Translations under genes and position numbers: made by a program | Assembly: GCA_964408055.1 (NCBI GenBank) | Contig: CAYOXV010000003.1 | Span: 1,437-42,566, forward strand | Length of the DNA stretch: 41,130 nucleotides | Direction of reading: 5' to 3' | DNA from: an uncultured Gammaproteobacteria bacterium | GTDB lineage: Bacteria > Patescibacteriota > Microgenomatia > UBA12405 | In this document: positions 1 to 41,130 of the stretch, piece by piece | Numbering within the stretch: the stretch's first letter is position 1 | Layout: each line of letters begins with the position of its first letter | The notes under the pieces: generated by a model | Databases searched by the model: none | Told to the model about the DNA's origin: nothing | The model's input: only the letters and a program-made list of their open reading frames with translations

Positions 1-254
1 AAATTCCTAGCTTCCACATATCGTCCATCTGCTGTGCCTGCTACCCTAAAATAAATCGATCTAAAATTATTTTTGTTAATTAATTCATCTTCTACCCAAA
101 CCTGAGTTTTTCCATTTTCTATTTCAAACTTTAAATCCCTATACAAAGCGACTTTAATCTCGATATTTTTCTTTTTACCTTCTTTCACTATTCTCCCCAC
201 TTCATACTTACTCTGCCCTTTCTCTCTTATTAACACCAATATCTTTTTATCCAT
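1..254 (-). CDS. RimK-like ATP-grasp ligase, N-terminal fragment (runs off the window edge)
   Basis: Not in the ORF track. The reverse complement from the ATG at 254-252 reads MDKKILVLIREKGQSKYEVGRIVKEGKKKNIEIKVALYRDLKFEIENGKTQVWVEDELINKNNFRSIYFRVAG... and stays open to position 1. It starts 3 nt after the stop of the upstream RimK-like gene, and its layout resembles the N-domain of that neighbour. Confidence 0.4.
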   Translation of the reverse strand, partial: MDKKILVLIREKGQSKYEVGRIVKEGKKKNIEIKVALYRDLKFEIENGKTQVWVEDELINKNNFRSIYFRVAGTADGRYVEARN

Positions 255-256
255 AA

Positions 257-1153
257 TTATTTTTTTAAACCCACTAAAAACTTAATTATTTCTCTTGGTA
301 CATCAATTCCAGTTGCCTGCATAAAACCTTTAAACTGTGGTCCTTTATTTACTTCCCATACCACTGGTTTTTTAAAATCATTATCTCTAAAAGCCACATC
401 TACTCCTGCCACCAACAAACCACAAACTTTCGCCGCCTTAGTCGCCATTTCTTTTATTTCCTCTGGTAAGTCAGCTACTTCCACCTTTCCTCCCATCGAA
501 TAGTTATTTCTAAATTCTTCTTTGCTTTGACTACTTCTCTTCATTATTCCCAACACCTTATCTCCCAAAACTAATATTCTATAATCACCATCATTTGGAA
601 TAAATTCTTGCAACATATATCGTCTCCCTTCATCAATTTCTGATCTTCTTAAATCTCTCACTAATTTTTCTAAATCTTTTTGGTTATCAGCTTTAAAAAC
701 TCTAGTTCCTCTATCTCCTCCACTCCCCTTTAAAATTATTGGAAAATCCATCTTGCCTTCATTCATTACTTTTAACAAATTCCATAAACTTCCATAAATA
801 GTCTTTGGGACTTCAATCCCTGCTTTTTTTAAAGCCAACATTTGATAAGCCTTACAAGCATCACTTGGTCGTCCTTTTTCTACTAATGGGTCAACAATTA
901 TTACCTTATCTCGATCAATTGTATCTAAAACCAAATTAACTTCTTCCCAATGTTTCCCTGTTGTTCTAAAAAACAAAACTCCATAATCCTCAATTTTTTT
1001 ATTTTTAATCTTTACTTCTTCTGTTTCCGTTTCATAACTAACATCGTTGTAAGAAATCAAATCTAAACTAACTTCCATTTTTTCAGCCGCCTTTCTTAAA
1101 AGAACCAAATGTCGGCTTAATTTACCCCCATAGAAAACTCCTATTTTTATCAT
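257..1153 (-). CDS. RimK-family ATP-grasp ligase (alpha-L-glutamate ligase-like)
   Basis: The 298-aa ORF has typical RimK size and layout, including GSGGDRGTRVF (glycine-rich loop), QEFIPNDGDYRILVLGDKVLG and AGVDVAF...VWEVNKGPQF (Mg/ATP site). Confidence 0.7.
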   Translation of the reverse strand: MIKIGVFYGGKLSRHLVLLRKAAEKMEVSLDLISYNDVSYETETEEVKIKNKKIEDYGVLFFRTTGKHWEEVNLVLDTIDRDKVIIVDPLVEKGRPSDACKAYQMLALKKAGIEVPKTIYGSLWNLLKVMNEGKMDFPIILKGSGGDRGTRVFKADNQKDLEKLVRDLRRSEIDEGRRYMLQEFIPNDGDYRILVLGDKVLGIMKRSSQSKEEFRNNYSMGGKVEVADLPEEIKEMATKAAKVCGLLVAGVDVAFRDNDFKKPVVWEVNKGPQFKGFMQATGIDVPREIIKFLVGLKK

Positions 1154-1161
1154 ATTTAATT

Positions 1162-2502
1162 TTAATTTAATTTATAAATATCTTTTTTTGCACTAACTAA
1201 AAATCCATCTAAATCCTTTCTTCCTAAAAGAAATTTCGTCCTCAATTTATGTCTATCAGCTACATTAACTGCTGTAGTAATTTTCTTTCCCTTAAGCCAA
1301 AAAGTTATTCCTATTACCGGTCTATCCTTCTTTTTACCTAAGGCCGATCGATAATGTCGATAATAAAGAATTTTATCATCAGTTAATAAACCCAAATCTT
1401 GGGCTAATTTTTGATCAATTGAACTTCTAAAAGCCCCAGTATCAATCTTAACTTTCACTTCCACAAAATTCTTTTTACCCTTCCCTAATTTTATTTTTAT
1501 ATCCTCCAATGGGCCCAATGTTTTTATCTTTTCTTTTTCTACCACCTTATCAAAGAAACTTTCTCCAAATAAATATTTAGCTAAAGTAATCGCATGTTCT
1601 ACACTTCTTACTTCAATTTCATCTATTTTTTCTATTCGTGATTTTAACCCTGCCTTGTTACATATTTGAATTGAAAGTCCTGGTCTAGCATTCACTTCCA
1701 ATACTTCTGGCCCCTTTTCTTTATCCAATACCACATCAACTCCCATAAACCCTAAAGTTGGAATTGCTTTTTGACAATTTATTGCCATTTCTAATATCTC
1801 TCTCCAAAAAGGAATCTTTATTCCATTAACCTTTCTATTCTTTTTCTTACCATAATCATAAATCCTTAAAATTGAATTTACTCCACCTTCAACTCCAAAA
1901 GTAGTAATTCCAGTTGCTAAATCAATTCCCAATCCAATTGCCCCTTGATGTAAATTTGCCTTTCCTCCAGACTTTTCTGTTGGAATTCTAAACATCGCCA
2001 TCACTGGCACATTATTATAAATAATTACCCTAATATCTGGTGTCCCTGCCTTTGTTAAAGCCAAAAACAAAGGATGAATCTTAATTCTTTCTTCTACTAA
2101 AACCTTATCTGGCATCGCGTGTAAACTATATCTTCCCGCCAAAATTTCCTGACAATGTAAATTTAAATCACTAGTAGAAACTATATTTCCATTCATTTTT
2201 TGCCATTCTCCCGCCCATTTTCCTCTTCTTCGAATAATTAAAATCCCCTCTCCGCCATAGCCTGATTCTGGTTTTATTACAAAATTACCCTCCAACTCTT
2301 CCCATTTAAATTTTTCTAAATCCTCACCTGTCTTAAATCTTTTTATTAATTTTGGAACCGTCACCCCATTTTTCATTAATATTTTTTTAGTCTTAAACTT
2401 ACTATCTGCAATAGTCTTACCTGCTGCTGTATTTTTTCTCAAATATACCTTATTCCTTTCATTCATAGTTAGAAATTGTCGGTATTTTTTTAACTTAAAC
2501 AT
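1162..2502 (-). CDS. ATP-grasp ligase (alpha-L-glutamate-ligase-related type) fused to a C-terminal retropepsin-like (RimB / 'ATP-dependent Zn protease' family) domain
   Basis: The N-terminal ~320 aa carry FVIKPESGYGGEGILII, TPDIRVIIYNNVPVMAMFRIPTEKSGGKANLHQGAIGLGIDLATG and GVDVVLDKEKGPEVLEVNARPGL. The C-terminal ~115 aa carry VKVKIDTGAFRSSID, a D-T-G-A aspartic-protease signature encoded at 1435-1443. Confidence 0.7.
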   Translation of the reverse strand: MFKLKKYRQFLTMNERNKVYLRKNTAAGKTIADSKFKTKKILMKNGVTVPKLIKRFKTGEDLEKFKWEELEGNFVIKPESGYGGEGILIIRRRGKWAGEWQKMNGNIVSTSDLNLHCQEILAGRYSLHAMPDKVLVEERIKIHPLFLALTKAGTPDIRVIIYNNVPVMAMFRIPTEKSGGKANLHQGAIGLGIDLATGITTFGVEGGVNSILRIYDYGKKKNRKVNGIKIPFWREILEMAINCQKAIPTLGFMGVDVVLDKEKGPEVLEVNARPGLSIQICNKAGLKSRIEKIDEIEVRSVEHAITLAKYLFGESFFDKVVEKEKIKTLGPLEDIKIKLGKGKKNFVEVKVKIDTGAFRSSIDQKLAQDLGLLTDDKILYYRHYRSALGKKKDRPVIGITFWLKGKKITTAVNVADRHKLRTKFLLGRKDLDGFLVSAKKDIYKLN

Positions 2503-2539
2503 ATTTATTTTTAATTATTTACTATCTAAATCCAAAACT

Positions 2540-3421
2540 TTATTTCTTTTTTTCTCTTATAGCACCCTTAAATCTTTTTATTTCCGACAATCTCATCCCC
2601 TTATAATTTCCTACTAATAAATTTATTACTAAAACTAAAATCACCACCATCTCAGGATATTTCAAAACCACTCCTTGAAGCCAGTCAAAATTCATCATAA
2701 TTGCCCCAGTAATTGCCAAAATTATTGTCCCTACTGTTAATTTTTTTGCCTCTCTTTTACTCTTTACCAACTGAGTTCTAGTAAATTCTTCTGTTAAAAG
2801 AATCATGAATAAGATCGGGAAAATTGAAATTTGTCTAATATCAATTAATCTCACAAAGGAAGAAGCAATCATTAACAAAAAAGTTCCCAAAGAAATAAAC
2901 AATAAACTAATTGCTCTAGCTGGCCAAAAATGTATCTTTAATTTTCTTAAAACTAAACTACTCAAAACCGATATTAATAAAATCATGGCAAATAAAACCA
3001 ATCCTCCAAAAATACCCGTCGCTATGAAAGCAATTGCAATCATTGTTGGCATAAAAATTCCATAACCCGATAACCCCCCCATGTAATGTAGTACCGATAT
3101 TAAAGTAGCGATCAAAGGCAATAATAATAGTAATACTATAGTATTACTAGCTACTCCTCTGTTCATGGCCCGATTAATCAAAATTTTTAAACCATTAAAA
3201 CCATTCCATCTTTCTTCAACTTTTACTTCTACTGTTTTTATTTTATCTTCTACCAAATTACTTTTAACCTCTTCTATGGTTGGGACTAAAGTTGGAGAAA
3301 TTGTTGCTGTTTGGCTTGCTTCAGTAGGAGTAATCGCCCTAATTGGAACAGCTCTTACCAAGACAATACTTAAAATTAAAAAACAAAAACCAAATACTGA
3401 TAAAAGGGCAGCTTTTTTCAT
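2540..3421 (-). CDS. Polytopic membrane protein, 7TM type usually found with ATP-grasp/RimK-like ligases (no transglutaminase-like domain here)
   Basis: The 293-aa ORF has an N-terminal signal/anchor, a ~60-aa extracytoplasmic segment and then about 7 hydrophobic helices. It is the first gene of the ATP-grasp operon. Confidence 0.5.
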   Translation of the reverse strand: MKKAALLSVFGFCFLILSIVLVRAVPIRAITPTEASQTATISPTLVPTIEEVKSNLVEDKIKTVEVKVEERWNGFNGLKILINRAMNRGVASNTIVLLLLLPLIATLISVLHYMGGLSGYGIFMPTMIAIAFIATGIFGGLVLFAMILLISVLSSLVLRKLKIHFWPARAISLLFISLGTFLLMIASSFVRLIDIRQISIFPILFMILLTEEFTRTQLVKSKREAKKLTVGTIILAITGAIMMNFDWLQGVVLKYPEMVVILVLVINLLVGNYKGMRLSEIKRFKGAIREKKK

Positions 3422-3427
3422 ATTTCT

Positions 3428-3433
3428 ATTATA
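3428..3433 (-). promoter_or_regulatory. -10 box (TATAAT) 6 nt upstream of the ATG of the 7TM gene; leaderless-type promoter
   Basis: The minus strand reads C-TATAAT-AGAAAT-ATG. No Shine-Dalgarno sequence is present. Confidence 0.5.
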
Positions 3434-3581
3434 GAAGAATTTAATTTAAATTATTTATTTTTTTAAATCTAATAAATTAAATAAATAATAATTTTACAGA
3501 CTAATTTGTGCCGTATTATAGCACTATTTTATTAATTTCTATCATTTTTTAAAGATAGTCACTTTTTTCTCCCATTTAAGG

Positions 3582-3587
3582 TATAAT
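3582..3587 (+). promoter_or_regulatory. -10 box (TATAAT) 7 nt upstream of the ATG of pilin paralog 1
   Basis: The sequence is gTATAATttgatcaATG, with no Shine-Dalgarno sequence. Confidence 0.5.
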
Positions 3588-3594
3588 TTGATCA

Positions 3595-3933
3595 ATGAAC
3601 AAATTATTAGCTGTCAACATTGGAGATGCCCTTTCCCTTGGTGATGGTGCCGGTAATATAGGCGATAAATATACTAGTGTTTCTCCTCTTGTTTCTTCCC
3701 TTTTAAAAAATTCCCTCGTTATTGCTGGTTTAATTTTTCTCTGTCTCTTAGTTTTTGGCGGTGTTATGTTTATTGCTAATGCTGGTAAAGGTGATGATAA
3801 AAAAGCCAGTCAATCAAAATCTGCCATTACTAGTGCCCTAATTGGTTTTGCTATTGTTTTTTCTGCCTATTTTATTATTCAAATTATTCAAGTTCTTACT
3901 GGTGTTCAGATTTTAAATTCTACGCTACAATAA
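3595..3933 (+). CDS. T4SS pilin-like small membrane protein (VirB2/TrbC-like), paralog 1
   Basis: The 112-aa ORF has two TM helices flanking the loop ANAGKGDDKK, followed by ITSALIGFAIVFSAYFII. All six neighbours share this architecture. Confidence 0.6.
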   Translation: MNKLLAVNIGDALSLGDGAGNIGDKYTSVSPLVSSLLKNSLVIAGLIFLCLLVFGGVMFIANAGKGDDKKASQSKSAITSALIGFAIVFSAYFIIQIIQVLTGVQILNSTLQ

Positions 3934-3937
3934 ACTT

Positions 3938-4261
3938 ATGTTAGGAATATTTGGAACTATTGAAAACCCTACTAATTACACTTCCAATAATGGATCAGGT
4001 CTTTTCACTCTCTTAAGTAATATCTTAAAATTAGCTGGAGTTATTGCCGGATTATTTTTTATTGTTCAAATTATTATGGCTGGCTATGGTTATATTTCTG
4101 CCAACGGTGATCCAAAAAAAACTGAAGCTGCTTGGGCTAAAATTTATCAAAGTGCTATTGGTTTAGCTATTGTTGCCAGCGCCTTTGTTCTAGCTTCAGT
4201 CATTGGTAAAGTCTTTGGTATCAATATTTTAAATCCAGTTATTTATGGACCAGGAACCTAA
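3938..4261 (+). CDS. T4SS pilin-like small membrane protein, paralog 2
   Basis: The 107-aa ORF has two TM helices, the loop SANGDPKKTEAAW and then SAIGLAIVASAFVLA. It starts 4 nt after paralog 1. Confidence 0.6.
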   Translation: MLGIFGTIENPTNYTSNNGSGLFTLLSNILKLAGVIAGLFFIVQIIMAGYGYISANGDPKKTEAAWAKIYQSAIGLAIVASAFVLASVIGKVFGINILNPVIYGPGT

Positions 4262-4264
4262 ATT

Positions 4265-4642
4265 ATGAATCAAATAACTAAATTATTAGCTGTAGCTAAA
4301 GTTACCTATGCCCCCTTAGAAGGACCAGGTATTCCTGTTAAAAGTCAAGATGGGGCTGGTGTTCAATTGGAAACTATTATTAGTACTGTTTTTGGTTTTT
4401 TAACTATAGTTGGAGTCATTTTCTTTACTCTTCAACTCATCTTTGCTGGTTATGGTTTTCTTTCTTCTCATGGTGAACCAGATAAACTCAAAATTGCTCG
4501 AACTAGATTAACTAATGGCATTCTAGGTCTTACCATTGTTGTTATTGCCTTTGGAGCTGGTGCTTTTATTGCTAATCTTCTCGGGATCCAATATATTTTT
4601 AATCTTAATGAATTTATCGGTTCAATTAAGTTAACTAATTAA
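4265..4642 (+). CDS. T4SS pilin-like small membrane protein, paralog 3
   Basis: The 125-aa ORF has the loop SSHGEPDKLK followed by GILGLTIVVIAFGAG, and an N-terminal KVTYAP motif. Confidence 0.6.
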   Translation: MNQITKLLAVAKVTYAPLEGPGIPVKSQDGAGVQLETIISTVFGFLTIVGVIFFTLQLIFAGYGFLSSHGEPDKLKIARTRLTNGILGLTIVVIAFGAGAFIANLLGIQYIFNLNEFIGSIKLTN

Positions 4643-4643
4643 T

Positions 4644-4994
4644 ATGGATTTCATTAAACCTATCTACGCTCAAATTATCAACCCAGCTCTTAAAGATTCT
4701 GAAAGCATTGTCGCTGATCCTAGTACTTATGTTAATAGTGTTATTCAATCTATTTTTAGTGTTTTCTTTATAGTTGCTGTCGTTTATTTTATTTGGCACT
4801 TTGTTATGGCTGCTTATCACATGATTTCTTCTCAAGGTGAACCTGATAAATGGAAAGCTGCTCAAAAGTCTATTCTTTATTCTCTAGTCGGTATTGTTTT
4901 GGTCTTTTCCATCTTTGCCATTCTTAAATTTGTTGGTATTGTTACTGGTGTTCAAGGGTTACAAAACCTTAAGTTAATTTGGCCATCACTTTAA
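4644..4994 (+). CDS. T4SS pilin-like small membrane protein, paralog 4
   Basis: The 116-aa ORF starts MDFIKPIYAQ and has the loop SSQGEPDKWK followed by SLVGIVLVFSIFAIL. Confidence 0.6.
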   Translation: MDFIKPIYAQIINPALKDSESIVADPSTYVNSVIQSIFSVFFIVAVVYFIWHFVMAAYHMISSQGEPDKWKAAQKSILYSLVGIVLVFSIFAILKFVGIVTGVQGLQNLKLIWPSL

Positions 4995-5051
4995 TATTTT
5001 ATTAATTACTGTTATCATCAATTAATTATCAATTAATCATTAATTAAAAAC

Positions 5052-5432
5052 ATGTTCAAAAACATAAAAAACAAAATTCAAATGTCAGCCATAGCCGCTC
5101 CAATTTACGCTGCTGATACCCTAAAACTTACTACTGAAGGTGGCAGCTTCAAAAATCTTGAAAATTTAACTGCTGGTGGTATTATTTCTGGAGCTATTAG
5201 CTTAGTTCTTATTATCGTTGCTTTAGTTTTCTTCTTCATTTTAGTCATGGGTGGTCTTCGATGGGTTACTTCTGGTGGAGATGAGAAAAAAGTTGGTGAA
5301 GCTCGTGCTCAAATTACCAATGCTTTAATCGGTTTAGCTATCGTCTTTGCTGCTTGGGCTATTATGAAACTTATTGGCACTGTCTTCGGTATTGATATCC
5401 TTGGAAATCTTACCATCCCTTCATTCCAATAA
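5052..5432 (+). CDS. T4SS pilin-like small membrane protein, paralog 5 (start could be the internal ATG at 5082)
   Basis: The 126-aa ORF has an AAPIYAAD motif and the loop TSGGDEKKVGEA followed by ALIGLAIVFAAWAIM. Confidence 0.6.
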   Translation: MFKNIKNKIQMSAIAAPIYAADTLKLTTEGGSFKNLENLTAGGIISGAISLVLIIVALVFFFILVMGGLRWVTSGGDEKKVGEARAQITNALIGLAIVFAAWAIMKLIGTVFGIDILGNLTIPSFQ

Positions 5433-5456
5433 ATTAAACAAATTAATTTAATTTTT

Positions 5457-5490
5457 AAACCCCCTGCGAGTTAATTCAAAGGGGGTTTTT
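5457..5490 (+). terminator. Rho-independent terminator after pilin paralog 5
   Basis: AAACCCCCT (5457-5465) pairs with AGGGGGTTT (5480-5488) across a 14-nt loop and is followed by a T-run. It is the only GC-rich hairpin plus T-tract seen in the window. Confidence 0.75.
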
Positions 5491-5494
5491 AGTG

Positions 5495-5500
5495 TATAAT
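5495..5500 (+). promoter_or_regulatory. -10 box (TATAAT) 6 nt upstream of the ATG at 5507 (pilin paralog 6)
   Basis: The sequence is gtgTATAATcatttt-ATG. It lies immediately after the terminator. Confidence 0.5.
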
Positions 5501-5506
5501 CATTTT

Positions 5507-5887
5507 ATGTCAAAACTGCTCAATTTTTTTATTCCTAAACCAGTTTTTGCTCAAACCCAAAAGTGGGAAATTATTAATTCTAAATGTGTTGGTACTGGTG
5601 AATTATCTGACGTCCCCACTATTAAAGGTTTTGAATGCCTTTTTTTTAACATTCTCCAAATAATTACCACTCTCGCCGGATTAATTTTTTTCTTTATGTT
5701 TATTATCGGTGGTTTTAAATATCTTACTTCTGGTGGTGACCCAAAAAAAACTGCCACTGCTTCTTCTACTTTAACTATGTCCATTATTGGTTTAGTTGGA
5801 GTTATTGTCTCCTGGTTAATTCTTCTCCTTATTAAAAACCTAACCGGAGTTGATGTTACCACCTTCACCATTCCATCCGGCAACTAA
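5507..5887 (+). CDS. T4SS pilin-like small membrane protein, paralog 6
   Basis: The track ORF begins at GTG 5492, but that codon lies inside the -10 box, so I call the ATG at 5507 (MSKLLNFFIPKPVFAQ...). The loop is TSGGDPKKTATA followed by SIIGLVGVIVSWLILLL. The stop overlaps the next ATG (TAATG). Confidence 0.6.
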   Translation: MSKLLNFFIPKPVFAQTQKWEIINSKCVGTGELSDVPTIKGFECLFFNILQIITTLAGLIFFFMFIIGGFKYLTSGGDPKKTATASSTLTMSIIGLVGVIVSWLILLLIKNLTGVDVTTFTIPSGN

Positions 5888-7491
5888 TGACCAAAAAAAT
5901 CCTTGTCCTTATCTTTTTTTTACTTATTCCTTTCAAAATTAATGCTTCTTTTGTTTATGCCCAAACACCTACTCCAGAGCCTGAAGAAGTCGAAGAAAAA
6001 AAAAGTGGTTGGGAACAGTTCTGGGATGATTTTTTAAATATAATTATCAATATCAATTCTAGTCTTAATTGGTTTATCCCTAAAAAAAATGTTCAAATAT
6101 CTTGTGAAAAACAGACAAACTTCACTGATTATAATGCCATTAACCAAAATTCCAATTCTCGAGCCCAAAGTAATTCATCTCAAAGATACCGTAAAGGTAC
6201 CTATCTTAAGGCTATTTTAGATGGTGCTTATGACGACGATACCATTGCTTATCTCTGTAATAATGTTTGTACTAATTCCAAAACTAGTGATGAAGGTTGT
6301 ATTGACATCAAATATTCCACTCTTGTCTATTATTTTTATCAAAAAGGTGAAAAAATCCTCTATGACAAATCTGATTCTAAAAAAACCATAGATTATGATT
6401 CCACTAAAATGGAATCCTATAATTACACTATTCCCCAAGGCACTGATTCCTATTTCAAAAATCTTTATAACAATATTTCTCAAATTCCTCAAGGAGCTTA
6501 CCAAGGTGAAGCTGACACTGCCGCTGGTTCCAGTAGTGAATTAAATGGAAGTCTTCGAACTTTTATCCCAGCTTCCGCTCAAACAGAGAAACCCCCTTCT
6601 GATATTACTAATACTGATAATGCAGAAAAGATGACCAAAGATAACGAATATCATCAACGAGCTCTTTACTCAAATTTTATTCCTGCTGAAAGTCAAAAAG
6701 TTTTAGGAACTACTACTGATTCACTTAATAATGGTCAAATTCTTGGTATCAGTACTGATACTGACACCCTAAAGAAAATTTTTAGTGATGACCTCCATCC
6801 CGCTTCTTGGCAAAATAATCAAGTTCTTATTGAAGAAAGCGATGAAGATGCTAAAAAAACCAGTCGTGGAATGAGCCAATATGGGGCTGTCGGTATGGCC
6901 TTATCTAATCTTGGATACGAACAAATTCTTAAAAATTATTATGGTGATATTAAAATTGTTGATATTAAAGATTATGTTTCCAACCCAAACAATATCACTA
7001 TTAATGTCCACACTCGCAGCAATGATTCTATTTCCGATAAAACAATTTCTCTTAATCTAGAAAAATATCTTAAAGGAATTGATGAAATTCAAGATTACAT
7101 TGGTAAAAAAAACGGTGGTATGAATATGCTCAAAGCCCAAGCTATTGTTTCTCGAACCTATGCTTTTGTTCGCACTGATGGTTTCAAAAATACAATCAAA
7201 GCTACCCATGCCGACCAACTTTTCACTTACAAAAAAATAGGGAAATTACCTTATCTTAGCCAAGCTGTCGACGAAACTAGTGGAAAAATTATTGTCGATA
7301 GCACAACCAATCAACCATTTGAAACAGAATTCAAATCTAAATTCTGTGGGCCCTCTCTTTCTTATCAACCAAGCAGTATTTCTGGCCGTAGTAGTAATCA
7401 CACCAACCCCTCATACACTTCAAGTCGATCTTATGAAGATATCGCCTACCAGAAACTTTACGATAAAAGTATTGATTCCACTTGTAATTAA
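5887..7491 (+). CDS. Secreted SpoIID/LytB-like peptidoglycan-remodelling protein with a long unassigned N-terminal region
   Basis: The 534-aa ORF has a signal peptide (MTKKILVLIFFLLIPFKINASFVYA|Q). Its C-terminal half carries the SpoIID motifs SRGMSQYGAVGMA...ILKNYYGD, LKAQAIVSRTYAF, HADQLFTY and SGKIIVDSTTNQPFETEF. Confidence 0.6.
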   Translation: MTKKILVLIFFLLIPFKINASFVYAQTPTPEPEEVEEKKSGWEQFWDDFLNIIININSSLNWFIPKKNVQISCEKQTNFTDYNAINQNSNSRAQSNSSQRYRKGTYLKAILDGAYDDDTIAYLCNNVCTNSKTSDEGCIDIKYSTLVYYFYQKGEKILYDKSDSKKTIDYDSTKMESYNYTIPQGTDSYFKNLYNNISQIPQGAYQGEADTAAGSSSELNGSLRTFIPASAQTEKPPSDITNTDNAEKMTKDNEYHQRALYSNFIPAESQKVLGTTTDSLNNGQILGISTDTDTLKKIFSDDLHPASWQNNQVLIEESDEDAKKTSRGMSQYGAVGMALSNLGYEQILKNYYGDIKIVDIKDYVSNPNNITINVHTRSNDSISDKTISLNLEKYLKGIDEIQDYIGKKNGGMNMLKAQAIVSRTYAFVRTDGFKNTIKATHADQLFTYKKIGKLPYLSQAVDETSGKIIVDSTTNQPFETEFKSKFCGPSLSYQPSSISGRSSNHTNPSYTSSRSYEDIAYQKLYDKSIDSTCN

Positions 7492-7515
7492 CAACAAATA
7501 AATTTAAACTAAAAT

Positions 7516-9165
7516 ATGAAATTAAAAATTAGAAATATTATCAATCGTCTCAATCGTCGTGATCTCACCCCAACCCTAAAAATCCCCAAATTTTTTAAAT
7601 TTACCCTTATCCTAATAATAATTGTTTCTACTTTCTTTTTAGTCAAAAACAATTTCACTAAAGCCGAAGAAGTTTCAATTTATACTGAACAAGGAATTGA
7701 AAATCATCCTGTCCTAACAGAACAAAATAACCGTGAGAATGGAAATAATTTATCAAGCTGGACCAATTCTTCATTAGCTGCCAATGCCGGTGCTGGGTTG
7801 GAAGCCACTTCTGGAAAATTTGAAACAGATAAATTAGGTAAAATTAGCTGGGTTCCCGGAGGAATGATTGGTCAAACCACAAAATATATTGGTTATCTCT
7901 ACAATGCTCCTGCTTCCGGTACCCTTTATATTGCTGACAATGTCAACAATTTCATTGGTAAACCTGCCTATGCTCAAAGTGGAATTGGCTATACTGGGTT
8001 ACAACCACTTCTCCCAATTTGGAAAATTTTTAGAGACATTATTTATATAATAATCTCTCTTGTTTTTGTGGTTATTGGACTTTTAATTATGCTTCGAGTC
8101 AAGATTAGTCCCCAAGCTGTTATCACTATCCAAAGTGCTATTCCAAAACTAATCAGCTCTCTTATCTTAGTTACTTTTTCTTATGCCATTGCTGGTCTAC
8201 TTATTGATTTAAGTTATGTTCTCCCAGGTCTAATCATTACCCTCTTCCTAAAATCACCTGCTATTAATGCTATTTATCAAGCCATGCTCTCTAACCAAAT
8301 TGAAGCTCTTAAATTATTTTTTACCAATCTCACAGATATCAATGCTACTGTTCTTAATAATGACTTTTTAAACGGTGCTATAAATCCAAATCCCTATATT
8401 CTTTTCGCTTATGTTGGTCAAATGGCCCCAATGGCAAATGTTATGGGAGTGTTAGTTTTACTTGGGCTTGCCCTAACCCCTACAATGGGAATAAGCGTCA
8501 TTCTTGGTGTCGTTGCTGCTATTCTTGCTCCTTTAATTCTTTCTATCATGATTCTAATTTGGATGATTAAGTTCTTTGTTGGTTTACTTAAGTGTTATTT
8601 CAATGTTATTTTAAAAATTATTTTAGCTCCTTTAGAAATTGGCTTAGGCGCTATCCCAAATATGAAATTAGGTTTTGGTAGTTGGTTTATCGGACTAGTC
8701 GCTAACCTTATTGTTTTCCCAGCCTGCACTCTCTTTATATTATTAGTTGTTATTGTTGTCCATACTATTCCTAATTTAGGTCTTTGGGCTCCAGATTTAA
8801 TTCAACTTACAGATGCTAGTTTTATTGCCAAAACTTGTATTGGCCTTGGAGCTCTTATGCTTCTCCCTAAACTTCCAAAATTAATTCCAGAAGCTATCTT
8901 CCAACTCAAACCATCACCATTTGGTACTGCTATTGGTGAAAGTGCTAAACCACTTGGTAATTTTGGTAAAGGTATTGGTAATACGGTTGTTAGTGGTGCC
9001 CGTGGAGGAATTGGTGATGCTATTGGAAACAGAGTTGCAGGAAGCAACTCTAGATTAGGTAATTGGATTTCTGGTGGTAGACCTCCAGTAGGTGGTGGTA
9101 ATCCTCCAGCAGGTGGTGGTAATCCTCCAGCAGGTGGTGGTAATCCTGGCCCTCATACTCCTTAA
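7516..9165 (+). CDS. VirB6/TrbL-like polytopic T4SS membrane protein with a Gly/Pro repeat tail
   Basis: The 549-aa ORF has an N-terminal anchor, a ~130-aa exposed segment, then many TM helices. The C-terminal tail is glycine-rich and ends GGGNPPAGGGNPPAGGGNPGPHTP. The gene sits directly after the pilin and wall-enzyme genes. Confidence 0.5.
   Translation: MKLKIRNIINRLNRRDLTPTLKIPKFFKFTLILIIIVSTFFLVKNNFTKAEEVSIYTEQGIENHPVLTEQNNRENGNNLSSWTNSSLAANAGAGLEATSGKFETDKLGKISWVPGGMIGQTTKYIGYLYNAPASGTLYIADNVNNFIGKPAYAQSGIGYTGLQPLLPIWKIFRDIIYIIISLVFVVIGLLIMLRVKISPQAVITIQSAIPKLISSLILVTFSYAIAGLLIDLSYVLPGLIITLFLKSPAINAIYQAMLSNQIEALKLFFTNLTDINATVLNNDFLNGAINPNPYILFAYVGQMAPMANVMGVLVLLGLALTPTMGISVILGVVAAILAPLILSIMILIWMIKFFVGLLKCYFNVILKIILAPLEIGLGAIPNMKLGFGSWFIGLVANLIVFPACTLFILLVVIVVHTIPNLGLWAPDLIQLTDASFIAKTCIGLGALMLLPKLPKLIPEAIFQLKPSPFGTAIGESAKPLGNFGKGIGNTVVSGARGGIGDAIGNRVAGSNSRLGNWISGGRPPVGGGNPPAGGGNPPAGGGNPGPHTP
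9073..9150 (+). repeat. Tandem 21-bp coding repeat (GGTGGTGGTAATCCTCCAGCA; two full copies, plus a truncated 18-nt third copy and a degenerate leading copy)
   Basis: Copies at 9091-9111 and 9112-9132 are identical. A partial copy lies at 9133-9150 and a degenerate copy at 9073-9090. Together they encode the GGGNPPA repeats. Confidence 0.85.
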
Positions 9166-9283
9166 TTTATTTAAAAAATATGAACAAATCACTAAAAATC
9201 AAAAATAAATCAAAAATAAAACTCACTACTAAAAAAGTAATCCCTCCTCAAACAAAACCAAAATTAGCCCCTTAAACAGTTTT

Positions 9284-11620
9284 TTATTTACCCTTTATTC
9301 CATCAATAAAACCTTTAAAAAAGACTCTTCTTCCTGCCCTTCTTCTACTTAATGACATTGCTTGTGCAAAATTATATTCTTTACCACTAGATTCATCATG
9401 AGCAATAACTTGACTACTTATCCAATTCCACATACCCTCATTTAAAAAAGAATCAGCTGTTGTAGATAATTTAGTCTCCACCATTGCCTTCCTCAAATCC
9501 ATTAAATTATAATTATCCCAACCTAATCCATCTTTAGTTGCAACCAATTCCAACACACCCAAAGCATATTTTGAACGTAAACCCTTTTTACCTTCACGTG
9601 ATTTTTTCCCTACTATTTCTTCTCCATTCACCAAAAATTTTTCACCAACTTTTTTAACATCATTGTCCACTCCATTGATCTTATATTTTGAAACTCTCTT
9701 TCCTGTCCGATAATCATAATCATAACTAAGTTCTACTTCCTTCCACCCTAAACCAGGTAAATTAACTATATCTACAGAAGGATCTGTTTTACTAAAACAA
9801 TCCACAATAGAATTAAAATAATTAGCCCCAACCGCAACCATTTTCTTAGGATCTGGTGCATTGTCTAAAAACGCCTGTTTAACAGGTAAAACTTTACTCA
9901 TCATTTCCTGTGTAAAATAATATACAAAAGTATTTTTTTCATTATTACCTTCAACGAAAATATCTTTCGCCTCAATCATTCCTGTATCGTATCGACCAGA
10001 CATTCTTCTTAACCATCCTGGAGTCAAACTTTGGACATCCATATTAGACATTGCTCCCACATTTTTACCTTTTCTTGCATCATCAGCCCTATAATAAGCA
10101 AAATGAACACATTCAGCAAAATCATCACCATTGACTAATCCAAAATTAAAAGTAGATCTTTCCCCTGAGGCACTTACTAATTTATGTGCCAATTGATATG
10201 CTTTAGCTGCATCCATTCCAGTAGATTCTTTTATTTTTTTAATGATATAAGTATCCACTTTTTGTTTTCTACTTGAATTAGAATCCATCCAATATCCATT
10301 TACAAAACCCTCTATAGTCGTTCCCTTATCGTAAGGAGGATTAACCAATTTAAGTTTTAAAAGATCTATCGCCTCATCAGGACTAATTTTCATATCAGGG
10401 TCAGCTACCATTTCCTCTAAAACTTTTTTATAATCAAAATTAGCTCTTTGAATCCAATCCCAAGCCTCATCTACTGGTACACCAAACTTCTTTTTACCCG
10501 AATCACGTAATAAAAATTTTAACCTTTCTTCGGTAAGAACCCTATCCGCCTGTCCTATCTTGTCAACGGCCACTGATATTCCACCTCTATCTGATAATTT
10601 AAAAGCAGAATCTTCCATATAATAAGCCGAATCATGTAAAGCTAATCTCGATCTAATCATAAGATCTACATCCTTATAAGATATAACATCCGGATTAGTC
10701 GATTTTTCAGAATACATTTTTAATCTAACCTGATCCAATAAAGTATTTAATTGACGAGTATTTTCACTAATTTCATTAGTCGGGTAAGTTGAATTCTCTT
10801 GTCTATCCAACAAGACACTTGCATATTTAAAGGCTTTTTCTGGAGTACTAAGATCTGTTTCCTTATCCTTACCAAACACATCTTTAATTTTATCTGCTGC
10901 TTCACCAAATTTTTTAGCAGCCTCATCTATTTCCTTTCCATCACCAACTTTCCTTCCTGATTCTTCCATAACATTTTTAATTTCTTCTTTAATCCCAATA
11001 TCTTTCATTCTTTCTCTACATGTCTCAACATACATTCTAACCAAAGATCCACCATCTTCTCCATCTTTTTTCTCCCATTTTTTATAAAACTTTCCTCGAG
11101 TCTCATCACTTGCTTTGTCAAACAAACCTTCCTCTTCTATCCTCTTATTAATTATCAACAAATCACTTTCTTCTTCTTTTGTTATTTTCCTTTCTTTAAT
11201 AAATTTACCTACACCTTTCACTTCTTCTACAAGAAGACTATCAATATCTTCCGCTGATAATTGATCAGTAACTAAATCTTTTCCTAAAGCACTTGCATTC
11301 ATTGCTATAAAAACAGCATCAACCATACTATCCCTGTCAGATTCAGCCACTTTCTTATTACCATTAGGATTATCACAAGCTTCCAAAATCGATTCAAATG
11401 ATTTATATCCTGGAGTTCTCCCATATTTTTCCAAAACTCTCAAAGCCAATTCTGAACCCTTTTGTTTATCTTCGCTACCAAAAAACTCAACATTATTTTT
11501 AAGTAAATCAGAAGCATTTATTTGAGTATTTTTTATCTTATCTGTTTCTATCTTTACTTCAATGTTACGACTAAACCTCTCTTTAAAGAGATCGCCTCCC
11601 ATTGGTTGAATTTCACTCAT
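9284..11620 (-). CDS. Large hypothetical protein, no recognisable domain, no signal peptide or TM helix
   Basis: The 778-aa ORF is uninterrupted and has its own -10 box. I recognise no motifs in it. Confidence 0.6.
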   Translation of the reverse strand: MSEIQPMGGDLFKERFSRNIEVKIETDKIKNTQINASDLLKNNVEFFGSEDKQKGSELALRVLEKYGRTPGYKSFESILEACDNPNGNKKVAESDRDSMVDAVFIAMNASALGKDLVTDQLSAEDIDSLLVEEVKGVGKFIKERKITKEEESDLLIINKRIEEEGLFDKASDETRGKFYKKWEKKDGEDGGSLVRMYVETCRERMKDIGIKEEIKNVMEESGRKVGDGKEIDEAAKKFGEAADKIKDVFGKDKETDLSTPEKAFKYASVLLDRQENSTYPTNEISENTRQLNTLLDQVRLKMYSEKSTNPDVISYKDVDLMIRSRLALHDSAYYMEDSAFKLSDRGGISVAVDKIGQADRVLTEERLKFLLRDSGKKKFGVPVDEAWDWIQRANFDYKKVLEEMVADPDMKISPDEAIDLLKLKLVNPPYDKGTTIEGFVNGYWMDSNSSRKQKVDTYIIKKIKESTGMDAAKAYQLAHKLVSASGERSTFNFGLVNGDDFAECVHFAYYRADDARKGKNVGAMSNMDVQSLTPGWLRRMSGRYDTGMIEAKDIFVEGNNEKNTFVYYFTQEMMSKVLPVKQAFLDNAPDPKKMVAVGANYFNSIVDCFSKTDPSVDIVNLPGLGWKEVELSYDYDYRTGKRVSKYKINGVDNDVKKVGEKFLVNGEEIVGKKSREGKKGLRSKYALGVLELVATKDGLGWDNYNLMDLRKAMVETKLSTTADSFLNEGMWNWISSQVIAHDESSGKEYNFAQAMSLSRRRAGRRVFFKGFIDGIKGK

Positions 11621-11628
11621 ATGCCCAA

Positions 11629-11637
11629 ATTATACCA
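11629..11637 (-). promoter_or_regulatory. Extended -10 box (TGgTATAAT) 8 nt upstream of the ATG of the 778-aa gene
   Basis: The minus strand reads TGGTATAAT-TTGGGCAT-ATG. The box lies in the 23-nt gap after ftsH. Confidence 0.5.
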
Positions 11638-11643
11638 ATTTTA

Positions 11644-13617
11644 TTATTTCAATACCATCAATTCTTCAAATTCCTCTTCCCCTAAACTTTCTTTTTCCAT
11701 TAATACTTTAGCCACTCTTTCCAATTTTTTCTTGTTTTTAATTAAAACTCTTTTGGCCTCAGCAAATGCTTCATCAACTAATTTTTTAATTTCTCTATCT
11801 ACTTTTGACAACATCCTATCAGAAATTTTTGATGGTTCCATATAAGCTTTCCCAAAATCCCCTATATCAATTTGTGGTCCTAAATTTATTGGTCCTAATT
11901 CTGACATCCCCCATTCCACCACCATATTTCTAGCAATATTAGTTGCGTGAGAAATGTCTGATGATGCTCCAGTAGTAATGTCTTTAAAAATTATTTCTTC
12001 TGCCGCTCTTCCTCCCATAGCCATAGCCATTTGTTTTATCAACTTATCCTTTGTCATATGAATAATATCTTTCTTAGGCGGAATTAAGGTAAATCCTAAT
12101 GCCATTCCTCGTGAAACGATTGAAATCTTGGAAACTGGGTCAAGACCCTCTGCATGATTTACAATTGCATGTCCCGCCTCATGGTAAGCAGTCATTAATT
12201 TATCTTCATCAGTTTGATTTCTTCTTTTTTCTGATCCCATTTTTACCTTCAAAGATGCCTCTTCAATGTCCTTAGCCTCAATTTTAATTTTATTAACCCT
12301 AGCTGCTCCAATCGCTGCTTCATTTAACATATTTTCTAATTCTGCTCCCGAAAAACCCACTGTTCCTTTAGCCACCGTTTCCCAATTTACATCATCAGCA
12401 AATGGTTTCCCTTTAGCATGTATTGCTAAAATTTCTTTTCTTGCTTCAAGATCAGGCATTTCCAATACTACTCTTCTATCAAATCGGCCAGGTCTTAATA
12501 ATGCTGGATCAAGTAAATCTCCCCTATTAGTTGCTGCCAATACCACTATTGCTGTATTAGCTTCAAATCCATCCATTTCTACCAAAATTTGATTTAAAGT
12601 TTGTTCTCTTTCTCCATGACCACCATCCATTCCCCCTCTAACTCTTCCAATAGCATCAATTTCATCAATAAAAATAATTGCCTTTCCTGCTTTTTTAGCA
12701 GTTCCAAATAAATCTCTTACTCGTGAAGCTCCAACTCCTACCAACATTTCCATAAATTCTGATCCCGCCATTGAATAAAAAGGAACGTTTGCTTCTCCAG
12801 CTGCTGCCTTAGCTAATAAAGTTTTACCTACTCCACTTGGTCCTACTAATAAAACTCCCTTTGGTGCCCTAGCCCCCATTTTGTGATATTTTTCTGGATG
12901 TTTCAAAAAATCAACTACTTCCATCAAATCATCCTTGGCTTCTTTTACTCCAGCCACATCTTTAAAAGTCAAACTTTGTTTTCCTTTAACAAATAGTTTT
13001 GCTGTTGATTTCCCAAATCCAAACATACCACCACCGCCAGCCCCACCAGATTGTTTTCTTAAAAACCATAAAATAAATAAGATTGGTATTCCCACTGACA
13101 AAACTAATGTTAATACCTCACCCAACATTTTCCATCCCTGTTTATTATCAACTTTCAAATTAACTTGAGCTAAATCTACCCCTTCTTTTTGTAAAATTTC
13201 AGTTAAAGAAATTGAAGTTTCTTTTGAAGAAACCAAAACTTTATCTTCACTCTTTAGTTGCGCTAAAATTTCATTATCAGTCACTGTAATTTCTGAAATG
13301 TCATTTTTCTTAGCTGATTCAATTATCTGAGAAATCGGTACTTGTGATATATTTTCTGACACTAATAACTGTTTTAAAGTTGATATTACCCAAAAAATTA
13401 AAATTACGTAAATAATTGTCCTAATTATTTGTTTTGGTCCAATCTCAATTTTTTTAATTTTTACTCCTGGTGGTAAATTTTTCAAAAATTCATCATTAAT
13501 ATTTGATTTTTTATCCTGTTTTTTGGGATTTTCTTTATTCTCACCCGTTTTAACCTGGTCTTTAGAATCCTTTACCATTTTCTTAAATTTATTAAATATC
13601 TCTTGGCTTTTTTTCAT
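11644..13617 (-). CDS. ftsH: ATP-dependent zinc metalloprotease FtsH
   Basis: It has Walker A GPSGVGKTLLAKA, Walker B IIFIDEIDA, a second region of homology (ATNRGDLLDPALLRPGRFDR) and the zinc site HEAGHA, plus two N-terminal TM helices. I place the start at ATG 13617; the track GTG at 13623 falls between the -10 box and this ATG. Confidence 0.95.
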   Translation of the reverse strand: MKKSQEIFNKFKKMVKDSKDQVKTGENKENPKKQDKKSNINDEFLKNLPPGVKIKKIEIGPKQIIRTIIYVILIFWVISTLKQLLVSENISQVPISQIIESAKKNDISEITVTDNEILAQLKSEDKVLVSSKETSISLTEILQKEGVDLAQVNLKVDNKQGWKMLGEVLTLVLSVGIPILFILWFLRKQSGGAGGGGMFGFGKSTAKLFVKGKQSLTFKDVAGVKEAKDDLMEVVDFLKHPEKYHKMGARAPKGVLLVGPSGVGKTLLAKAAAGEANVPFYSMAGSEFMEMLVGVGASRVRDLFGTAKKAGKAIIFIDEIDAIGRVRGGMDGGHGEREQTLNQILVEMDGFEANTAIVVLAATNRGDLLDPALLRPGRFDRRVVLEMPDLEARKEILAIHAKGKPFADDVNWETVAKGTVGFSGAELENMLNEAAIGAARVNKIKIEAKDIEEASLKVKMGSEKRRNQTDEDKLMTAYHEAGHAIVNHAEGLDPVSKISIVSRGMALGFTLIPPKKDIIHMTKDKLIKQMAMAMGGRAAEEIIFKDITTGASSDISHATNIARNMVVEWGMSELGPINLGPQIDIGDFGKAYMEPSKISDRMLSKVDREIKKLVDEAFAEAKRVLIKNKKKLERVAKVLMEKESLGEEEFEELMVLK

Positions 13618-13623
13618 CCTCAC

Positions 13624-13629
13624 ATTATA
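13624..13629 (-). promoter_or_regulatory. -10 box (TATAAT) 6 nt upstream of the ftsH ATG
   Basis: The minus strand reads TATAAT-GTGAGG-ATG. Confidence 0.5.
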
Positions 13630-13653
13630 CCATTCAAGCCAATCTCTCCAAAC

Positions 13654-13662
13654 TGTTAAAAT
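13654..13662 (+). promoter_or_regulatory. Extended -10 box (TGtTAAAAT) 8 nt upstream of ATG 13671
   Basis: The sequence is TGTTAAAAT-aaattaat-ATG. Confidence 0.45.
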
Positions 13663-13670
13663 AAATTAAT

Positions 13671-14441
13671 ATGTCTGAAACCAAAAACGAAATTCCACAA
13701 GTCATTCAAGAAATTACCCAAGATCAAATCAGACAACAAAATCAAGAAACAACTTTAAAAATTCTAAACCAAAACTCTGAAATCAAAAAAATGATAAATA
13801 CTATTTCTGAAAACCATCAATTAAATAATTTTGAAGATAAAAGTAATATTCCTATTCCTTTTTCATTAATTGAAAGAAACAAAACTGATATTTTTCTTCA
13901 ATCACAAATCGTCACCGAATACCAAAAATTAGTTAAACAAATTAACTCTCCAAAATTAGCTTTTGAATATCCTTTTATCTTAGTCGGTCATCAACAAACA
14001 GATCCAGATGGTTATCAATATATTGTTTTTAATGAGTTGGTTCACACTCAAAAAGACGCCACCATTTTAGAAAAAAATGAAGTCGAACACGATCCAAACA
14101 AAATCAGACAAGCTTTAAAAAAAGGTGACGTTATTGCTCTTGGACATACTCACCCATATCTAACTGACAAAGAAACTTCCAATTATTTTACTAACAAAAT
14201 TAACCCCGATATTAAAGATGAATATCATATAAAAAGAATCGGTTTAAATCTATCTCTCCAAGATATTTACAACGGTATTCAACTTAAAAGAGGATTACCA
14301 AACAAAAATGTTTATTCCTGTTTAATTATGTACAATGGCGAAATTGGATTAATCGATCACAACCAAAATAGTATAACTAAGGCAAATAATATTATTGGTG
14401 TTACTGAAAAAGAAATAATAAACATTCCCTCACCTAATTAA
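13671..14441 (+). CDS. Hypothetical protein, possible divergent JAB/MPN-like metalloenzyme
   Basis: The 256-aa ORF contains, in order, FEYPFILVG, VIALGHTHPY and NLSLQDI. This resembles the E...HxH...SxxD JAMM signature, but with a long insertion between HxH and SxxD. Confidence 0.3.
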   Translation: MSETKNEIPQVIQEITQDQIRQQNQETTLKILNQNSEIKKMINTISENHQLNNFEDKSNIPIPFSLIERNKTDIFLQSQIVTEYQKLVKQINSPKLAFEYPFILVGHQQTDPDGYQYIVFNELVHTQKDATILEKNEVEHDPNKIRQALKKGDVIALGHTHPYLTDKETSNYFTNKINPDIKDEYHIKRIGLNLSLQDIYNGIQLKRGLPNKNVYSCLIMYNGEIGLIDHNQNSITKANNIIGVTEKEIINIPSPN

Positions 14442-14474
14442 ATTTTCCGCATTTTCCCCGTTTTTAAACCGCAA

Positions 14475-14762
14475 CTAATATTTACTCAACTCTATTAAAA
14501 GTTCTTTGTTATCATTTTTTGCCGCATCTACCCAAAAATCATGGTTACAACTTTCACATTTAAAATAAATCCTAAACTTTTCACTTCCATATTCACTTCT
14601 AATTGGCCTCATTAATCCTCGACAATGGCTCAACCTATCCCCTGGTATTTCCTCATCTACATGTTTCCCCCATAAACAAATTGGGCAATGATCAGTTGTT
14701 CCACTCCCAATTACCTTTTCTCCACAAACTTCACAAATAAAATCCTCCACTACTTTTTTCAT
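14475..14762 (-). CDS. RNHCP-domain zinc-ribbon protein
   Basis: The 95-aa ORF reads FICEVCGEKV...TDHCPICLWGKHVDEEIPGDRLSHCRGLMRPI...FKCESCNH. This matches the RNHCP domain pattern, with TDHCP in place of RNHCP. An ATGA start/stop overlap links it to the upstream gene. Confidence 0.65.
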   Translation of the reverse strand: MKKVVEDFICEVCGEKVIGSGTTDHCPICLWGKHVDEEIPGDRLSHCRGLMRPIRSEYGSEKFRIYFKCESCNHDFWVDAAKNDNKELLIELSKY

Positions 14763-17704
14763 TTTTCTAACTCTACCCCCATTTTAATATCCTTATCTAA
14801 TTTTTGATTAAATAAAAGTTTCCCTCCTACTAAACTTGCTGACGGTTGTACTTGCATTGGTTGCCAATTATCTGGGAATGAAATTAAATTTACTAAACTA
14901 GTCTCTCCTGATCCTGGTTGTCTTTGAATATAATTTATATAAGAAAACTTATTTTTAGAAGCTAAATCAAGATTACTAGTATATCTAATCTCTACAATTC
15001 TCTTTTTCATCACTGGTACCGTCATTAAAAATCCAACTTCTTTTTTCCCATTAATTTCTCTAATTCTTAAATCACTATCTTTATAAACTTTTTTGACAGT
15101 GGTATCAACTCCATCCATCACTACTACTTGAGATAAATTAATATCAATAGGTAAATAAATTCTCACATAGTTTTTATAATCTCCACCTGGCCAATTTGTA
15201 TTTTTAGCCGTATTCTCATAAGTTATTTTAACTATTCGAGACAAAGAAGCATTTGTAATATCTACTGTTTGCTCCATATTTCTATATAAAAAGTAGTTAG
15301 CTTTATTAACCCCTAAATTAGATTCCACTACATATAAATAATCCATCACACAATTCTCTGTTCCACAACTTCCTTTATATATTTCCCCACTCCAACCTAA
15401 ACCAGTCATTTTTTTAGCTATTTCCTGATTATTAAAAGCTAATTGAATTTCATTTTTTTCCAATAAATCTACTACCTTACTCATCATCTCTATCTTTTTA
15501 ATCATCCCCAACCCCTTTATTTCTTCAAACATTTGTTTTCCTAATCCCCCTAAAAAACTAGCCTTTTGATTAGAACCTGGAAAAAATTTCTTTTCTGCAT
15601 AAAATTCTGCCTGTTCATAAAGATTATCTTTATTTATTTTTTCATCAAAATCAGGCACATAAACCTCACCTATCACTTCTAAGATAGACCTAGCTACTGT
15701 TAAATCTATTCCAATAACTCCATTTACCCCAACATTAGTTTCCTTTTTCAAAAACCACTGAATATCTATTGCTGTTTCTGTAAAATCAGCCTTCCAATTA
15801 GCATCTCTCATATACCAATTAGCTTCTCCTAAATGATTTTTTATTTCTATCGGTGGTTCCACATGACCATCTAGTTGACCATCGGCCTCATAAATATCTT
15901 TTATTTCCAAATCTATTAATTTACCTTTATTAAAATTCAATAGTCCATAACTACCAATAAACCCCCCTGTAGCTCTTAACTCAGACTCATTTTGAAATAA
16001 AACTAAATATTTTCTTTCATTACCATCGAGTCCTAAAAATTCTGGCAATACTTCAATTGTTTCAATCCCTAGTCCTACCTGTTTTTTAATCTCACCTAAA
16101 TTTTCTGTTTGTTTTTGAGCCTCCATCTTCCATTTACTTGGTAGCCAATTTAAATCCCCTGCTAGTCTTGCCTGTAATACTCCTAATTTATTGTCTAAAT
16201 TTAATAAGCCTGATTTCATTAATTTTAAATTTGCCTCCCAATCAATTTCTTTATCTTGGAATATCCCACTCATGACTAAGTCAGCTGATTTTACTAAACT
16301 AATTGATTCCTTTTCAATTTCCAATAAATCAGCCATCACTTTTAATGAATTTTGATAATTTCTAAACCAAGCCAGATTATTTAATCCCCAATCGTTTATT
16401 CGCTCATCCATCTCCGTTACCTTAATTAAATCTCTAGCCACCATTTCACTTGCCTTGGCATATTTTTTAGTCTTTATTAGCTCTGGTACATTTTTAATGT
16501 TTTTAATTGTCAAATAAGTATTTAATCCCCAATCTATGGGTATTATTAAAAACAAAAGTAACCCCAAACCCAATATCAATAACCACACCCAATTTTTCTT
16601 TTTTTCTTCTTTTTTAGGTTCATCTTTTATCAAATTTTTTACTTCAACTTTTTTCCCATTACTCTCTCCCATTTTCTTCCACCCATCAGTTTCAAAACTA
16701 GCCAAAGATGGAACTTTGTCTTTATTTAATTCAAACTTAGTTATCTCCCAAAAATCTTCACTTTCTTCTTCAATTGATTCTTCTTGATCTTCTTCATTTT
16801 TAATCTCTTCTTTTTTTATTTCTTTTATCTCTTCATCTTTTTCCATTAAACTATTTATTTCATCCTCAACTACTACTTCCATTTTCAGGGAAGACGCTTC
16901 TTCTGTTTTTAAAACAAAACCATTTTGTTTTGTTTTTCTCTTTTTTCTATTTTCATCATCCATTCTAGAAAAAAAATATTGTAAGGTTTCTTCTATCCCA
17001 TCTTCAAAATTAATCTTAGGTGACCATCTTAATTTTTTTTCTGATTCACCTGCCCTATTATCTTCATCCTCAAATACTTCTATTTCTTTTTGAAATACTT
17101 TCAATTTAGTCATCTTTGCCTTATCAATTAAAATTCTTGCCAAGTCCTCAGAATTAATTTTCTTTCCTAATATCAAAAAATTCTCTTTTTCAGTATTAGA
17201 CAAAAAAATTGCTCTTAAAATTGCATCTACTAAATCCGTTACTTCTAATAAATTTAATTTTTGTTCCGATAATGGTATTTCTAAGTTTTTATTTTTTACT
17301 GCCAGTTTTAATATATCTGTTAAAAAATTTTCCGTCTCCATTCCACTTCCATAAACTCCCCTAGCCTCTATCAATCTCCAATTCAAATCTAAACCAACTA
17401 AATTAAACTTTAATTTTTCTGCTAATTCTTTGTCATCAATAGTTATAAAACTTATCTTTTCTCCCTTTATTTTATTTTCCTTCCAAATTGACAAGTCTCC
17501 TCTAAAATCAAAAACATAACTAAAGTTTCCCTCCACCTCATTTATATCCGATATCCAAGAAAAATTATTTAAATTCCCCAAATCACTTACAAAGTCTCCT
17601 ACTCCCGTTACACTAATGTCTTTATTTACCAGTTCTTCGGCCAATTTTACCGCTACAAAATTATCTATCCCAATTATTAAAGCTGAGGGTTGTAGCGAAT
17701 CCAT
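14759..17704 (-). CDS. Degenerate NAD-epimerase-like domain + TM helix + DUF4012 extracytoplasmic domain
   Basis: The 981-aa ORF has an N-terminal ~250 aa that resembles SDR epimerases but has lost GxxGxxG (ALIIGIDNFVAVKLAEEL); the epimerase-like C-terminal end is RWSPKINFEDGIEETLQYF. An acidic/basic linker and the TM helix WVWLLILGLGLLLFLIIPI follow. The long C-terminal domain contains ELRATGGFIGSYG, typical of DUF4012. Confidence 0.6.
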   Translation of the reverse strand: MDSLQPSALIIGIDNFVAVKLAEELVNKDISVTGVGDFVSDLGNLNNFSWISDINEVEGNFSYVFDFRGDLSIWKENKIKGEKISFITIDDKELAEKLKFNLVGLDLNWRLIEARGVYGSGMETENFLTDILKLAVKNKNLEIPLSEQKLNLLEVTDLVDAILRAIFLSNTEKENFLILGKKINSEDLARILIDKAKMTKLKVFQKEIEVFEDEDNRAGESEKKLRWSPKINFEDGIEETLQYFFSRMDDENRKKRKTKQNGFVLKTEEASSLKMEVVVEDEINSLMEKDEEIKEIKKEEIKNEEDQEESIEEESEDFWEITKFELNKDKVPSLASFETDGWKKMGESNGKKVEVKNLIKDEPKKEEKKKNWVWLLILGLGLLLFLIIPIDWGLNTYLTIKNIKNVPELIKTKKYAKASEMVARDLIKVTEMDERINDWGLNNLAWFRNYQNSLKVMADLLEIEKESISLVKSADLVMSGIFQDKEIDWEANLKLMKSGLLNLDNKLGVLQARLAGDLNWLPSKWKMEAQKQTENLGEIKKQVGLGIETIEVLPEFLGLDGNERKYLVLFQNESELRATGGFIGSYGLLNFNKGKLIDLEIKDIYEADGQLDGHVEPPIEIKNHLGEANWYMRDANWKADFTETAIDIQWFLKKETNVGVNGVIGIDLTVARSILEVIGEVYVPDFDEKINKDNLYEQAEFYAEKKFFPGSNQKASFLGGLGKQMFEEIKGLGMIKKIEMMSKVVDLLEKNEIQLAFNNQEIAKKMTGLGWSGEIYKGSCGTENCVMDYLYVVESNLGVNKANYFLYRNMEQTVDITNASLSRIVKITYENTAKNTNWPGGDYKNYVRIYLPIDINLSQVVVMDGVDTTVKKVYKDSDLRIREINGKKEVGFLMTVPVMKKRIVEIRYTSNLDLASKNKFSYINYIQRQPGSGETSLVNLISFPDNWQPMQVQPSASLVGGKLLFNQKLDKDIKMGVELEK

Positions 17705-17710
17705 ATTTCA

Positions 17711-17716
17711 ATTTTA
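17711..17716 (-). promoter_or_regulatory. -10 box (TAAAAT) 6 nt upstream of the ATG of the DUF4012 gene
   Basis: The minus strand reads TAAAAT-TGAAAT-ATG. Confidence 0.45.
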
Positions 17717-18032
17717 AACTAAATTTCAAGCAATTATTTAAAAGATTAGTCTTTACGGTATATTTTCGGTTAATTTGCGGAGAATTTTGAAGTAATAAGT
17801 TCCAACTCTATCAAAGTGTTCAGATGAAACGTGAAAAATTGTCATAACGGTGATTAGGGAAAATATTCTTATTTCTTTTAAAGAAAGTACTTATTTTATT
17901 TATTTGAAACTAAAGTTTAGGTAGGGAACGGAGAGGAATTTAATTTAAAAAATGTTCGGACAAGCTTCCATTGACCTAAAAATACTTAAGTATTTTTGTA
18001 CTTATTTTAAACAGGGGAATATATCAAAAAAA

Positions 18033-19250
18033 TTATCTCGTACTTTTCCTTAGGTTTATTATCATCAATCCAGCTGCTATAGATTCTGTTGCCACTGTTA
18101 CCCAAGCCGCTCCTACTATTCCAAACCTTGGGATGGCTATTAGATTACCAACTATGTTTACTGTCAAAGACACTAACCCTATTATTAAAATCTGTTTTTG
18201 ACCACCTCTAGCAATTACTGTAAAACCAACCAAATGACTAATATAAGCAAACACCATCGCTACCAATAAAATTCGCAAAATTAAAACTGATTCTCCAAAT
18301 TCATTCCCTGCTAAAATTCTAATTATCCAAGGTGATAAAAAATATATTGTTGGTGCTACTACTAATATTCCCAATAGCATTAAACCAGTTGATTTCCAAA
18401 ATAAACTTTTTTTATTTGTTTCTTTTATCGACATCATCGGGAAAATACTATTCACAAAAAAGTAAGCTGGTTGAATTAAGTTGCCATAAATTTTATAAGC
18501 CAATCCATAAAATGCCAACTTTTCTGACCCTATAAATTGTTTAATCAAGATTGAATCAACTGCTCGATCATATCCTGAAAACAAAATCATATATATTCCC
18601 ATTGGCCAAGCTTCTTTTATAAATGATTTTAAAAAAGCCTTATCCCATTTTTTAAACTTAATTTTGCCAATTATTTTTTTAATCAAATTCCAACCTAATC
18701 CTAAACTTAAAATCCTTGCTCCTAAGTAAACTCCAAACACCCAAATTAAATTTATTGTCCCAGGCCAAATTAAAAGCATAATTACAAAGGTTAATGGAAA
18801 TAAAATGTCCATCCATACTTTTAAATCCATTCTCATTTCCGTCTGAAAAATTATTTCCAAACTTCCTGCCATCGCCGTAAAACTAATCATTGATAATGCT
18901 ATTAATGCTTCCCATTGAACTGTTCTTAATCCCGACCAAAAAATTATCAACCCTAAACCTCCTAAGAAGGCTAATAGGGAAGCTATTAGTCTAACCCAAG
19001 CTACTTGTATATAAATATTCTTTCTTTCTTCTCCTGACTCTCTTGATGCTTCTCTTACCCCAATTACCTTTGTCCCAAAATCCGCCAAGGAATCAAATAA
19101 TAAAAAAATTGAAACAATTAACATATAGTTTCCATAAACACTCACTCCTAATCTTCTAGTTAATATCCCTGTCGTTACCAAGCTCAACAATACTGTTACC
19201 ACCTTGCCTCCAACCTGTACCAAAGTATTTAAAATCGGCTTCTTCATCAT
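18033..19250 (-). CDS. Polysaccharide/oligosaccharide flippase (Wzx/MOP superfamily)
   Basis: The 405-aa ORF has about 12 TM helices. Its N-terminus, ILNTLVQVGGKVVTVLLSLVTTGILTRRLGVSVYG, is typical of polysaccharide-biosynthesis (Wzx-type) transporters. Confidence 0.6.
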   Translation of the reverse strand: MMKKPILNTLVQVGGKVVTVLLSLVTTGILTRRLGVSVYGNYMLIVSIFLLFDSLADFGTKVIGVREASRESGEERKNIYIQVAWVRLIASLLAFLGGLGLIIFWSGLRTVQWEALIALSMISFTAMAGSLEIIFQTEMRMDLKVWMDILFPLTFVIMLLIWPGTINLIWVFGVYLGARILSLGLGWNLIKKIIGKIKFKKWDKAFLKSFIKEAWPMGIYMILFSGYDRAVDSILIKQFIGSEKLAFYGLAYKIYGNLIQPAYFFVNSIFPMMSIKETNKKSLFWKSTGLMLLGILVVAPTIYFLSPWIIRILAGNEFGESVLILRILLVAMVFAYISHLVGFTVIARGGQKQILIIGLVSLTVNIVGNLIAIPRFGIVGAAWVTVATESIAAGLMIINLRKSTR

Positions 19251-19276
19251 GATTTATTCTACCTTGATTATTAAAT

Positions 19277-20530
19277 TTAAATTACCCCTATTACTAAAAC
19301 TAACAACCACATGTTCTGTGGTAGTGTTAGCCAATAATGGTCCATCATCCCACTTAAAACTATTACTCCAATAATTAATAAATCTTCCTTTGTCCATTTC
19401 TTAACTTTCCACCAACCAAATAATAACCAAGTTATTATTCCTAATCCTAATATTCCTATCTCCGAGATTAATAGTAATAAAATATTATGTACTGGTTGCA
19501 ACCAAAAAATCTGATTATTTTTTTGAAATTCTGGTAAGTTAATTAAGAAGTTTTTCATTCCTACTCCAAAAAGAGGGGATTCTTTAATCATATGTAAAGC
19601 AGCTAAATTTAATTGTCCTCGCTTCAATAGACCATTTTCATCCCATCCACTTAAAAATCCTCCAATTGGATAATTGAAATTAATTATTTTGAATACTAAA
19701 AATAATAAAATTAATATCAATATTCCACTCTTCCATCTATTTTTTATTTCTTTAAAACTCTTTCCCAAAAACCAAATTAAAACCACTAAAGTCATTGCCC
19801 AAATAGTTCTACTTCCAGTCAAAATTATCCCCACTAAACCCAACCAAGCCACCATCCACCAATAAATATTTTTTTTAATAATTTCTGTCTTTAATGGTTT
19901 AAATTTTATCCACCAAATCAAAGCTACTAATAAAAATCCAGCTAAACTATTAGGATGAGAAAAAGTTCCATAAGCTCTTATCAAACCACTTCCAGCCACT
20001 GACATCTGAGCTATCCCAATTGTATTAAAATCAAAACTTCTTTCCCCTAACCACCACCATATTCCGTTTAAACTTCCACCCTTAGAAATTTGTCCTATTG
20101 CCAAAATACTTTCCAAGATTATCCAAAGGGGTATAACTTTAATCAAAAGATCCTTAACTATTTTTTTATTTTTATTTAAAAACCAAATCATCCACCCCAT
20201 TTCAAATATTCTCAACCAACCCATTCCTGCCACCCATTTATTTGTTGCTAATAAAATATTTATTAAAACAAAAACCACTATCCCAATTCTTTTCAAGTTA
20301 AACCATTTTTTTACTTGATAAACTTTATTACTTGATAAACTTTCAACTATAAATAAACCCAACCAAATCAAATCAATCAAATATAAAGTAGGGGAAAGAT
20401 AGTCTATTTTAATTCCTAAAACCAAACTCCAATCAAACCAAAAATGTTTTCCCAATTGAGTTGGTATTAAAAGTAAAAATAAAAACAACAATATTTTAGA
20501 TAATTTCCCCAAATATCCTTTCACCACCAA
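19277..20530 (-). CDS. O-antigen ligase/polymerase-like (Wzy_C family) membrane protein; start codon uncertain (the track start is TTG)
   Basis: The 417-aa polytopic ORF contains RAYGTFSHPNSLAGFLLVAL, characteristic of the O-antigen ligase family. Confidence 0.55.
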   Translation of the reverse strand: MVVKGYLGKLSKILLFLFLLLIPTQLGKHFWFDWSLVLGIKIDYLSPTLYLIDLIWLGLFIVESLSSNKVYQVKKWFNLKRIGIVVFVLINILLATNKWVAGMGWLRIFEMGWMIWFLNKNKKIVKDLLIKVIPLWIILESILAIGQISKGGSLNGIWWWLGERSFDFNTIGIAQMSVAGSGLIRAYGTFSHPNSLAGFLLVALIWWIKFKPLKTEIIKKNIYWWMVAWLGLVGIILTGSRTIWAMTLVVLIWFLGKSFKEIKNRWKSGILILILLFLVFKIINFNYPIGGFLSGWDENGLLKRGQLNLAALHMIKESPLFGVGMKNFLINLPEFQKNNQIFWLQPVHNILLLLISEIGILGLGIITWLLFGWWKVKKWTKEDLLIIGVIVLSGMMDHYWLTLPQNMWLLVLVIGVI

Positions 20531-20571
20531 ATCTTACCACAAACCTAATTTTAAACTTTAAAAATTAAATG

Positions 20572-21042
20572 TTAAGCCTTAATTTTTATTACTACATGTC
20601 TTTCTTCACCTTCACCTTCAGATTCACTTATTACTTGTTCATTCTCAGCTATCATCATATGACAAAGTCTTCTCTCATAAGAACTCATATTAGCCAAAGA
20701 TACTGAATTTCCAGTCTTAATCACTTTTTCAATTAAATTAGCCACCATTCCTTTAAGTCTGTCTTTTTGTTCATTTCGATAATTATTTACATCCAATAAT
20801 ACTCTTACATTTTCATCTATTTGAGTTCTTACCATTAAAGATAATACAAATTGAATTGACACTAAATTTCTACCTCTAAAACCAATTAAACTAGCTGGAT
20901 TTTTAACCACTATTCCTACTAATACTTGGTTTTCCTCTTCTTCCATGTCTTCCACAAAAGCTTTTTCTACTTCAAAATTCATTTTAGCCAACAACTCGCA
21001 AGTCAAATTCAAAATATTTTCATTTCTTTTTTTATTATTCAT
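20572..21042 (-). CDS. jag: Jag/KhpB-like RNA-binding protein (KH + R3H domains)
   Basis: The 156-aa ORF has a KH-like segment (LIGFRGRNLVSIQFVL) and an R3H segment (ERRLCHMMIAEN...SESEGEGEERHVVI). It holds the conserved position after yidC. Confidence 0.8.
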   Translation of the reverse strand: MNNKKRNENILNLTCELLAKMNFEVEKAFVEDMEEEENQVLVGIVVKNPASLIGFRGRNLVSIQFVLSLMVRTQIDENVRVLLDVNNYRNEQKDRLKGMVANLIEKVIKTGNSVSLANMSSYERRLCHMMIAENEQVISESEGEGEERHVVIKIKA

Positions 21043-21049
21043 AGTCGCT

Positions 21050-21058
21050 ATTTTAGCA
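21050..21058 (-). promoter_or_regulatory. Extended -10 box (TGcTAAAAT) 7 nt upstream of the jag ATG
   Basis: The minus strand reads TGCTAAAAT-AGCGACT-ATG. Confidence 0.45.
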
Positions 21059-21086
21059 TAAAGTTCACCAATTAAACGTTCAATCC

Positions 21087-21872
21087 TTATTTCTTATTTA
21101 CTTTATTTACCACTAATTGTTGAGCAATCATTAAAGCTGAAGTTGTAAACCAATAGAGGAGTAACCCTAGTGAAAAATTCCAACCAATAAAAATTGTCAT
21201 AAATGGCATTAAATACATTGATTGAGTTCTCATTGCTCCCATCATGTCATCTTCTTTATCTTTAGTTGATTTAACTACCACTTGATCAGCTTTAGGATTT
21301 GGCATCATCAACTTAGCACTAAAAAATTGCAAAACTCCTGATCCTAATAATAGAAATACTGGTAAAATCCAATTTAGACTAGCTCCTTGAGAAAAAAGAT
21401 TAGCTGGAGTTAAAGCTAAGTCTCCACCTAAAAAACTTAAATCAAATTTAAAACTTTCATCTACTCTAAAACTGCTTATCAAATTAGTATTAATCTTTCC
21501 CATATCTCCCTTACCTTGAGCAAACATAGTCACCATATTAAAAGCTGAAAAGAAAATTAACAACACTGCTATTTGCAATATTTGAGGTAAACAACCAGAA
21601 AGGGGATTTACTCCTTCTTGTTTATATAGTTCCATTTGAGCTTTAGCCATTGCCTGTTTATCACTGCCATATTTTTCCTTAAGTTTTTTTAATTTTGGTT
21701 GCAATTCTCTAATTTTTGAAGCTGATTTTAAACTTGGCCAAACCAAAGGTAACAAAACTAATCTAATTAAAATTGTCACCACAATGATGGCAATTCCAAA
21801 ATTACCAAACAAATAGTAGAAACCAAATAAGGCGTTAATAAATGGGGCAATAAATAAATTCATATTGATCAT
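21087..21872 (-). CDS. yidC: Membrane protein insertase YidC (short, monoderm type)
   Basis: Matching segments are LPLVWPSLKSASKIRELQPKLKKLKEKYG, NPLSGCLPQILQIAVLLIFF and PFMTIFIGWNFSLGLLLYWFTTSALMIAQQ. I place the start at ATG 21872, which forms an ATGA overlap with the yidD stop. The track start at 21911 would overlap yidD by 43 nt. Confidence 0.9.
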   Translation of the reverse strand: MINMNLFIAPFINALFGFYYLFGNFGIAIIVVTILIRLVLLPLVWPSLKSASKIRELQPKLKKLKEKYGSDKQAMAKAQMELYKQEGVNPLSGCLPQILQIAVLLIFFSAFNMVTMFAQGKGDMGKINTNLISSFRVDESFKFDLSFLGGDLALTPANLFSQGASLNWILPVFLLLGSGVLQFFSAKLMMPNPKADQVVVKSTKDKEDDMMGAMRTQSMYLMPFMTIFIGWNFSLGLLLYWFTTSALMIAQQLVVNKVNKK

Positions 21873-22072
21873 TTTAACAAATCTATTCCCTTTCCACCAC
21901 CTGGGTGACATCTTAAAACCCTCTTAAAACCTAAAAATAATCCCTTAATTACTCCATATTTTTCTACTGCTTCATAGGTATATTCCGAACAAGTTGGTAC
22001 AAACCGGCAATGTTCACCTTTAGAAATATATTTTTTATAAAACACCAATATTTTTAAAACTATTTTTTTCAT
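21869..22072 (-). CDS. yidD: Membrane protein insertion efficiency factor YidD
   Basis: The 67-aa ORF contains CRFVPTCSEYTYEAVEKYGVIKG. An ATGA overlap links it to the rnpA stop. Confidence 0.9.
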   Translation of the reverse strand: MKKIVLKILVFYKKYISKGEHCRFVPTCSEYTYEAVEKYGVIKGLFLGFKRVLRCHPGGGKGIDLLK

Positions 22073-22395
22073 TTTTTAAAAACCTTTTCCACTTCCACTA
22101 CAACCTCTTCTAATTTTTTATTTAATATTTCTCTTTTAACTAAAAAAACTCCTCTCGTTCCTTCTTCTATATTTTCCAAACTTTTTCTCACTCCTTCACT
22201 TAAATACCTTTTTATCTTATTTCTATCTACTGCCCTTTTAGAAATCTTTTTGGAAATTATAAACCCAAACTTTTTCTCTTTATCTTCCTTTTTTAAAGTT
22301 AACAATCCAAAAATAGGGGAGTAAATCATTTTTCCCTTATTTTTAATTTCTAGAAAATCTTTTTTATTCCCAATTCTATTTATTTTTTTCAACAC
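22069..22395 (-). CDS. rnpA: RNase P protein component
   Basis: The 108-aa basic protein reads KKINRIGNKKDFLEIKNKGK...ISKRAVDRNKIKRYL. It has a GTG start and holds the conserved position between rpmH and yidD. Confidence 0.85.
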   Translation of the reverse strand: MLKKINRIGNKKDFLEIKNKGKMIYSPIFGLLTLKKEDKEKKFGFIISKKISKRAVDRNKIKRYLSEGVRKSLENIEEGTRGVFLVKREILNKKLEEVVVEVEKVFKK

Positions 22396-22408
22396 AATCT
22401 ATTGTACC

Positions 22409-22546
22409 TTAGGTAGTTAATTTCTTTCTACCCTTGGCTCGACGTCTTTTAATCACATTTCTACCTTTAGCACTAAACATTCTCTTTAAAAAACCATGAA
22501 CTCTTTTGTGTCTTTTTGGATTTGGTTGGTATGTTTGTTTTCCCAT
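22409..22546 (-). CDS. rpmH: 50S ribosomal protein L34
   Basis: Not in the ORF track because it is too short. The reverse complement reads [45 protein letters not shown] (45 aa), the canonical L34 sequence pattern and position. Confidence 0.95.
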
Positions 22547-22553
22547 AGCTGGA

Positions 22554-22562
22554 ATTTTACCA
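22554..22562 (-). promoter_or_regulatory. Extended -10 box (TGgTAAAAT) 7 nt upstream of the rpmH ATG
   Basis: The minus strand reads TGGTAAAAT-TCCAGCT-ATG. Confidence 0.5.
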
Positions 22563-22640
22563 TAAAAACAATCTATTTTATTAATTAATAATAAATTTTA
22601 AAAACTAATAAATTTAAACTCGTTTTGACCTCTTTCATTT

Positions 22641-22673
22641 TGTGGAAAACTCATCTATTATTAGTGTGGATAA
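22641..22673. promoter_or_regulatory. Two DnaA boxes in the rpmH-dnaA spacer
   Basis: TGTGGAAAA (22641-22649) is the reverse complement of TTTTCCACA. TGTGGATAA (22665-22673) is the reverse complement of the perfect consensus TTATCCACA. Confidence 0.75.
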
Positions 22674-22742
22674 ATCAAATCAACCCCCGACATTGACTTC
22701 CAATTTCTGCCTAAAATTAGTTATTTTTAGAATTTTAATCTT

Positions 22743-24086
22743 ATGGATATTAATCAAATTTGGAAAAATACACAAGAGGAACTTAAAATAGTTCTCGCTC
22801 CTGCTGTCTTCCAAACTTTTGTTAGTAAAACCCAACTTATTAGCCTTCAAAACAACAAAGCCACTCTTTCTTGTCCTAATTCCTATTTAGTTGATATTAA
22901 CCACAAACGCTATTATGAAATTTTTAAAGGAGCCCTTGATAATCAAACTAAAACCGATAATAATCTAAACTTTATTGTTCAAGAAAACTTAGAACCAGAA
23001 AACTCCAACCCCACTAATCACCCCGCTCCTTTATTTGAATTTGCCGCTAAACCACATCAAGTCAATAATTCACTTCATCCTAAATACACTTTTAATACTC
23101 TTATTGTTGGCAATAGTAATAATTTTGCCTATGCCGCTGCTCAAGGAATTGTTAAAAACCCAGGTCTTTCTTATAACCCATTTTTCATTTGGGGTGGGGT
23201 TGGGGTTGGGAAAACTCATCTTATGCAAGCCATTGGTCATGAACTCCTTAAAAAGAACCCTGACTTAAAAATAAAATATTTTTCTGCTGAAACCTTTGGT
23301 AATGAACTTGTTAACTCACTTAAAACTAAAAATATGAATCAATTTAAAGAAAGATATCGTAGTCTAGATTGTATTCTAGTCGATGACATTCAATTTATTG
23401 CTGGTAAAGAATACACTCAAGAAGAATTTTTTCACACCTTCAACACTCTCCATATGAATGGTAAACAAGTTATTTTGACTTCCGATCGTAAACCTAGTGA
23501 GATTGACCATCTTGAAGATCGTCTTGTTTCTCGTTTTATGGGTGGTTTAACAGTTGACATCCAACTTCCAGACTATGAAATGCGAGTCGCTATTATTAAA
23601 CAAAAATTTAATGAAAAGGGGATTAAGGCCACCTCCGAAGCTCTTGATTATTTAGCCAACAATATTGAGTCAAATATTCGAGAAATTGAAGGTAAAATTC
23701 AACAAATTTGTATTCAATCAATTGCTAGTGGGGGAGGAGAAATAGATCTTTCTTTTGTCAAACGTTTTAATAATCCAAATGAACCATCTAGTGATACCCC
23801 AATTAAAATTCAACCTCGTCACATAATTTCTGTTTGTGCTAAACATTTCAATATTAAAACCAGTGATCTTTGTGGTAAAAGTCGTAAAAAAGAATTGGTT
23901 TTTACTCGTCATATTACCGCTTATCTTTTATTAACCGAAGGAAATCTTCCTTTAGAAGAAGTTGGACACCTTTTAGGAGGTCGTGATCATACTAGTATTA
24001 TGCATGCTCGAGACAAAATAAATCAAAGCTTTTCCACTAATCCACAAACTCGTCAACTTATCAACCAAATAAAGGCTAGTTTTTAA
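22743..24086 (+). CDS. dnaA: Chromosomal replication initiator DnaA
   Basis: It has Walker A GGVGVGKTHLMQAIG, Walker B ILVDDIQF, sensor motifs (LTSDRKPSEI, RLVSRFMGGL) and domain IV (RHITAYLL...GGRDHTSIMHA). Confidence 0.97.
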   Translation: MDINQIWKNTQEELKIVLAPAVFQTFVSKTQLISLQNNKATLSCPNSYLVDINHKRYYEIFKGALDNQTKTDNNLNFIVQENLEPENSNPTNHPAPLFEFAAKPHQVNNSLHPKYTFNTLIVGNSNNFAYAAAQGIVKNPGLSYNPFFIWGGVGVGKTHLMQAIGHELLKKNPDLKIKYFSAETFGNELVNSLKTKNMNQFKERYRSLDCILVDDIQFIAGKEYTQEEFFHTFNTLHMNGKQVILTSDRKPSEIDHLEDRLVSRFMGGLTVDIQLPDYEMRVAIIKQKFNEKGIKATSEALDYLANNIESNIREIEGKIQQICIQSIASGGGEIDLSFVKRFNNPNEPSSDTPIKIQPRHIISVCAKHFNIKTSDLCGKSRKKELVFTRHITAYLLLTEGNLPLEEVGHLLGGRDHTSIMHARDKINQSFSTNPQTRQLINQIKASF

Positions 24087-24379
24087 TTTTTATAAAATTG
24101 TCCACATTTTTAAATCACTTATCCACTATTTTATCCACACTTTAAAAATTATTTTCCCCCGAAGATTAACCCCAACCAAGTCAATTTTATAAGATAAAAA
24201 ATCAACTTTTATCCTTAAAATAAACCAAAAAATCCCTTTCCACTATTAATTAATACAAAAAAACATCTAAAGATCGTCAATTTTATTATTTATTCCACTT
24301 ATTAACCAACTCTAATAAGAACTAATACTAATTTATTATTAATCTTTTAATAAACCAAATTTTTTGATAATATAAGACA
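24087..24379. other. Probable oriC: DnaA-box cluster plus AT-rich unwinding region between dnaA and dnaN
   Basis: The boxes are TTGTCCACA (24098-24106), TTATCCACT (24119-24127) and TTATCCACA (24131-24139). Weaker TTTCCACT/TTATTCCAC-like sites lie further on. The stretch toward 24379 is very AT-rich. Confidence 0.7.
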
Positions 24380-25501
24380 ATGAAAGTGTCTATTCTCCAA
24401 GAAAATTTTAATTCTGCTTTAAACAATGTCTCTCGCTTTATTTCCACCAAAAATCAATTACCCATTTTAAATAATCTTCTTTTATCAACTGATAGTGGTC
24501 GTTTAAAAATATCAGCTACTAATCTTGAATTAAGTATTAATTATTGGATTGGAGCCAAAATAGAACAAGATGGGAGTACCACAGTTCCTCCAAAAGAAAT
24601 TACTGAATTTATTTCCTATTTATCCTCTGGCAAAATCGATCTTTCTTTAAAAGAAAATAATTTATTATCAGTTTCCTCTCAAAAAACTGAATCTACTTTT
24701 ACTACTATTCCAGCCCTCGATTATCCTGAATTTCCCCTAATTGATTCCAAAACTAATTTTGATATTGATTTTAATATTTTTTCAACCAGTATTTCCCAAA
24801 TTGCTTTTTCGGCTGCTCTAGATGATATTCGTCCAGTTTTAACCGCTATTCTTTGTCAATTCACTAATGATAATTTAACCTTTGTTGCTACAGATGGTTT
24901 TCGTCTTTCCTTTAAAACCATTAAACTAGTTAACCCTCTTAATTTAAAAGCCGACCAAACCATTACTTTTTTAATCCCCGCCAAAAGTTTAATAGAAGTT
25001 ACTAAACTCGCTAAAAACAATCAAAAAATCAAAATAGGTCTAACGAGTGACGAACACCAAGTAGTCTTCGTTCTAGACGACGTAGAGATCATTTCTCGAC
25101 TTATAGAAGGGGACTATCCTGATTATCAAAAGATAATTCCAGAAAGTTTTTCCACTAAAGTGTTTTTAAACAAAGATGAATTTTTACAAGCCGTCAAAAT
25201 TGCTTCTGTCTTTGCTAAAGAATCAGCCAATGTTGTTAAATTAAATATTAAAGCTAATAGTCTCGAATTAAGTGCTAATGCTCCTCAGATAGGCCAAAAT
25301 AAAGCCAGTGTTGATTCTAAAACCGAAGGGGAAAATATAGAAATTGCTTTTAATTATAAATTTTTAGTTGATTTTTTAACTAATTGTAAAAGCCCTGAAA
25401 TCACTATTGAATTAAATGATTCTCTTTCACCAGCTTGTTTTCAAGATCAATCCGACCCTTCTTTTACTCACATCATCATGCCTGTCCGACTTCAAGATTA
25501 A
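24380..25501 (+). CDS. dnaN: DNA polymerase III beta sliding clamp
   Basis: The 373-aa ORF shows the typical DnaN pattern (LPILNNLLLS, ATNLELSI, RPVLTAILCQF, ATDGFRLS, EGDYPDYQKIIP, IIMPVRL). TGaTAATAT lies 6 nt upstream of the ATG. Confidence 0.95.
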   Translation: MKVSILQENFNSALNNVSRFISTKNQLPILNNLLLSTDSGRLKISATNLELSINYWIGAKIEQDGSTTVPPKEITEFISYLSSGKIDLSLKENNLLSVSSQKTESTFTTIPALDYPEFPLIDSKTNFDIDFNIFSTSISQIAFSAALDDIRPVLTAILCQFTNDNLTFVATDGFRLSFKTIKLVNPLNLKADQTITFLIPAKSLIEVTKLAKNNQKIKIGLTSDEHQVVFVLDDVEIISRLIEGDYPDYQKIIPESFSTKVFLNKDEFLQAVKIASVFAKESANVVKLNIKANSLELSANAPQIGQNKASVDSKTEGENIEIAFNYKFLVDFLTNCKSPEITIELNDSLSPACFQDQSDPSFTHIIMPVRLQD

Positions 25502-25506
25502 ATTAT

Positions 25507-25989
25507 TTAATTTTCTTGCCAAACTAAAACTATTTCTTCAGGGTTATCAGCTGTCTCGTTCAACCAATTTTCCAAATCACTTTTTGATTTATTAAAATCA
25601 CTTCCCTTCATTTTTACTGACAAAGTATTCATATCTAAATATTTAGATACCATAAATGTATCTGTTTCATAAGGTAAATTGCTTTCTAAATTATATTCTT
25701 CGGTTGCTTCTTCTCCTGATAAGTATGTTTGTTGTTCTTCTGATAATGTCTCCCAAAAAGTATTTTTTTCCTCATCAGTTCCTAAACTTTCATACTTTTC
25801 AATTAATTCTTCATTTAAAATTAAAGATGTATTTCCAGTTGTGTTTTTACCTGTTGGTGACACTTGTTTTGTAGTTTCTATTGAAGTTGTAGTAGTAGAA
25901 TCATTTTTGAAATATCCTTTAAAAAAAGCCAAAATAAAAATCACTGCTACCAAAAAAATAATTAATTTATATTTTTTTAAAAATTTCAT
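25507..25989 (-). CDS. Small membrane-anchored acidic protein, last gene of T4SS block B
   Basis: The 160-aa ORF has an N-terminal TM helix (LIIFLVAVIFILAFF), an S/T-rich linker and an acidic C-terminal region. I recognise no motif. Confidence 0.5.
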   Translation of the reverse strand: MKFLKKYKLIIFLVAVIFILAFFKGYFKNDSTTTTSIETTKQVSPTGKNTTGNTSLILNEELIEKYESLGTDEEKNTFWETLSEEQQTYLSGEEATEEYNLESNLPYETDTFMVSKYLDMNTLSVKMKGSDFNKSKSDLENWLNETADNPEEIVLVWQEN

Positions 25990-26018
25990 TTATATAACAA
26001 TTTTAAACCATTTAAAAA

Positions 26019-28946
26019 TTAATTTAATTTTAATGTCGCTGAAATTAAATTGTGATCAGATAATGTTGTGTTAGTTCTGTAGGTTTTTGACGATACTAAT
26101 TCAATCCCTCTATTTTTAGGGAATATAATCATATCTGTACACCGAGTTCCATAATTTTCATCATAAACAATATTATTATTAGCAAATATTCCATCAGATA
26201 CTCCACAATCACTTGAACCAAAATTAAAATCACCCATTAAAACCCATGGAAGGGAATCTTTATTAATAATATTAGCTACATCTCTGGCTTGAGTATTACG
26301 ACAACCAGGGTTAGGGTCAAGGTGAACATTATAAAAAGACATATACTTATTGTTTACTTTTAAAACTGTTTTTTGAAGAGCTCTTCTAGCATCTAGACCA
26401 CATTTAGTTAAATCATTAGCAGCGTTATTACTCAATAGAACAGAACTTAAAAGAGAGTTTCCTGCTGAAGTTGGAGTATGGAAAGAATATTTTAACCCTG
26501 AACTAGCACTCACTCCATTTGTGATACTAATAGAACTTCCTTTATCAATTTCTTGTATTCCAATGACATCAAAATCACCTTCTCTTATTTTCAACCCTAT
26601 TTCACTCGCAGTTGGATGTGATTTTTTATTTAAATTACCTATATTAAAAGTCCCCACTGTAAAGATACTAGGCAAAGAACCAGGGGTAGCAGCTGTGTCA
26701 TTTAACACTCCATTAATTCTGATTATATGGTCGTATATTGTTCTTGAATTCTTTTTATTTTTATCTTTAGCCAAAAATATACCATTAGTTGTGTATTCAT
26801 AAATTGTATCCAAATGAGGATTACTATTTTGTCTATTTGACTCAATAGTTTCTCCGTTTCCTATATATAAAACAGCGTGGTTACAGGCTCTTGATTTTCC
26901 ATCCTCATAACAAGTGTTGTCCCTTATAAAAATATCTCCCACCTTTAAATCATCTTCACTTTTAATATTTTGAGTACTTAAAAATTCCCATCCCGCTAAA
27001 CTTTTATTATCTAATAATTGAGAAGTTGATCCTAACTCATCTACTCTGTCTATCCCCATACACTGTAACCATACCCAACTGACAAATTTAGCACAATCCA
27101 TCCCTTTGTAGGGATATTTATCTCCATCATTATCACTTTTCCCCCAATTTGAGCATGGGCCAATACATTTCCAAGCATCACCATCTCTATTGTATGGCAC
27201 CTTATTTTCAATAGATAAGGCAATATCTCTTAAAATTGGTCTACCATTAACATTTGAATTACAAATAGGTACCGAAATATCTCCAATCGTAGTGTAATCA
27301 TAATTACCAGGTATTTCTTCAGTATCTTCTTCGTCTGTTGGTGTTACTAAAGTTGATGCTTGTTGTTGCTGACAACCCAATAACATCATACAACATGCTC
27401 CAATAATTATAAAAGGTAACATTGCATGTTTGACCCCTTCGTATCCCTTATTTAGTACCCATCCTCCAAATTTACCATAATCTCTTTGTAATTTATCTTT
27501 AATATCAAAACTAATTCCTAATTTTTTTGCAATATTACCAAATATCTTTTTAAGTTTTTTAGCAATTTCTAAAACAATAATTATTACTGCTGCTATCCAT
27601 CCATAAGGTCCAGCTGATGCTGCTGCTCCAGCTTTTGCCATCATTCCTCCAGCCACCTTTGCTCCAGCTTGTAATCCCACTTTTATCCCTGCAGCCATTC
27701 CTTTTTTTGCTGCTCCACTTAAAAAAGCGTTAAACATTGCTGTTGCCCCTTTTCTAAAACCCTGTTCAGCTATCATTTTTAAACCGTTTTGAGCAAAAAC
27801 TTTTACTGCTTCATTTCCTATTTTTTGGACAAATCTTCCTGCCAAATTAACAAAAGTTCTATTTAACCAACCTCCAGTAACTTTATTAATCCTATCGGCC
27901 CATATTAAAACTCTATTTTGAGAAAAATTAAATCTATCTAAAAGGCTTGAATCTTTTAAAACTCCCATTATGCCATCAAAAGATTTAAACTCTCTCAATT
28001 TATCCGGCATATTTTTTAAGCCTGATAGTTTTTCCTTTATTTCTTCATACCTACTTTGAATTCCCTTTATCTCCCCACCTGATTTTTGCAACAAATTTAT
28101 TATCCCTTCAACATCAGAATAAGCCCCTTCAGTTACTTCCCCACTATTTAAAATATCATCTCTACTATTTTCTATTCCCTTATCACCATAATAAACATCA
28201 GCTATAATTTTCCCCTGTTCCCTAACTAAGACAATTTGTTCTTCATTAATATCTGGGTTTAACCTAATTGTTTCTTCTTCAAATTCTCTTCTAAAATCTT
28301 CATTTTTCTTTTTCCTTATTTCATCAATATTATTTATTTCTATTTTTTTTGCTCCTTCAACCATAGCCTTACTGGCCATTTCTATTTGAGTATCACTTTC
28401 TCCTCCCTTTATCTCAGCTATTTTTTTTGATAATTCTTCCTTTTTTTGTTTATCAGTTTTAATTTCTCTTCCTTCAATAATTTTATTTAATTCATCTTCA
28501 AGTGTTTTTTTTAATTTTTCATCATCTCCTAAATTTTTAGATACTTGATCGACTAGATCTTTTTTTTCTTTTTCCTTTTTCTCAGTAGCTTTTTCATCAT
28601 TATCTTTTTCAGCCTTTTTTTGTGCTTCTTTTCTTTTATTAGACTGAGATTTTTTCTTCTTTTTCCCCTCTTCTTCTTTCTTTTTTTTAGTCTTTTCTTT
28701 TTCCTCTTTTATTTCTTCTTTTTTTTGTTGTTTATTCCCTTCTTTTAGTTTTATTACTACCTCATCAATACTTTTTGCTGATTTTAATTCTACTCCAAAA
28801 AATTCAACCCTTTTCCCTAATGGACTATCTCTAAAAATATCACCAACTCCTCCTATTTTTTTGACTTCATTTAATATCCTAATTGTTTCTTCTCTAGTAG
28901 TTGGATCCTTTTCTAACCAATCTTTAATAATTTCTTTATTTGCCAT
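26019..28946 (-). CDS. Large T4SS-associated membrane protein: K/E-rich coiled-coil N-half, TM helices, NlpC/P60 cysteine peptidase domain, C-terminal EEP (endonuclease/exonuclease/phosphatase) domain
   Basis: The NlpC/P60 domain has Cys in GMDCAKFVSWVW (codon 27093-27095) and His in CNHAVLYIGNGETIESN (codon 26877-26879). The EEP domain (about 26022-26670) has TFNIGN, DVIGIQEI, FYNVHLDP, VLMGDFNF and SDHNLISATL. I place the start at ATG 28946; the track start is TTG 28949. Confidence 0.7.
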   Translation of the reverse strand: MANKEIIKDWLEKDPTTREETIRILNEVKKIGGVGDIFRDSPLGKRVEFFGVELKSAKSIDEVVIKLKEGNKQQKKEEIKEEKEKTKKKKEEEGKKKKKSQSNKRKEAQKKAEKDNDEKATEKKEKEKKDLVDQVSKNLGDDEKLKKTLEDELNKIIEGREIKTDKQKKEELSKKIAEIKGGESDTQIEMASKAMVEGAKKIEINNIDEIRKKKNEDFRREFEEETIRLNPDINEEQIVLVREQGKIIADVYYGDKGIENSRDDILNSGEVTEGAYSDVEGIINLLQKSGGEIKGIQSRYEEIKEKLSGLKNMPDKLREFKSFDGIMGVLKDSSLLDRFNFSQNRVLIWADRINKVTGGWLNRTFVNLAGRFVQKIGNEAVKVFAQNGLKMIAEQGFRKGATAMFNAFLSGAAKKGMAAGIKVGLQAGAKVAGGMMAKAGAAASAGPYGWIAAVIIIVLEIAKKLKKIFGNIAKKLGISFDIKDKLQRDYGKFGGWVLNKGYEGVKHAMLPFIIIGACCMMLLGCQQQQASTLVTPTDEEDTEEIPGNYDYTTIGDISVPICNSNVNGRPILRDIALSIENKVPYNRDGDAWKCIGPCSNWGKSDNDGDKYPYKGMDCAKFVSWVWLQCMGIDRVDELGSTSQLLDNKSLAGWEFLSTQNIKSEDDLKVGDIFIRDNTCYEDGKSRACNHAVLYIGNGETIESNRQNSNPHLDTIYEYTTNGIFLAKDKNKKNSRTIYDHIIRINGVLNDTAATPGSLPSIFTVGTFNIGNLNKKSHPTASEIGLKIREGDFDVIGIQEIDKGSSISITNGVSASSGLKYSFHTPTSAGNSLLSSVLLSNNAANDLTKCGLDARRALQKTVLKVNNKYMSFYNVHLDPNPGCRNTQARDVANIINKDSLPWVLMGDFNFGSSDCGVSDGIFANNNIVYDENYGTRCTDMIIFPKNRGIELVSSKTYRTNTTLSDHNLISATLKLN

Positions 28947-28952
28947 CAATAA

Positions 28953-28958
28953 ATTATA
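28953..28958 (-). promoter_or_regulatory. -10 box (TATAAT) 6 nt upstream of ATG 28946
   Basis: The minus strand reads GGATATAAT-TTATTG-ATG. Confidence 0.45.
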
Positions 28959-28976
28959 TCCTAAATCAATTCTCTT

Positions 28977-31331
28977 TTAGACTATGCCATTACCAAAAAG
29001 ATCATCATAATCCATTTTAGTCTTATCATCTGTGTTTTTAGTAGGGGATGGGTTTTCTTCAATTTTTTTCTCATCCGTTTTGTTTTCAAATACTGGTTTT
29101 GGATCTTTACTTAATTGTGGCGGTTGAGGCACTTTTACTTCTTCATTTCTAATAAAAATTGGTTTTTTAGCCTCCATCACCACTACTTCAGGTTTTGGAG
29201 CTTCAAATTTTTCTGTTTTTTGTATTTCCATTACCTCTGGTTTTTTTTGTTCTACTTCTTCAACCTTAATTCCACTAACTATGTCTGGTTTTATGTCCCT
29301 TAAATTTTCAACTGGCTTGTTTCCAACTATTTCTGTTGCTTTAATTTCCGTCTTAAATTCAGTTTTTACTTCCTTTGGTTTAAACTCCTCATTTTTAAAA
29401 GGTACTCTTTGGTCATTTTTTGAAACTGGAGAATCTTGTTTTACTTCTGGGATGGTTGATATTGGAGCTTTAGGTAATTCTGGTGTTTTTACTATTGGTG
29501 TTTCTGTTTTATTCCTTTCTGCTTCAAATTTTTGTTTTTTTAATACATCTTCTGGGTTAGAAGTTATTAATCCATGTTCATCATCAGATGATATTACCTG
29601 GATTGCTACGTGATTCTGTCCCGCAAAAAAGATCCCTTGTCCTTTATCAGCTGTCAGCAATAGTTGTTTTTCTCCTTCACTTAAATAAAATACTTCACCG
29701 ATTTGATCAATAGCCGCCGTATGTTGTTTTAACAGAATTTGAATCGAACTATTGGTCACAATTTCCTTACCATATGGAGTTTCTAAAAAATCATCAACAT
29801 CTTGAGTAATAGTTGTTACTCCTAAATAATATTTTCGACCCCGCTTTACAATTCCTCTTAAAAATGAAGCTGAATCTTCGTATTGCATTAAATACCAAGC
29901 TTCATCCACTACCAATATCCTTTTTTTAAGTGTTTTTTTAACTGTTGTCCAAATGTAATCCAAAATAATATGCATCGCTACTGGTCGCAACGTTTCTTCT
30001 AGATTTTTAATTCCAAAAACCACAAATGGATTAGTTAAATTAACTGTTGTTTTTTGATTAAATATTCCCGAAAATGATCCTTTAATATATTTTTCTAATC
30101 TAGCTGCTAGACCTTTAGCCTTTTCCTCTTCCATTCCAATTAATGCCTTATATAAATCTTCAATTAATGGAGCTTCTCTAGTTTGAGTAGTTGGGTCAGG
30201 GGTTATTCCTTTAGCTTTATATGCCTCCATTAAAGCTTTGTCTAAAATTGATTCCTCAATTGGATCCATATTACCCAACATCACCTTAAGTAATTTATGA
30301 ACCGACAAAACTTTACTATTTAAAGCATTTTCTCCTTCTTCTTCCACTAAAGACAAATCAAATGGATTTATCTTTGATGCTTCACCATATCCAAAAGCAA
30401 TATACTGTCCTCCAACTGCAGTCGCTAATTCACGATATTCATTTTCTGGGTCAATAACCACAATTTCTGTTCCCAGCATTAATGATCTCAATACTTCTAA
30501 TTTGATCATATAAGATTTTCCAGCTCCTGCTGTTGCAAAGACAACTGAATTGTAGTTTGGCATTGAAAATCTATCAAAAATTACCAACGATCCGTTATGC
30601 ATGTTTATGCCATACATCACTCCTTTGTCGTCAGATAAATCAGAAGATACAAATGGGAAAGTTGTTGCCAAAGAAGTCGTGTCCATGTTTCTGGTTATCT
30701 TCAATCTATCTTCTCCAATTGGTAATCCAGTTATAAATCCATCTTCCATTTGCAATGTCGCTCTTTTACTCACAATTAAAAGTGATCCCAAGGCTGCTTC
30801 TAAATTTTTATTAATCCTTTCTACCTCTTCTTTAGTTTCGGCTGATATTGTTATGTACAATCCAAATTGGAAAAATCTTTCTTCTCCCTTAACTAAATCT
30901 GCTTGTAAATTCATTGCATCCTCTAATTTTGCCTGGGTTGCTGGGTTAACTAATCTTCCTCTTTGAATATCAGTACTTATTTCTGCTTCCATTTCTGTTA
31001 TTTTTCGTCTCAAATCATCCAAAATCTCTTTTCCATCAGTTGGATAAATATACATAGAAATATTTAAAGCCGCATCAAAATTTATTAATGACGACAACCA
31101 ATTTATTCCTACAAATCTTGGATATGCTGCCACAAATAAACTTCTGTAATATTTATTGTCAATTCGAACATAATTAAAATCAACTTCCAAAGATGATGGA
31201 GCAATTAAATCTTTAGTTGTTACCAAACCTTTCGTAAAATCAGTTTTTTCCTCTTTACCCCCACTAATAGGTTTTACTTCTTCTACTACCGCTGGTTTTT
31301 TTAAAATTTTATCTAAAATCTTCATCTTCAT
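28977..31331 (-). CDS. virB4: VirB4/TrbE/CagE-family T4SS ATPase with a ~190-aa low-complexity C-terminal tail
   Basis: It has Walker A VFATAGAGKSY and Walker B ILVVDEAWYLM. The N-domain is of the Gram-positive VirB4 type (YYRSLFVAAYPRFVGINWLSSL). The tail (about 28980-29555) is P/K/E/V-rich. Confidence 0.85.
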   Translation of the reverse strand: MKMKILDKILKKPAVVEEVKPISGGKEEKTDFTKGLVTTKDLIAPSSLEVDFNYVRIDNKYYRSLFVAAYPRFVGINWLSSLINFDAALNISMYIYPTDGKEILDDLRRKITEMEAEISTDIQRGRLVNPATQAKLEDAMNLQADLVKGEERFFQFGLYITISAETKEEVERINKNLEAALGSLLIVSKRATLQMEDGFITGLPIGEDRLKITRNMDTTSLATTFPFVSSDLSDDKGVMYGINMHNGSLVIFDRFSMPNYNSVVFATAGAGKSYMIKLEVLRSLMLGTEIVVIDPENEYRELATAVGGQYIAFGYGEASKINPFDLSLVEEEGENALNSKVLSVHKLLKVMLGNMDPIEESILDKALMEAYKAKGITPDPTTQTREAPLIEDLYKALIGMEEEKAKGLAARLEKYIKGSFSGIFNQKTTVNLTNPFVVFGIKNLEETLRPVAMHIILDYIWTTVKKTLKKRILVVDEAWYLMQYEDSASFLRGIVKRGRKYYLGVTTITQDVDDFLETPYGKEIVTNSSIQILLKQHTAAIDQIGEVFYLSEGEKQLLLTADKGQGIFFAGQNHVAIQVISSDDEHGLITSNPEDVLKKQKFEAERNKTETPIVKTPELPKAPISTIPEVKQDSPVSKNDQRVPFKNEEFKPKEVKTEFKTEIKATEIVGNKPVENLRDIKPDIVSGIKVEEVEQKKPEVMEIQKTEKFEAPKPEVVVMEAKKPIFIRNEEVKVPQPPQLSKDPKPVFENKTDEKKIEENPSPTKNTDDKTKMDYDDLFGNGIV

Positions 31332-31333
31332 TT

Positions 31334-32035
31334 TTATTTTGTATTAACTACTGGGGTATTAAAATCTAAATTTTGTAATTTTTGATTACCTTCTATTTCT
31401 TCATTATATATTCTATAAAAAAGCTCCATTAATTCCTGATTTCCTAGCGATTTTATATCCAACCCTAATCTTGAAAATAATCTCACTAAATGGTCTCTTT
31501 TGGGTTCCAAGTTTGCTTTTGCTTTTTCTATAATATATTCCTTTGGATAAGGTAGTTGTTCATTACTATTAGGTAGATTTAAAATTGTTTTTAGAGATTG
31601 TTTTCCTCCTCCCTTTATTCCTAATTCTAAACTAGAAAACTTTACCACTACATAAAAAGTTTTTGATAAAACATCATTCTTTTTAACTGTCTCTTCTACA
31701 AATTTTCGGTAGAATTTTATTCTTTCTTTAAGTAAAGGATTATTTTGTTTACTTTCTGCTCCTGTTAAGTTTTTAAGATAAGAAGTAATGTCTTTTACAT
31801 TAGATCTAATTACAATTTGGATAGGAAAATTAAGCGAGTTTAATATCCCTCCATAGGCTGCCACTAAGGCAGATTGTTCTGGCTCTGACAAAAGGTCAAA
31901 ATTTACTGATGATATTTGCATTATCGAAACACAAGAACCATCTTTCAATAACACTATTCCATCAACCACATCCTCAATTGGCAAATGTTCTTGAGTACTT
32001 CCTTTTATTGCAATTTTAATAGGATCGATTGGCAT
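31334..32035 (-). CDS. Hypothetical T4SS protein resembling a stand-alone VirB4 N-terminal domain
   Basis: The 233-aa ORF reads HLPIEDVVDGIVLLKDGSCVSIMQISSVNFDLLSEPEQSALVAAYGGILNSLNFPIQIVIRS. This follows the pattern seen at the N-terminus of monoderm VirB4/TrsE-type ATPases, but no P-loop is present. The ORF ends 2 nt before virB4. Confidence 0.35.
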   Translation of the reverse strand: MPIDPIKIAIKGSTQEHLPIEDVVDGIVLLKDGSCVSIMQISSVNFDLLSEPEQSALVAAYGGILNSLNFPIQIVIRSNVKDITSYLKNLTGAESKQNNPLLKERIKFYRKFVEETVKKNDVLSKTFYVVVKFSSLELGIKGGGKQSLKTILNLPNSNEQLPYPKEYIIEKAKANLEPKRDHLVRLFSRLGLDIKSLGNQELMELFYRIYNEEIEGNQKLQNLDFNTPVVNTK

Positions 32036-32049
32036 ATATTTATAATATC

Positions 32050-32979
32050 CTAATTGTGAGCAATTATTTTAATTGGTTCTACTATTTGACCATTTAAATC
32101 TAAATTGACTCTATCAAAAATATAACCGGTTTTTTCAGCAATTATTAAATATCTACCATTAGCTAATGGGGTTGATATTTTAAATTGTCCCAGTGAGTTA
32201 GTTTTTAATACCCTTGAAGGGTTTCCATGTTCATCTTGAATTTCTACAATCACCCCGTCAACTATCTTTCCTTCATTACTTGTCGCCATTCCCACTATTA
32301 CATTAGCTACTTCTGGAATATCTGGCATCGGGATTGTTCCAAAAAGGACTTTCCCTGTTGCTTCTAATTTTTCTGATTTTAATCCCAAATTAGCTTGTTC
32401 ATCTCGCCAATTAGCTGTTTTTACTTCCTTATCTTCTTTTGTTGGACTAACTACCACTTCTGTTTTTTTTATTTCACCTTTATTTAAATTAGTGGCTACT
32501 TTTTCTAATTCTGTTGTTGGCCCTACCACCTTTTTTTTATTTCCATGTAATCTATCTTTTAATGATGTTGTTTGGAAAAAATCGTTAAAATTTCTATGTT
32601 CTTTATTTTCTTTTTCTTCATCTACTTTTTTTATTACTGTCTTAGTTGAAGTAATTACCTTAGTTGCATCCAAATCTAACCAATTTTTATTACCATTTTT
32701 TTTATAAGTATAAATTGTTGGTCTATAAATAGATTTAATAAAAGACATTATCCAGTTTTCTAAGGGTCTGTCTTCAAAGGGGACAAAAGCTAGCAATAAT
32801 CCGCCTCCACCCAAAACCACCATCAATGGCCATTTAACTATAATTATTAATTTTGTTGCATTTATTAACAAAGCTAAAATAATTCCCACCGCTGCCTTCA
32901 AAAATTGCTTCAAAGTCATCTCTCCCACTAATTTAAATTCGTAGGATGATATTTGCTGTGGAATTGCATGTTGTTCCAT
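32050..32979 (-). CDS. PrgI/VirB3-like membrane protein fused to a C-terminal carboxypeptidase-regulatory-like (prealbumin-fold) domain
   Basis: The N-terminus, IPQQISSYEFKLVGEMTLKQFLKAAVGIILALLI plus a second TM helix, matches the PrgI-family pattern. The C-terminus is VDGVIVEIQDEHGNPSRVLKTNSLGQFKISTPLANGRYLIIAEKTGYIF. Confidence 0.5.
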   Translation of the reverse strand: MEQHAIPQQISSYEFKLVGEMTLKQFLKAAVGIILALLINATKLIIIVKWPLMVVLGGGGLLLAFVPFEDRPLENWIMSFIKSIYRPTIYTYKKNGNKNWLDLDATKVITSTKTVIKKVDEEKENKEHRNFNDFFQTTSLKDRLHGNKKKVVGPTTELEKVATNLNKGEIKKTEVVVSPTKEDKEVKTANWRDEQANLGLKSEKLEATGKVLFGTIPMPDIPEVANVIVGMATSNEGKIVDGVIVEIQDEHGNPSRVLKTNSLGQFKISTPLANGRYLIIAEKTGYIFDRVNLDLNGQIVEPIKIIAHN

Positions 32980-32985
32980 TATTTA

Positions 32986-32994
32986 ATTCTATCA
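32986..32994 (-). promoter_or_regulatory. Extended -10 box (TGaTAGAAT) 6 nt upstream of ATG 32979 (start of T4SS block B)
   Basis: The minus strand reads TGATAGAAT-TAAATA-ATG. Confidence 0.5.
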
Positions 32995-33080
32995 GCAAAC
33001 AGGTCAATTTTTAAATTAAATCCACTTCATTAAAGTAAAGATGTTATCAAGCTCTAAAGGGTTTTTTGATAAACTACGTC

Positions 33081-33971
33081 ATGTCTAAACTTTTAGTTGT
33101 TGATGGTCATGCTGTTATCCATCGGGCTTACCACTCTATTCCAGAATTGACCCTAAATGGTCAACCAGTCAATGCTATCTATGGTTTTTACTCTATGCTT
33201 TTATCTGCTATCTCTCAACTCAATCCTAAATATCTCATAGTTTGTCTTGATTCTCCTGGCCCAACCTTTAGACAATCAGAGTTTGTTGGTTATCGAGCCA
33301 AAAGAAAAGTCCCAGATCATAGTCTTATTTCCCAACTCCCACTTTTAAAATCAACCTTAGAAGAGTCTGGCATTAAAACCTTTTCCATGGGTGGTTATGA
33401 AGCTGATGATCTTATTGCTACTGTCGTCAAAAAAGCTTCTAAAAAAAACTTTATTGATGAGATAGTAATTATCACTGGTGATAAAGATTTAATGCAATTA
33501 ATCGATAGTAAAACATCTTTACTCATGCCTCTTCGAGGTCTCTCTGAAACAAAAATATTTGAGCCAGAGGATGTTGTTGAAAAATTAGGTGTCAAACCAT
33601 CCCAAGTTGTTGATCTAAAAGCTTTAATGGGGGATATGTCCGATAGTTATCCCGGTGTTGCTGGTATCGGTCCAAAAGTTGCTACTGATCTTCTTACTGA
33701 GTATCAAAATTTAGACAATATTTACCAAAATTTAGATAACATCAAACCAACTATCAAAGAAAAATTGGTTAGGGAAAAAGAAAACGCCTATCTTTCCCAA
33801 AAATTAGCTACTCTAATTGACAATATCCCCATTAAATTTAAAATGTCCCAAGCCCGTTGGAATCAAAATATTATTTCTGGCTTAAACACTCTTTTTAAGA
33901 ATTATAATTTCAAATCTCTTATTAATCGTCTTGATCAACCAGCCAAACCGAAACAAAATAGTTTATTTTAA
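33081..33971 (+). CDS. Stand-alone 5'-3' exonuclease / flap endonuclease (Pol I N-terminal domain type)
   Basis: Matching segments are LLVVDGHAVIHRAYH, YEADDLIAT, ITGDKDLMQL and the H3TH motif DSYPGVAGIGPKVATDLL. No polymerase domain follows. I place the start at ATG 33081; the track start is TTG 33066. Confidence 0.85.
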   Translation: MSKLLVVDGHAVIHRAYHSIPELTLNGQPVNAIYGFYSMLLSAISQLNPKYLIVCLDSPGPTFRQSEFVGYRAKRKVPDHSLISQLPLLKSTLEESGIKTFSMGGYEADDLIATVVKKASKKNFIDEIVIITGDKDLMQLIDSKTSLLMPLRGLSETKIFEPEDVVEKLGVKPSQVVDLKALMGDMSDSYPGVAGIGPKVATDLLTEYQNLDNIYQNLDNIKPTIKEKLVREKENAYLSQKLATLIDNIPIKFKMSQARWNQNIISGLNTLFKNYNFKSLINRLDQPAKPKQNSLF

Positions 33972-33977
33972 AAGAAT

Positions 33978-35108
33978 ATGTCAAAAAAACTTAAAATAGC
34001 TCTAGTTCAAGATTATCTTAAAGAATTCGGTGGGGCTGAAGCTGTTTTTGAAACTCTCTCTGACATCTTCCCCAATGCCCCAATTTACACTTCCCTTTAT
34101 AAACCAGAATTTTTAGGTCCTCATCAATCTCGTCTCCAAAAAAAATGGGATCATCGTATCCATCAAAGTTTTTTTGCATTTATTCCCTTTGCTCATAAAC
34201 TTATCAGCCCACTTCGACTTCTTTCTCCTCTAGCTTTTAAATCTTTTGATTTTTCTAAATTTGATCTAATTATTACTTCAGCCACTGGTGCCTATTTCCC
34301 TAATTCTCTAAACAAAAAATCAGCCAAACTTATTTGTTATTGTCATACTCCTCCTCGTTATCTTTATGGTCTTCCTACTGCTAGAAACTTTACTAAAAAT
34401 AAAATAATTAGAACCATTGTTGCTTTTACTAATCATTTTCTTCGCCTTAGAGATTTTCGTTTTTCTCAAAATGTCGATCAATATATTGCTAATTCCAAAA
34501 CTACTGCCGCTCGTATTCAAAAATTCTATCGTCGTGATGCCATTGTTATTAACCCACCCATAGATCTCCCAAATAAAAATTCCCAAGATTTAATTTCTAA
34601 TAATTCTAAATCAGATTATTTTCTCACTGGTGGCCGTCTCGCCCGTGCCAAACGTTTTGATATTGCCATTAAAGCTTGTAATCAACTCGGGCTTAAACTA
34701 AAAATATTTGGTCGTGATTTTTCTGGAGTTTCTGATGAATTAAAACAACTTGCTGGCCCTACTATTGAGTTTTTAGGTGAAGTTGATAATGACACTAGAT
34801 CCCTACTTTATCAAAATGCCAAAGCTTTTATTTTCTCCGCTGACCAAGAAGATTTTGGTATGGTTCCAGTTGAGTCTATGAGTTATGGTTGCCCAGTTAT
34901 TGCTTACAAAAGTGGGGGAGTTACTGAAACTGTCATTGATGGTAAAACTGGTGTCTTTTTCAATAATTTAACTAGTAAATCCTGTGCCAATGCTATTAAA
35001 AAATTTCAAAAATTAAAAATAAAACCATCCGATTGTATCTCTCGTGCCTCTGAATTTTCCAAAGAAAAATTTATTTCCAAGATTAAAAAACTAGTTTTAT
35101 CTGTTTAA
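33978..35108 (+). CDS. Glycosyltransferase family 4 (GT-B fold)
   Basis: The C-terminal signature is EDFGMVPVESMSYGCPVIAYKSGGVTETVIDGKTGVFF. Confidence 0.8.
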   Translation: MSKKLKIALVQDYLKEFGGAEAVFETLSDIFPNAPIYTSLYKPEFLGPHQSRLQKKWDHRIHQSFFAFIPFAHKLISPLRLLSPLAFKSFDFSKFDLIITSATGAYFPNSLNKKSAKLICYCHTPPRYLYGLPTARNFTKNKIIRTIVAFTNHFLRLRDFRFSQNVDQYIANSKTTAARIQKFYRRDAIVINPPIDLPNKNSQDLISNNSKSDYFLTGGRLARAKRFDIAIKACNQLGLKLKIFGRDFSGVSDELKQLAGPTIEFLGEVDNDTRSLLYQNAKAFIFSADQEDFGMVPVESMSYGCPVIAYKSGGVTETVIDGKTGVFFNNLTSKSCANAIKKFQKLKIKPSDCISRASEFSKEKFISKIKKLVLSV

Positions 35109-36035
35109 CCATTTTTCTGCATCCAAAGCTGCTCGACAACCTTCTCCCGCTGCTACCACTGCTTGTTTATGTTTTACATTGACACAGTCTCCAGCTGCAA
35201 AAACCCCACCAATATTAGTCATGGTTACAAATTCACTATTTTTACCTACTATTACTTGTCCTGTCTCATTTAAATCCACTAATCCCTTTAAAAATTCTGT
35301 TGCTGGACTACTTCCAATTGCCACAAACAACCCATCTAATGGTAATATTTTATCGGTGTTAGTTTTATTATTAAACACTTTAACCGATTCCAATTTTTCT
35401 TGACCGATTATTTCTTTTATTTCACTATTCCACCATATTTCTATCTTCTGGTTATTTAAAACTTTCTTCTGTTCCACCATTGAAGCTCTAAATTCTTCTC
35501 GTCTATGGATTAAATAAACTTTTTTACAAAACTTTGATAAAAATTCAGCTTCTTCACAAGCTGTATCTCCACCGCCAACTACTGCTACTGTTTTATCTCT
35601 AAAAAACATTCCATCACAAGTTGCACAACCACTAATTCCATGACCAATCAACTCTTTTTCTTTTGGTAACCCCAACCATTTAACCGCTGCTCCAGTTGCC
35701 ACTATTACTGATTTTGCTTCCAAAATCTGTCCATCAATTAATTCAACTTTAAAAATTTCTTCTTTATCAATTTTTTTTACTATTCCTGATTTTATTTCCA
35801 CTCCTAAATTTTTCACCTGTTGTTGCATATCCATCATTAATTTGACTCCGCCTGTTCCATTTGGGAATCCTGGCCAATTATCAACTGTGGTAGTAATTGT
35901 TAGTTGTCCTCCTGGTTGGTTACCAGCAATCACAATTGTTTTTAAATCTGCTCGAGAGTTATAAATTGCTGCTGTTAAACCTGCTGGGCCTGATCCAATT
36001 ATCAAAGTGTCAAAAATCTGATTATTTTCATTCAT
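35097..36035 (-). CDS. trxB: Thioredoxin-disulfide reductase
   Basis: It has the FAD motif IIGSGPAGLTAA, the redox-active CATCDG, the NADPH motif VVGGGDTACEEA and the C-terminal GVFAAGDC. Confidence 0.93.
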   Translation of the reverse strand: MNENNQIFDTLIIGSGPAGLTAAIYNSRADLKTIVIAGNQPGGQLTITTTVDNWPGFPNGTGGVKLMMDMQQQVKNLGVEIKSGIVKKIDKEEIFKVELIDGQILEAKSVIVATGAAVKWLGLPKEKELIGHGISGCATCDGMFFRDKTVAVVGGGDTACEEAEFLSKFCKKVYLIHRREEFRASMVEQKKVLNNQKIEIWWNSEIKEIIGQEKLESVKVFNNKTNTDKILPLDGLFVAIGSSPATEFLKGLVDLNETGQVIVGKNSEFVTMTNIGGVFAAGDCVNVKHKQAVVAAGEGCRAALDAEKWLNR

Positions 36036-36041
36036 GAGACT

Positions 36042-36050
36042 ATTTTATCA
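36042..36050 (-). promoter_or_regulatory. Extended -10 box (TGaTAAAAT) 6 nt upstream of the trxB ATG
   Basis: The minus strand reads TGATAAAAT-AGTCTC-ATG. Confidence 0.5.
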
Positions 36051-36103
36051 TTCAATTCGGCTTTACTTTTTGGTTATTTTCCTCGATACTTAAACTTGAT
36101 AAC

Positions 36104-37024
36104 ATGCTCAAAAAAACTCACTTAACTATTATCTTCATTTTTAAAATCATTAAAAATAAACGTCGGTTTTTATTTTGGCTTTTTATTAGATTTCTATCAG
36201 CCTTACTTCCTCTTTTAAGTATTTACCTTTTTTCTTTAGCCATTAAAAATCTTGAAACTAATGCCGTTTTTACTTCTGTTTTCTTTCTCATGATCTTAAT
36301 TTTATTAGTCAAAGTTGTTGACAATTTTACTCGACTTAAATCAGTCTTTAAATTAGACGAATGTATTAGTGATATTGGTTTTGACGCTCATAATTATTTT
36401 AATAAAGATCTTAAAACTGAGACCAAAGAAGAACGTCATAAAATAGTTCAAGCTATTCGTAATTTTGCTGATGCCAGTTGTATTACTCTTAAACTCTTTT
36501 GCCAACCTGGGATGGATAGTGTTGTTTCTCTTATTGCCATTCCTACTATTTTATTTATTGTTGATTTCAAAATTTTTGTTCTAGAGGTAGCTTATATCTT
36601 AATTTATATGATTTTTGATTATTACACTACTCAAAAATATGTCAAGTTCAGAGACATTCAAAATACAAAAATAGAAAGTTATTATGCTAAATTTCAAGAG
36701 TCAAATGATATTGATTTAGAACAAAAAACTTTTACTCGTCATTTTACCCGTCTCTCTAATTGGAATTTTATTGAATGGTTTCTTCTTCAAAATACCGCTG
36801 TTTTCTTTTACACTCTTATTTTTGCCTACTCTATAATTGCTGTTCTAAGTGGTCAAAAACAAATTTCTGATGTTGTCTTAATTATGGGCTATGCTGCTTC
36901 TAGTCAAACATTTTTAAATTCATTTTCTGAAATTAAAGATAGTTTAACTGATGTCACTGTTGCCATTGATCATCTTGCTAAAAACAAACATATCTCCGCT
37001 GTCGATCTTGATGATTTGGTTTAA
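36104..37024 (+). CDS. Polytopic membrane protein, resembles an ABC-exporter transmembrane domain without an ATPase domain
   Basis: The 306-aa ORF has about 6 TM helices. Its N-terminal layout (KNKRRFLFWLFIRFLSALLPLLSIYLFSLAIK) is reminiscent of type I ABC exporter TMDs. No Walker motifs are present. Confidence 0.3.
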   Translation: MLKKTHLTIIFIFKIIKNKRRFLFWLFIRFLSALLPLLSIYLFSLAIKNLETNAVFTSVFFLMILILLVKVVDNFTRLKSVFKLDECISDIGFDAHNYFNKDLKTETKEERHKIVQAIRNFADASCITLKLFCQPGMDSVVSLIAIPTILFIVDFKIFVLEVAYILIYMIFDYYTTQKYVKFRDIQNTKIESYYAKFQESNDIDLEQKTFTRHFTRLSNWNFIEWFLLQNTAVFFYTLIFAYSIIAVLSGQKQISDVVLIMGYAASSQTFLNSFSEIKDSLTDVTVAIDHLAKNKHISAVDLDDLV

Positions 37025-37026
37025 GT

Positions 37027-37032
37027 TATAAT
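37027..37032 (+). promoter_or_regulatory. -10 box (TATAAT) 5 nt upstream of the mutM ATG
   Basis: The sequence is gtTATAATactttATG. Confidence 0.4.
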
Positions 37033-37037
37033 ACTTT

Positions 37038-37889
37038 ATGCCTGAACTTCCCGAAGTTGAAGTCGTTCGTCTTTTTTTGGAATCAAAACTTATTGGTAAA
37101 AAAATTTCAAAATTAGAAATAATTACCCCAAAAAGCTTTTTGGGTAATTCTAAATTAATCATTGGTCAAAAAATAACTAAATTTACTCGACTTGGTAAAC
37201 AACTTTCTATTCATCTTCAAAATAAACTAATTATTTTATTTCATCTCAAAATGACTGGTCAAATAATTTTTATTGATCAATCTAAAACCATCCTCGGTCA
37301 TCCTACTCCAAAAGAAGATAAAACTTCTCTTCCTAATAAATCCACCCGTCTTATATTTACTTTTTCTGATAAATCACGCCTTTTTTTCAACGATCAACGT
37401 AAATTCGGCTGGGTTAAAATTTTAACTCAAACCGATCTTGTTGAATTTCAAAAAAATATTGGTCTTGATGTTTTAAGCCCCGCCTTTACTGATAAATATT
37501 TTTATCAACAACTTCAAACCACCAGTCGTCCTATAAAATCAGTTTTATTAGACCAAAATAAGTTTGCCGGGGTTGGCAATATCTATGCCAATGATGCCTT
37601 GTTTTTAGCCAAAATTAATCCTACCACTCCTTCCAAAAAAATTTCTGACTCTAAATCCAAAATCCTTCACCAATATTTAATTGATTTAATAGAAGAATCA
37701 ATATCTCATGGTGGTTCTACTGCTAAAGATAATAAATATATTCACCCAGATGGAAGTTTTGGAGAACATCAATACCATTTTCGAGTTTATCAACGAGATA
37801 AACAAGCTTGCCTTATTTGCCAAACTCCTATTAAGAGAATTAAAATTAGTGGCCGAGGTACCTTTTATTGCCCTAAATGTCAAAAATAA
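37038..37889 (+). CDS. mutM: Formamidopyrimidine-DNA glycosylase
   Basis: It has the canonical N-terminus MPELPEVE, the H2TH region (LLDQNKFAGVGNIYANDALFLAKI) and the C-terminal zinc finger CLICQTPIKRIKISGRGTFYCPKCQ. Confidence 0.93.
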   Translation: MPELPEVEVVRLFLESKLIGKKISKLEIITPKSFLGNSKLIIGQKITKFTRLGKQLSIHLQNKLIILFHLKMTGQIIFIDQSKTILGHPTPKEDKTSLPNKSTRLIFTFSDKSRLFFNDQRKFGWVKILTQTDLVEFQKNIGLDVLSPAFTDKYFYQQLQTTSRPIKSVLLDQNKFAGVGNIYANDALFLAKINPTTPSKKISDSKSKILHQYLIDLIEESISHGGSTAKDNKYIHPDGSFGEHQYHFRVYQRDKQACLICQTPIKRIKISGRGTFYCPKCQK

Positions 37890-37897
37890 TTTCCTCA

Positions 37898-37926
37898 TTG
37901 ACGCCCATTATTTTTTTTAATATAAT
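37898..37926 (+). promoter_or_regulatory. Sigma-70-type promoter TTGACG-17 nt-TATAAT for the Rrf2::cysteine desulfurase operon
   Basis: The -35 box TTGACG is at 37898-37903 and the -10 box TATAAT at 37921-37926, with a 17-nt spacer. The ATG lies 32 nt downstream, so this transcript has a leader, unlike most others here. Confidence 0.6.
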
Positions 37927-37928
37927 TC

Positions 37929-37953
37929 AATTCGGACAAGTTTAGTCCGAATT
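37929..37953. promoter_or_regulatory. Perfect 9-bp inverted repeat (AATTCGGAC-N7-GTCCGAATT), candidate Rrf2/IscR-type operator over the transcription start
   Basis: The arms lie at 37929-37937 and 37945-37953. The repeat sits between the -10 box and the ATG of a gene whose product begins with an Rrf2 winged-helix domain. Confidence 0.5.
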
Positions 37954-37958
37954 AGATT

Positions 37959-39485
37959 ATGAATCTTTCTACTAAATCTCGTTATGGTATTCGAGCTCTG
38001 ACCAATATTCTTGATCAAGATTGTTGTTGTTCCGTCAAAACAATTGCCCATAAAGAACATATTTCTGCCACTTATTTAGAAAAAATTTTTGCCAAACTTA
38101 AAAAAGCCGGGATTCTTAAAGTTGAACGTGGTGCTAATGGCGGTTACGCTTTAAATCGTGATCCTAGTCAAATTACTTTAAAGGAAGTTATTAATGCCCT
38201 TGAAAAACCAGAGTTTATTTGTCCTGATTTCTGCGATTGTCAAAGCAAATCAATTTGGCATCAAATTCAATCTAGGTTTAATCAAGTTCTTAGTTCTCTT
38301 ACTCTCGATAATTTAAAAACTGATAATAATAAATTAGTTTATTTTGATTATGCCGCTTCTACTCCTGTTGATCCTCAAGTTTTATCCTTCATGTTGCCTT
38401 ATTTTGATTTTTCTTTTTCTGGTAACACTTCTTCTCTTCATCAATTTGGTCTTAAAGCTGCTCAGGCCGTTGAAGATAGTCGTGCTATCTTTGCTCAAAT
38501 TTTAAATTCTTCTCCAGACGAAATTGTTTTTACTTCGTCAGCCACCGAATCGAACAACACTGTTCTAAAAGGTGTTGCTTGGACCAACAAAGACAAAGGT
38601 AAGCACATTATTATTTCCTCAATTGAACATGATTGTGTCCGTCAATCAGCCAATTGGCTTAAAACAATGGGTTTTGAAATAACCGAAATTCCAGTTAATA
38701 AAGAGGGTCTAATTGATTTCAAATTTTTAGAATCTAATATTCGCCCCGATACTATTTTAGTTTCTATTATTCATGGTAATAATGAAATTGGGACTATCCA
38801 AGATATCGCTAAGATAGGGAAACTATGTCATAGTAGAGGAGTTTATTTCCATACTGATGCTTCTCAAAGTTTTACTAAATTACCTCTTGATGTCCAAAAA
38901 ATGAACATAGATTTTCTCACTGCTTCGTCTCATAAAATTTATGGGCCTAAAGGAGTTGGTCTTTTGTATATTAAATCTGGTAGTAAGATTACTCCACTTC
39001 TTCATGGTGGCGGCCATGAGTTAGGGTTTAGATCTTCTACTGTTAATCCACCCTTAATTGTTGGGTTTGCTAAAGCAGCTCAAATTGCTATTGATCAGAT
39101 GAAACAAGAAAATACTAGACTTAGTCAGGTTCGTGATTACCTTATTAAAAATATCTTAAAAACTATTCCCAATACTCATCTTAATGGTTCTATCAAATCT
39201 CGTCTCAGTAATAATGTAAATATTTCTTTTGCCAAAATTGAAGGAGAATCCCTTCAACTCAGTTTAGATCTCTATGGAATTGCTTGTTCTACCGGGTCTG
39301 CTTGTTCTTCTCACTCACTAGAGCCTAGTCATGTTCTTTTAGCCTTAGGTCTCAGAGCTGAGCAAGCTCATAGCTCTATTCGCTTTAGTCTTGGCCGTTT
39401 TACCAAAAAATCAGATATAGATTATTTATTAAAAATATTACCCGGAGAAGTTTCCAAACTTAGAAAGCTTTCTCCTTTTAAATAA
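37959..39485 (+). CDS. Rrf2/IscR-type transcription factor domain fused to a class V cysteine desulfurase (NifS/IscS-like)
   Basis: The first ~125 aa carry MNLSTKSRYGIRALTNIL...ISATYLEKIFAKLKKAGILKVERGANGGYAL plus the Cys cluster CPDFCDC. The rest carries YFDYAASTPVDP, SSIEHDCV, HTDASQS, the PLP lysine in SSHKIYGPKGVG and the catalytic Cys in CSTGSACSS. Confidence 0.85.
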   Translation: MNLSTKSRYGIRALTNILDQDCCCSVKTIAHKEHISATYLEKIFAKLKKAGILKVERGANGGYALNRDPSQITLKEVINALEKPEFICPDFCDCQSKSIWHQIQSRFNQVLSSLTLDNLKTDNNKLVYFDYAASTPVDPQVLSFMLPYFDFSFSGNTSSLHQFGLKAAQAVEDSRAIFAQILNSSPDEIVFTSSATESNNTVLKGVAWTNKDKGKHIIISSIEHDCVRQSANWLKTMGFEITEIPVNKEGLIDFKFLESNIRPDTILVSIIHGNNEIGTIQDIAKIGKLCHSRGVYFHTDASQSFTKLPLDVQKMNIDFLTASSHKIYGPKGVGLLYIKSGSKITPLLHGGGHELGFRSSTVNPPLIVGFAKAAQIAIDQMKQENTRLSQVRDYLIKNILKTIPNTHLNGSIKSRLSNNVNISFAKIEGESLQLSLDLYGIACSTGSACSSHSLEPSHVLLALGLRAEQAHSSIRFSLGRFTKKSDIDYLLKILPGEVSKLRKLSPFK

Positions 39486-39488
39486 ATT

Positions 39489-39956
39489 ATGAATACTATT
39501 GTTGGCTATTCCAAAAAAGTTTTAGAACACTTTAGAAATCCTCACAATTTTGGTTCTATAGATAATCCCACTTCCTTAGGTCAAGTTGGTAATCCTGCCT
39601 GTGGTGATGTTATGAAACTTTATCTAAAAATAGATAAAAATAAACAAAATCAAGATTTTATTAGCGATATCAAATTTGAAACGATGGGTTGTGCTGCTGC
39701 CATTGCTACTAGTAGTGCCGTTACCGACCTAGCTAAAGGTAAAACTCTTGAAGAGGCTATTGCTTTAGATAATAAAGATGTTGTTAAGGCCCTTGAATAT
39801 CTACCATCAATCAAGATTCATTGCTCTCTCCTCGCCATAGATGCCTTAAATGAAGCTATCTACAACTATTATCAACAAACTAAACATCCAATTTCTAAAT
39901 CTCTACAAAAGAAACATAATCGCATTACTATTTGTCAAACTCTTTTAAATCATTGA
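39489..39956 (+). CDS. iscU: Fe-S cluster assembly scaffold (IscU/NifU N-terminal type)
   Basis: The three conserved Cys lie in GNPACGDVMKLYL, MGCAAAIATSS and IHCSLLA. Confidence 0.88.
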   Translation: MNTIVGYSKKVLEHFRNPHNFGSIDNPTSLGQVGNPACGDVMKLYLKIDKNKQNQDFISDIKFETMGCAAAIATSSAVTDLAKGKTLEEAIALDNKDVVKALEYLPSIKIHCSLLAIDALNEAIYNYYQQTKHPISKSLQKKHNRITICQTLLNH

Positions 39957-39967
39957 TAAAATAAACT

Positions 39968-40426
39968 ATGTTTTTAGTCAAAACCGCTTATGCTCAATGT
40001 CCTGTTTGTGTCATCACTGTCGGTGGAGGCATGTTTTTAGCCAAAAAACTTGGGATTGATGATTTTTTGGTCTCTCTTTGGATTTCTGGTCTTAATACTG
40101 CTATTTCTTTTTGGTTAGCCCCCAAAATTAAAAACCGAGTTTTAAGTAGTCCTATTATTCTTTCTTTATTAATGTTTGCTCTTACTTTATCCTATTTTAT
40201 TTTTACCAATCAAACCGGTTCATCTACTAATCAAATTTTAGGTTTAGACAAAATAATTTTTGGTCAAAGTGTTGGTCTTTTAATTTGGTTTTTGGGTATT
40301 TTTGTTGATCGTAAATCTCGTGTTCTTAATGGGGGTAAAATTCTCTTTCCTTATCAAAAAGTTATCTTTCCTATTAGTATCCTTATTATTTTCACTCTAA
40401 TTTTTAAGTTAATTTTTAAACTCTAA
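39968..40426 (+). CDS. Small polytopic membrane protein with N-terminal MFLVKTAYAQCPVC motif
   Basis: The 152-aa ORF has about 4 TM helices. Its N-terminal decapeptide closely resembles that of pilin paralog 4 (MDFIKPIYAQ). Confidence 0.5.
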   Translation: MFLVKTAYAQCPVCVITVGGGMFLAKKLGIDDFLVSLWISGLNTAISFWLAPKIKNRVLSSPIILSLLMFALTLSYFIFTNQTGSSTNQILGLDKIIFGQSVGLLIWFLGIFVDRKSRVLNGGKILFPYQKVIFPISILIIFTLIFKLIFKL

Positions 40427-40908
40427 TGAAAATCATTTCTATTGACAATCATACAATCTCTACAGATTGTATTGGCTGTTCTTTAGCAAGAAAAGAATTT
40501 GATCCATATGGAGGTATTATTTTTGAATCAAAATATTTTATTGTTGCCCCAGATATTGAAATTCCCATTCCAGGTTTTATTATTATTAGTTCAAAAAGAC
40601 ATATTTCATCAATTTTAGATTTTTCCCAAGACGAATTATCTGATTTTAATCAGTTACTAACTGATACCAGGAAAGCGATAAAACAAGCACTACCTAATAT
40701 TACAATAACTATGGTTCAAAAAGAAAATCGCCCTCATTTTCACATTTGGTTTTTCCCAAAATTCGATTGGATGGAAAAATTTGGTGAAAAATTAAGTGGA
40801 ATTTCTGAACTTCTAGTATATTCTCGTAAAAATTTAAAAAAGGAGACTAATTTAAAGGAATTATTGAATGTTAATTTAAAAATTAAAAATTATTTTGAAA
40901 AACTATGA
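40426..40908 (+). CDS. HIT-superfamily-like protein with a non-canonical triad (HFHIW)
   Basis: The 160-aa ORF has an N-terminal CIGCSL (typical HIT CxxC position) and RPHFHIWFFP, where canonical HIT proteins have HxHxHxx. Confidence 0.55.
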   Translation: MKIISIDNHTISTDCIGCSLARKEFDPYGGIIFESKYFIVAPDIEIPIPGFIIISSKRHISSILDFSQDELSDFNQLLTDTRKAIKQALPNITITMVQKENRPHFHIWFFPKFDWMEKFGEKLSGISELLVYSRKNLKKETNLKELLNVNLKIKNYFEKL

Positions 40909-41130
40909 CAACAACTAAAGATCTTCAAAAATTTATAGATTCTGCTAAGAAAATTGAAAAAGGTCATCAACTTGATCTCTCTTCTGGTGAAGATTTATCC
41001 CTTGCCATTATGAACCTTATTGGTATTGAGGAACATATGTTTTTTACCTCTCAAAAACTTGGTGATACTAAATATATTGATGTTTTAGATACTGCCAGGG
41101 AAATGAGAAAAGAGTTAATGAAAAAAATTG
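40905..41130 (+). CDS. Hypothetical protein, N-terminal fragment (runs off the window edge)
   Basis: Not in the ORF track. The ATG at 40905 forms an ATGA overlap with the HIT-like stop. It reads MTTTKDLQKFIDSAKKIEKGHQLDLSSGEDLSLAIMNLIGIEEHMFFTSQKLGDTKYIDVLDTAREMRKELMKKI and stays open to the window end. Confidence 0.45.
   Translation, partial: MTTTKDLQKFIDSAKKIEKGHQLDLSSGEDLSLAIMNLIGIEEHMFFTSQKLGDTKYIDVLDTAREMRKELMKKI

Follow-up and report, generated by a model that had tools for sequence, protein, structure and literature searches.

The four genes at the left end of the window are a compact version of the Rlo/Rim systems by which Pseudomonas builds and trims glutamate chains, and they make up a real, conserved operon of an ultrasmall, Shapirobacteria-like bacterium of the class Microgenomatia (Patescibacteria). 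We consider it fairly probable that the Rlo system has here its patescibacterial (Microgenomatia) form, which operates by the make-and-trim mechanism proposed below. Its most likely function, as we infer it, is to make an acidic chain at the membrane, probably an alpha-glutamyl one, and to trim it. By window we mean the whole 41,130-nt stretch of DNA that was analyzed, which begins at base 1437 of contig C3. The genes are co-directional, all on the minus strand, and separated by gaps of 37, 8, and 2 nt. Their features are as follows:

3433..3428, minus strand: TATAAT -10 hexamer of a candidate leaderless promoter, a perfect match 6 nt upstream of the gene 1 ATG
3421..2540, minus strand: gene 1, 293-aa ORF, putative RloB-type 7TM protein
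2502..1162, minus strand: gene 2, 446-aa ORF, predicted RloC-type ATP-grasp ligase::retropepsin fusion
1567..2502, minus strand: gene 2, predicted N-terminal RloC-type ATP-grasp ligase domain (residues ~1-312)
1162..1527, minus strand: gene 2, predicted C-terminal RimB/RloA-type retropepsin domain (residues ~326-446, stop codon included)
1153..257, minus strand: gene 3, 298-aa ORF, predicted RimK-family ATP-grasp ligase
254..3, minus strand: gene 4, first 84 codons, predicted second RimK-family ligase; continues to the left of the window

An earlier note on this DNA had described four co-directional genes with 2-37-nt gaps, encoding a 7TM protein, an ATP-grasp::retropepsin fusion, and two RimK-like ligases; we recovered the same ORFs and gaps, and all four domain calls held in profile searches. 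The leftward extension that the note had proposed for completing gene 4 was carried out, and the apparent truncation proved to be due to a scaffold gap with a duplicated 55-bp overlap. A run of 100 Ns lies between two identical 55-bp copies (C3:1282-1336 and window positions 1-55), and when the overlap was collapsed across the gap, gene 4 read in-frame as an intact protein of 294 aa. Mean identity was highest for gene 2 (62.7%), followed by gene 1 (51.5%), gene 3 (46.1%), and gene 4 (39.5%). PADLOC anti-phage defense models gave no match to genes 1-3. Genome-wide, TATAAT was found 5-9 nt upstream of 41 of the 483 ORFs of at least 150 aa, with a peak at 6-8 nt and counts of 0-4 at other distances. 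Since the hexamer is enriched at this spacing, a leaderless-type start of gene 1, as the note had claimed from positions 3428-3433, is plausible; a consensus scan found no -35 element upstream of the gene.

Profile and pairwise comparisons identified gene 1 as a homologue of the RloB 7TM module. In a Pfam profile search its product scored 84.8 bits against PF14402 7TM_transglut (cut-off, 25), and it matched the RloB model NF052267 over the C-terminal part of the model only (60 bits; cut-off, 900). It is also colinear with residues 309-501 of a Legionella "inactive transglutaminase family protein" (28% identity, 1e-17), with which it has a C-terminal GxYxGxRLxExxRF motif in common. The predicted topology adds an N-terminal signal-anchor helix to the 7TM module (residues ~92-271) and ends in a basic cytoplasmic helix. 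Neither a transglutaminase nor a PKD ectodomain is present in the gene 1 protein, in which just ~65 disordered residues, an ecto-linker, precede the 7TM module; the cytoplasmic face of the module is conserved. The AF2 model had a pLDDT above 90 across the TM region, and a fold search with it against the PDB returned no match (best E, 0.39). Since the 7TM fold is without a solved relative, export, anchoring, and sensing are not separable for this protein.

The first 312 residues of gene 2 were identified, from their profile and pairwise matches, as a homologue of the cytoplasmic ATP-grasp enzyme RloC. They scored 215.9 bits against PF14397 ATPgrasp_ST and 267.6 bits against their best model, TIGR02291, which is below its equivalog cut-off of 314.2, and they resemble a Legionella "alpha-L-glutamate ligase-like protein" (39.6% identity, 1e-51). 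K77, G84, G86, D256, E269, and N271, including the ATP and Mg residues, are invariant. The domain lacks the pre-ATP-grasp domain of RimK, and its AF2 model (pLDDT, 87) gave Ddl, RimK, cyanophycin synthetase, and ArgX/LysX as top Foldseek matches. The last ~120 residues were in turn identified as a predicted RimB/RloA-type retropepsin: residues 376-430 matched PF05618 (retropepsin-like "Zn_protease", 27.6 bits), and a search of the retropepsin profile against known structures found RloA first (9G59, 6e-8; 9G58, 3e-7), then Ddi1 and ApRick. The catalytic D354-T355-G356 is encoded at positions 1435-1443, as verified by translation. K352, D354, R394, and R417 align with K46, D48, R114, and R137 of RloA, and the spacing between the two arginines is 23 residues in both proteins; K46, R114, and R137 are needed for RloA to cleave polyglutamate (PMC12239564). 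K352, R394, and R417 are invariant or nearly so in relatives, K352 and R417 not being kept in one divergent lineage (L022, L023). A genome search found no other retropepsin. In the AF2 model of the fusion (pTM, 0.68), the linker (residues 317-325) had a pLDDT below 50 and the interdomain orientation is unreliable. Since the enzyme to which the protease is joined is ATP-dependent and has no signal peptide, trimming must be cytoplasmic here.

Genes 3 and 4 were assigned on similar grounds, both being predicted RimK-family ligases. Gene 3 scored 109.4 bits against PF08443 RimK and 140.8 bits against TIGR00768, marginally under the cut-off of 143.4, and its best PDB matches were RimK structures (5e-18). 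The window fragment of gene 4 gave a weak Rimk_N match, and the complete protein scored 113 bits against PF08443 and 147.1 bits against TIGR00768, above the same cut-off. The two are 43% identical over the C-terminal 159 aa only. K142, R192, D252, E267, and N269 of gene 3 are kept in 59 orthologues, and the catalytic Lys, Arg, Asp, and Glu-x-Asn of gene 4 in 39. Missing active-site residues, which the earlier note had said would undercut its reading, were thus not encountered: the catalytic residues are intact and conserved in all three ligases.

Across the phylum, the 7TM and ligase-retropepsin genes are an invariant pair. Of 80 Microgenomates species loci, 74 have the two side by side and six are cut by contig ends, and the ligase gene directly follows the 7TM gene in all 20 diverse Patescibacteria loci. 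The synteny in relatives on which the earlier note had made its claim depend was therefore present, and the association that it had drawn between RimK-like, alpha-L-glutamate-ligase-like, 7TM, and retropepsin-like proteins was upheld by profile and structure-profile matches. A retropepsin-like domain was found on 20/20 diverse ligases, including the five held out of HMM building (E, 1.6e-18 to 1.2e-5). In other patescibacterial lineages, the same ligase bears an extra MATCAP/QEGLA metallocarboxypeptidase domain (MATCAP family PF08014), of which a search of this genome found none. The RimK-like genes are lineage-specific add-ons to this conserved two-gene core: of the 74 Microgenomates loci, 62 have one to three of them after the pair, and 20 sampled genomes without the 7TM protein contain RimK-family genes as well. 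Recurrent neighbors of the pair in the 20 diverse loci were dnaA, dnaN, yebC, and ruvC. With the 7TM family present in 69 of 201 sampled Patescibacteria genomes, the system is accessory, not universal; retention by about one-third of a sample of organisms with few accessory pathways suggests a real physiological role.

These features are accommodated by a make-and-trim cycle. The 7TM protein would offer its conserved cytoplasmic face and its basic C-terminal helix as a docking site for the gene 2 ligase, which at the expense of ATP would attach amino acids either to a chain under construction or to an acceptor carboxylate; alpha-linked L-glutamate is the most likely building block. Dimerization of the fused retropepsin would bring two ligase subunits together, and by cleaving the acidic chain this domain would fix its length or set it free, much as RimB acts for RimK. 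The RimK paralogues, whose N-terminal (substrate-side) domains are unrelated, would probably start or lengthen this same product on acceptors of different kinds, and the 7TM protein would export the product, anchor it, or regulate its synthesis. Because the ligase is repeatedly fused to two unrelated kinds of peptidase, making and trimming appears to be the core logic. The conserved counterparts of the RloA Lys/Arg residues in the fused protease speak for an acidic substrate; the proteome encodes no stretch of at least six Asp/Glu residues, so any such substrate would have to be made enzymatically. As a natural minimal version, the patescibacterial form also constrains models of the Rlo system: since the protease is fused to a cytoplasmic ligase, extracellular cleavage is not required, and since the 7TM ectodomain is dispensable, it is the 7TM module, with its cytoplasmic face, that carries the conserved function. 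The small fusion protein encoded by gene 2 should, moreover, be a convenient reagent for finding the product.

Alternatively, the locus might modify the cell envelope, the ligases adding amino acids to a membrane-associated lipid- or sugar-linked precursor (the peptidoglycan stem peptide or another surface glycopolymer), with the 7TM protein as flippase or acceptor platform and the retropepsin as editor. Pseudomonas rlo mutants have defects in cell shape, beta-lactam sensitivity, and hypo-osmotic survival, which according to the authors may reflect peptidoglycan homeostasis (PMC12239564). The Pfam name of the ligase family, "sugar-transfer associated ATP-grasp," would also fit, as would the extracellular PKD domain of most patescibacterial RloB-like proteins and the presence of D-Ala-D-Ala ligases among the closest folds of the gene 2 ligase. 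However, Foldseek scored Ddl and RimK equivalently, the polyglutamate-binding Lys/Arg residues of RloA are kept in the fused protease, and in the 20 diverse loci the pair has no conserved neighbors among glycosyltransferase, Mur, or lipid-carrier genes. Considering both sides, we regard cell-envelope modification as unlikely. Returning to the make-and-trim cycle, a more ambitious version strikes us as doubtful indeed, namely that the locus is a self-contained, membrane-docked synthase and depolymerase whose product, a cytoplasmic alpha-oligoglutamate of defined length or a mixed acidic peptide from the three ligases, is passed through the 7TM protein to the cell surface. There the peptide might serve as a polyanion or osmotic buffer for wall-dependent, host-attached ultrasmall cells, and the fused protease would be a molecular ruler, not a scavenger. 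If this were true, the eukaryotic ligase/carboxypeptidase "tail code" would have its prokaryotic forerunners in the MATCAP-bearing sister forms.

It is very improbable that genes 3 and 4 are ordinary S6 glutamyl ligases that merely lie beside an unrelated 7TM/ligase pair. Such a role would suit their RimK-family membership, their best solved relatives (RimK structures), and the occurrence of RimK-family genes in the 20 genomes without the 7TM protein. Against the S6-ligase equivalog PRK10446, however, gene 3 scored 69 bits and gene 4 74.5 bits (cut-off, 331), and RimK-like genes follow the pair in most Microgenomates loci, as noted above. S6 itself points the same way. In this genome it has 97 aa, with the Pfam domain at residues 7-95 and no tail, and ends in KKE, whose single terminal Glu speaks for modification; in four other Microgenomatia whose 7TM gene has the same ligases next to it, S6 ends in VKVS, VKSS, RKEK, or KSTK. 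By contrast, in five Patescibacteria with a canonical RimK (~1e-60), S6 has 115-130 aa and an acidic tail (e.g., ...VETEEEE). RimK extends an acidic tail, and the S6 of Microgenomatia has none; the RimK-like ligases are thus no ordinary modifiers of S6, which can be ruled out as the target in this class, and the earlier note's own counter-explanation, RimK acting on S6 only, loses its footing. A RiPP (graspetide-like) or secreted signaling-peptide pathway, in which the ATP-grasps modify a small encoded precursor, the protease matures it, and the 7TM protein exports it, is extremely unlikely: ATP-grasp, protease, and membrane protein are a typical RiPP-like trio, and a six-gene VirB2-like pilin array, a possible source of substrates, divergently adjoins the operon and is still adjacent in 42 of 82 Microgenomates loci, but graspetide maturase models gave 25-37 bits (cut-offs, 312-475), no small ORF was found in or beside the operon, and the pilin adjacency is limited to Shapirobacteria-level relatives, being absent from the 20 diverse loci that keep the 7TM/ligase pair.

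Neighborhoods of this kind have been discussed before. In 2009, Iyer, Abhiman, Burroughs, and Aravind reportedly predicted neighborhoods of ATP-grasp, 7TM-inactive-transglutaminase, and peptidase genes, mainly in proteobacterial architectures, with peptide synthesis or tagging by systems with an associated peptidase as the theme; their study is said to be the source of Pfam families PF14397 and PF14402, the identical families found here. In the RimABK and RimBK systems of Pseudomonas fluorescens and Desulfotalea psychrophila, a RimK-family alpha-L-glutamate ligase has as its partner a cytoplasmic retropepsin, which both stimulates it and trims polyglutamate, and RimBK is a natural, proteolytically active ligase-protease hybrid (Little et al., 2025, JBC; PMC11957791). 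The present locus likewise brings RimK-family ligases together with a cytoplasmic retropepsin, itself part of a ligase-protease fusion. However, in RimBK the protease is N-terminal to a true RimK, whereas here it is C-terminal to an RloC-type (PF14397/TIGR02291) ATP-grasp; the Rim systems have no membrane partner such as the 7TM protein; and their target, the acidic S6 C-terminal tail, is absent in Microgenomatia. By analogy only, an ATP-grasp "writer" on an acidic tail and a peptidase "eraser" recall the tubulin tail code (TTL/TTLL and MATCAP/CCP); this genome has neither MATCAP domain nor tubulin, but sister patescibacterial lineages fuse the same ligase to the MATCAP-family (PF08014) domain.

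The closest comparison is with rloABC of Pseudomonas aeruginosa and P. fluorescens (Lormand et al., 2025, mBio; PMC12239564). The earlier note had treated such clusters as known from comparative genomics alone; the proposed neighborhood stands, but the proteobacterial system was characterized genetically and structurally in 2025 (PMC12239564). In Pseudomonas, Rlo affects osmotic tolerance, antibiotic sensitivity, biofilm formation, and cell shape, and the effects of losing the RloA proteases are suppressed when rloB or rloC is lost as well, which supports a partnership of ligase and peptidase (PMC12239564). The same three modules occur here, all in one operon: a 7TM RloB module (28% identity and the C-terminal motif) and an RloC ATP-grasp (~40%), both relative to Legionella proteins, and a RimB/RloA retropepsin with the DTG and the polyglutamate-binding Lys/Arg residues. 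An rloABC-type layout is also found on the Legionella adelaidensis plasmid NZ_LR134414.1. The present form differs in that its scores stay below the curated equivalog cut-offs of the RloB and TIGR02291 models, the gene order is B then C::A instead of A-B-C, and two additional RimK-family ligases are present. The inactive transglutaminase ectodomain of RloB is replaced by the ~65-aa linker, whereas most other Patescibacteria have a PKD domain in its place. Finally, the protease here is the cytoplasmic C-terminus of the ligase, whereas RloA is a separate, secreted protein with a signal peptide; the two systems may therefore handle their product differently.

The four genes lie on the minus strand with spacings of 37, 8 and 2 nt, and their ORFs fill positions 3-3421, in agreement with the earlier note, which had described four co-directional genes with gaps of 2-37 nt:

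3421..2540, minus strand: gene 1, 7TM protein, ORF of 293 aa
2502..1162, minus strand: gene 2, ATP-grasp ligase fused to a C-terminal retropepsin, ORF of 446 aa
1153..257, minus strand: gene 3, RimK-family ATP-grasp ligase, ORF of 298 aa
254..3, minus strand: gene 4, RimK-family ATP-grasp ligase, 84 aa within the window, continuing past its left edge

The window corresponds to G000:C3:1437-42566. The source genome (G000; 596 kb, 44 contigs, 89% complete) carries a run of 100 N just left of the window, with an identical 55-bp copy on each side (C3:1282-1336 = window 1-55; region G000:C3:1282-1491). This is a scaffolding artefact, and since the k-mer overlap was left unmerged, gene 4 is artificially split. 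Once the overlap is collapsed, the 84-codon fragment and a 215-codon ORF form one continuous reading frame, so that the proposed leftward extension of the contig did complete the fourth gene, which is intact at 294 aa. Downstream of it, outside the window and after a gap of 39 nt, a VTT-like/small-multidrug-export membrane protein of 153 aa is encoded on the same strand (L001:150-611, minus; PF06695, 4.5e-37). It was rejected as a fifth operon gene, its position being kept in only 7 close relatives. At the other end of the operon, a perfect TATAAT (3433..3428, minus strand) stands 6 nt upstream of the gene 1 ATG, and no Shine-Dalgarno-like sequence was found upstream of any of the four genes. 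Genome-wide, TATAAT occurs 5-9 nt before the start codon in 41 of 483 ORFs of at least 150 aa, with a peak at 6-8 nt and counts of 0-4 at other distances. Since the motif is enriched in this way, the "leaderless-type promoter" assigned to gene 1 fits a genome-wide habit, and leaderless transcription appears, judging from these start regions, to be common in G000.

Profile searches bore out the domain calls previously made by eye (7TM, ATP-grasp::retropepsin and two RimK-like ligases). Gene 1 matched PF14402 (7TM_transglut; 84.8 bits) and only the C-terminal 7TM part of the NCBIfam RloB model. Residues 7-304 of gene 2 scored 215.9 bits with PF14397 and 267.6 bits with TIGR02291, "alpha-L-glutamate ligase-like", whose cut-off of 314.2 is higher; residues 345-430 were matched by PF05618, a RimB-like "Zn_protease", as well as by other models for retropepsins. 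PF08443 matched gene 3 at 109 bits and the completed gene 4 at 113 bits; with TIGR00768 (cut-off 143.4), gene 3 fell slightly below the threshold (140.8 bits) and gene 4 exceeded it (147.1 bits). These two ligases share 43% identity over their C-terminal 159 residues only, similarity between their N-terminal domains not being detectable. Within G000, the operon ligases are the sole ATP-grasp proteins of their kind, and gene 2 holds the sole retropepsin.

Active-site residues, whose loss would have spoken against the earlier interpretation, are conserved in all three ligases. Invariant positions of gene 2 in both alignments comprise the ATP-grasp lysine K77, G84 and G86 of the Gly-rich loop, the Mg ligands D256, E269 and N271, and retropepsin residues T355 and G356; all 74 Microgenomates sequences keep D354, and one of 18 phylum-wide sequences has Asn at this position. 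In genes 3 and 4, the corresponding Lys, Arg, Asp and Glu-x-Asn are kept in 59 and 39 orthologues, respectively. In the AF2 model of gene 2 (pLDDT 87.2), the ATP-grasp body lacks a pre-ATP-grasp domain of the RimK type and is connected through a low-confidence linker (317-325) to a C-terminal domain rich in beta structure. Foldseek matched this model to D-Ala-D-Ala ligases, RimK, cyanophycin synthetase and ArgX/LysX; searching the PDB with the gene 2 sequence itself gave no match, and only the retropepsin-domain profile gave any. In the gene 1 model (pLDDT 84, above 90 in the membrane part), an N-terminal anchor helix is followed by a disordered ecto-linker, then by seven TM helices and finally by a basic amphipathic helix at the C-terminus. 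By the positive-inside rule, this C-terminus and the conserved segments E211-S221 and G271-F284 are predicted to face the cytoplasm. Despite the confident model, nothing resembling the 7TM part was found in the PDB (best E 0.39, TM-score at most 0.28).

More than 7,900 database entries are related to gene 2. The best 120 of them are 73-100% identical and, where their source is named, come from Candidatus Shapirobacteria or Woesebacteria. The same four genes occur at four loci (two pairs of near-identical places) around two of the gene 2 relatives. Synteny, on which the earlier interpretation depended, extends much further. Among 80 species-level Microgenomates loci (44-79% identity), gene 1 is directly followed by gene 2 in 74, the remaining 6 being cut by contig ends, and 1-3 RimK-like genes follow the pair in 62 of these 74. 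Of 201 genomes sampled from the phylum, 69 have PF14402, and at 20 loci, each from a different family, the ligase gene always comes immediately after the 7TM gene. In 23 of these 69 genomes, RimK-family genes are no more than about 10 kb away from the 7TM gene (coordinates read by hand). Considering these phylum-wide counts, the 7TM protein and the ligase-retropepsin fusion form the invariant core, and the RimK paralogues are lineage-specific additions. Mean identity is highest for gene 2 (62.7%), the other three genes averaging 51.5%, 46.1% and 39.5%. In a complete Microgenomatia genome (L020:5159-6579; G003:C1:699682-701039), in-frame stops break the RimK-like genes and the upstream pair is intact, which fits the view that the RimK-like genes are dispensable accessories.

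Each of the 20 diverse ligases carries a retropepsin-like domain, including five outside the HMM training set (E 1.6e-18 to 1.2e-5). These five, about 790-800 aa long, bear an additional C-terminal MATCAP/QEGLA metallocarboxypeptidase (PF08014, 3.6e-56; TIGR02421), a domain not found in G000:

L009:8811-11195, ATP-grasp, retropepsin-like and MATCAP triple fusion
L013:8870-11272, the same triple fusion
L018:8754-11108, the same triple fusion
L025:9043-11418, the same triple fusion
L026:8822-11218, the same triple fusion

At least 518 protein clusters share this architecture, from Peregrinibacteria, Gracilibacteria and others where source names are given. No mention of an ATP-grasp-MATCAP fusion was found in the literature searched; by analogy, it is reminiscent of the eukaryotic pairing of tubulin ligase and carboxypeptidase. 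The 7TM partner also varies. Most patescibacterial RloB-like proteins are 500-560 aa long, with an N-terminal PKD domain and about 170 unassigned residues in place of the inactive transglutaminase of Proteobacteria:

L007:7287-8813, PKD-bearing RloB-like protein
L008:8267-9829, PKD-bearing RloB-like protein
L010, L011, L013, L015 and L017, loci with further PKD-bearing RloB-like proteins

The protein is roughly 300 aa long in the window's own class, where the ectodomain is lost altogether, and roughly 225 aa in one family.

Directly upstream of the pair, about half of the 20 diverse loci carry yebC (9 loci) and ruvC (10), preceded by dnaN in 5 loci and by dnaA in 4 (e.g., L007:3147-7153 and eight or nine others), which puts the pair beside the presumed replication origin, these neighbours reflecting chromosomal location and not function. 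Such a position speaks for stable vertical inheritance and against a mobile island. A VirB2-like pilin array was rejected as functional partner: it is adjacent in 42 of 82 Microgenomates loci, all at Shapirobacteria level, and in none of the 20 diverse loci that keep the pair, and we read this adjacency as clade-level synteny. Many public MAG records in which this operon occurs bear the title "uncultured Gammaproteobacteria" or "Pseudomonadales" (L028, L030, L031 and many others), and one (L081) is titled "Candidatus Bathyarchaeia archaeon" though its operon is clearly Microgenomates; such titles are probably placeholder or mis-binned labels.

The closest characterised system is rloABC of P. 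aeruginosa, in which RloA is a secreted retropepsin that cleaves stretches of at least 8 glutamates, RloB combines an inactive transglutaminase with a 7TM module in one protein, and RloC is a cytoplasmic ATP-grasp protein (Lormand et al., 2025; PMC12239564). A triple protease mutant dies at low osmolarity, a lethality that is suppressed when rloB or rloC is deleted, and RloA R114 and R137 are required for polyglutamate cleavage and complementation (PMC12239564). A Legionella adelaidensis plasmid has the canonical layout (152-aa retropepsin, 508-aa RloB, 314-aa RloC). Identity to this RloC is 39.6% (1e-51) for gene 2 residues 10-312, and gene 1 residues 92-285 are colinear with RloB 309-501 (28% identity, 1e-17) in an alignment that takes in the C-terminal GxYxGxRLxExxRF motif. 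With a profile of the gene 2 C-terminal domain, the RloA crystal structures 9G59 (6e-8) and 9G58 (3e-7) ranked above Ddi1 and the retropepsin of Rickettsia. K-x-D-T-G, "RPVI" and "VNxxDR" align between the two proteases; RloA K46, D48, R114 and R137 correspond to gene 2 K352, D354, R394 and R417, with 23 residues from Arg to Arg in both. Homology to the Rlo modules is demonstrated by these comparisons, and the synteny shows that the 7TM protein and the ligase-protease fusion are obligate partners.

From this we infer that, on the cytoplasmic side of the 7TM protein, an ATP-dependent ligase would build an acidic, probably alpha-glutamyl, chain. The RimK paralogues would prime or extend it, the fused retropepsin would dimerise and cut it, and the 7TM protein would export, anchor or regulate it. 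Modification of envelope precursors by the operon is the only serious rival to such a chain.

The ligases might instead have been ordinary RimK enzymes acting on S6 alone, and a comparison of ten Patescibacteria S6 genes (L109-L118) speaks against this. The S6 of G000 has 97 aa (Pfam S6 domain, residues 7-95) and ends in LILKKE; in four further Microgenomatia genomes that carry these ligases next to the 7TM gene it has 94-95 aa and ends in VKVS, VKSS, RKEK or KSTK. In five Patescibacteria with canonical RimK (PF08443, about 1e-60), S6 is 115-130 aa long and its tail is acidic (KEEKEEDNE, ATESEEK, SDRDKE, EEVKEEE and VETEEEE). Canonical RimK thus accompanies an acidic-tailed S6, whereas S6 has 94-97 aa and no tail where the only RimK-like ligases are the Rlo-associated ones; the contrast is clean, although few genomes were compared and those within each group are related. 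To judge from these tails, genes 3 and 4 do not have S6 as their conserved acceptor, and S6 modification was rejected as their role. The G000 proteome contains no encoded stretch of at least six acidic residues, and only five ORFs end in Glu-Glu. One of these (G000:C11:856-1383, minus strand) encodes 175 aa with three topoisomerase-type zinc ribbons and ends in GEEFLPPEE; its loose likeness to LysW-type carrier proteins, which RimK-family ligases extend, is pure speculation. Anti-phage defence (no PADLOC matches) and a RiPP pathway (no precursor gene, low maturase scores) were dismissed.

An Rlo-type system is not in itself new, the type having been characterised in Pseudomonas in 2025. Comparative genomics by Iyer et al. 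in 2009 had reportedly predicted it. No description of its patescibacterial form was found in the literature searched; the present analysis repairs the apparent truncation of gene 4, counts the system across the phylum and finds its fusion invariant, describes variants with PKD and MATCAP domains, maps the polyglutamate-binding residues, and contributes the comparison of S6 tails and the leaderless-promoter statistic. The RloB family was described in mBio as 96% proteobacterial (PMC12239564). A haloarchaeal plasmid (Halobacterium sp. DL1, CP007061.1, 106119-107006) encodes an RloC-like ATP-grasp protein (36% identity, 2e-33), and PF05618 also matches in the control genomes of Haloferax volcanii and Methanosarcina acetivorans; Rlo/Rim-type modules therefore extend into Archaea. 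In the Rim system, RimB trims the glutamate tails made by RimK, and natural RimB-RimK hybrids occur (Little et al., 2025; PMC11957791). However, the protease of these hybrids is N-terminal to a true RimK, whereas the gene 2 retropepsin is C-terminal to its ligase. RloA of Pseudomonas is secreted, whereas the protease is here fused to the ligase, and cleavage would consequently be cytoplasmic, unlike in Pseudomonas.

Follow-up and report, generated by a model that had tools for sequence, protein, structure and literature searches.

The genome of a tiny, uncultured Candidatus Shapirobacteria bacterium (Patescibacteria, Microgenomates-type class; candidate phyla radiation), of 596 kb and 31% GC, carries Pribnow-type hexamers directly before many of its start codons, and for about half of its transcription units the messages probably start at the AUG itself. 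The boxes are very likely the -10 elements of RpoD-read promoters that give rise to leaderless mRNAs. Leaderless expression is a known kind of gene organization (GeneMarkS-2 "group C"), found here in a new lineage, and its unusual features relative to the known kind are the low GC content and internal genes devoid of Shine-Dalgarno (SD) sites. No paper linking leaderless genes to Patescibacteria was found in the literature searchable here.

The window is the whole stretch of 41,130 nucleotides that was analysed. A preliminary description had listed 15 hexamers before start codons, and every one was recovered at the same position and on the same strand, 5-8 nt ahead of an ATG exactly as described. 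TATAAT (coordinates, strand and gap in brackets) precedes the 7TM_transglut gene (3428..3433, -; 6 nt to ATG 3421), pilin-like gene 1 (3582..3587, +; 7 nt to ATG 3595), pilin-like gene 6 (5495..5500, +; 6 nt to ATG 5507), the 976-aa gene (28953..28958, -; 6 nt to ATG 28946) and mutM/fpg (37027..37032, +; 5 nt to ATG 37038, a start anchored by the Fpg N-terminus Met-Pro-Glu-Leu), while TAAAAT precedes the DUF4012 gene (17711..17716, -; 6 nt to ATG 17704) and TAGAAT the Polysacc_synt flippase (19256..19261, -; 5 nt to ATG 19250). The seven TGn extensions described earlier are real and ftsH also has one, giving eight in total. They comprise TGGTATAAT before both the 778-aa gene (11629..11637, -; 8 nt to ATG 11620), where the box sits within the 23-nt spacer behind ftsH, and ftsH itself (13624..13632, -; 6 nt to ATG 13617), TGTTAAAAT before the gene divergent from ftsH (13654..13662, +; 8 nt to ATG 13671, which is 53 nt from the ftsH ATG), TGCTAAAAT before jag/KhpB (R3H+KH; 21050..21058, -; 7 nt to ATG 21042), TGGTAAAAT before rpmH (22554..22562, -; 7 nt to the ATG of MGKQTYQP...), TGATAATAT before dnaN (24365..24373, +; 6 nt to ATG 24380, anchored by the DnaN N-terminus), TGATAGAAT before the PrgI-like gene (32986..32994, -; 6 nt to ATG 32979) and TGATAAAAT before the trxB-like gene (36042..36050, -; 6 nt to ATG 36035). 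Judged by distance, the operon-first status attributed to these genes fails for the 778-aa gene, the flippase, the 976-aa gene and mutM, each of which follows a same-strand gene at 13-27 nt.

Further boxes, missing from the earlier list, were identified in the window. They include TGGTAAGAT before the GTG of the gene starting at 20524, TGTTAAAAT at the probable yidC start (21871..21879, -; 7 nt to ATG 21863), TAGAAT before dnaA (22728..22733, +; 9 nt to ATG 22743), TATTAT before the gene starting at 32035, TAAACT before the gene divergent from trxB (36091..36096, +; 7 nt to ATG 36104) and TGATAAAAT at 39954..39962 (+; 5 nt to ATG 39968). The box TGATAAACT at 33067..33075 (+) lies 5 nt upstream of ATG 33081 and points to this codon as the start in place of TTG 33066. 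The rnpA box, TACAAT (aggTACAAT; 22401..22406, -), equally missing from the list, is located 5 nt from GTG 22395 or 8 nt from TTG 22392. Revised starts had been proposed for pilin-like gene 6 and the 976-aa gene and are plausible. In pilin-like gene 6, GTG 5492 overlaps the TATAAT box, which is preceded by a hairpin and T-run (~5460-5490) seen by eye and absent from the terminator scan output.

Genome-wide, the boxes are far more frequent before start codons than expected. The genome is AT-rich, and genes were called crudely, by longest ORF. In-frame TAA or TAG stops before longest-ORF starts might mimic TAnnnT, and the pattern would then be an artefact of composition and start calling. TAnnnT does peak at gap 0 as well, a gap that, like gap 6, keeps the hexamer in the reading frame of the start codon, and loose TAnnnT matches turn up in 20-30% of 5-nt decoy windows. 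A test that uses no start calls, and so avoids this artefact, was nevertheless positive: of the 211 TGnTAnAAT sites, 61 have an ATG that opens an ORF of 60 aa or more at a gap of 5-9, against an expectation of 4.75 (Poisson p about 1e-45) and a count of ~1 at each other gap. In an unbiased hexamer count over -18..-4 of 278 operon-first genes, TATAAT ranked first (39 vs 6.5, p=2.5e-10) and TAAAAT second (38 vs 9, p=4.7e-8); TATAAT at gap 6 holds no in-frame stop and is still the top enriched hexamer. Together with the enriched TG extension, low counts in reversed-pattern and decoy-gap controls, retention of the box in relatives and lack of enrichment in E. coli, these data refute the artefact, to which we assign next to no probability.

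A strict box at gap 5-9 was found in 54/144 divergent (37%), 39/134 spaced (29%) and 61/293 close same-strand genes (21%), and in 5-9% of decoy windows from the same upstream regions (Fisher p of 5e-17, 7e-14 and 2e-15, respectively). Expressed as the strict-box share of transcription units, the values are 70/144 for divergent and 44/134 for spaced genes and 203/622 for all genes, where the decoy rule returns 51-88 of all 622 genes and ~12% for the divergent comparison. The most frequent gap between hexamer and start codon is 6. Enrichment among start codons that follow a box is seen for ATG (61) and GTG (7) but not for TTG, which fits a transcription start on a purine.

The boxes display the features of sigma-70 extended -10 promoters, and their placement would bring the usual start point onto the A of the ATG. 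At two positions that played no part in the selection, G occurs two bases before the box in 61% (background about 15%) and T at box position -3 in 58%. The -35 element is weak and barely detectable, with TTGACA-like hexamers marginally enriched at 17-20 nt. One RpoD-type ORF was found; it contains region 3.0 (Sigma70_r3 at 96.5 bits) and carries IPVHMVETINK in region 2.4/3.0, the His and Glu of which are the residues that read TG in E. coli.

The same hexamers could instead serve translation, as an SD-independent signal on leadered mRNAs of the Bacteroidia type (GeneMarkS-2 group B), with promoters located further upstream. As this reading also predicts, close same-strand genes show the motif above background (61/293 vs about 5%). 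In addition, upstream regions are A-rich with T at -1 in all gene classes, and SD is unused despite the anti-SD, as in Bacteroidia (PMC7797042). The consensus is, however, exactly that of a sigma-70 extended -10, with TG at the right offset, and not merely A-rich. Box frequency tracks promoter-sized spacers, remaining near background in overlapping genes (8.5%) and reaching 50% in 11-20-nt and 38% in 21-39-nt spacers. Many divergent pairs leave no room for leaders (median intergenic distance 74 nt; 29/72 at 60 nt or less), and the enrichment of purine start codons after the box argues likewise. A translation signal is therefore judged improbable.

The promoter reading is also consistent with the distribution of the box among relatives. 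Enrichment of the pattern reaches 3-fold or more in 54/61 genomes of the class and in 90/143 other Patescibacteria, with 3160 class-wide matches against 543 for the reversed-pattern control and 848 for the decoy gap; in E. coli K-12 it is not enriched (12 vs 23). Of 65 relatives, 56 retain a box at gap 4-10 before dnaN while the flanks diverge, and distant Patescibacteria display GGAGG-type sites before dnaN instead. In ftsH, the ATG and a TGnTATAAT box at gap 6 are conserved in relatives and the upstream GTG is not, which supports the start correction proposed for this gene.

The 3' end of the 16S rRNA (CACCUCCUUU), whose inspection had been suggested in the preliminary description, keeps the anti-SD; SD-independent initiation is thus not due to anti-SD loss. 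SD cores at SD spacing are not enriched genome-wide, before first and internal genes alike, so that the reported lack of SD before internal genes holds. The absence of SD extends to nearly all genes but not to the ~3% that retain a strong SD, complementary to the 16S tail over 7 nt or more. These include rpsU, whose match to the 16S tail is the longest genome-wide (AAGGAGGTG, 9 nt), and tuf, which has an ordinary SD at ordinary spacing, as it does in 16/29 genomes of the class. Several GC-richer orphans also carry SD, and the tuf and orphan SDs measure 5-8 nt. Within the class, all 30 of 30 rpsU loci have an extended SD upstream, as do about 20 of 26 in other classes of Patescibacteria.

This prominence of rpsU raises the alternative that the ribosomes are blind to SD, with the 16S 3' tail sequestered, as it is in Bacteroidia by a pocket of bS21, bS18 and bS6, and the anti-SD maintained chiefly to serve autoregulation of rpsU (bS21). 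The top-ranked complementarity of rpsU, its conserved extended SD and the Bacteroidia precedent (PMC9976891, PMC13000453) would all agree with such ribosomes. The ordinary SDs of tuf and the GC-richer orphans suggest, in contrast, that ordinary ribosomes can use SD, and unique conservation in Bacteroidia is reported for the residues in contact with the 3' tail (PMC9976891), which leaves SD-blindness unlikely. SD-blind ribosomes would add to leaderless expression and not replace it.

Taking the boxes as promoters, a single RpoD-type sigma factor would read them, most being extended -10 elements (a T-rich stretch followed by TGnTAnAAT) whose -35 is slight or absent. Because the hexamer ends 5-9 nt (mostly 6) before the start codon, RNA polymerase would start at most 1-3 nt from the A of the AUG, and the resulting mRNA, offering no room for an SD site, would be translated as a leaderless message. 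Many genes located 11-39 nt behind a same-strand neighbour apparently have a small promoter of their own. Genes that overlap or lie within 10 nt of the upstream gene have neither box nor SD, and coupling or re-initiation is probable for them, with positions -3..-5 rich in A. Retention of the anti-SD could reasonably be ascribed to the SD minority, the leadered rpsU and tuf and some orphans of higher GC. Leaderless or SD-independent initiation had been proposed as the default; the pattern is indeed genome-wide and conserved in relatives, but we infer the leaderless mode for only some 40-50% of operon-first genes. Both the box at the expected place and an SD are missing from about half of the operon-first genes, and a second SD-independent route must therefore exist.

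Frequent leaderless transcription defines group C of GeneMarkS-2, exemplified by Actinobacteria and Deinococcus-Thermus (Lomsadze et al. 2018, PMC6028130; Zheng et al. 2011, PMC3160421). The host genome shares with this group a TANNNT box 6-8 nt before operon-first starts, a predicted leaderless share of 25-50% of transcripts and overlapping internal genes without a box. High GC content is nearly universal among the code-11 genomes of group C (bioRxiv 10.1101/2022.07.25.500264), in contrast with the 31% GC of the host; moreover, internal and leadered genes use SD in group C and not in the host, whose promoters mostly belong to the extended -10 (TGn) type, unlike those of group C. The -10 box directly before AUG or GUG, with many mRNAs predicted to start at the start codon, resembles the experimentally mapped transcriptomes of Deinococcus deserti (PMC4007540) and Mycobacterium (PMC4633059), which rest on dRNA-seq and proteomics, whereas the host 5' ends are deduced from sequence.

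In Bacteroidia, SD-blind translation is combined with rpsU autoregulation (PMC7797042, PMC9976891, PMC13000453). Similarly, the host keeps the anti-SD while almost all genes lack SD, rpsU stands out by its extended SD and an A-rich stretch lies upstream of starts. Bacteroidia mRNAs are leadered, whereas around half of the host units look leaderless, and host tuf and some orphans differ in having ordinary SDs. A Parcubacteria subgroup of the same phylum also departs from SD-led initiation and is devoid of the anti-SD (Tsurumaki et al. 2022, PMC9297842), unlike the host, whose 16S 3' end is full (...GGAUCACCUCCUUU). Leaderless first genes with SD-less internal genes might be ancestral and phylum-wide in Patescibacteria, the anti-SD serving chiefly a small SD regulon headed by the rpsU (bS21) autoregulatory loop, convergent or shared with Bacteroidia; this wider proposal is rather unlikely.

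An exception to the close spacing of box and start codon was observed within the window at the Rrf2-cysteine desulfurase gene, where TTGACG-17-TATAAT (37898..37926, +) lies 32 nt upstream of ATG 37959. This gene is leadered yet has no SD, and its leader contains a palindrome.

The window (C3:1437-42566) belongs to a Candidatus Shapirobacteria assembly (G000) of 596 kb (44 contigs, 31% GC, estimated completeness 89%). Under the standard bacterial code (table 11), 86% of the sequence lies in ORFs of 150 aa or longer. An alternative genetic code was rejected, as table 11 fits. The closest relatives of its DnaN come from metagenome-assembled genomes, most of which carry the label Candidatus Shapirobacteria, a lineage of Patescibacteria of the Microgenomates type. 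Pfam agrees with the gene names already proposed for FtsH, Jag/KhpB, DnaN, the TrxB-like reductase, Fpg/MutM, DUF4012, the Polysacc_synt flippase, 7TM_transglut and the PrgI-like protein; no Pfam match was found for the JAB-like gene of the window. All 15 TATAAT-like hexamers listed in the preliminary description proved correct both in position and in gap, the number of nucleotides separating the box from the start codon, and the ftsH box carries a TG extension as well. A comparable box at a gap of 5-9 nt precedes at least eight more genes of the window (rnpA, dnaA, yidC and those starting at 20524, 32035, 33081, 36104 and 39968). Two ATGs are fixed without any promoter argument, that of Fpg since its N-terminus must be Met-Pro-Glu-Leu and that of DnaN since the family profile alignment begins at residue 1. 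Boxes end 5 nt and 6 nt, respectively, before these codons, distances into which a ribosome-binding site cannot fit.

The frequency of the box was evaluated over 622 genes of G000, a crude set of longest ORFs picked greedily and grouped by upstream neighbour. A strict box, with T1, A2 and T6 fixed, at least five of six matches to TATAAT and a gap of 5-9, leaving out weaker boxes such as TAATAT (dnaN) or TAAACT, precedes 54 of 144 divergent genes (Fisher p=5e-17), 39 of 134 same-strand genes set 40 nt or more from their neighbour (p=7e-14) and 61 of 293 closer same-strand genes (p=2e-15), compared with 5-9% in decoy windows located farther upstream within the same regions. Because in-frame stops before longest-ORF starts can mimic TAnnnT at in-frame gaps, an artefact present here as a TAnnnT peak at gap 0, a test independent of start calls was used: 61 of 211 genomic TGnTAnAAT sites are followed, at gaps 5-9, by an ATG that opens a frame of 60 aa or more, with ~1 match at each other gap (Poisson p ~1e-45 for gaps 5-9). 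An unbiased hexamer count between -18 and -4 ranks TATAAT first and TAAAAT second, the reversed-pattern control gave 8 vs 62, and E. coli K-12 (4.6 Mb) gave 12 vs 23. The box is thus commoner before starts than expected by chance, a point on which the preliminary description had staked its claim, and the observation is real and robust. When any candidate start within the first 30 codons is admitted, the strict box is found in 203 of the 622 genes, against 51-88 at decoy offsets, and in 70 of the 144 divergent genes. A fair estimate is that ~40-50% of operon-first (divergent or spaced) genes are boxed, a figure set above the strict count because weaker boxes go uncounted there. To call this mode of initiation the default was therefore somewhat strong, the other half of these genes having neither a box at this position nor a Shine-Dalgarno (SD) site.

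Five observations favour a promoter element, rather than a translation signal, as the identity of the box. The aligned boxes display G (61%, background ~15%) and T (58%) at the two extended -10 positions, which were unused for selection, preceded by a T-rich stretch; a -35 element is barely visible. G000 encodes one sigma factor of the RpoD type; it has region 3 and the motif IPVHMVETINK, and in the E. coli sigma factor the corresponding His and Glu touch the TG. Enrichment after an extended box is seen for ATG (61) and GTG (7) as start codons but not for TTG, as expected if transcription starts at the first base of the codon, since polymerases favour a purine at the start point. The box stays close to background where a gene overlaps the one upstream (9 of 106) and is present in 16 of 32 genes with spacers of 11-20 nt and 18 of 47 with spacers of 21-39 nt; this means that it occurs where the room just suffices for a -10 element. 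Divergent pairs are separated by a median of 74 nt, with 29 of 72 at 60 nt or less. At 6 nt, the modal gap is what usually separates the -10 hexamer of a sigma-70 promoter from its start point, and +1 would accordingly fall on the A of the ATG. A T at -1 was dropped as a mark of the start point, as it is also seen before internal genes and does not discriminate. The leaderless interpretation proposed earlier appears largely right, with start points that we infer from sequence.

In the window, the ATGs of ftsH and of the divergent 256-aa gene (13617-13671) lie 53 nt apart, and two back-to-back extended -10 boxes occupy the interval, each located within the -35 region of the other. At 5460-5507, a hairpin followed by a T-run (AAACCCCCTGCGAGTTAATTCAAAGGGGGTTTTT), identified by eye, leads directly into TATAAT, six bases and the ATG of pilin 6, so that terminator, promoter and start codon would be contained inside 59 nt. 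This hairpin is not among the matches of the terminator scan of the window. In generic scans of the window, -35/-10 matches were fewer than in shuffled sequence and terminators were not in excess, so that the scans are uninformative in DNA this rich in AT. The promoter scan did flag a near-consensus TTGACG-17-TATAAT (37898-37926) that lies 32 nt before the ATG at 37959 of a leadered exception, the Rrf2-cysteine desulfurase fusion gene. The leader contains a palindrome of 10 pairs (37928-37954), which looks like an autoregulated operator, and no SD precedes the ATG.

The 16S rRNA (locus L001, 1501-3003; G000:C4:41013-42515), whose 3' end had been singled out for inspection, is complete and ends ...GGAUCACCUCCUUU, with the anti-SD intact. 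SD-independence is not explained by loss of the anti-SD, which Tsurumaki et al. reported in some Parcubacteria only (PMC9297842). GGAGG is not enriched at SD spacing in G000 (52 at gap 4-10, 68 at gap 14-20, 40 at gap 24-30), and positional profiles of the SD core are flat in all gene classes, bar a rise of a few percent. A stretch of 7 nt or more exactly complementary to the 16S tail was identified upstream of 23 genes (5 in mock windows), indicating a real SD in ~3% of genes; the reported absence of SD sites thus holds throughout the window and in 97% of the genome. Besides rpsU, the SD-bearing genes outside the window include a small leadered set with canonical AAGGAG-type sites: tuf (C6:23910-25079), with a ~70-nt leader behind a TACAAT box, and several GC-richer (0.40-0.43) orphan genes; apart from tuf, such sites are located at C9:3301, C10:1032, C19:3709 and C14:5826. 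The pattern GGAGG-N4-10-ATG, which has a ratio of ~1 in G000, was dropped as a phylum-wide SD survey, since coding sequence adds many matches and the background is high. The 293 close same-strand genes include 106 that overlap the gene before them (by 4 nt in 33 and 1 nt in 10) and another 108 that lie within 10 nt of it. These internal genes have neither box nor SD; they are A-rich at -5 to -3 (56-64% A), with T at -1, and are likely served by coupled translation or re-initiation. Ribosomal protein bS1 was not detected in G000, most likely through an assembly gap, the assembly being 89% complete. Loss of bS1 as a correlate was dropped: both same-genus genomes encode a four-domain bS1 of ~380 aa, and three other genomes one of this length. 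Compared with the Rfam model, the 16S rRNA gene also carries a ~39-nt insertion close to its 5' end; such insertions are frequent in rRNAs of the candidate phyla radiation.

The box is retained among relatives. For dnaN, a TAnnnT box at gap 4-10 is kept in 56 of 65 relatives, down to ~58% protein identity, with differing sequences (TGATAATAT, TATAAT, TGTTAATAT, TGATAAACT) and diverging flanks; distant Patescibacteria (~40% identity) have GGAGG-like sites instead. For ftsH, TGnTAtAAT, six bases and ATG are kept in two same-genus genomes and one of another family, and the GTG that extends the ORF in G000 is not conserved, both supporting the start correction proposed earlier. Across 61 genomes (41 families) of the Microgenomates-type class that holds G000, TGNTANAAT-N5-8-ATG has 3160 matches, compared with 543 for the reversed control and 848 at gap 15-18, with at least 3-fold enrichment in 54 genomes; in other Patescibacteria classes (143 genomes) the counts are 4751 vs 1283, with at least 3-fold enrichment in 90 and none in some families, all these counts being descriptive rather than independent tests, as the genomes are interrelated.

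Judged by its sequence, this architecture is of the GeneMarkS-2 'group C' type, in which first genes have a Pribnow box 6-8 nt ahead of the start and 25-50% of transcripts are leaderless (PMC6028130). Zheng et al. had anticipated this type (PMC3160421), and dRNA-seq has verified it both in Deinococcus (PMC4007540) and in mycobacteria (PMC4633059). G000 differs in representing a new lineage, in its internal genes without SD sites and in its low GC, whereas code-11 group C genomes were reported as almost all high-GC (bioRxiv 10.1101/2022.07.25.500264). Within the literature that could be searched, no paper was found that ties Patescibacteria or the candidate phyla radiation to leaderless genes. 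It appears that a large uncultured radiation relies mostly on leaderless and SD-independent initiation with the anti-SD kept, which bears on the evolution of translation initiation in reduced genomes and on why the anti-SD is kept. In practice, SD-tuned gene callers put starts wrongly in these genomes, here for ftsH and probably for pilin 6, the 976-aa gene, the gene at 33081 and yidC; for the thousands of genomes of uncultured Patescibacteria, the box-to-ATG rule offers a cheap means of correcting starts and of marking out transcription units.

In G000, rpsU, encoding bS21 (C8:19578-19599; locus L082, 1469-1491), surpasses all other genes in the length of its complementarity to the 16S 3' tail; its SD, AAGGAGGTG, lies 11 nt upstream of the ATG in a leadered mRNA. 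In Bacteroidia, ribosomes are blind to SD sites and rpsU is autoregulated via an extended SD (PMC9976891, PMC13000453). The extended SD on rpsU is reminiscent of Bacteroidia; the ordinary SD on tuf is a difference and speaks for ribosomes able to use SD sites, so that comparable rpsU autoregulation is a lead, not a finding, albeit a concrete and testable one. The extended rpsU SD, (A)AGGAGGTG or GGGGGTG and then a T-rich spacer, is conserved in 30 of 30 loci of the class and in ~20 of 26 from other Patescibacteria classes, whereas the tuf SD is shorter and kept in only 16 of 29 loci of the class.

Follow-up and report, generated by a model that had tools for sequence, protein, structure and literature searches.

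The 41,130-nt window analysed here, that is, the whole stretch of DNA, comes from a metagenome-assembled genome (MAG) of Candidatus Shapirobacteria (Microgenomatia) and carries two gene blocks with parts of a type IV secretion system (T4SS) on either side of dnaA. This raises the question of whether the two blocks form one machine, and whether that machine transfers DNA or has been turned to another use.

Gene content of the two blocks

All 13 open reading frames (ORFs) of the two blocks are intact, with coordinates and strands as originally read from the sequence. The features are as follows.

Block A, 3595-9165, + strand: six pilins, SpoIID-like enzyme, 549-aa polytopic protein
3595..3933, +: VirB2-like pilin 1, 112 aa (PF18895, E 1.4e-7, 32 bits; two TM helices)
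3938..4261, +: VirB2-like pilin 2, 107 aa (PF18895, E 5.6e-11)
4265..4642, +: VirB2-like pilin 3, 125 aa (PF18895, E 8.7e-7)
4644..4994, +: VirB2-like pilin 4, 116 aa (PF18895, E 4.4e-7)
5052..5432, +: VirB2-like pilin 5, 126 aa (PF18895, E 1.1e-8)
5492..5887, +: VirB2-like pilin 6, 131 aa (PF18895, E 2.8e-11)
5887..7491, +: secreted circularly permuted SpoIID/LytB-like wall enzyme, 534 aa (PF08486 SpoIID, E 1.9e-7)
7516..9165, +: polytopic membrane protein, candidate VirB6 analogue, 549 aa (at least six hydrophobic segments)
9284..11620, -: soluble 778-aa protein, convergent with the gene of the 549-aa protein
22412..25501: rpmH (-), dnaA, dnaN and DnaA-box clusters, conserved landmark between the blocks (from translations)
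22743-24086, +: dnaA (translation)
24380-25501, +: dnaN (translation)
Block B, 32979-25507, - strand: PrgI/VirB3, TrsD, VirB4, NlpC/P60+EEP hydrolase, small anchored protein
32050..32979, -: extended PrgI/VirB3-like protein, 309 aa (PF12666 PrgI at aa 6-91, E 5.4e-5)
31334..32035, -: TrsD-like free-standing VirB4 N-domain, 233 aa (NF041427 TrsD, E 2.6e-9)
28977..31331, -: VirB4 ATPase of the CD1110/MPF_FATA monoderm type, 784 aa, lacking the N-domain and ending in a low-complexity C-terminal tail
26019..28949, -: membrane-anchored multidomain hydrolase, 976 aa (PF00877 at aa 610-708; PF03372 at aa 766-910)
25507..25989, -: small N-terminally anchored protein, 160 aa (one TM at aa 9-27; PrgL/VirB8 position)

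Each of the six VirB2-like pilins proposed at 3595-5887 exceeded the gathering score of PF18895 T4SS_pilin (29.4-43.8 bits against 26.6), and every one has two hydrophobic helices around a G(D/E)PxK loop; pilin 6 also matched NF045849 (Mbov_0395 pilin-like conjugal transfer protein, E 8.9e-8). The best match of each pilin was the one at the same position in three related genomes (L082, L083 and L094; 46-86% identity), compared with 31-38% for its best paralogue. By position, identities to these orthologues were 54-71% (pilin 1), 61-80% (pilin 2), 47-60% (pilin 3), 46-69% (pilin 4), 54-86% (pilin 5), and 53-66% (pilin 6). Judged from these comparisons, the six pilins appear to be ancient, individually conserved orthogroups in a fixed order. 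Such separate conservation points to different structural roles within a single filament, and it would argue against recent antigenic variation.

The 534-aa wall enzyme has one N-terminal hydrophobic segment and, as had been proposed, is circularly permuted, because its C-terminal motif (aa 327-364; TIGR02870 at aa 328-359) precedes its N-terminal domain (aa 384-485; TIGR02669 at aa 388-485). An alignment with SpoIID 4RWR displayed the same order swap. The gene occupies the same position in L094 and in L082, the latter having an additional SLT protein there.

The 549-aa protein had been called VirB6/TrbL-like. Its polytopic character was confirmed, and fold and gene context point weakly to VirB6, but every sequence-profile search was negative: Pfam and NCBIfam gave no match, Pfam was also empty for 30 family members, and hhalign against PrgH, hhalign against TrwI and a profile search of PDB sequences were all without match. 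At E<=1e-3 it matches 3574 clusters (50% identity), and it is taken here as the first member of a large CPR family that lacks annotation and has thousands of full-length members. By hhalign it is related (probability 92.5%, E 4.8e-7) to a 973-aa protein of Saccharimonas (L080), which is encoded directly upstream of prgI-trsD-virB4. In its AF2 model (pLDDT 76, TM core above 90), the top Foldseek matches in the PDB were TrwI/VirB6 of R388 (probabilities 0.95, 0.89, and 0.80), all sub-threshold (E 0.08-0.34, TM<=0.40). These fold matches and the gene context make it a candidate VirB6 analogue. VirB6 has been described as "scarce" in Microgenomatia (PMC12102498); compared with that survey, the Shapirobacteria family at the VirB6 position is one that standard VirB6, TrbL, and PrgH profiles missed.

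The adjacent 778-aa protein had no match in Pfam, NCBIfam, or PDB, and its homology was detectable only to the L083 counterpart (25% identity). A soluble ORF of 750-910 aa fills this slot in L082, L083, and L094; in L082 the slot is occupied twice, each copy following a paralogue of the 549-aa protein. It is possibly an associated factor of the system.

In block B, the VirB4 call was upheld by NF045971 (conju_CD1110; 393 bits against a cut-off of 325, model positions 179-734), with Walker A (ATAGAGKS at aa 266) and Walker B (ILVVDEAW) motifs in place. VirB4 also matched PDB 4AG5 (E 1.3e-46), P-loop_TraG (E 8.4e-30) and, weakly and at the ATPase level, CedB (E 4.8e-17), and it is 65-84% identical to VirB4s of Shapirobacteria MAGs. 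The VirB4-N-domain-like protein was likewise verified, matching TrsD and, in VirB4 models, roughly the first 120 positions (NF045971 positions 3-121), as well as NF045975 positions 104-235; its precomputed Pfam family is PF26593 TraC-like. By this model coverage, the VirB4 motor is split into TrsD (3-121) and VirB4 (179-734). The PrgI/VirB3-like protein, an N-terminal PrgI membrane hairpin followed by a C-terminal beta-sandwich domain, fell below threshold alone (24.1 bits versus 27), yet PrgI was matched in 21 of 21 orthologues (best E 7.7e-12; CarboxypepD_reg in 10 of 21), and its gene always lies immediately 5′ of trsD-virB4 across the loci compared.

The 976-aa hydrolase consists of a K/E-rich N-region, a TM region (~442-526), an NlpC/P60 endopeptidase, and an EEP domain (DNase I-like nuclease/phosphatase fold), NlpC_P60 and Exo_endo_phos both being matched as expected from the first reading. 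Its two to three hydrophobic segments leave the membrane topology ambiguous; the enzymes are presumably extracytoplasmic. It sits at the PrgK/VirB1 position, where pCF10 has its PrgK hydrolase. Relatives share only aa ~120-703; their C-termini are Peptidase_M23, Peptidase_C39_2, or nothing recognizable, and, one fragment apart, the EEP fusion turned up solely in near-identical relatives. The hydrolase 3′ of virB4 would then carry an interchangeable, presumably extracytoplasmic enzyme module, in this case NlpC/P60 plus EEP. The EEP catalytic motifs N, E (GIQE), H (NVHL), D (GDFN), and SDH can all be read in the sequence, and the domain is apparently catalytically intact. The 160-aa protein, predicted as anchored and indeed bearing a single N-terminal TM segment, matched no Pfam or NCBIfam family and is fast evolving, with only 4 homologues among 5.8 billion proteins; an exact match is annotated Candidatus Shapirobacteria, and a small ORF fills its slot in most Shapirobacteria loci. 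No equivalents of VirB5, VirB8, or VirB11 were identified.

Genomic setting and inheritance

The two operon-like blocks lie ~16 kb apart on opposite strands, both pointing at dnaA-dnaN. All genes of the housekeeping set reported between them (rpmH, rnpA, yidD, yidC, and jag, with dnaA and dnaN) were present, together with unrelated polysaccharide genes. The sequence-only reading had placed the blocks on either side of the replication origin. This stood for dnaA-dnaN and for the DnaA-box clusters: perfect TTATCCACA boxes occur just twice in the window, at 22665 and 24131, both times in spacers of the dnaA/dnaN region, and four one-mismatch boxes likewise fall within the rpmH-dnaA-dnaN spacers. 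It did not stand for the skew signature, and since base skew computed across the window showed no inversion at dnaA, the bracketing of the origin rests on dnaA and its boxes.

Dozens of related genomes conserve the whole arrangement, with unchanged order and housekeeping neighbours for both blocks. Across ~35 Shapirobacteria loci, block B retained its order and its place between a group made up of 5′-3′ exonuclease, GT, TrxR, Fpg, and IscS and the series dnaN-dnaA-rnpA-yidD-yidC-jag-wzy-wzx, and the synteny of block A was preserved in L082, L083, and L094. The whole 41.8-kb arrangement was found in a second genome, with both blocks on one 200-kb contig in the same layout, and wherever a Shapirobacteria contig was of sufficient length to show both blocks, both were conserved. 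VirB4, TrsD, PrgI, the six pilins, and the 549-aa protein have orthologues 40-86% identical across substantially diverged genomes, and GC content and codon-position skew are uniform over blocks and flanks. These observations support vertical inheritance of both blocks.

Among window ORFs of at least 100 aa, no relaxase, coupling protein (T4CP), VirB11, or integrase family was matched; the only Walker-A proteins in the window are FtsH, DnaA, and VirB4, and no att-like repeats were found in it. These profile, Walker-A, and repeat searches agree with the initial reading. A few kilobases past the window ends, too, there was no relaxase, T4CP, VirB11, other P-loop ATPase, integrase, or att repeat. 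The description "coupling-protein-less" therefore holds for the window and immediate flanks, and the rest of the genome may yet encode a distal T4CP or relaxase: among Patescibacteria, 2,918 genomes are reported to have VirD4-like genes distant from virB4 and 103 to have relaxases (PMC12102498).

Taken together, the two blocks very probably are the pilus-building, relaxase-less chromosomal T4SS of the ultrasmall Patescibacteria/CPR. The best overall explanation is probably that this T4SS descends from MPF_FATA conjugation machinery and has been re-purposed. The core of the sequence-only reading, a chromosomal, domesticated, monoderm-type T4SS-like machine that is no ICE and probably serves host interaction, is borne out by the VirB4/TrsD/PrgI profiles, synteny, and the lack of mobility genes in the window and its flanks.

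Proposed activity and alternative explanations

In R388 and Agrobacterium, VirB4 hexamers that VirB3 keeps at the membrane pull VirB2 pilins out of the bilayer and polymerize them on a VirB6 base. Given that the parts present here equal that pilus-biogenesis platform, pilus building would be the primary activity. The machine would build a VirB2-type pilus or tube, with the VirB4 motor (TrsD plus VirB4), anchored by PrgI/VirB3, driving pilin assembly together with the polytopic protein at the VirB6 position. The wall enzymes (SpoIID-like glycosidase and NlpC/P60 endopeptidase) may open the cell wall locally for the tube, which would reach the host cell carrying the epibiont; for the 976-aa hydrolase, the cell wall is the probable substrate, and host material where the two cells meet is a possible one. 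The analogy is incomplete, because VirB11 is required for pilus production in Agrobacterium and none was identified here. By this analogy, the chances are about even that the main product is a host-contacting pilus, and any specific cargo, be it effectors outward or host nucleic acids or macromolecules inward, is at most a modest possibility. Tubular structures, possibly T4SS pili, have been reported at a CPR-host interface (bioRxiv 10.64898/2026.06.21.733656).

Import is unlikely as the primary use; in this reading a device like Helicobacter ComB or Sulfolobales Ced would take up host nucleic acids or macromolecules, and the EEP domain would process host nucleic acid at the site of contact. 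Uptake of this kind would feed a bacterium unable to make nucleotides. The window has no coupling protein, which is also true of ComB, and the CedB match and the retained EEP motifs are in line with import. Furthermore, T4SSs were proposed as a candidate nucleotide-acquisition route in a PNAS perspective (PMC11665869), and a 2026 preprint tied VirB4 to RNA-based parasitism (bioRxiv 10.64898/2026.06.21.733656). However, only this species and its near relatives have the EEP fusion, other Shapirobacteria having M23 or C39-like peptidases or nothing recognizable in that place, and nuclease activity is therefore not conserved across the system. Phosphatases and sphingomyelinases share the EEP fold, and the best PDB match of this domain, to an inositol 5-phosphatase, was non-significant (E 0.41). 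PMC11665869 calls the transport direction of CPR T4SSs "completely unknown".

A working conjugative system, with its relaxase, oriT, and coupling protein located elsewhere in the genome or too divergent to be recognized, is very unlikely. In its favour, the VirB4 scores above the equivalog cut-off for a family of conjugal-transfer ATPases, the order PrgI-VirB4-hydrolase-small protein mirrors pCF10, distal VirD4-like genes and relaxases do occur in other Patescibacteria as cited above, and the portion of this genome searched was the 41-kb window with a few kilobases of flank. Nevertheless, relaxase, T4CP, VirB11, and other P-loop ATPases were missing throughout that portion, and dozens of genomes have the locus in one constant housekeeping context, which a self-transmissible element would not show. 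In Southlakia the distal t4cp is dispensable whereas the T4SS genes are essential (PMC12102498), and monoderm conjugation systems are without VirB2 pilins (PMC12857230), of which six are present here.

It is more improbable still that the blocks are functionally independent, with block A serving on its own as a surface filament or in adhesion and block B being what is left of an ATPase module, as their separation on opposite strands by unrelated housekeeping and polysaccharide genes might suggest. Dojkabacteria and WWE3 have no pilin or 549-aa-protein homologue within 10 kb of virB4, which fits independence. In Saccharimonadia (L079 and L080), however, the pilin array, the 549-aa-protein homologue, prgI, trsD, virB4, and hydrolases are contiguous and adjoin dnaN-dnaA, and every long-enough Shapirobacteria contig has both blocks. 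VirB2-type pilins are not known to be assembled by any route except a VirB4-containing T4SS. Least credible is a decaying integrated conjugative element, stripped of mobility genes and no longer selected as a machine: relaxase, T4CP, and integrase are missing from the window and the 160-aa protein and hydrolase C-terminus evolve fast, but 13 of 13 ORFs are intact, the core proteins are kept as the orthologues described above, the 549-aa family has its thousands of full-length members, the composition of the blocks is that of their flanks, and the homologous Southlakia system is essential (PMC10633639).

Comparison with known systems

The earlier view that this gene set resembles no known T4SS was not sustained. 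Its features correspond one by one to those of the published Patescibacteria T4SS (PMC12102498, PMC10633639, PMC12857230), so that its novelty had been overestimated; the Shapirobacteria locus is a further case of a recently published system and no new machine type. That chromosomal T4SS combines an MPF_FATA-like VirB4, TrsD, PrgI, and pilin arrays with dnaA proximity and no relaxase (Wang 2023 Cell PMC10633639; Quinonero-Coronel 2025 Microb Genom PMC12102498), relaxase absence, pilin arrays, and dnaA proximity being described for Microgenomatia as well (PMC12102498). The small additions made here are the six fixed pilin orthogroups, a candidate for the missing VirB6 in Microgenomatia, and the swappable hydrolase domains 3′ of virB4.

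Shared with the Patescibacteria T4SS are the MPF_FATA-related VirB4 adjoining TrsD and PrgI/VirB3, the wall hydrolases directly 3′ of virB4, and the lack of a relaxase or T4CP nearby; the locus is also chromosomal and adjoins dnaA, dnaN, rnpA, and rpmH, a position described specifically for Microgenomatia (PMC12102498). In Southlakia epibionticum the T4SS (SEML1_0006-0019; PMC10633639) and its pilin array were essential in Tn-seq, with no recognizable coupling or relaxase protein (PMC10633639, PMC12857230), and the saccharibacterial counterpart is essential for epibiotic growth (PMC10633639). Six divergent PF18895 pilins in tandem are common to both (in-array identity ~29% here versus ~25% reported). 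Essentiality was shown for Southlakia, whereas the Shapirobacteria system is known here from its genes. Unlike the single Saccharimonadia cluster (L080), it is split into two convergent blocks ~16 kb apart flanking dnaA, and its wall enzymes are a permuted SpoIID and NlpC/P60+EEP rather than the M23, GDSL, lysozyme, and C39 enzymes of Saccharimonas.

The conjugative MPF_FATA systems compared were pCF10 (prgH-prgI-prgJ-prgK-prgL), pGO1 (trsC-trsD-trsE), and CTn2 (CD1110). The VirB4 passes the equivalog cut-off of CD1110, the VirB4 N-domain forms a protein of its own (TrsD) as it does in pGO1, and the local order of VirB3, VirB4, a large membrane-anchored wall hydrolase, and a small anchored protein is that of pCF10, with no detectable sequence similarity to PrgH or PrgK. 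The monoderm envelope without VirB7, VirB9, and VirB10 is likewise shared. Unlike those systems, the window has no relaxase, oriT proteins, or VirD4/TcpA coupling ATPase, possesses VirB2-like pilins, and is chromosomally fixed rather than on a plasmid or ICE.

Bordetella Ptl, Brucella VirB, and Helicobacter ComB are also VirB4-driven, with VirB2/VirB3/VirB6-type parts and no VirD4, and they illustrate that a T4SS can do without a T4CP, whether it exports Sec-delivered proteins or imports DNA. Those systems, however, are diderm with a VirB7-10 outer-membrane core, and Ptl and Brucella VirB possess VirB11, of which there is none near the Shapirobacteria locus. Tandem divergent VirB2 genes beside a non-conjugative, host-interaction T4SS are also found in Bartonella Trw and the Anaplasma/Rickettsiales T4SS. 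The Bartonella and Anaplasma/Rickettsiales copies are thought to serve antigenic or host-range variation, whereas the six Shapirobacteria pilins, separately conserved in a fixed order, point to fixed and distinct roles.

Gene content of the two blocks

[quoted passage not shown] Block A is tightly packed, with intergenic gaps of -1 to 59 nt, and the gaps within Block B measure 2-29 nt. The two blocks comprise the following genes.

Genes of the two T4SS blocks (coordinates, strand, and product)
3595-5887, +: Block A pilins, six ORFs of 107-131 amino acids (aa), PF18895 T4SS_pilin
5887-7491, +: SpoIID-like protein, 534 aa, secreted, SpoIID signatures in swapped order
7516-9165, +: polytopic protein, 549 aa, last gene of Block A, without Pfam or NCBIfam match
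32050-32979, -: PrgI/VirB3-like protein, 309 aa, PrgI-like N terminus and CarboxypepD_reg-like beta-sandwich C terminus
31334-32035, -: TrsD-like protein, 233 aa, TrsD match, also matching VirB4 models over their first ~120 positions
28977-31331, -: VirB4, 784 aa, NF045971 conju_CD1110 above cut-off
26019-28949, -: hydrolase, 976 aa, K/E-rich N-region, hydrophobic segments at ~aa 442-526, NlpC/P60, EEP
25507-25989, -: small anchored protein, 160 aa, one N-terminal transmembrane (TM) helix

Between the blocks lie the genes for a 778-aa uncharacterized protein, FtsH, a 256-aa uncharacterized protein, an RNHCP protein, and a DUF4012 protein, together with those for Wzx, Wzy, Jag, YidC, YidD, RnpA, RpmH, DnaA, and DnaN. 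The 256-aa ORF (13671-14441, +) has no Pfam match and contains a GHTHPY...D stretch that recalls the JAB/MPN metalloprotease motif. Neither tRNA genes nor Rfam-recognizable RNA genes were found in the window, and promoter and terminator scans of its AT-rich DNA gave only chance-level results.

In Block B, the earlier assignments of VirB4, a VirB4-N-domain-like protein, and a PrgI/VirB3-like protein were all borne out. VirB4 scored 393 bits against the monoderm family NF045971 conju_CD1110, for which the equivalog cut-off is 325, and matched the Thermoanaerobacter VirB4 structure 4AG5 with an E-value of 1.3e-46. Its best 80 genomic relatives were all from CPR bacteria (Shapirobacteria, Woesebacteria, WWE3, Dojkabacteria, and Saccharimonadia), with identities of 65-84% to MAGs of Candidatus Shapirobacteria (class Microgenomatia, formerly OP11) and 44-61% to WWE3, Dojkabacteria, and Saccharimonadia. 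The 233-aa protein matched TrsD NF041427 (E 2.6e-9, under the family cut-off) as well as the N termini of VirB4 models, and the alignment of VirB4 itself began at NF045971 position 179, indicating that TrsD and VirB4 together make up one complete VirB4. The window PrgI/VirB3 sequence alone fell just under the PrgI threshold, and 21 of the 21 orthologues matched PrgI with a best E-value of 7.7e-12. This protein measures 309 aa in the window and 506-608 aa in WWE3, compared with 117 aa in pCF10, and the CarboxypepD_reg-like C-terminal beta-sandwich was present in 10 of the 21 orthologues. The adjacency of TrsD and PrgI to virB4 was kept in 66 loci.

It had also been claimed that the apparatus lacks a relaxase, a VirD4/TraG coupling protein, VirB11, an integrase, and boundary repeats, and this held for the window and its near flanks by family searches, a Walker-A survey, and a repeat scan. 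No window ORF of at least 100 aa matched relaxase, coupling protein (T4CP), VirB11, integrase, or recombinase families, and the only Walker-A proteins encoded within the 41 kb were FtsH, DnaA, and VirB4. The window contained no att-like or long direct repeats, its only long repeat families being the pilin paralogues and low-complexity runs. Beyond the window ends, contigs carrying its terminal genes added only more ATP-grasp genes, genes for a small exporter and a GH18 enzyme, and small uncharacterized ORFs, leaving window and near flanks alike free of a relaxase or coupling gene.

Pilins, wall enzymes, and the VirB6 position

Each of the six proposed VirB2-like pilin paralogs exceeded the Pfam gathering score of PF18895 T4SS_pilin (6/6) and, in the manner of VirB2, had two hydrophobic helices on either side of a G(D/E)PxK loop. 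The mean pairwise identity among them was 29%. When compared with the arrays of three other genomes, the window pilins best matched the same-position pilin at 46-86% identity versus 31-38% for the best paralogue. The arrays ran in the same order in all four genomes (window, 3595-5887; related loci L082, 3699-6487; L083, 6635-9050; and L094, 6067-8343), with one extra copy of pilin 5 in L082. As judged from these alignments, the six pilins are six old, separately conserved orthogroups in a fixed order. Such separate conservation favors distinct structural roles over recent antigenic or host-range diversification.

The SpoIID-like protein of Block A carried the C-terminal GMSQYGA motif (aa 327-364) ahead of the N-terminal domain (aa 384-485); both segments were thus found in swapped order, in agreement with the permuted SpoIID predicted earlier. 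Its scores were below the NCBIfam cut-offs (63.5 versus 83.3; 41.3 versus 234.75) and above the Pfam GA (32 versus 23), and none of its residues could be assigned confidently as the catalytic Glu. This wall-glycosidase slot was occupied by a permuted SpoIID in the window and L094, by SLT plus SpoIID in L082, and by an unrecognizable 280-aa protein in L083.

The 976-aa protein encoded after virB4 gave domain matches for both NlpC/P60 and EEP, confirming that call. Its relatives shared an N-terminal and TM region of ~aa 120-525, sometimes on through NlpC/P60 to aa 703. What followed the TM region was NlpC/P60+EEP in the window genome and near-identical relatives, and Peptidase_M23, Peptidase_C39_2, or nothing recognizable in other genomes (L015, L022, L026, and L028 among the loci compared); in the Saccharimonadia loci L079 and L080, the hydrolases after virB4 were M23+GDSL (lipase) and lysozyme+C39. 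The large protein after virB4 resembles a polymorphic enzyme platform, and this variable module may track host envelope chemistry. The EEP domain kept the canonical catalytic motifs TFNIG, GIQE, NVHL, GDFN, and SDH by sequence reading. Phmmer against the PDB returned only a non-significant inositol 5-phosphatase match, by which a nuclease and a phosphatase are not separable. BLASTP detected no similarity between the hydrolase and pCF10 PrgK. The 160-aa protein occupies the pCF10 PrgL position, which in conjugative MPF_FATA systems belongs to a VirB8-like component (PrgL/TraM/TcpC) with an NTF2-like fold, and its single TM helix agrees with the small anchored protein described earlier; it has only four homologues, and an exact copy is annotated as Candidatus Shapirobacteria in NCBI.

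The 549-aa protein had been called VirB6/TrbL-like; its polytopic nature and T4SS gene context stood, whereas sequence profiles gave the call no support. The protein had no VirB6/TrbL match in Pfam or NCBIfam, and Pfam searches with 30 members of its family gave no TrbL match at a cut-off as loose as E<=1. Using hhalign, the family aligned to pCF10 PrgH with a probability of 0.4% and to R388 TrwI with 0.1%, and its profile found nothing relevant among all PDB sequences. An exhaustive profile search of 1.84 billion representatives yielded 3574 clusters at 50% identity, 2333 matching at E<=1e-30; the best 150 matches listed were all close, and none of them bridged the family to canonical VirB6. 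VirB6 was reported as "scarce" in Microgenomatia through extreme divergence (PMC12102498), and a family so large and yet invisible to profiles fits this published scarcity.

Two AF2 models of the 549-aa protein, from 30 and 109 sequences, reached pLDDT 66 and 76.4, respectively, the latter with a TM core above 90. In Foldseek searches of the PDB, the top three matches of both models were R388 TrwI/VirB6 chains (prob 0.80-0.95; E 0.08-0.5, TM-score <=0.40, rmsd 11-14 Å), and DotA was also among the matches. Furthermore, hhalign aligned the family with the TM region of a 973-aa protein of the Saccharimonas locus L080 (prob 92.5%, E 4.8e-7), whose gene lies directly upstream of prgI-trsD-virB4, that is, at the prgH position of pCF10. 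By this alignment, the 549-aa family is the counterpart of the gene at the pCF10 prgH (VirB6) position; the window gene likewise lies in a T4SS operon, where it comes after the pilins and SpoIID. We regard the 549-aa protein as a putative VirB6-position analogue, the fold likeness of its models to VirB6 being suggestive only, and its family as a candidate for the Microgenomatia VirB6 component missed by profile searches.

A GKPxYAQ motif, invariant and internal in this family (aa 148-154, window 7957-7977), was observed, and (K)PxYA(Q/A) signal-peptidase-like sites occur near the N termini of ORFs 4644, 5052, and 5492 (pilins 4-6) and 5887 (SpoIID-like). The likeness could be coincidence or could mark a shared processing site. 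Convergent to the VirB6-like gene, a soluble, fast-evolving protein of 745-910 aa was always encoded (window, 9284-11620, -; L082, 11658-13946 and 15801-18035; L083, 11607-13859; L094, 11621-14350), and in L082 the VirB6-like gene and the large soluble gene are duplicated in tandem. The 778-aa window representative had no Pfam, NCBIfam, or PDB match and no detectable similarity to the same-position protein of L082. This protein may act as an associated factor or serve as a substrate.

Chromosomal setting of the blocks

Synteny of both blocks was checked in related genomes. In ~35 Shapirobacteria loci, the order around Block B was 5'-3' exonuclease, GT, TrxR, PrgI-TrsD-VirB4-(large)-(small), and dnaN-dnaA-rnpA-yidD-yidC-jag-wzy-wzx. 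Block A was kept in three further genomes with the divergent neighbors 7TM_transglut, ATPgrasp_ST, and RimK, and with the same downstream run of a large uncharacterized gene, FtsH, RNHCP, DUF4012, and wzx. On one 200.8-kb contig, overlapping look-ups rebuilt the whole 41.8-kb arrangement of the window. These data indicate that the split layout is an established chromosomal trait of the lineage rather than a recent insertion. A mobile element was rejected, given that tRNA genes, att-like repeats, and an integrase are missing from the window, the composition is uniform, and the position is fixed among housekeeping genes.

In Saccharimonadia loci, the pilin array is contiguous with virB4; in L079 and L080, the six-pilin array, the 973-aa protein, prgI, trsD, virB4, and the genes for large hydrolases are grouped together by dnaN-dnaA. 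On this comparative evidence, the two blocks of the window most probably belong together.

Three genes at 257-3421 (-) are transcribed away from the pilin operon, with 174 bp separating the two units. They encode a membrane protein of the 7TM_transglut type, an ATPgrasp_ST enzyme that ends in an aspartyl-protease-like region, and one or more ATP-grasp ligases of the RimK type; their adjacency to the pilin operon was kept in L082, L083, L087, and L094. They look like a peptide-ligase/modification module. The DUF4012 gene (14759-17704), which lies between the two blocks, encodes an N-terminal Rossmann-like region, one TM segment, and an outer DUF4012 domain. In four WWE3 loci (L036, L037, L040, and L041), a co-directional gene for a DUF4012 protein of ~1040 aa lies directly upstream of prgI, 44 nt from prgI-trsD-virB4 in L037. 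The window gene adjoins wzx/wzy, and the literature links DUF4012 to envelope polysaccharide (PMC6744442); it was left out of the T4SS. Many MAG records with this locus are titled "uncultured Gammaproteobacteria bacterium" (L002-L004, L006, L011-L016, and others), and L026 is titled "Candidatus Methanoperedens sp."; these titles look like mislabeling or mis-binning. We know of no cultivated Shapirobacterium.

The claim that the blocks bracket the replication origin stood in part: dnaA and DnaA boxes lie between them, but the base skew does not invert around dnaA (22395-24380). Two perfect DnaA boxes, the only ones in the window, and four with one mismatch clustered in the rpmH-dnaA and dnaA-dnaN spacers, which is the classic oriC layout. 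Cumulative GC skew, however, fell monotonically over all 41 kb. At fourfold-degenerate sites, the plus strand was C- and T-rich for either gene orientation and on both sides of dnaA, with GC skews of -0.85 (+ genes) and -0.58 (- genes) to the left and of -0.76 (+ genes) and -0.35 (- genes) to the right. In the isolated opposite-strand genes at 13671-14441 and 35097-36035, the skew tracked the strand, not the region. A skew switch at dnaA was absent also from five Shapirobacteria loci (L010, L017, L024, L030, and L039). The skew thus gives no sign of replication diverging at dnaA, and either this lineage has its oriC elsewhere than at dnaA or the asymmetry differs from the skew that bidirectional replication usually leaves. 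The published gene-dosage rationale for the origin position is not backed by base skew here and should be taken with caution for this lineage. Both T4SS blocks are transcribed toward the dnaA locus, an orientation kept in relatives; should oriC lie at dnaA, the two blocks would run head-on to replication.

A putative filament machine and its relation to known systems

Of a full T4SS, the parts encoded probably represent the portion that sits in the inner membrane and builds the pilus, namely a VirB4 motor (TrsD + VirB4), VirB3 as anchor, the VirB6-position protein as platform, VirB2 pilins, and enzymes that open the wall. In R388 and Agrobacterium, VirB4 pulls pilins out of the membrane and passes them to a base of VirB6 and VirB5, and by this analogy a filament-building machine is favored here. 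Its main product would be a filament or tube of VirB2 type, extending through the epibiont wall to contact the host. The analogy is incomplete, because no VirB5, VirB8, or VirB11 equivalents were identified in the system.

A more far-reaching joint reading, to which we lend little credence, would make the 549-aa family the missing VirB6 of Microgenomatia and the apparatus a complete feeding or contact tube. The six orthogroups would then build one heteromeric VirB2 pilus, and the protein after virB4 would be a scaffold carrying exchangeable enzymes aimed at the host (here a peptidoglycan endopeptidase fused to an active nuclease or phosphatase) that breach the host envelope and free macromolecules for uptake. 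If true, this would be a T4SS for nutrition, not for conjugation or virulence.

Comparison with conjugative MPF_FATA systems (pCF10, pGO1, CTn2, and ICESt/GBS) places the window system outside them. Those systems have a relaxase and VirD4/TcpA and reside on a plasmid or ICE, whereas the window and its near flanks encode neither protein, the window has no integrase or long direct repeats, and the system is fixed among housekeeping genes. Lacking a relaxase and T4CP there, not being on a mobile element, and having pilins, it does not qualify as a conjugative MPF_FATA element. The domesticated, non-conjugative T4SS proposed from sequence is therefore supported in substance, but not in its novelty: the statement that the gene set matches no textbook T4SS was an overestimate, since the system agrees with the Patescibacteria T4SS described previously (PMC12102498; PMC10633639).

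The VirB4 proteins of Patescibacteria form a monophyletic clade allied to MPF_FATA, with TrsD as the commonest virB4 companion and PrgI/VirB3 also found (Quinonero-Coronel et al. 2025, PMC12102498). In the same study, wall hydrolases took the place of VirB1, relaxases were nearly absent, and the commonest virB4 neighbors in Paceibacteria and Microgenomatia were DnaA, DnaN, RnpA, and RpmH (PMC12102498). In Southlakia epibionticum, which has no recognizable coupling or relaxase protein, Tn-seq showed that growth on the host requires the T4SS cluster and its pilins (Wang et al. 2023, PMC10633639). A 2025 FEMS review noted six divergent VirB2-like pilins and singled out the CPR T4SS, alone among monoderm systems, as likely to form a pilus of the conjugative type (PMC12857230), and a 2026 preprint reported tubular structures, possibly T4SS pili, at the CPR-host interface. 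A 2024 perspective called the role of the CPR T4SS "completely unknown" and floated effector delivery or nucleotide uptake (PMC11665869). The system proved essential in the single species in which this has been tested, and the window adds one more instance that leaves this picture unchanged; the handles it offers are a possible VirB6, six pilin orthogroups, an enzyme module that varies between genomes, and a caution from the base skew. With the chromosomal T4SS of Patescibacteria it shares an MPF_FATA-related VirB4, the adjacency of TrsD and PrgI, the PF18895 array, the absence of a relaxase or coupling gene near the cluster, and the dnaA/dnaN context, and it is, almost feature for feature, a further member of that published group.

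Follow-up and report, generated by a model that had tools for sequence, protein, structure and literature searches.

Six tandem genes, W1–W6, belong to the VirB2-like pilin family of Patescibacteria (PF18895), as paralogs that are ancient and non-redundant. They lie in a 41,130-nt stretch of DNA (the window, in which all positions are numbered) that represents the replication-origin (dnaA/dnaN) part of the low-GC chromosome of a Microgenomates (“Shapirobacteria”-like) bacterium. Patescibacteria, which live on host cells to which they are attached, account for a large part of bacterial diversity, and their type IV secretion system (T4SS) is essential in the sole species tested. Pilin arrays are the oddest feature of this system, because monoderm T4SSs are otherwise pilus-less. 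Arrays of this type are already published, and the locus brings no new kind of system: an array in Southlakia epibionticum, whose pilins were subsequently counted as six, was found to be essential by Tn-seq (Wang et al. 2023; PMC10633639; PMC12857230), and a survey by Quinonero-Coronel et al. 2025 described 441 arrays of 2–11 VirB2-like genes, abundant in Microgenomatia (PMC12102498). The initial annotation of this DNA had remarked that most T4SSs carry one pilin gene; the rarity that this implies does not hold for Patescibacteria, in which multi-pilin arrays are common (PMC12102498). New here are the six-fold orthology of the paralogs, purifying selection on them, their split transcription units, a SpoIID-domain and a probable VirB6-like neighbour, and fusions of the hairpins. 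Orthology, selection, split units and fusions all speak for paralogs that are separate components of a single assembly.

Both the ORF listing of the window and hydropathy profiles agree with the initial annotation that six consecutive plus-strand ORFs (3595–5887) share one architecture, consisting of a variable N-terminus, TM1, a Lys-rich G-[DE]-x-x-K loop and TM2, with two hydrophobic segments around the loop in each protein (Table 1). The reported size range of 107–126 aa stands provided that W6 begins at the ATG at 5507. An alternative GTG start at 5492 would give a protein of 131 aa, but the ATG is supported because the GTG sits within a conserved TGTATAAT box. Successive genes are separated by 4, 3, 1, 57 and 59/74 nt, so that three of the five gaps, and not four as first counted, measure 1–4 nt; the stop codon of W6 and the start codon of the gene that follows overlap (TAATG, 5885–5889). 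Each of the six loop strings listed earlier is present exactly, and all fit G-[DE]-[PDE]-[KD]-K. The TM2 motif proposed with them, [AS]-[LI]-[IV]-G-[LFI]-x-I-V, describes W1 and W5 and is off at one or two positions in the other four, with the G and the final V invariant across the array. At the N-terminus, W2 is without a leader-like segment, and the exposed segment of W6 carries two conserved Cys residues.

Table 1. Features of the pilin array, its downstream genes and the T4SS operon in the window.
Feature	Coordinates	Strand	Details
TATAAT box, putative promoter of leaderless or near-leaderless W1–W4 transcript	3582..3587	+	7 nt upstream of W1 ATG
W1, pilin paralog 1	3595..3933	+	112 aa; loop GKGDDKK; PF18895 32.0 bits, E 1.4e-7
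W2, pilin paralog 2	3938..4261	+	107 aa; loop NGDPKK; PF18895 42.8 bits
W3, pilin paralog 3	4265..4642	+	125 aa; loop HGEPDK; PF18895 29.4 bits
W4, pilin paralog 4	4644..4994	+	116 aa; loop QGEPDK; PF18895 30.3 bits
Promoter-like site TTAATA-16-TATCAT with TG, in 57-nt W4–W5 spacer	4991..5018	+	consensus scan
W5, pilin paralog 5	5052..5432	+	126 aa; loop GGDEKK; PF18895 35.4 bits
Intrinsic-terminator-like hairpin (AAACCCCC...GGGGGTTTTT), W5–W6 spacer	5457..5490	+	RNA fold
TGTATAAT extended -10 box	5493..5500	+	6 nt upstream of W6 ATG; alignment of six loci
W6, pilin paralog 6	5507 (ATG)..5887	+	126 aa; loop GGDPKK; PF18895 43.8 bits
Secreted SpoIID-domain protein	5887..7491	+	534 aa; PF08486 SpoIID E 1.9e-7; N-terminal signal-like segment
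Polytopic membrane protein	7516..9165	+	549 aa; candidate VirB6-like component
NlpC/P60 and endonuclease/exonuclease/phosphatase protein	26019..28949	-	976 aa; PF00877, PF03372; last large gene of VirB4 operon
VirB4-type ATPase	28977..31331	-	784 aa; PF19044 P-loop_TraG E 8.4e-30; AAA_10 E 3e-13
TrsD-like protein	31334..32035	-	233 aa; NF041427 TrsD E 2.6e-9 and VirB4 models, all sub-cut-off
PrgI/VirB3-like membrane protein	32050..32979	-	309 aa; PF12666 PrgI E 5.4e-5, 24.1 bits against cut-off of 27

All six proteins pass the curated Pfam gathering cut-off of 26.6 bits for PF18895 (T4SS_pilin), with scores of 29.4–43.8 bits. Since each ORF matches this model (E 1e-7 to 3e-11) and has conserved orthologs, the array pattern is not a product of chance. 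An AlphaFold2 model of W5 shows a helix-loop-helix hairpin (helices 41–73 and 78–112, four-residue loop, pLDDT >90), and the loops of W1–W6 contain three to four Lys/Arg residues while the termini are near neutral, a charge distribution that fits the N-out/C-out topology of VirB2. W1–W6 each encode a membrane hairpin of two helices joined by a short, Lys-rich loop. Profile similarity, predicted topology and loop charge all support the reading of these proteins as pilin-like, with a VirB2/TrbC layout, that the initial annotation had drawn from the letters.

The tie to true conjugative pilins is transitive. A Pfam scan gave no match to PF04956 (TrbC/VirB2) at E<=1 for any of W1–W6, and hhalign comparison of a 100-sequence pilin profile with eight verified plasmid VirB2/TrbC proteins, a shallow and exclusively alphaproteobacterial set, returned a probability of 1.3%. 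Three proteins found with the window-based profile (P0378, P0398 and P0461) pass the thresholds of both PF18895 and PF04956 (PF04956 E 1.5e-13, 1.2e-42 and 1.4e-31, respectively), and the best-scoring stretches for the two models overlap or adjoin; because they satisfy both models, they connect the array family to conjugative pilins. A Foldseek search of the PDB with the modelled W5 structure found generic helical hairpins only, none at E<=0.001, and T-pilus entries were absent among the 50 matches listed. A two-helix hairpin is too simple to be diagnostic, so this result speaks neither for nor against a VirB2 fold. Searching PDB sequences with a profile of the pilin alignment gave matches at chance level only. 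The best NCBIfam match for all six proteins is NF045849 (E 8e-8 to 3e-3, 17.4–31.8 bits), in each case below its 40-bit cut-off, which indicates a related family and not membership. This family (Mbov_0395) of Mycoplasma ICEs likewise comprises a small two-TM pilin-like protein in a monoderm MPF-FATA-type system; the ICE gene is not known in more than one copy.

Among themselves, W1–W6 share 27–38% protein identity in pairwise alignments and 21–36% in a six-way alignment (over both, mean 29–32% and maximum 38%), and their codon-aligned nucleotide identity is 44–55%, confirming that they are old duplicates. Recent amplification is ruled out by this nucleotide identity. DNA identity of 63–75% is confined to short patches of 60–120 nt, and the codon-aligned comparison detected no long high-identity patches indicative of recent gene conversion.

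In more than 20 related genomes, found in part with an alignment of W2 orthologs, each of W1–W6 has its positional ortholog, 1:1; the closest of these genomes carry the label Ca. Shapirobacteria (Microgenomates group). Gene order is unchanged in Ca. Shapirobacteria GCA_028710865.1 and the same in 14 of 18 GTDB species loci, of which 12 have six genes and two carry added W5-like copies; at the other four, the locus is cut by a contig end or a member was not detected. Three more metagenome loci have the same synteny, with 6–7 pilin genes per array. Copy number and order are therefore conserved in relatives for the array as a whole, and not for one paralog alone. Compared with locus L001, orthologs are 62–91% identical and non-orthologous pairs 18–33%. 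The positional orthologs of W1 share 45–97% identity, W2 has 20 closer homologs at 70–98% with the exposed N-terminus included, orthologs of W3 sit at position 3, and W4 is identical in protein sequence (100%) to its counterpart in L004 across 13 synonymous changes. The W5 hairpin is the most conserved (81% mean identity, 20 orthologs), and no paralog other than W5 is present in additional copies in relatives, as it is in L015 and L019. By region, the hairpins show 60–81% identity and the exposed N- and C-terminal segments 33–58%. With dN/dS of 0–0.31 across all paralogs (W2, 0.06–0.09; W5, 0–0.09), the coding sequences indicate that all six are under purifying selection.

These data bear on the idea that the paralogs are interchangeable major pilins, each able to build a filament alone and providing host-range or antigenic variation, which we consider improbable. 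Quinonero-Coronel et al. suggest such a role for Patescibacteria and draw an analogy to Bartonella trwL and Anaplasma/Ehrlichia virB2, likewise tandem VirB2-type genes of one T4SS, which work cited there takes to build or diversify a host-contacting surface pilus (PMC12102498). Half of the genes in the TM7x array shift expression between infection stages (bioRxiv 10.1101/2022.03.25.485537), and the variability of the exposed segments relative to the hairpin and the gains of W5-like copies also fit such a role. However, the trwL and virB2 arrays are read as variable, lineage-specific amplifications that serve host adaptation or immune evasion, whereas the six genes here are ancient and form six strictly orthologous subfamilies in more than 20 species, with W5 gains as the only turnover. 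Low dN/dS, the conservation of W2 into its exposed N-terminus, the lack of gene-conversion patches, the 1–4 nt gaps that imply joint production of W1–W4, and the essentiality of the array in S. epibionticum (PMC10633639) likewise argue against interchangeability. Overall, orthology, selection, split units and fusions fit subunits that assemble together and are not redundant better than antigenic variants that could replace one another.

Close packing had suggested stoichiometric co-expression, which is not supported for the array as a whole: judged from sequence, it is divided by a conserved terminator and by distinct promoter-like boxes into at least two, and probably three, predicted transcription units. 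W1–W4 would be made together, as they are packed with gaps of 1–4 nt, and the motif GGTATAAT-N6-7-ATG upstream of W1 recurs in most of 17 related loci inspected. Upstream of W5, TGTTATCAT/TGTTATTAT is found at a distance of ~30 nt in most relatives; sites in the promoter consensus scan were not in excess of shuffles, making the W4–W5 site a lead only. The hairpin between W5 and W6 folds with -15.8 kcal/mol (z = -2.4), and relatives have a G+C-rich hairpin and a T run in this spacer with differing stem sequences. A generic terminator scan did not call it, and we accept it as terminator-like because of its folding energy and its structural conservation. The TATAAT of the -10 box preceding W6 is invariant in the six-locus alignment and present in most relatives.

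Downstream of the array, the SpoIID-domain gene is retained in most relatives, and its product is probably a cell-wall remodelling partner analogous to VirB1. The following 549-aa protein has no Pfam match of its own and belongs to a family with more than 1000 homologs. Its AlphaFold2 model has a membrane core with pLDDT >85, and the five best Foldseek matches in the PDB are chains of the R388 TrwJ/VirB5–TrwI/VirB6 stalk complex (TM 0.22–0.38; the best at E 0.035, probability 0.99); going by entry titles and chain lengths, these chains would be TrwI and not TrwJ. PF04610 (TrbL/VirB6) matches one of 54 family members (E 0.0035), and a search of PDB sequences with A. tumefaciens VirB6 gave no match. 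At E 0.035 and with low TM-scores, the evidence that this protein may be VirB6-like is weak but consistent. Its family (>1000 members, without a Pfam domain) is a candidate for the VirB6 reported to be scarce in Microgenomatia.

On its other side, the array has an invariable divergent neighbour, a pair of 7TM_transglut and ATP-grasp genes; a search with the 7TM_transglut protein listed 120 matches, all of at least 58% identity and from the same clade. W1–W6 could be small secreted or membrane proteins outside the T4SS, possibly substrates of this divergent module, but we regard this as very improbable. The invariable neighbour and the ~20 kb between the array and VirB4 are in its favour, as are the first annotation of the TM7x array as Sec-secreted effectors and the inferential origin of the name PF18895. 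Pointing the other way, family members satisfy the TrbC/VirB2 model, all six proteins have sub-threshold matches (17–32 bits) to the Mycoplasma ICE pilin-like NF045849, the VirB6-like candidate adjoins the array, and a pilin gene is found near virB4 in 1,135 assemblies and, in Saccharimonadia, within the T4SS cluster (PMC12102498; PMC10633639).

The window also contains a PrgI–TrsD–VirB4–hydrolase operon of a monoderm-type T4SS, on the other side of dnaA, with the VirB4, TrsD-like and PrgI-like genes 21–27 kb from the array. The TrsD-like protein resembles the N-terminal domain of VirB4. Of the 37 genes in the window, 36 were scanned against Pfam, and no relaxase or coupling protein (VirD4) was among them. 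In its MPF-FATA-like VirB4/TrsD/PrgI partners, the proximity of dnaA, the lack of relaxase and coupling protein in the window, and PF18895 itself, the locus matches other Patescibacteria arrays (S. epibionticum ML1 SEML1_0006-0019, Nanosynbacter lyticus TM7x and the 441 surveyed). Its six genes fall within the reported 2–11 and equal the S. epibionticum count, its paralog identity of 27–38% compares with a mean of 25% and a maximum of 54% in the survey (PMC12102498), and Microgenomatia is one of the two array-rich classes reported. Unlike arrays inside a T4SS cluster, this one lies ~20 kb from virB4, across dnaA; also unlike known arrays, it is followed by the SpoIID-domain protein and VirB6-like candidate and faces an ATP-grasp/7TM-transglutaminase operon.

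On balance, we lean towards a model in which W1–W6 together build a single heteromeric filament or tube on the cell surface that joins epibiont to host. The hairpins would be inserted N-out/C-out, which leaves the loop on the cytoplasmic side, and would be extracted from the membrane by the T4SS, using the VirB4/TrsD ATPase and the downstream VirB6-like protein. A SpoIID-type hydrolase would open the wall, and the six pilins would be assembled together into the epibiont–host link. W5 would most likely be the bulk (major) subunit, a circumstantial assignment made because a promoter-like box and a terminator flank it alone, its hairpin is more conserved than any other in the array, and no other paralog is duplicated. 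W1–W4 would then be co-translated accessory subunits, and W6, made alongside the wall hydrolase and the VirB6-like protein, may be an assembly-initiating or base subunit. Against this model, no pilus is known from any monoderm T4SS or, via this system, from any Patescibacterium, and the filament proposed for W1–W6 is an inference. Type IV pili and type II secretion pseudopili offer an analogy for how such an array could work. They combine one abundant subunit with conserved, non-interchangeable minor subunits encoded together, and the minor pilins prime assembly or bear adhesive tips. They are not homologs: their machinery (prepilin peptidase, PilB/PilC) and fold are unrelated, and W1–W6 have no class III signal peptide.

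In other Patescibacteria, 2–11 diverged hairpins are naturally fused in one polypeptide. For the fusion at locus L035, a gene-calling artefact is ruled out by an 820-aa ORF that is continuous under table 11. A pilin–PKD fusion adjoins the gene for a 6xPKD protein, which argues that the C-terminus is surface-exposed. As a tentative and rather doubtful extension of the filament model, W1–W6 may be obligate partners whose joint polymerisation, in a fixed arrangement, yields a heteromeric tube of the VirB2 type, with these poly-pilins forming the same structure from one chain. Such a tube would give a monoderm T4SS its first pilus-like conduit, by which the epibiont would exchange material with its host. 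The array would in that case be a parts list, a major W5 and five specialised subunits, with no repertoire for variation.

Fusions of up to 11 hairpins also weigh against a filament, in that they fit a membrane-embedded assembly equally well. The hairpins would then stay in the cytoplasmic membrane as a hetero-oligomeric ring or channel lining of a monoderm T4SS translocon, an arrangement we judge unlikely yet worth serious consideration. Fusions of up to 8–11 hairpins (16–22 TM helices) resemble polytopic membrane proteins of the ordinary kind, and in rotor c-rings the hairpins are likewise tandem-fused in some lineages; ATP synthase subunit c is among the weak Foldseek matches of the W5 model (rank 25). 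Predicted co-transcription of W6 with the polytopic VirB6-like protein, and the description of Gram-positive T4SSs as pilus-less (PMC12102498; PMC12857230), are consistent with this arrangement. By contrast, family members that also match TrbC/VirB2 imply pilin ancestry, and C-terminal PKD domains or long extensions suggest selection on an exposed surface. The variable exposed segments (33–58% identity, against 60–81% in the hairpin) suggest the same, although an anchored protein could match this pattern.

Diderm TrbC/VirB2/TraA pilins (PF04956; 8cue, 8exh) are like W1–W6 in their ~70–100 mature residues, their helix-loop-helix hairpin with a basic loop and their predicted N-out/C-out topology, and some PF18895 proteins, unlike W1–W6, also exceed the PF04956 threshold. 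True pilins of this class lose their leader by cleavage, are cyclised in some cases, and polymerise together with phospholipid to form a pilus outside the cell. In contrast to the diderm systems, the host here is monoderm, six co-conserved paralogs take the place of one gene, and the array is without VirB5, VirB7, VirB9 and VirB10 partners. W4 begins with MDFIKPIYAQ, and the leader-like ends of W4 (KPIYA-Q) and W6 (KPVFA-Q) resemble the invariant PAxA-Q of true VirB2.

Six consecutive plus-strand ORFs, W1-W6 in gene order (112, 107, 125, 116, 126 and 126 amino acids; 131 for W6 with its alternative GTG start), share one architecture, in which a variable N-terminal segment precedes two hydrophobic segments joined by a short loop. 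The ORF listing, hydrophobic segments and loop matches bear out the initial annotation on this point; the six loop strings that it gave are exact in the sequence, and all six proteins match G-[DE]-[PDE]-[KD]-K. The observation of a six-paralog array is thus confirmed, with two small corrections. The gaps between genes are 4, 3, 1, 57 and 59/74 nt in order, so that three rather than four of the five measure 1-4 nt, and the TM2 motif [AS]-[LI]-[IV]-G-[LFI]-x-I-V, described as common to all six, literally fits only W1 and W5. Protein identity among the paralogs is 27-38% in pairwise alignments and 21-36% in a six-way alignment. Because codon-aligned nucleotide identity is only 44-55%, reaching 63-75% solely in 60-120-nt patches around TM1 and the loop, we agree with the earlier proposal that these genes are old duplicates.

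Coordinates of features in the window and in loci L015, L019 and L035
Feature	Position	Strand	Remark
Divergent operon	257-3421	-	upstream of the array
21-nt element	3525-3545	+	about 50 nt upstream of W1
Pilin-like array W1-W6	3595-5887	+	
KPxYAQ-type motif	4665-4673		W4 N-terminus
21-nt element	4995-5015	+	about 50 nt upstream of W5
KPxYAQ-type motif	5106-5114		W5 N-terminus
Alternative W6 start (GTG)	5492	+	
KPxYAQ-type motif	5546-5554		W6 N-terminus
549-aa membrane protein	7516-9165	+	
KPxYAQ-type motif	7969-7977		549-aa protein, residues 152-154
dnaA/dnaN	22743-25501		
VirB4 operon	32979-25507	-	
976-aa protein	26019-28949	-	closes the VirB4 operon
KPxYAQ-type motif	39989-39997		opens 152-aa membrane protein
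Extra W5-like gene(s)	L015 8642-9037		
Extra W5-like gene(s)	L019 6284-7616		
Eight-repeat poly-pilin	L035 9925-12387		
Pilin and PKD proteins	L035 12675-16481		after the poly-pilin

A profile search placed all six proteins above the gathering score of PF18895, "Type IV secretion system pilin" (29.4-43.8 bits vs 26.6), supporting the interpretation of W1-W6 as pilins that had been made from the sequence. An AlphaFold2 model of W5, computed from a 100-sequence alignment, reveals the expected two-helix hairpin: a helix spanning residues 41-73, a four-residue loop and a second helix spanning residues 78-112, with pLDDT >90 over the hairpin and the first 40 residues disordered. The loops of W1-W6 contain 3-4 Lys/Arg residues (net charge +1 to +2) and the N- and C-terminal segments range from neutral to slightly acidic, so that the positive-inside rule predicts an N-out/C-out orientation, the topology of VirB2-type pilins.

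Direct similarity of W1-W6 to true conjugative pilins is not detectable. PF04956 (TrbC/VirB2) gave no match to the six proteins at E≤1, and hhalign returned a probability of 1.3% between the window-family profile and a profile of eight annotated plasmid VirB2/TrbC proteins, which match PF04956 and not PF18895. A Foldseek search of the hairpin model against the PDB was uninformative. With a window-based profile, HMMER identified 53,208 members of the PF18895-type family among 1.84 billion representatives (E≤1e-3), and three of these members (P0378, P0398 and P0461) lie above both the PF18895 and PF04956 thresholds, with PF04956 E-values of 1.5e-13, 1.2e-42 and 1.4e-31, respectively. In all three, the top-scoring stretches for the two profiles overlap or adjoin. 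As judged from these profiles, the link of W1-W6 to true conjugative pilins is transitive, via these three proteins. The best NCBIfam match of all six was NF045849, the "pilin-like conjugal transfer protein" of Mycoplasma ICEs, which they resemble at scores below its threshold.

The locus belongs to an already published kind of pilin array. An array essential in Southlakia epibionticum was described by Wang et al. (2023) and subsequently counted as six pilins. Using PF18895 among their profiles, Quinonero-Coronel et al. (2025; PMC12102498) counted 441 arrays in 383 assemblies, most notably of Microgenomatia and Saccharimonadia; the arrays comprise 2-11 pilin genes, at a mean identity of 25%, and were suggested, by analogy with Bartonella and Anaplasma, to serve adaptation to different host strains. 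The MAGs that yielded close homologs bear the label Candidatus Shapirobacteria (Microgenomates group, Patescibacteria). In one of these, GCA_028710865.1, all six genes are present in identical order, with positional orthologs 62-91% identical and non-orthologous pairs 18-33%. Among 18 loci representing GTDB species, 14 keep the W1-W6 order, of which 12 have six genes and two have extra copies; three further metagenome loci with the same synteny have arrays of 6-7 pilin genes. Copy number was seen to vary within the clade only by one or two additional W5-like genes between W4 and W6, in L015 and L019. Of the other four species-representative loci, L010 and L014 start at a contig start, so W1 would be missing by the cut, and in L018 a contig end after W2 cuts the array; in L013, W1 was not detected although upstream sequence is present. 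The most distant locus, L023, shows five genes. For every paralog, Nei-Gojobori dN/dS falls within 0-0.31 in comparison with a close relative and within 0.09-0.29 in comparison with the Shapirobacteria MAG. Identity within orthologous sets is 60-81% in the hairpin, with the maximum in W5, and 33-58% in the exposed N- and C-terminal segments. A reading of W1-W6 as interchangeable variant pilins fits poorly with this strict orthology and purifying selection, and we consider it doubtful.

Stoichiometric co-expression of the whole array, as proposed initially, is not supported by the expression signals predicted from its sequence. A TATAAT box lies 7 nt upstream of the W1 ATG, and W6 has a TGTATAAT box 6 nt before its ATG. 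Each box is found in most relatives as well, suggesting that the W1 and W6 transcripts are leaderless. The W5-W6 gap contains a hairpin rich in G+C with a T run after it (-15.8 kcal/mol, z = -2.4), which is present in relatives with differing stem sequences and is therefore conserved as a structure, and the W4-W5 spacer contains a conserved TGTTATCAT-type box. From these elements the array looks split into three units: W1-W4; W5 with its putative terminator; and W6-SpoIID-VirB6-like. W5 is the best candidate for the bulk subunit: it alone is duplicated, its hairpin is the most conserved, signals of its own accompany it, and it is the paralog most similar to distant family members. A 21-nt element, TATTTTATTAATTnCT..AT, occurs in two copies that are 86% identical, and is possibly a shared promoter or operator.

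Among the 150 best-scoring family representatives (P0361-P0510), 121 consist of a single polypeptide in which HMM counting finds 2-10 hairpin repeats (up to 11 by Pfam), a proportion that is not a frequency because score ranking favours repeat proteins. These "poly-pilins" of 2-11 diverged hairpins occur in other Patescibacteria, and one cluster member is PIT98131.1 from Ca. Andersenbacteria; we found no mention of such fusions in the literature searched. Each repeat is a full pilin-sized unit, sharing 21-71% identity with the others in its protein, and some poly-pilins carry C-terminal extensions of 200-366 aa. In locus L035, one uninterrupted ORF of 820 aa, read with the standard code, encodes an eight-repeat protein. 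After it come a single pilin, a 383-aa protein that joins an N-terminal pilin hairpin to a PKD domain, and a 6xPKD protein of 718 aa; these PKD neighbours suggest adhesin-bearing minor pilins. By Rosetta-stone logic, the natural hairpin and PKD fusions imply that diverged hairpins may act side by side in one assembly, with the pilin C-terminus probably exposed. The most likely reading is that W1-W6 would be non-redundant subunits of one putative T4SS-associated surface filament or tube, with W5 as its major subunit. A serious, if less probable, rival is that the six hairpins assemble into a membrane-embedded ring or channel.

At its stop codon, W6 overlaps the start of the next gene, which encodes a secreted SpoIID-domain protein of 534 aa and is followed by a gene for a 549-aa polytopic membrane protein without a Pfam domain but with >1000 homologs. 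The AlphaFold2 model of the latter is confident in its membrane core, and in the PDB each of its top five matches is a chain of the R388 TrwJ/VirB5-TrwI/VirB6 stalk complex (best E 0.035 at probability 0.99, with low TM-scores). PF04610 (TrbL/VirB6) is matched by one of 54 family members (E 0.0035). Based on these two results the protein is a probable, not proven, VirB6-like component, making its family a candidate for the VirB6 reported to be scarce in Microgenomatia (PMC12102498).

The motif [PT]-[AIVT]-[YF]-A-[QAEP], typically KPxYAQ, is found at only five sites in the 37 window proteins; in the 549-aa protein, where it immediately precedes the polytopic core, its position is invariant across the family. 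The motif is similar to PAxA-Q, the end of the true VirB2 leader, and may be a common processing or recognition site.

The window (G+C ~31%) contains rnpA, yidC, jag, dnaA and dnaN, and its gene content therefore identifies it as a chromosome origin region; T4SS genes lie close to dnaA in a survey of Patescibacteria (PMC12102498). A tightly packed minus-strand operon encodes PrgI/VirB3-like and TrsD-like proteins, a VirB4 ATPase, a 976-aa NlpC/P60 and EEP protein and a 160-aa protein. Neither a relaxase nor a coupling protein was found when 36 of the window's 37 genes were scanned against Pfam. A role for W1-W6 outside a T4SS is, in our judgment, quite unlikely. The 976-aa protein combines a Lys/Glu-rich N-terminal region, TM segments and an NlpC/P60 wall-hydrolase domain with a C-terminal endonuclease/exonuclease/phosphatase domain, the last notable for an organism obliged to scavenge nucleotides.

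Flanking synteny is conserved throughout, with a SpoIID-like protein, the 549-aa family, a large minus-strand protein and FtsH downstream of the array and a divergent RimK/ATP-grasp/7TM_transglut operon upstream. This operon is found in most related loci examined (L001, L004, L006-L023 and L032-L034, with none visible in L010 and L014, which lack upstream sequence). It encodes a membrane protein of the 7TM_transglut type, an ATPgrasp_ST protein that ends in an aspartyl/Zn-protease-like domain, and at least one RimK-type ATP-grasp ligase. The operon could serve as a peptide-modification system with the pilins as its substrates, or its position could simply be inherited synteny. Plus-strand GC skew is negative in all 1-kb bins (1-41130) except at 4001-5000 (+0.012); it is weaker where genes lie on the plus strand, and does not change sign at dnaA/dnaN.

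Follow-up and report, generated by a model that had tools for sequence, protein, structure and literature searches.

An EEP phosphoesterase domain fused to a predicted T4SS wall hydrolase of Candidatus Shapirobacteria

What would a phosphoesterase do on a protein that is otherwise expected to open the cell wall for a T4SS? The question arises from the window analysed here (the whole stretch of 41,130 nucleotides), in which one long gene encodes a helical scaffold, a membrane region, an NlpC/P60 cysteine peptidase domain and an EEP domain. The first-pass annotation had placed a single gene at 26019-28946 directly after virB4, and the list of open reading frames bore this out. The frame is uninterrupted and opens with TTG 28949, an alternative ATG at 28946 lying one codon further in (975 aa), with an AGGA motif 9 or 12 nt 5' of the two candidate starts. 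The orthologues P0001 and MFA5532088.1, as deposited, begin at the ATG equivalent to 28946, and we therefore take 26019-28946 as the gene. The exact 975-aa sequence is present in public collections and is identical to MFA5532088.1 (Ca. Shapirobacteria) at 974 of 975 residues; the existing deposit is automatically annotated as an EEP family protein, and its GenBank name is generic. The gene and its neighbours are as follows.

26019..28949, minus strand: whole coding sequence of the scaffold-NlpC/P60-EEP protein, 976 aa from TTG 28949, stop codon 26019-26021 (ORF list)
28977..31331, minus strand: VirB4-type ATPase gene (NCBIfam CD1110-family VirB4, 2.3e-117; Pfam P-loop_TraG, 8e-30)
31334-32035, minus strand: 233-aa ORF without a Pfam match, its role taken from gene order and PMC12102498
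32050-32979, minus strand: PrgI/VirB3-like ORF (PrgI Pfam 5.4e-5, 24.1 bits, under the 27-bit cut-off)
25507..25989, minus strand: small downstream ORF, 160 aa, with an N-terminal TM (ORF lists)

The gene starts 27 nt downstream of virB4 within a T4SS cluster, the position of a VirB1-type component, and the order VirB4, hydrolase, small ORF, dnaN, dnaA is common to six related loci. The same window holds a T4SS_pilin array of six genes, the 233-aa ORF is probably TrsD-like or a split-off N-terminal part of VirB4, and the locus fits the published arrangement of Patescibacteria T4SS near dnaA. In Southlakia, a peptidase and a lysozyme encoded downstream of virB4 are both essential (PMC12102498). 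Gene order and domain content thus suggest that the protein is the VirB1-type wall-breaching component of a chromosomal, origin-proximal T4SS of an uncultured, ultra-small bacterium of Candidatus Shapirobacteria (Patescibacteria), in line with the earlier view that the gene occupies the wall-hydrolase position of a monoderm T4SS and supplies an NlpC/P60 domain with its catalytic Cys and His. The parts of the protein are listed below from the N-terminus.

27720..28949, minus strand: N-terminal all-helical scaffold, aa 1-410 (composition; AF2 model)
28170-28772, minus strand: Lys/Glu-rich stretch, aa 60-260 (composition, 86 K+E in 201 residues)
27360..27719, minus strand: membrane region, aa 411-530 (hydropathy; AF2 helices at low pLDDT)
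27372..27383, minus strand: lipobox-like L-L-G-C, aa 523-526, where the last hydrophobic helix ends (regex match)
26700..27284, minus strand: NlpC/P60 cysteine peptidase domain, aa ~556-750 (Pfam PF00877)
27093-27095, minus strand: NlpC/P60 catalytic Cys619 (DCAKF)
26877-26879, minus strand: NlpC/P60 catalytic His691 (NHAVLYIG)
26841-26843, minus strand: NlpC/P60 Glu703, third polar residue
26664..26699, minus strand: linker DTAATPGSLPSI, aa 751-762 (DNA alignment with L001; protein alignment)
26022..26663, minus strand: EEP domain, aa 763-976 (Pfam PF03372, AF2 fold, clade alignment)

Both enzyme domains exceeded the Pfam gathering thresholds, and every motif that the first-pass annotation had quoted (GMDCAKF, NHAVLYIGNG, TFNIGN, GIQEI, NVHLDP, GDFNF and SDHNL) is found in the translation. 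The PF00877 (NLPC_P60) match covers aa 610-708 with 26.0 bits (cut-off 23), relatives in the family being borderline at 17.6-23 bits. Cys619, His691 and Glu703 are invariant in every family member that bears NlpC/P60. A profile search of the PDB with this domain returned exclusively NlpC/P60 enzymes, all of them weak (best E 0.0038), and borderline matches were seen to a Tn916-like wall hydrolase (9ubf, E 0.34) and to a conjugative transfer protein. The peptidase therefore appears, from its conserved residues, to be catalytically intact.

The EEP domain matched PF03372 (Exo_endo_phos) over aa 766-910 with 29.0 bits (cut-off 24.5), compared to 45-50 bits for its relatives. All catalytic and metal-binding residues are present (Asn769, Glu800, His876, Asp907/Asn909, Asp939 and Asp965-His966), and conservation in these columns is complete or at least 90% among 31-80 clade members. 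The AF2 model (pLDDT 94.9, pTM 0.93) has the four-layer alpha/beta-sandwich fold of the EEP superfamily, and Foldseek aligned it to many EEP crystal structures with probability 1.00 and TM 0.75-0.80. Two Cys pairs are found in the domain, Cys850/Cys883 and Cys915/Cys937; the first occurs as a pair in 37 clade members, is wholly missing from 43 and is never represented by one Cys only, and the second covaries in much the same way. The domain is thus structurally complete, as had been claimed, and with catalytic residues kept in both domains a pseudo-enzyme is contradicted; residues and model together describe what is apparently a catalytically intact, compact phosphoesterase.

The domain order given in the first-pass annotation holds, whereas its Lys/Glu-rich region of about 300 aa shrinks to about 200 aa (aa 60-260) within a helical region of about 410 aa. 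AF2 modelled this scaffold as purely alpha-helical, reaching pLDDT 80-93 over aa 110-340. Searches of the scaffold against PDB folds (best E 0.47) and against Pfam and PHROG gave no match, and relatives of its ~410 aa were detectable only within its own small family, across which the helical scaffold is conserved. It is predicted to be cytoplasmic. The membrane region that follows consists of an Ala/Gly-rich basic amphipathic helix (~420-444), a first hydrophobic helix (~447-466), a basic loop and a second hydrophobic helix (~509-526). By composition and hydropathy the Ala/Gly-rich basic segment spans aa 400-452 and the strongly hydrophobic segments aa 442-470 and 505-529, and AF2 placed helices at 420-444, 450-476, 484-500 and 503-524, at pLDDT <50.

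We also considered the Ala/Gly-rich and TM region as a VirB2/T4SS pilin (PF18895, PF04956). This candidate was rejected: aa 394-540 had no Pfam match at E <= 0.1, unlike the six bona fide pilin genes of the same window, which score 1e-7 to 3e-11.

On which side of the membrane do the enzymes lie? We favour a location outside the cell for both NlpC/P60 and EEP because of the charge asymmetry at the last helix, the lipobox-like LLGC, the covarying Cys pairs and the secreted or surface-bound relatives. The loop between the hydrophobic helices carries 7 K+R versus 4 D+E, and the 30 aa that follow the last helix have 0 K+R versus 8 D+E. Of 10 family members, 7 have a lipobox-like motif inside the hydrophobic segment (LLGC, LMGC, MVGC, LAGC, LTGC or ISGC). 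An N-terminal signal or anchor is present in 86 of 130 members of the EEP clade, in which every partner domain is of an extracellular kind (Big_2, Flg_new, dockerin, SH3_3, PG_binding and SLT). These topology indicators point away from the cytoplasmic placement that would have undone the original proposal. How often the chain crosses the membrane is uncertain, the region being modelled at pLDDT <50; with an N-terminus inside, two strong hydrophobic helices would leave the C-terminus inside as well, unless the Ala/Gly-rich segment also crosses the membrane.

The junction between the two enzymes is clean. In the DNA alignment, the EEP-less relative L001 has a TAA right after ...INNVFN, followed by AGGAGG and the next gene; the linker DTAATPGSLPSI begins past this stop-codon position, so that the fusion corresponds to read-through of the family stop. 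Such a join could be a neutral or decaying accident, in which a recent read-through reached an adjacent secreted EEP gene and left the two uncoupled, or it could be an artefact of assembly. The fusion is indeed rare, being confined to two lineages among 1.84 billion representative proteins, its nearest relative has no EEP, and the closest EEP homologues of the window domain are stand-alone genes. However, the fusion gene is present in at least 3 independent assemblies, every EEP catalytic residue is retained, and the EEP parts of the window and L003 (dS 0.16-0.25) differ at 22 synonymous versus 5 non-synonymous positions, giving an omega of 0.058 that equals that of the rest of the gene. In the second lineage, P0009/L027, a T4SS locus likewise encodes a protein of this architecture; its EEP is only 56% identical to that of the window, and the two fused EEPs cluster (77% bootstrap). 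The EEP part is thus under strong purifying selection, and selection and recurrence largely refute an accident or artefact, which we consider very improbable.

Conservation of the fusion in relatives, which had been proposed as a check, was not borne out. The nearest syntenic relative (79% identity) ends directly after NlpC/P60, as do five further family members, and one has VanY in its place. Since these relatives lack EEP and two lineages only carry it, the domain is a sporadic accessory and not a core T4SS feature, and its absence from most family members indicates that it is not essential to the machine. The enzyme cassette is modular: NlpC/P60, NlpC/P60 with EEP, or VanY sits on a conserved scaffold, and the trees of the enzyme modules are incongruent with the scaffold tree. 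The statement that such a fusion lies outside the described repertoire holds for the literature consulted, as neither a nuclease nor an EEP module is mentioned in the main text of the Patescibacteria T4SS survey, in a 2025 T4SS review or in the Southlakia Tn-seq paper; in one part of the survey supplement, PF03372 is absent from the entries.

Swapping of C-terminal modules on one scaffold, together with the incongruent trees, could also mean that the cassette is a polymorphic host-directed effector, cleaved near the lipobox or linker and delivered by the T4SS into the host envelope or cytoplasm, where EEP would act as a toxin (a CdtB-like DNase or a lipase) that kills or liquefies the host cell. 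Polymorphic toxins and the bacteria-killing T4SS effectors of Xanthomonas show a similar modularity, and Patescibacteria T4SS, which have no relaxase, are thought to serve in protein export or in the uptake of molecules. Several observations make this improbable. No immunity-like gene stands beside EEP: the sole downstream ORF, the 160-aa frame without a match in the family search, is syntenic in every relative, EEP-bearing or EEP-less, and is therefore not an EEP-specific immunity gene. The enzymes follow a signal-anchor-like helix, which argues for co-translational Sec export and not for passage via a T4SS coupling protein, and neither a T4SS secretion signal nor a T4CP gene was seen in the locus. 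Finally, conserved disulfide pairs suit a stable extracellular enzyme and not one that unfolds for translocation into a reducing cytoplasm.

The remaining question is what the EEP domain cleaves. The first-pass annotation had suggested DNA degradation and import or an attack on host membranes, both of which are speculation, and had proposed structure comparison as a way to assign the substrate class. The comparison did not separate the classes: TDP2, sphingomyelinases (8j2f, 2ddr), nocturnin and uncharacterised EEPs were approximately equal matches of the model in Foldseek. Profile searches gave a similar picture. With the clade profile (A2), 3teb was found at E 1.8e-10 and DNase I at E 0.02, after TDP2, ExoIII and sphingomyelinase. 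With the CPR sub-clade profile (A4), 3teb (3e-6), 3g6s, 3mpr and 4c1r preceded any nuclease, the glycan mannosyl-6-phosphatase 4c1r was the best characterised match, and DNase I was not among the PDB matches at E <= 10. Membership in the DNase I/MnuA branch was accordingly rejected, the profiles being no closer to DNase I than to other EEP branches.

A local feature points toward DNA. CPR members contain 'CGNDSF-R' as in the Arg111 loop of bovine DNase I (CGNDSFSR), co-linear with the His and GDFN motifs, and the Cys pair of the CPR sub-clade is located as Cys173-Cys209 of DNase I. In that enzyme Arg111 contacts DNA, and Cys173-Cys209 is an essential disulfide. The local HMM alignment that carries the loop and Cys positions amounts to just 3.9 bits. 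P0004, P0006 and P0011 keep the loop motif intact, but the window protein has a degenerate form of it (CGLDARR), and we regard the motif as only a lead toward the substrate.

Our preferred explanation, to which we assign a probability of roughly 0.4, is a T4SS wall hydrolase with exported NlpC/P60 and EEP domains in which the EEP substrate is nucleic acid. The scaffold would remain in the cytoplasm, docking on the VirB4/PrgI/TrsD assembly, while the last helix would export the C-terminal half, with a possible lipid anchor via the LLGC lipobox. NlpC/P60 would cleave stem peptides of the peptidoglycan at the site of T4SS or pilus passage through the wall, be it the cell's own or, at the contact site, that of the host, and EEP would cleave an extracellular phosphodiester at the same spot. 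By analogy with mycoplasma MnuA, EEP may be a surface-tethered Mg2+/Ca2+-dependent nuclease that clears or digests extracellular or host-released DNA/RNA beside the secretion or uptake channel, feeding a nucleotide-auxotrophic epibiont. We guess at a nuclease because of the DNase I-like loop and Cys positions, the MnuA precedent and the nucleotide auxotrophy of Patescibacteria. MnuA represents lipoprotein-anchored EEP nucleases used for nucleotide salvage in other genome-reduced bacteria (PMC12848938), and Patescibacteria lack de novo nucleotide synthesis (PMC10633639; PMC12857230). Against a nuclease stand the profile ranking, the ~4-bit DNase I alignment and the degenerate motif of the window, as well as an LtaS-like fusion (P0023), a UgtP-type neighbour of stand-alone CPR homologues and the fusions to PG-binding or PG-cutting modules.

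These last observations would suit an enzyme of the same architecture and location whose EEP is an envelope phosphodiesterase, acting on phosphodiester-linked polymers of the wall or membrane, for example teichoic acids (wall or lipoteichoic), glycan phosphates or the head groups of phospholipids. It might remove the anionic polymers by which peptidoglycan is shielded from NlpC/P60, or free diacylglycerol or head groups of host lipids to supply an epibiont auxotrophic for lipids. We hold this to be quite possible, if short of probable. The clade is fused repeatedly to NlpC/P60 (window, P0009), SLT (P0030), PG_binding_1/3, SH3_3 and the LtaS-like sulfatase, although the LtaS and SLT fusions were each seen once. 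An MGDG_synth+Glyco_tran_28_C glycosyltransferase, which we take to be of the UgtP/YpfP type, follows P0004 and P0006 on the same strand after ~125 bp; this synteny may however mirror the kinship of the two genomes, because other neighbours are shared too. The ranking of 4c1r and of the sphingomyelinases among the top matches fits an envelope substrate, but the 222-aa EEP is a minimal core, ~80 residues short of B. cereus sphingomyelinase (2ddr, 288-289). Bacterial sphingomyelinases bind the membrane through an exposed hydrophobic hairpin, and we know of no EEP enzyme that degrades teichoic acid. The loop and disulfide position, in turn, favour a nuclease over an envelope enzyme. Two wall-directed activities on one anchor are usual in T4SS hydrolases, for example PrgK and CwlT (PMC12102498), which is consistent with EEP acting on the envelope.

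Whichever its substrate, the rare addition of EEP is a clue to T4SS activity at the contact site with the host cell, and comparison with known systems sets out what is particular to it. Like the VirB1-type hydrolases PrgK of pCF10, TraG of pIP501, CwlT of ICEBs1, Orf14 of Tn916 and CD419 of CTn2, the window protein is encoded beside virB4 in an MPF_FATA-like locus and is multi-domain, modular and predicted to be membrane-anchored, with a probably extracytoplasmic cysteine peptidase of the NlpC/P60 superfamily. Unlike them, it has a predicted cytoplasmic helical scaffold of ~410 aa, a predicted internal anchor whose lipobox-like motif lies ~520 aa from the N-terminus, an EEP phosphoesterase, and no second glycosidase domain (SLT or lysozyme).

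Among EEP enzymes, the nearest relatives in sequence are the stand-alone CPR genes P0004, P0006 and P0011 (46-53% identity). In 3teb of Leptotrichia buccalis, Cys residues align approximately with Cys850/Cys883. The secreted proteins 3teb and 3g6s/3mpr of Bacteroides, together with the CPR/Bacilli proteins P0004, P0006, P0011 and P0012 are stand-alone or fused to adhesin repeats and lie outside T4SS loci; 3teb, 3g6s, 3mpr and the stand-alone EEPs have no known function and are therefore uninformative on the substrate. Bovine DNase I (1DNK) shares the fold and catalytic set with the window EEP, whereas its global profile similarity is no better than that of ExoIII (~11 bits) and its other disulfide pairs with a different partner. 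SpnA and SWAN are wall-anchored streptococcal EEP nucleases. MnuA of Mollicutes (MnuA_DNase1-like, cd10283) is likewise a surface-tethered EEP in a monoderm, genome-reduced and nucleotide-auxotrophic organism (PMC12848938); the window EEP shares its two catalytic His and metal ligands, and its tether is possibly a lipid as well. In contrast to MnuA, however, the window EEP is not detectably of the DNase I/MnuA branch, is much smaller with its 222-aa core, and has no lipoprotein signal of its own, being carried instead by a T4SS wall hydrolase.

The gene that the first-pass annotation had placed at 26019-28946, directly downstream of virB4, proved to be a single open reading frame (ORF) starting 27 nt past the VirB4 stop codon. 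[quoted passage not shown] 2025), and the locus in the window matches this published layout.

Features of the T4SS locus in the window (coordinates, strand, description)
3595-5887, plus: T4SS_pilin array, 6 tandem ORFs of 107-131 aa (Pfam PF18895, E 1e-7 to 3e-11)
5887-7491, plus: 534-aa SpoIID-domain protein (peptidoglycan-lytic family), after the pilin array
7516-9165, plus: 549-aa protein after the SpoIID-domain protein; no family match
9284-11620, minus: 778-aa protein near the T4SS region; no family match
14759-17704, minus: 981-aa DUF4012 protein near the T4SS region; large ORF
26019..28949, minus: focal ORF, 976 aa from TTG; the next codon, ATG (28946), is the start in deposited orthologues
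27372-27383, minus: lipobox-like L-x-G-C (aa 523-526) closing the last hydrophobic helix, some 520 aa into the protein
28977..31331, minus: VirB4 (NCBIfam CD1110-family VirB4, 2.3e-117; Pfam P-loop_TraG)
31334-32035, minus: 233-aa ORF upstream of VirB4, without a Pfam match
32050-32979, minus: PrgI/VirB3-like ORF upstream of VirB4

The six pilin ORFs form a "VirB2 array", an arrangement also reported from Microgenomatia and Saccharimonadia, and the 233-aa ORF is probably a split-off N-terminal, TrsD-like part of the type described in PMC12102498. Downstream of the focal gene lies a small 160-aa ORF, followed by dnaN and dnaA on the opposite strand. The last two genes are usually taken as origin markers; GC skew on the plus strand is negative in all 2-kb bins of the window (1-41130; -0.06 to -0.53), with no change of sign around dnaA/dnaN (22.7-25.5 kb). 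The VirB4 alignment enters the CD1110 model at position 179, and a C-terminal tail of ~190 aa, rich in Lys, Glu and Pro, ends this protein. The PrgI/VirB3-like protein carries an extra C-terminal beta-sandwich similar to CarboxypepD_reg/SdrD_B, the matches being weak and under the curated cut-offs. The focal sequence is not new: the exact 975-aa protein is already in public collections, and a member of its cluster, MFA5532088.1, identical at 974/975 positions, bears the automatic annotation [quoted passage not shown], which puts the organism of the window among the Patescibacteria, in the Microgenomates group.

Both enzyme domains proposed from the sequence were recovered by Pfam over the cut-offs, NLPC_P60 at aa 610-708 (26 bits; cut-off 23) and Exo_endo_phos, the endonuclease/exonuclease/phosphatase (EEP) domain, at aa 766-910 (29 bits; cut-off 24.5), and every motif quoted for them is found in the translation. 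The NlpC/P60 residues Cys619, His691 and Glu703 are invariant across all family members bearing this domain; the matches of its profile in the PDB were all NlpC/P60 enzymes and all weak, the borderline ones including the hydrolase of a Tn916-like conjugative element and a conjugative transfer protein. In the alignment of the EEP clade, that is, the homologues of the focal EEP domain, Asn769, Glu800, His876, Asp907/Asn909, Asp939 and Asp965-His966 fall in columns that are invariant or close to it. For aa 755-976, AlphaFold2 gave a model with a pLDDT of 94.9 and a pTM of 0.93, which Foldseek aligned with crystal structures of EEP enzymes at probability 1.0 and TM 0.75-0.80. With the catalytic residues present on alignment, we reject the notion that the EEP domain is a pseudo-enzyme.

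The order of parts described for the N-terminal half was correct, but the Lys/Glu-rich stretch spans ~200 aa (aa 60-260) and not the claimed ~300; it sits within an ~410-aa helical N-terminal region, here called the scaffold. After the scaffold come a basic, Ala/Gly-rich segment and, at aa 442-470 and 505-529, two stretches of strong hydrophobicity. The scaffold is an orphan: its all-helical model, with a confident core at aa 110-340, found no match in a fold search of the PDB (best E 0.47), and its sequence found none in Pfam, NCBIfam or PHROG. A phage tape-measure-like protein, combining coiled coil, hydrophobic segment and lytic domain, was considered and rejected, there being no PHROG match. 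Judged from its position, the scaffold would be the part likeliest to touch the cytoplasmic T4SS components. For the membrane region we considered a VirB2 pilin because the PMC12102498 supplement applies the label "VirB2" to a protein of an NlpC/P60 cluster; no pilin profile matched and the idea was dropped. In that supplementary table, KKT24894.1, encoded two genes past VirB4, is listed as "VirB2" by the T_virB2 HMM and its cluster is annotated as PF00877 NlpC/P60. Some published VirB2-like pilin calls may therefore have hit the hydrophobic region of hydrolases like the focal one.

Several sequence indicators favour an extracellular position of the two enzyme domains. A basic loop (7 K+R vs 4 D+E) lies ahead of the last hydrophobic helix, and the 30 aa behind this helix form an acidic stretch with 0 K+R vs 8 D+E. 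The lipobox-like L-x-G-C ends this helix in 7/10 family members, among them the scaffold-family relatives P0002, P0005 and P0007 and the genes L028:1526-3340 and L030:1872-3857. It could mark a site where an internal signal is cleaved as in lipoproteins; such a cut would split the enzyme half from the scaffold. Cys850 and Cys883 are both present in 37 clade members, both absent in 43 and never single, and Cys915/Cys937 co-occur similarly, a covariation that reads as a disulfide signature. A hydrophobic N-terminal signal or anchor is found in 86/130 clade members, and the partner domains within the clade are all extracellular (Big_2, Listeria-Bacteroides repeats, dockerin, SH3_3, PG_binding, SLT, LtaS-like). 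For the N-terminus to lie inside and the C-terminus outside, the Ala/Gly-rich segment has to span the membrane; in relatives this segment is uncharged and 55-60 aa long, enough for a hairpin, and the membrane region is modelled at pLDDT <50.

We then consider whether the fusion could be an artefact of assembly or frameshift, or a product of decay, and this is essentially excluded by an independent assembly, a clean junction and a second lineage. The 975-aa gene recurs, with its synteny preserved, in the Logan assembly L003 (SRR27370451), where it shows ~100 synonymous and 25 non-synonymous differences from the window. Between the two, Nei-Gojobori omega takes the values 0.057 (scaffold), 0.049 (NlpC/P60) and 0.058 (EEP domain), and the EEP domain is therefore under purifying selection as strong as that on the rest of the gene. 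In P0002, a 79%-identical, syntenic relative (contigs L001 and L002), a TAA follows directly after "...IIRINNVFN", then AGGAGG and the next gene, whereas in the window and L003 the frame runs on past this position for ~700 bp, which code for the EEP domain and a short linker ahead of it. The junction thus lies at the usual stop codon of the family, whose ten recovered members usually end right after NlpC/P60 with a conserved "...RI-x-x-VF-x-D" (P0002, P0005, P0007, P0008, L028, L030). The second lineage is represented by P0009 (996 aa; locus L027), which is built in the same way, its linker being poly-Gly, and lies downstream of PrgI-like, TrsD-like and VirB4 genes.

Conservation of the fusion in relatives was not borne out. 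Homologues were sought with the C-terminal half and exhaustively among representatives, since a full-length query returned only 3 matches, the Lys/Glu-rich region saturating the word index. The exhaustive phmmer search with the EEP domain gave 135 matches at E <= 1e-3 among 1.84 billion representatives, and P0009 was the only one also sharing the scaffold and NlpC/P60. Queries of the GTDB species representatives with the family alignment and the EEP sub-clade found nothing close, only generic EEPs, 22-29% identical and from unrelated taxa. Because of this rarity, the fused EEP is an accessory and not a core feature of the T4SS. The C-terminal cassette is modular in another way: P0003 (708 aa), with a scaffold core 73% and a membrane region 81% identical to those of the window, carries a VanY/M15 D-Ala-D-Ala carboxypeptidase domain in place of NlpC/P60 and EEP, starting directly past the linker QQQQASTLVTPT common to both proteins, a cassette swap on a conserved scaffold. 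All loci with enough flanking sequence keep the order VirB4, hydrolase, small ORF, then dnaN and dnaA.

P0009 is 56% identical to the window in the EEP domain, 61% in NlpC/P60 and 22% in the scaffold; its sister in the scaffold is P0008 (49%, vs 22% to the window), while its NlpC/P60 is nearer the window's than that of P0008 (51%). In a neighbour-joining tree the two fused EEPs group together (77% bootstrap) and nest in a CPR clade (100% support) otherwise made up of stand-alone secreted genes. These incongruent module identities might also reflect vertical descent with many losses and rate variation; the simplest reading of the sequences would be that the NlpC/P60-EEP cassette arose once and was then exchanged between divergent scaffolds.

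Structure and profile comparison did not assign a substrate class, several EEP branches matching about equally. A single-sequence search with the EEP domain found nothing significant in the PDB. With the clade profile, the structural-genomics EEPs 3g6s and 3teb lead, followed by TDP2, ExoIII, sphingomyelinase C, mannosyl-6-phosphatase, APE1, CdtB and DNase I; in Foldseek no more than one order of magnitude separates TDP2, nocturnin, neutral and bacterial sphingomyelinases, EEPs of Bacteroides and an uncharacterised actinobacterial EEP, none of them above 17% identity. An inositol 5-phosphatase was rejected: the only match of the single-sequence PDB search was insignificant (E 0.52), and the family motifs, GDxN(F/Y)R and WxDR, are absent. 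Members of the CPR sub-clade share "CGNDSF-R" and two Cys residues on either side of the GDFN and C-x-D motifs, which we take to resemble the Arg111 loop and the Cys173-Cys209 disulfide of bovine DNase I (the sequence compared is 100% identical to PDB 1DNK), where Arg111 contacts DNA and the disulfide is essential. These elements are co-linear with the catalytic His and GDFN, the local HMM alignment reaching only ~4 bits, and the focal version of the loop is degenerate (CGLDARR). With the CPR sub-clade profile, 3teb, 3g6s, 3mpr and the mannosyl-6-phosphatase 4c1r lead the PDB ranking and DNase I is absent among matches at E <= 10; since the ranking does not confirm the motif and disulfide lead, we do not file the EEP domain under the DNase I family.

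Nucleic acid is nevertheless our tentative first choice of substrate, at somewhat below even odds, because of the DNase I-like loop and disulfide and because most characterised secreted bacterial EEPs are known to be nucleases. A further reason is the precedent of MnuA, a lipoprotein EEP nuclease for nucleotide salvage in genome-reduced Mollicutes (PMC12848938). Nearly as likely is an envelope phosphodiesterase acting on teichoic acid, glycan phosphate or phospholipid, the reading towards which domain and gene contexts lean. One clade member, P0023 (934 aa), joins a polytopic LtaS-like sulfatase domain to a C-terminal EEP, another, P0030 (1009 aa), carries a signal peptide and pairs an EEP at the N-terminus with an SLT lytic transglycosylase at the C-terminus, and several members carry fused PG-binding modules. 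The stand-alone CPR homologues P0006 and P0004 lie ~125 bp upstream, on the same strand, of a MGDG_synth+Glyco_tran_28_C glycosyltransferase, presumably a UgtP/YpfP-type glycolipid synthase:

Loci with a stand-alone EEP gene and the glycosyltransferase gene
L004:8001-10445
L006:1348-3572 / L007:590-2814

P0006 and P0004 themselves combine a signal anchor with one or two Cys-rich repeats ("C..GG.C....C...G...FGLC.GG.D.RCCVP"). The public names of EEP clade members are generic, and the next sub-clade comes from uncultured Bacilli. A third reading, in which the EEP domain is a translocated toxin, is improbable, because no EEP-specific immunity gene was found (the downstream ORF also occurs in loci lacking the EEP), export looks Sec-type and the domain carries disulfides.

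We propose that the scaffold would lie in the cytoplasm and dock on VirB4, TrsD and PrgI, with the last helix serving as a signal-anchor that may undergo lipoprotein processing. NlpC/P60 would make way for the T4SS or pilus through the peptidoglycan of the cell itself and perhaps of the host too, and the EEP domain would hydrolyse an extracellular phosphodiester at the same site. To the broader reading, in which the EEP is a host-directed nuclease or phosphodiesterase tied to the Patescibacteria T4SS and the swappable cassettes (NlpC/P60, VanY, with or without EEP) make up a polymorphic "tool head", we assign a probability of only roughly 12%. If it held, the T4SS would be a feeding apparatus that opens the host wall at the contact site, where host DNA/RNA or envelope phosphodiester polymers would be depolymerised and the products passed to the pilus/T4SS conduit, the freeing of the enzyme half at the internal lipobox being a further unusual step.

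Patescibacteria T4SS have no relaxase, and their function is debated between protein export and uptake of host molecules (PMC10633639, PMC12102498, PMC12857230). An enzyme module fused to a T4SS wall hydrolase and kept under purifying selection offers testable evidence of chemistry at the outer face, in these lineages at least: nuclease activity would speak for scavenging of nucleotides where the cells touch, and activity on teichoic-acid or lipid phosphodiesters would define a new class of wall-breaching helper enzyme. The interest lies in the combination of an essential T4SS of debated function with a fused enzyme that can be assayed directly. It is tempered because the fusion is rare, hence accessory and no general property of Patescibacteria T4SS, which limits its importance, and because the EEP domain matches enzymes of several substrate classes about equally well. 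The small orphan scaffold family with exchangeable enzyme cassettes, the internal lipobox and the compact, uncharacterised clade of secreted EEPs from CPR and uncultured Bacilli are all defined objects that can be cloned and assayed without culture.

The claim that an EEP fusion falls outside the described repertoire agrees with the papers most relevant to the Patescibacteria T4SS, which make no mention of a nuclease or EEP module (PMC12102498, PMC10633639, PMC12857230), and with the text portion of the T4SS survey supplement, which holds no PF03372 entry (PMC12102498); the extra domains on VirB1 homologues in that survey are Peptidase_M23 and LysM. By locus and domain content the focal protein takes the place of the wall hydrolase of monoderm T4SS and belongs with the VirB1-type enzymes PrgK, TraG, CwlT and CD419. 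It differs from these four in its large orphan scaffold, its internal lipobox-like anchor and its EEP module, features undescribed in any of them.
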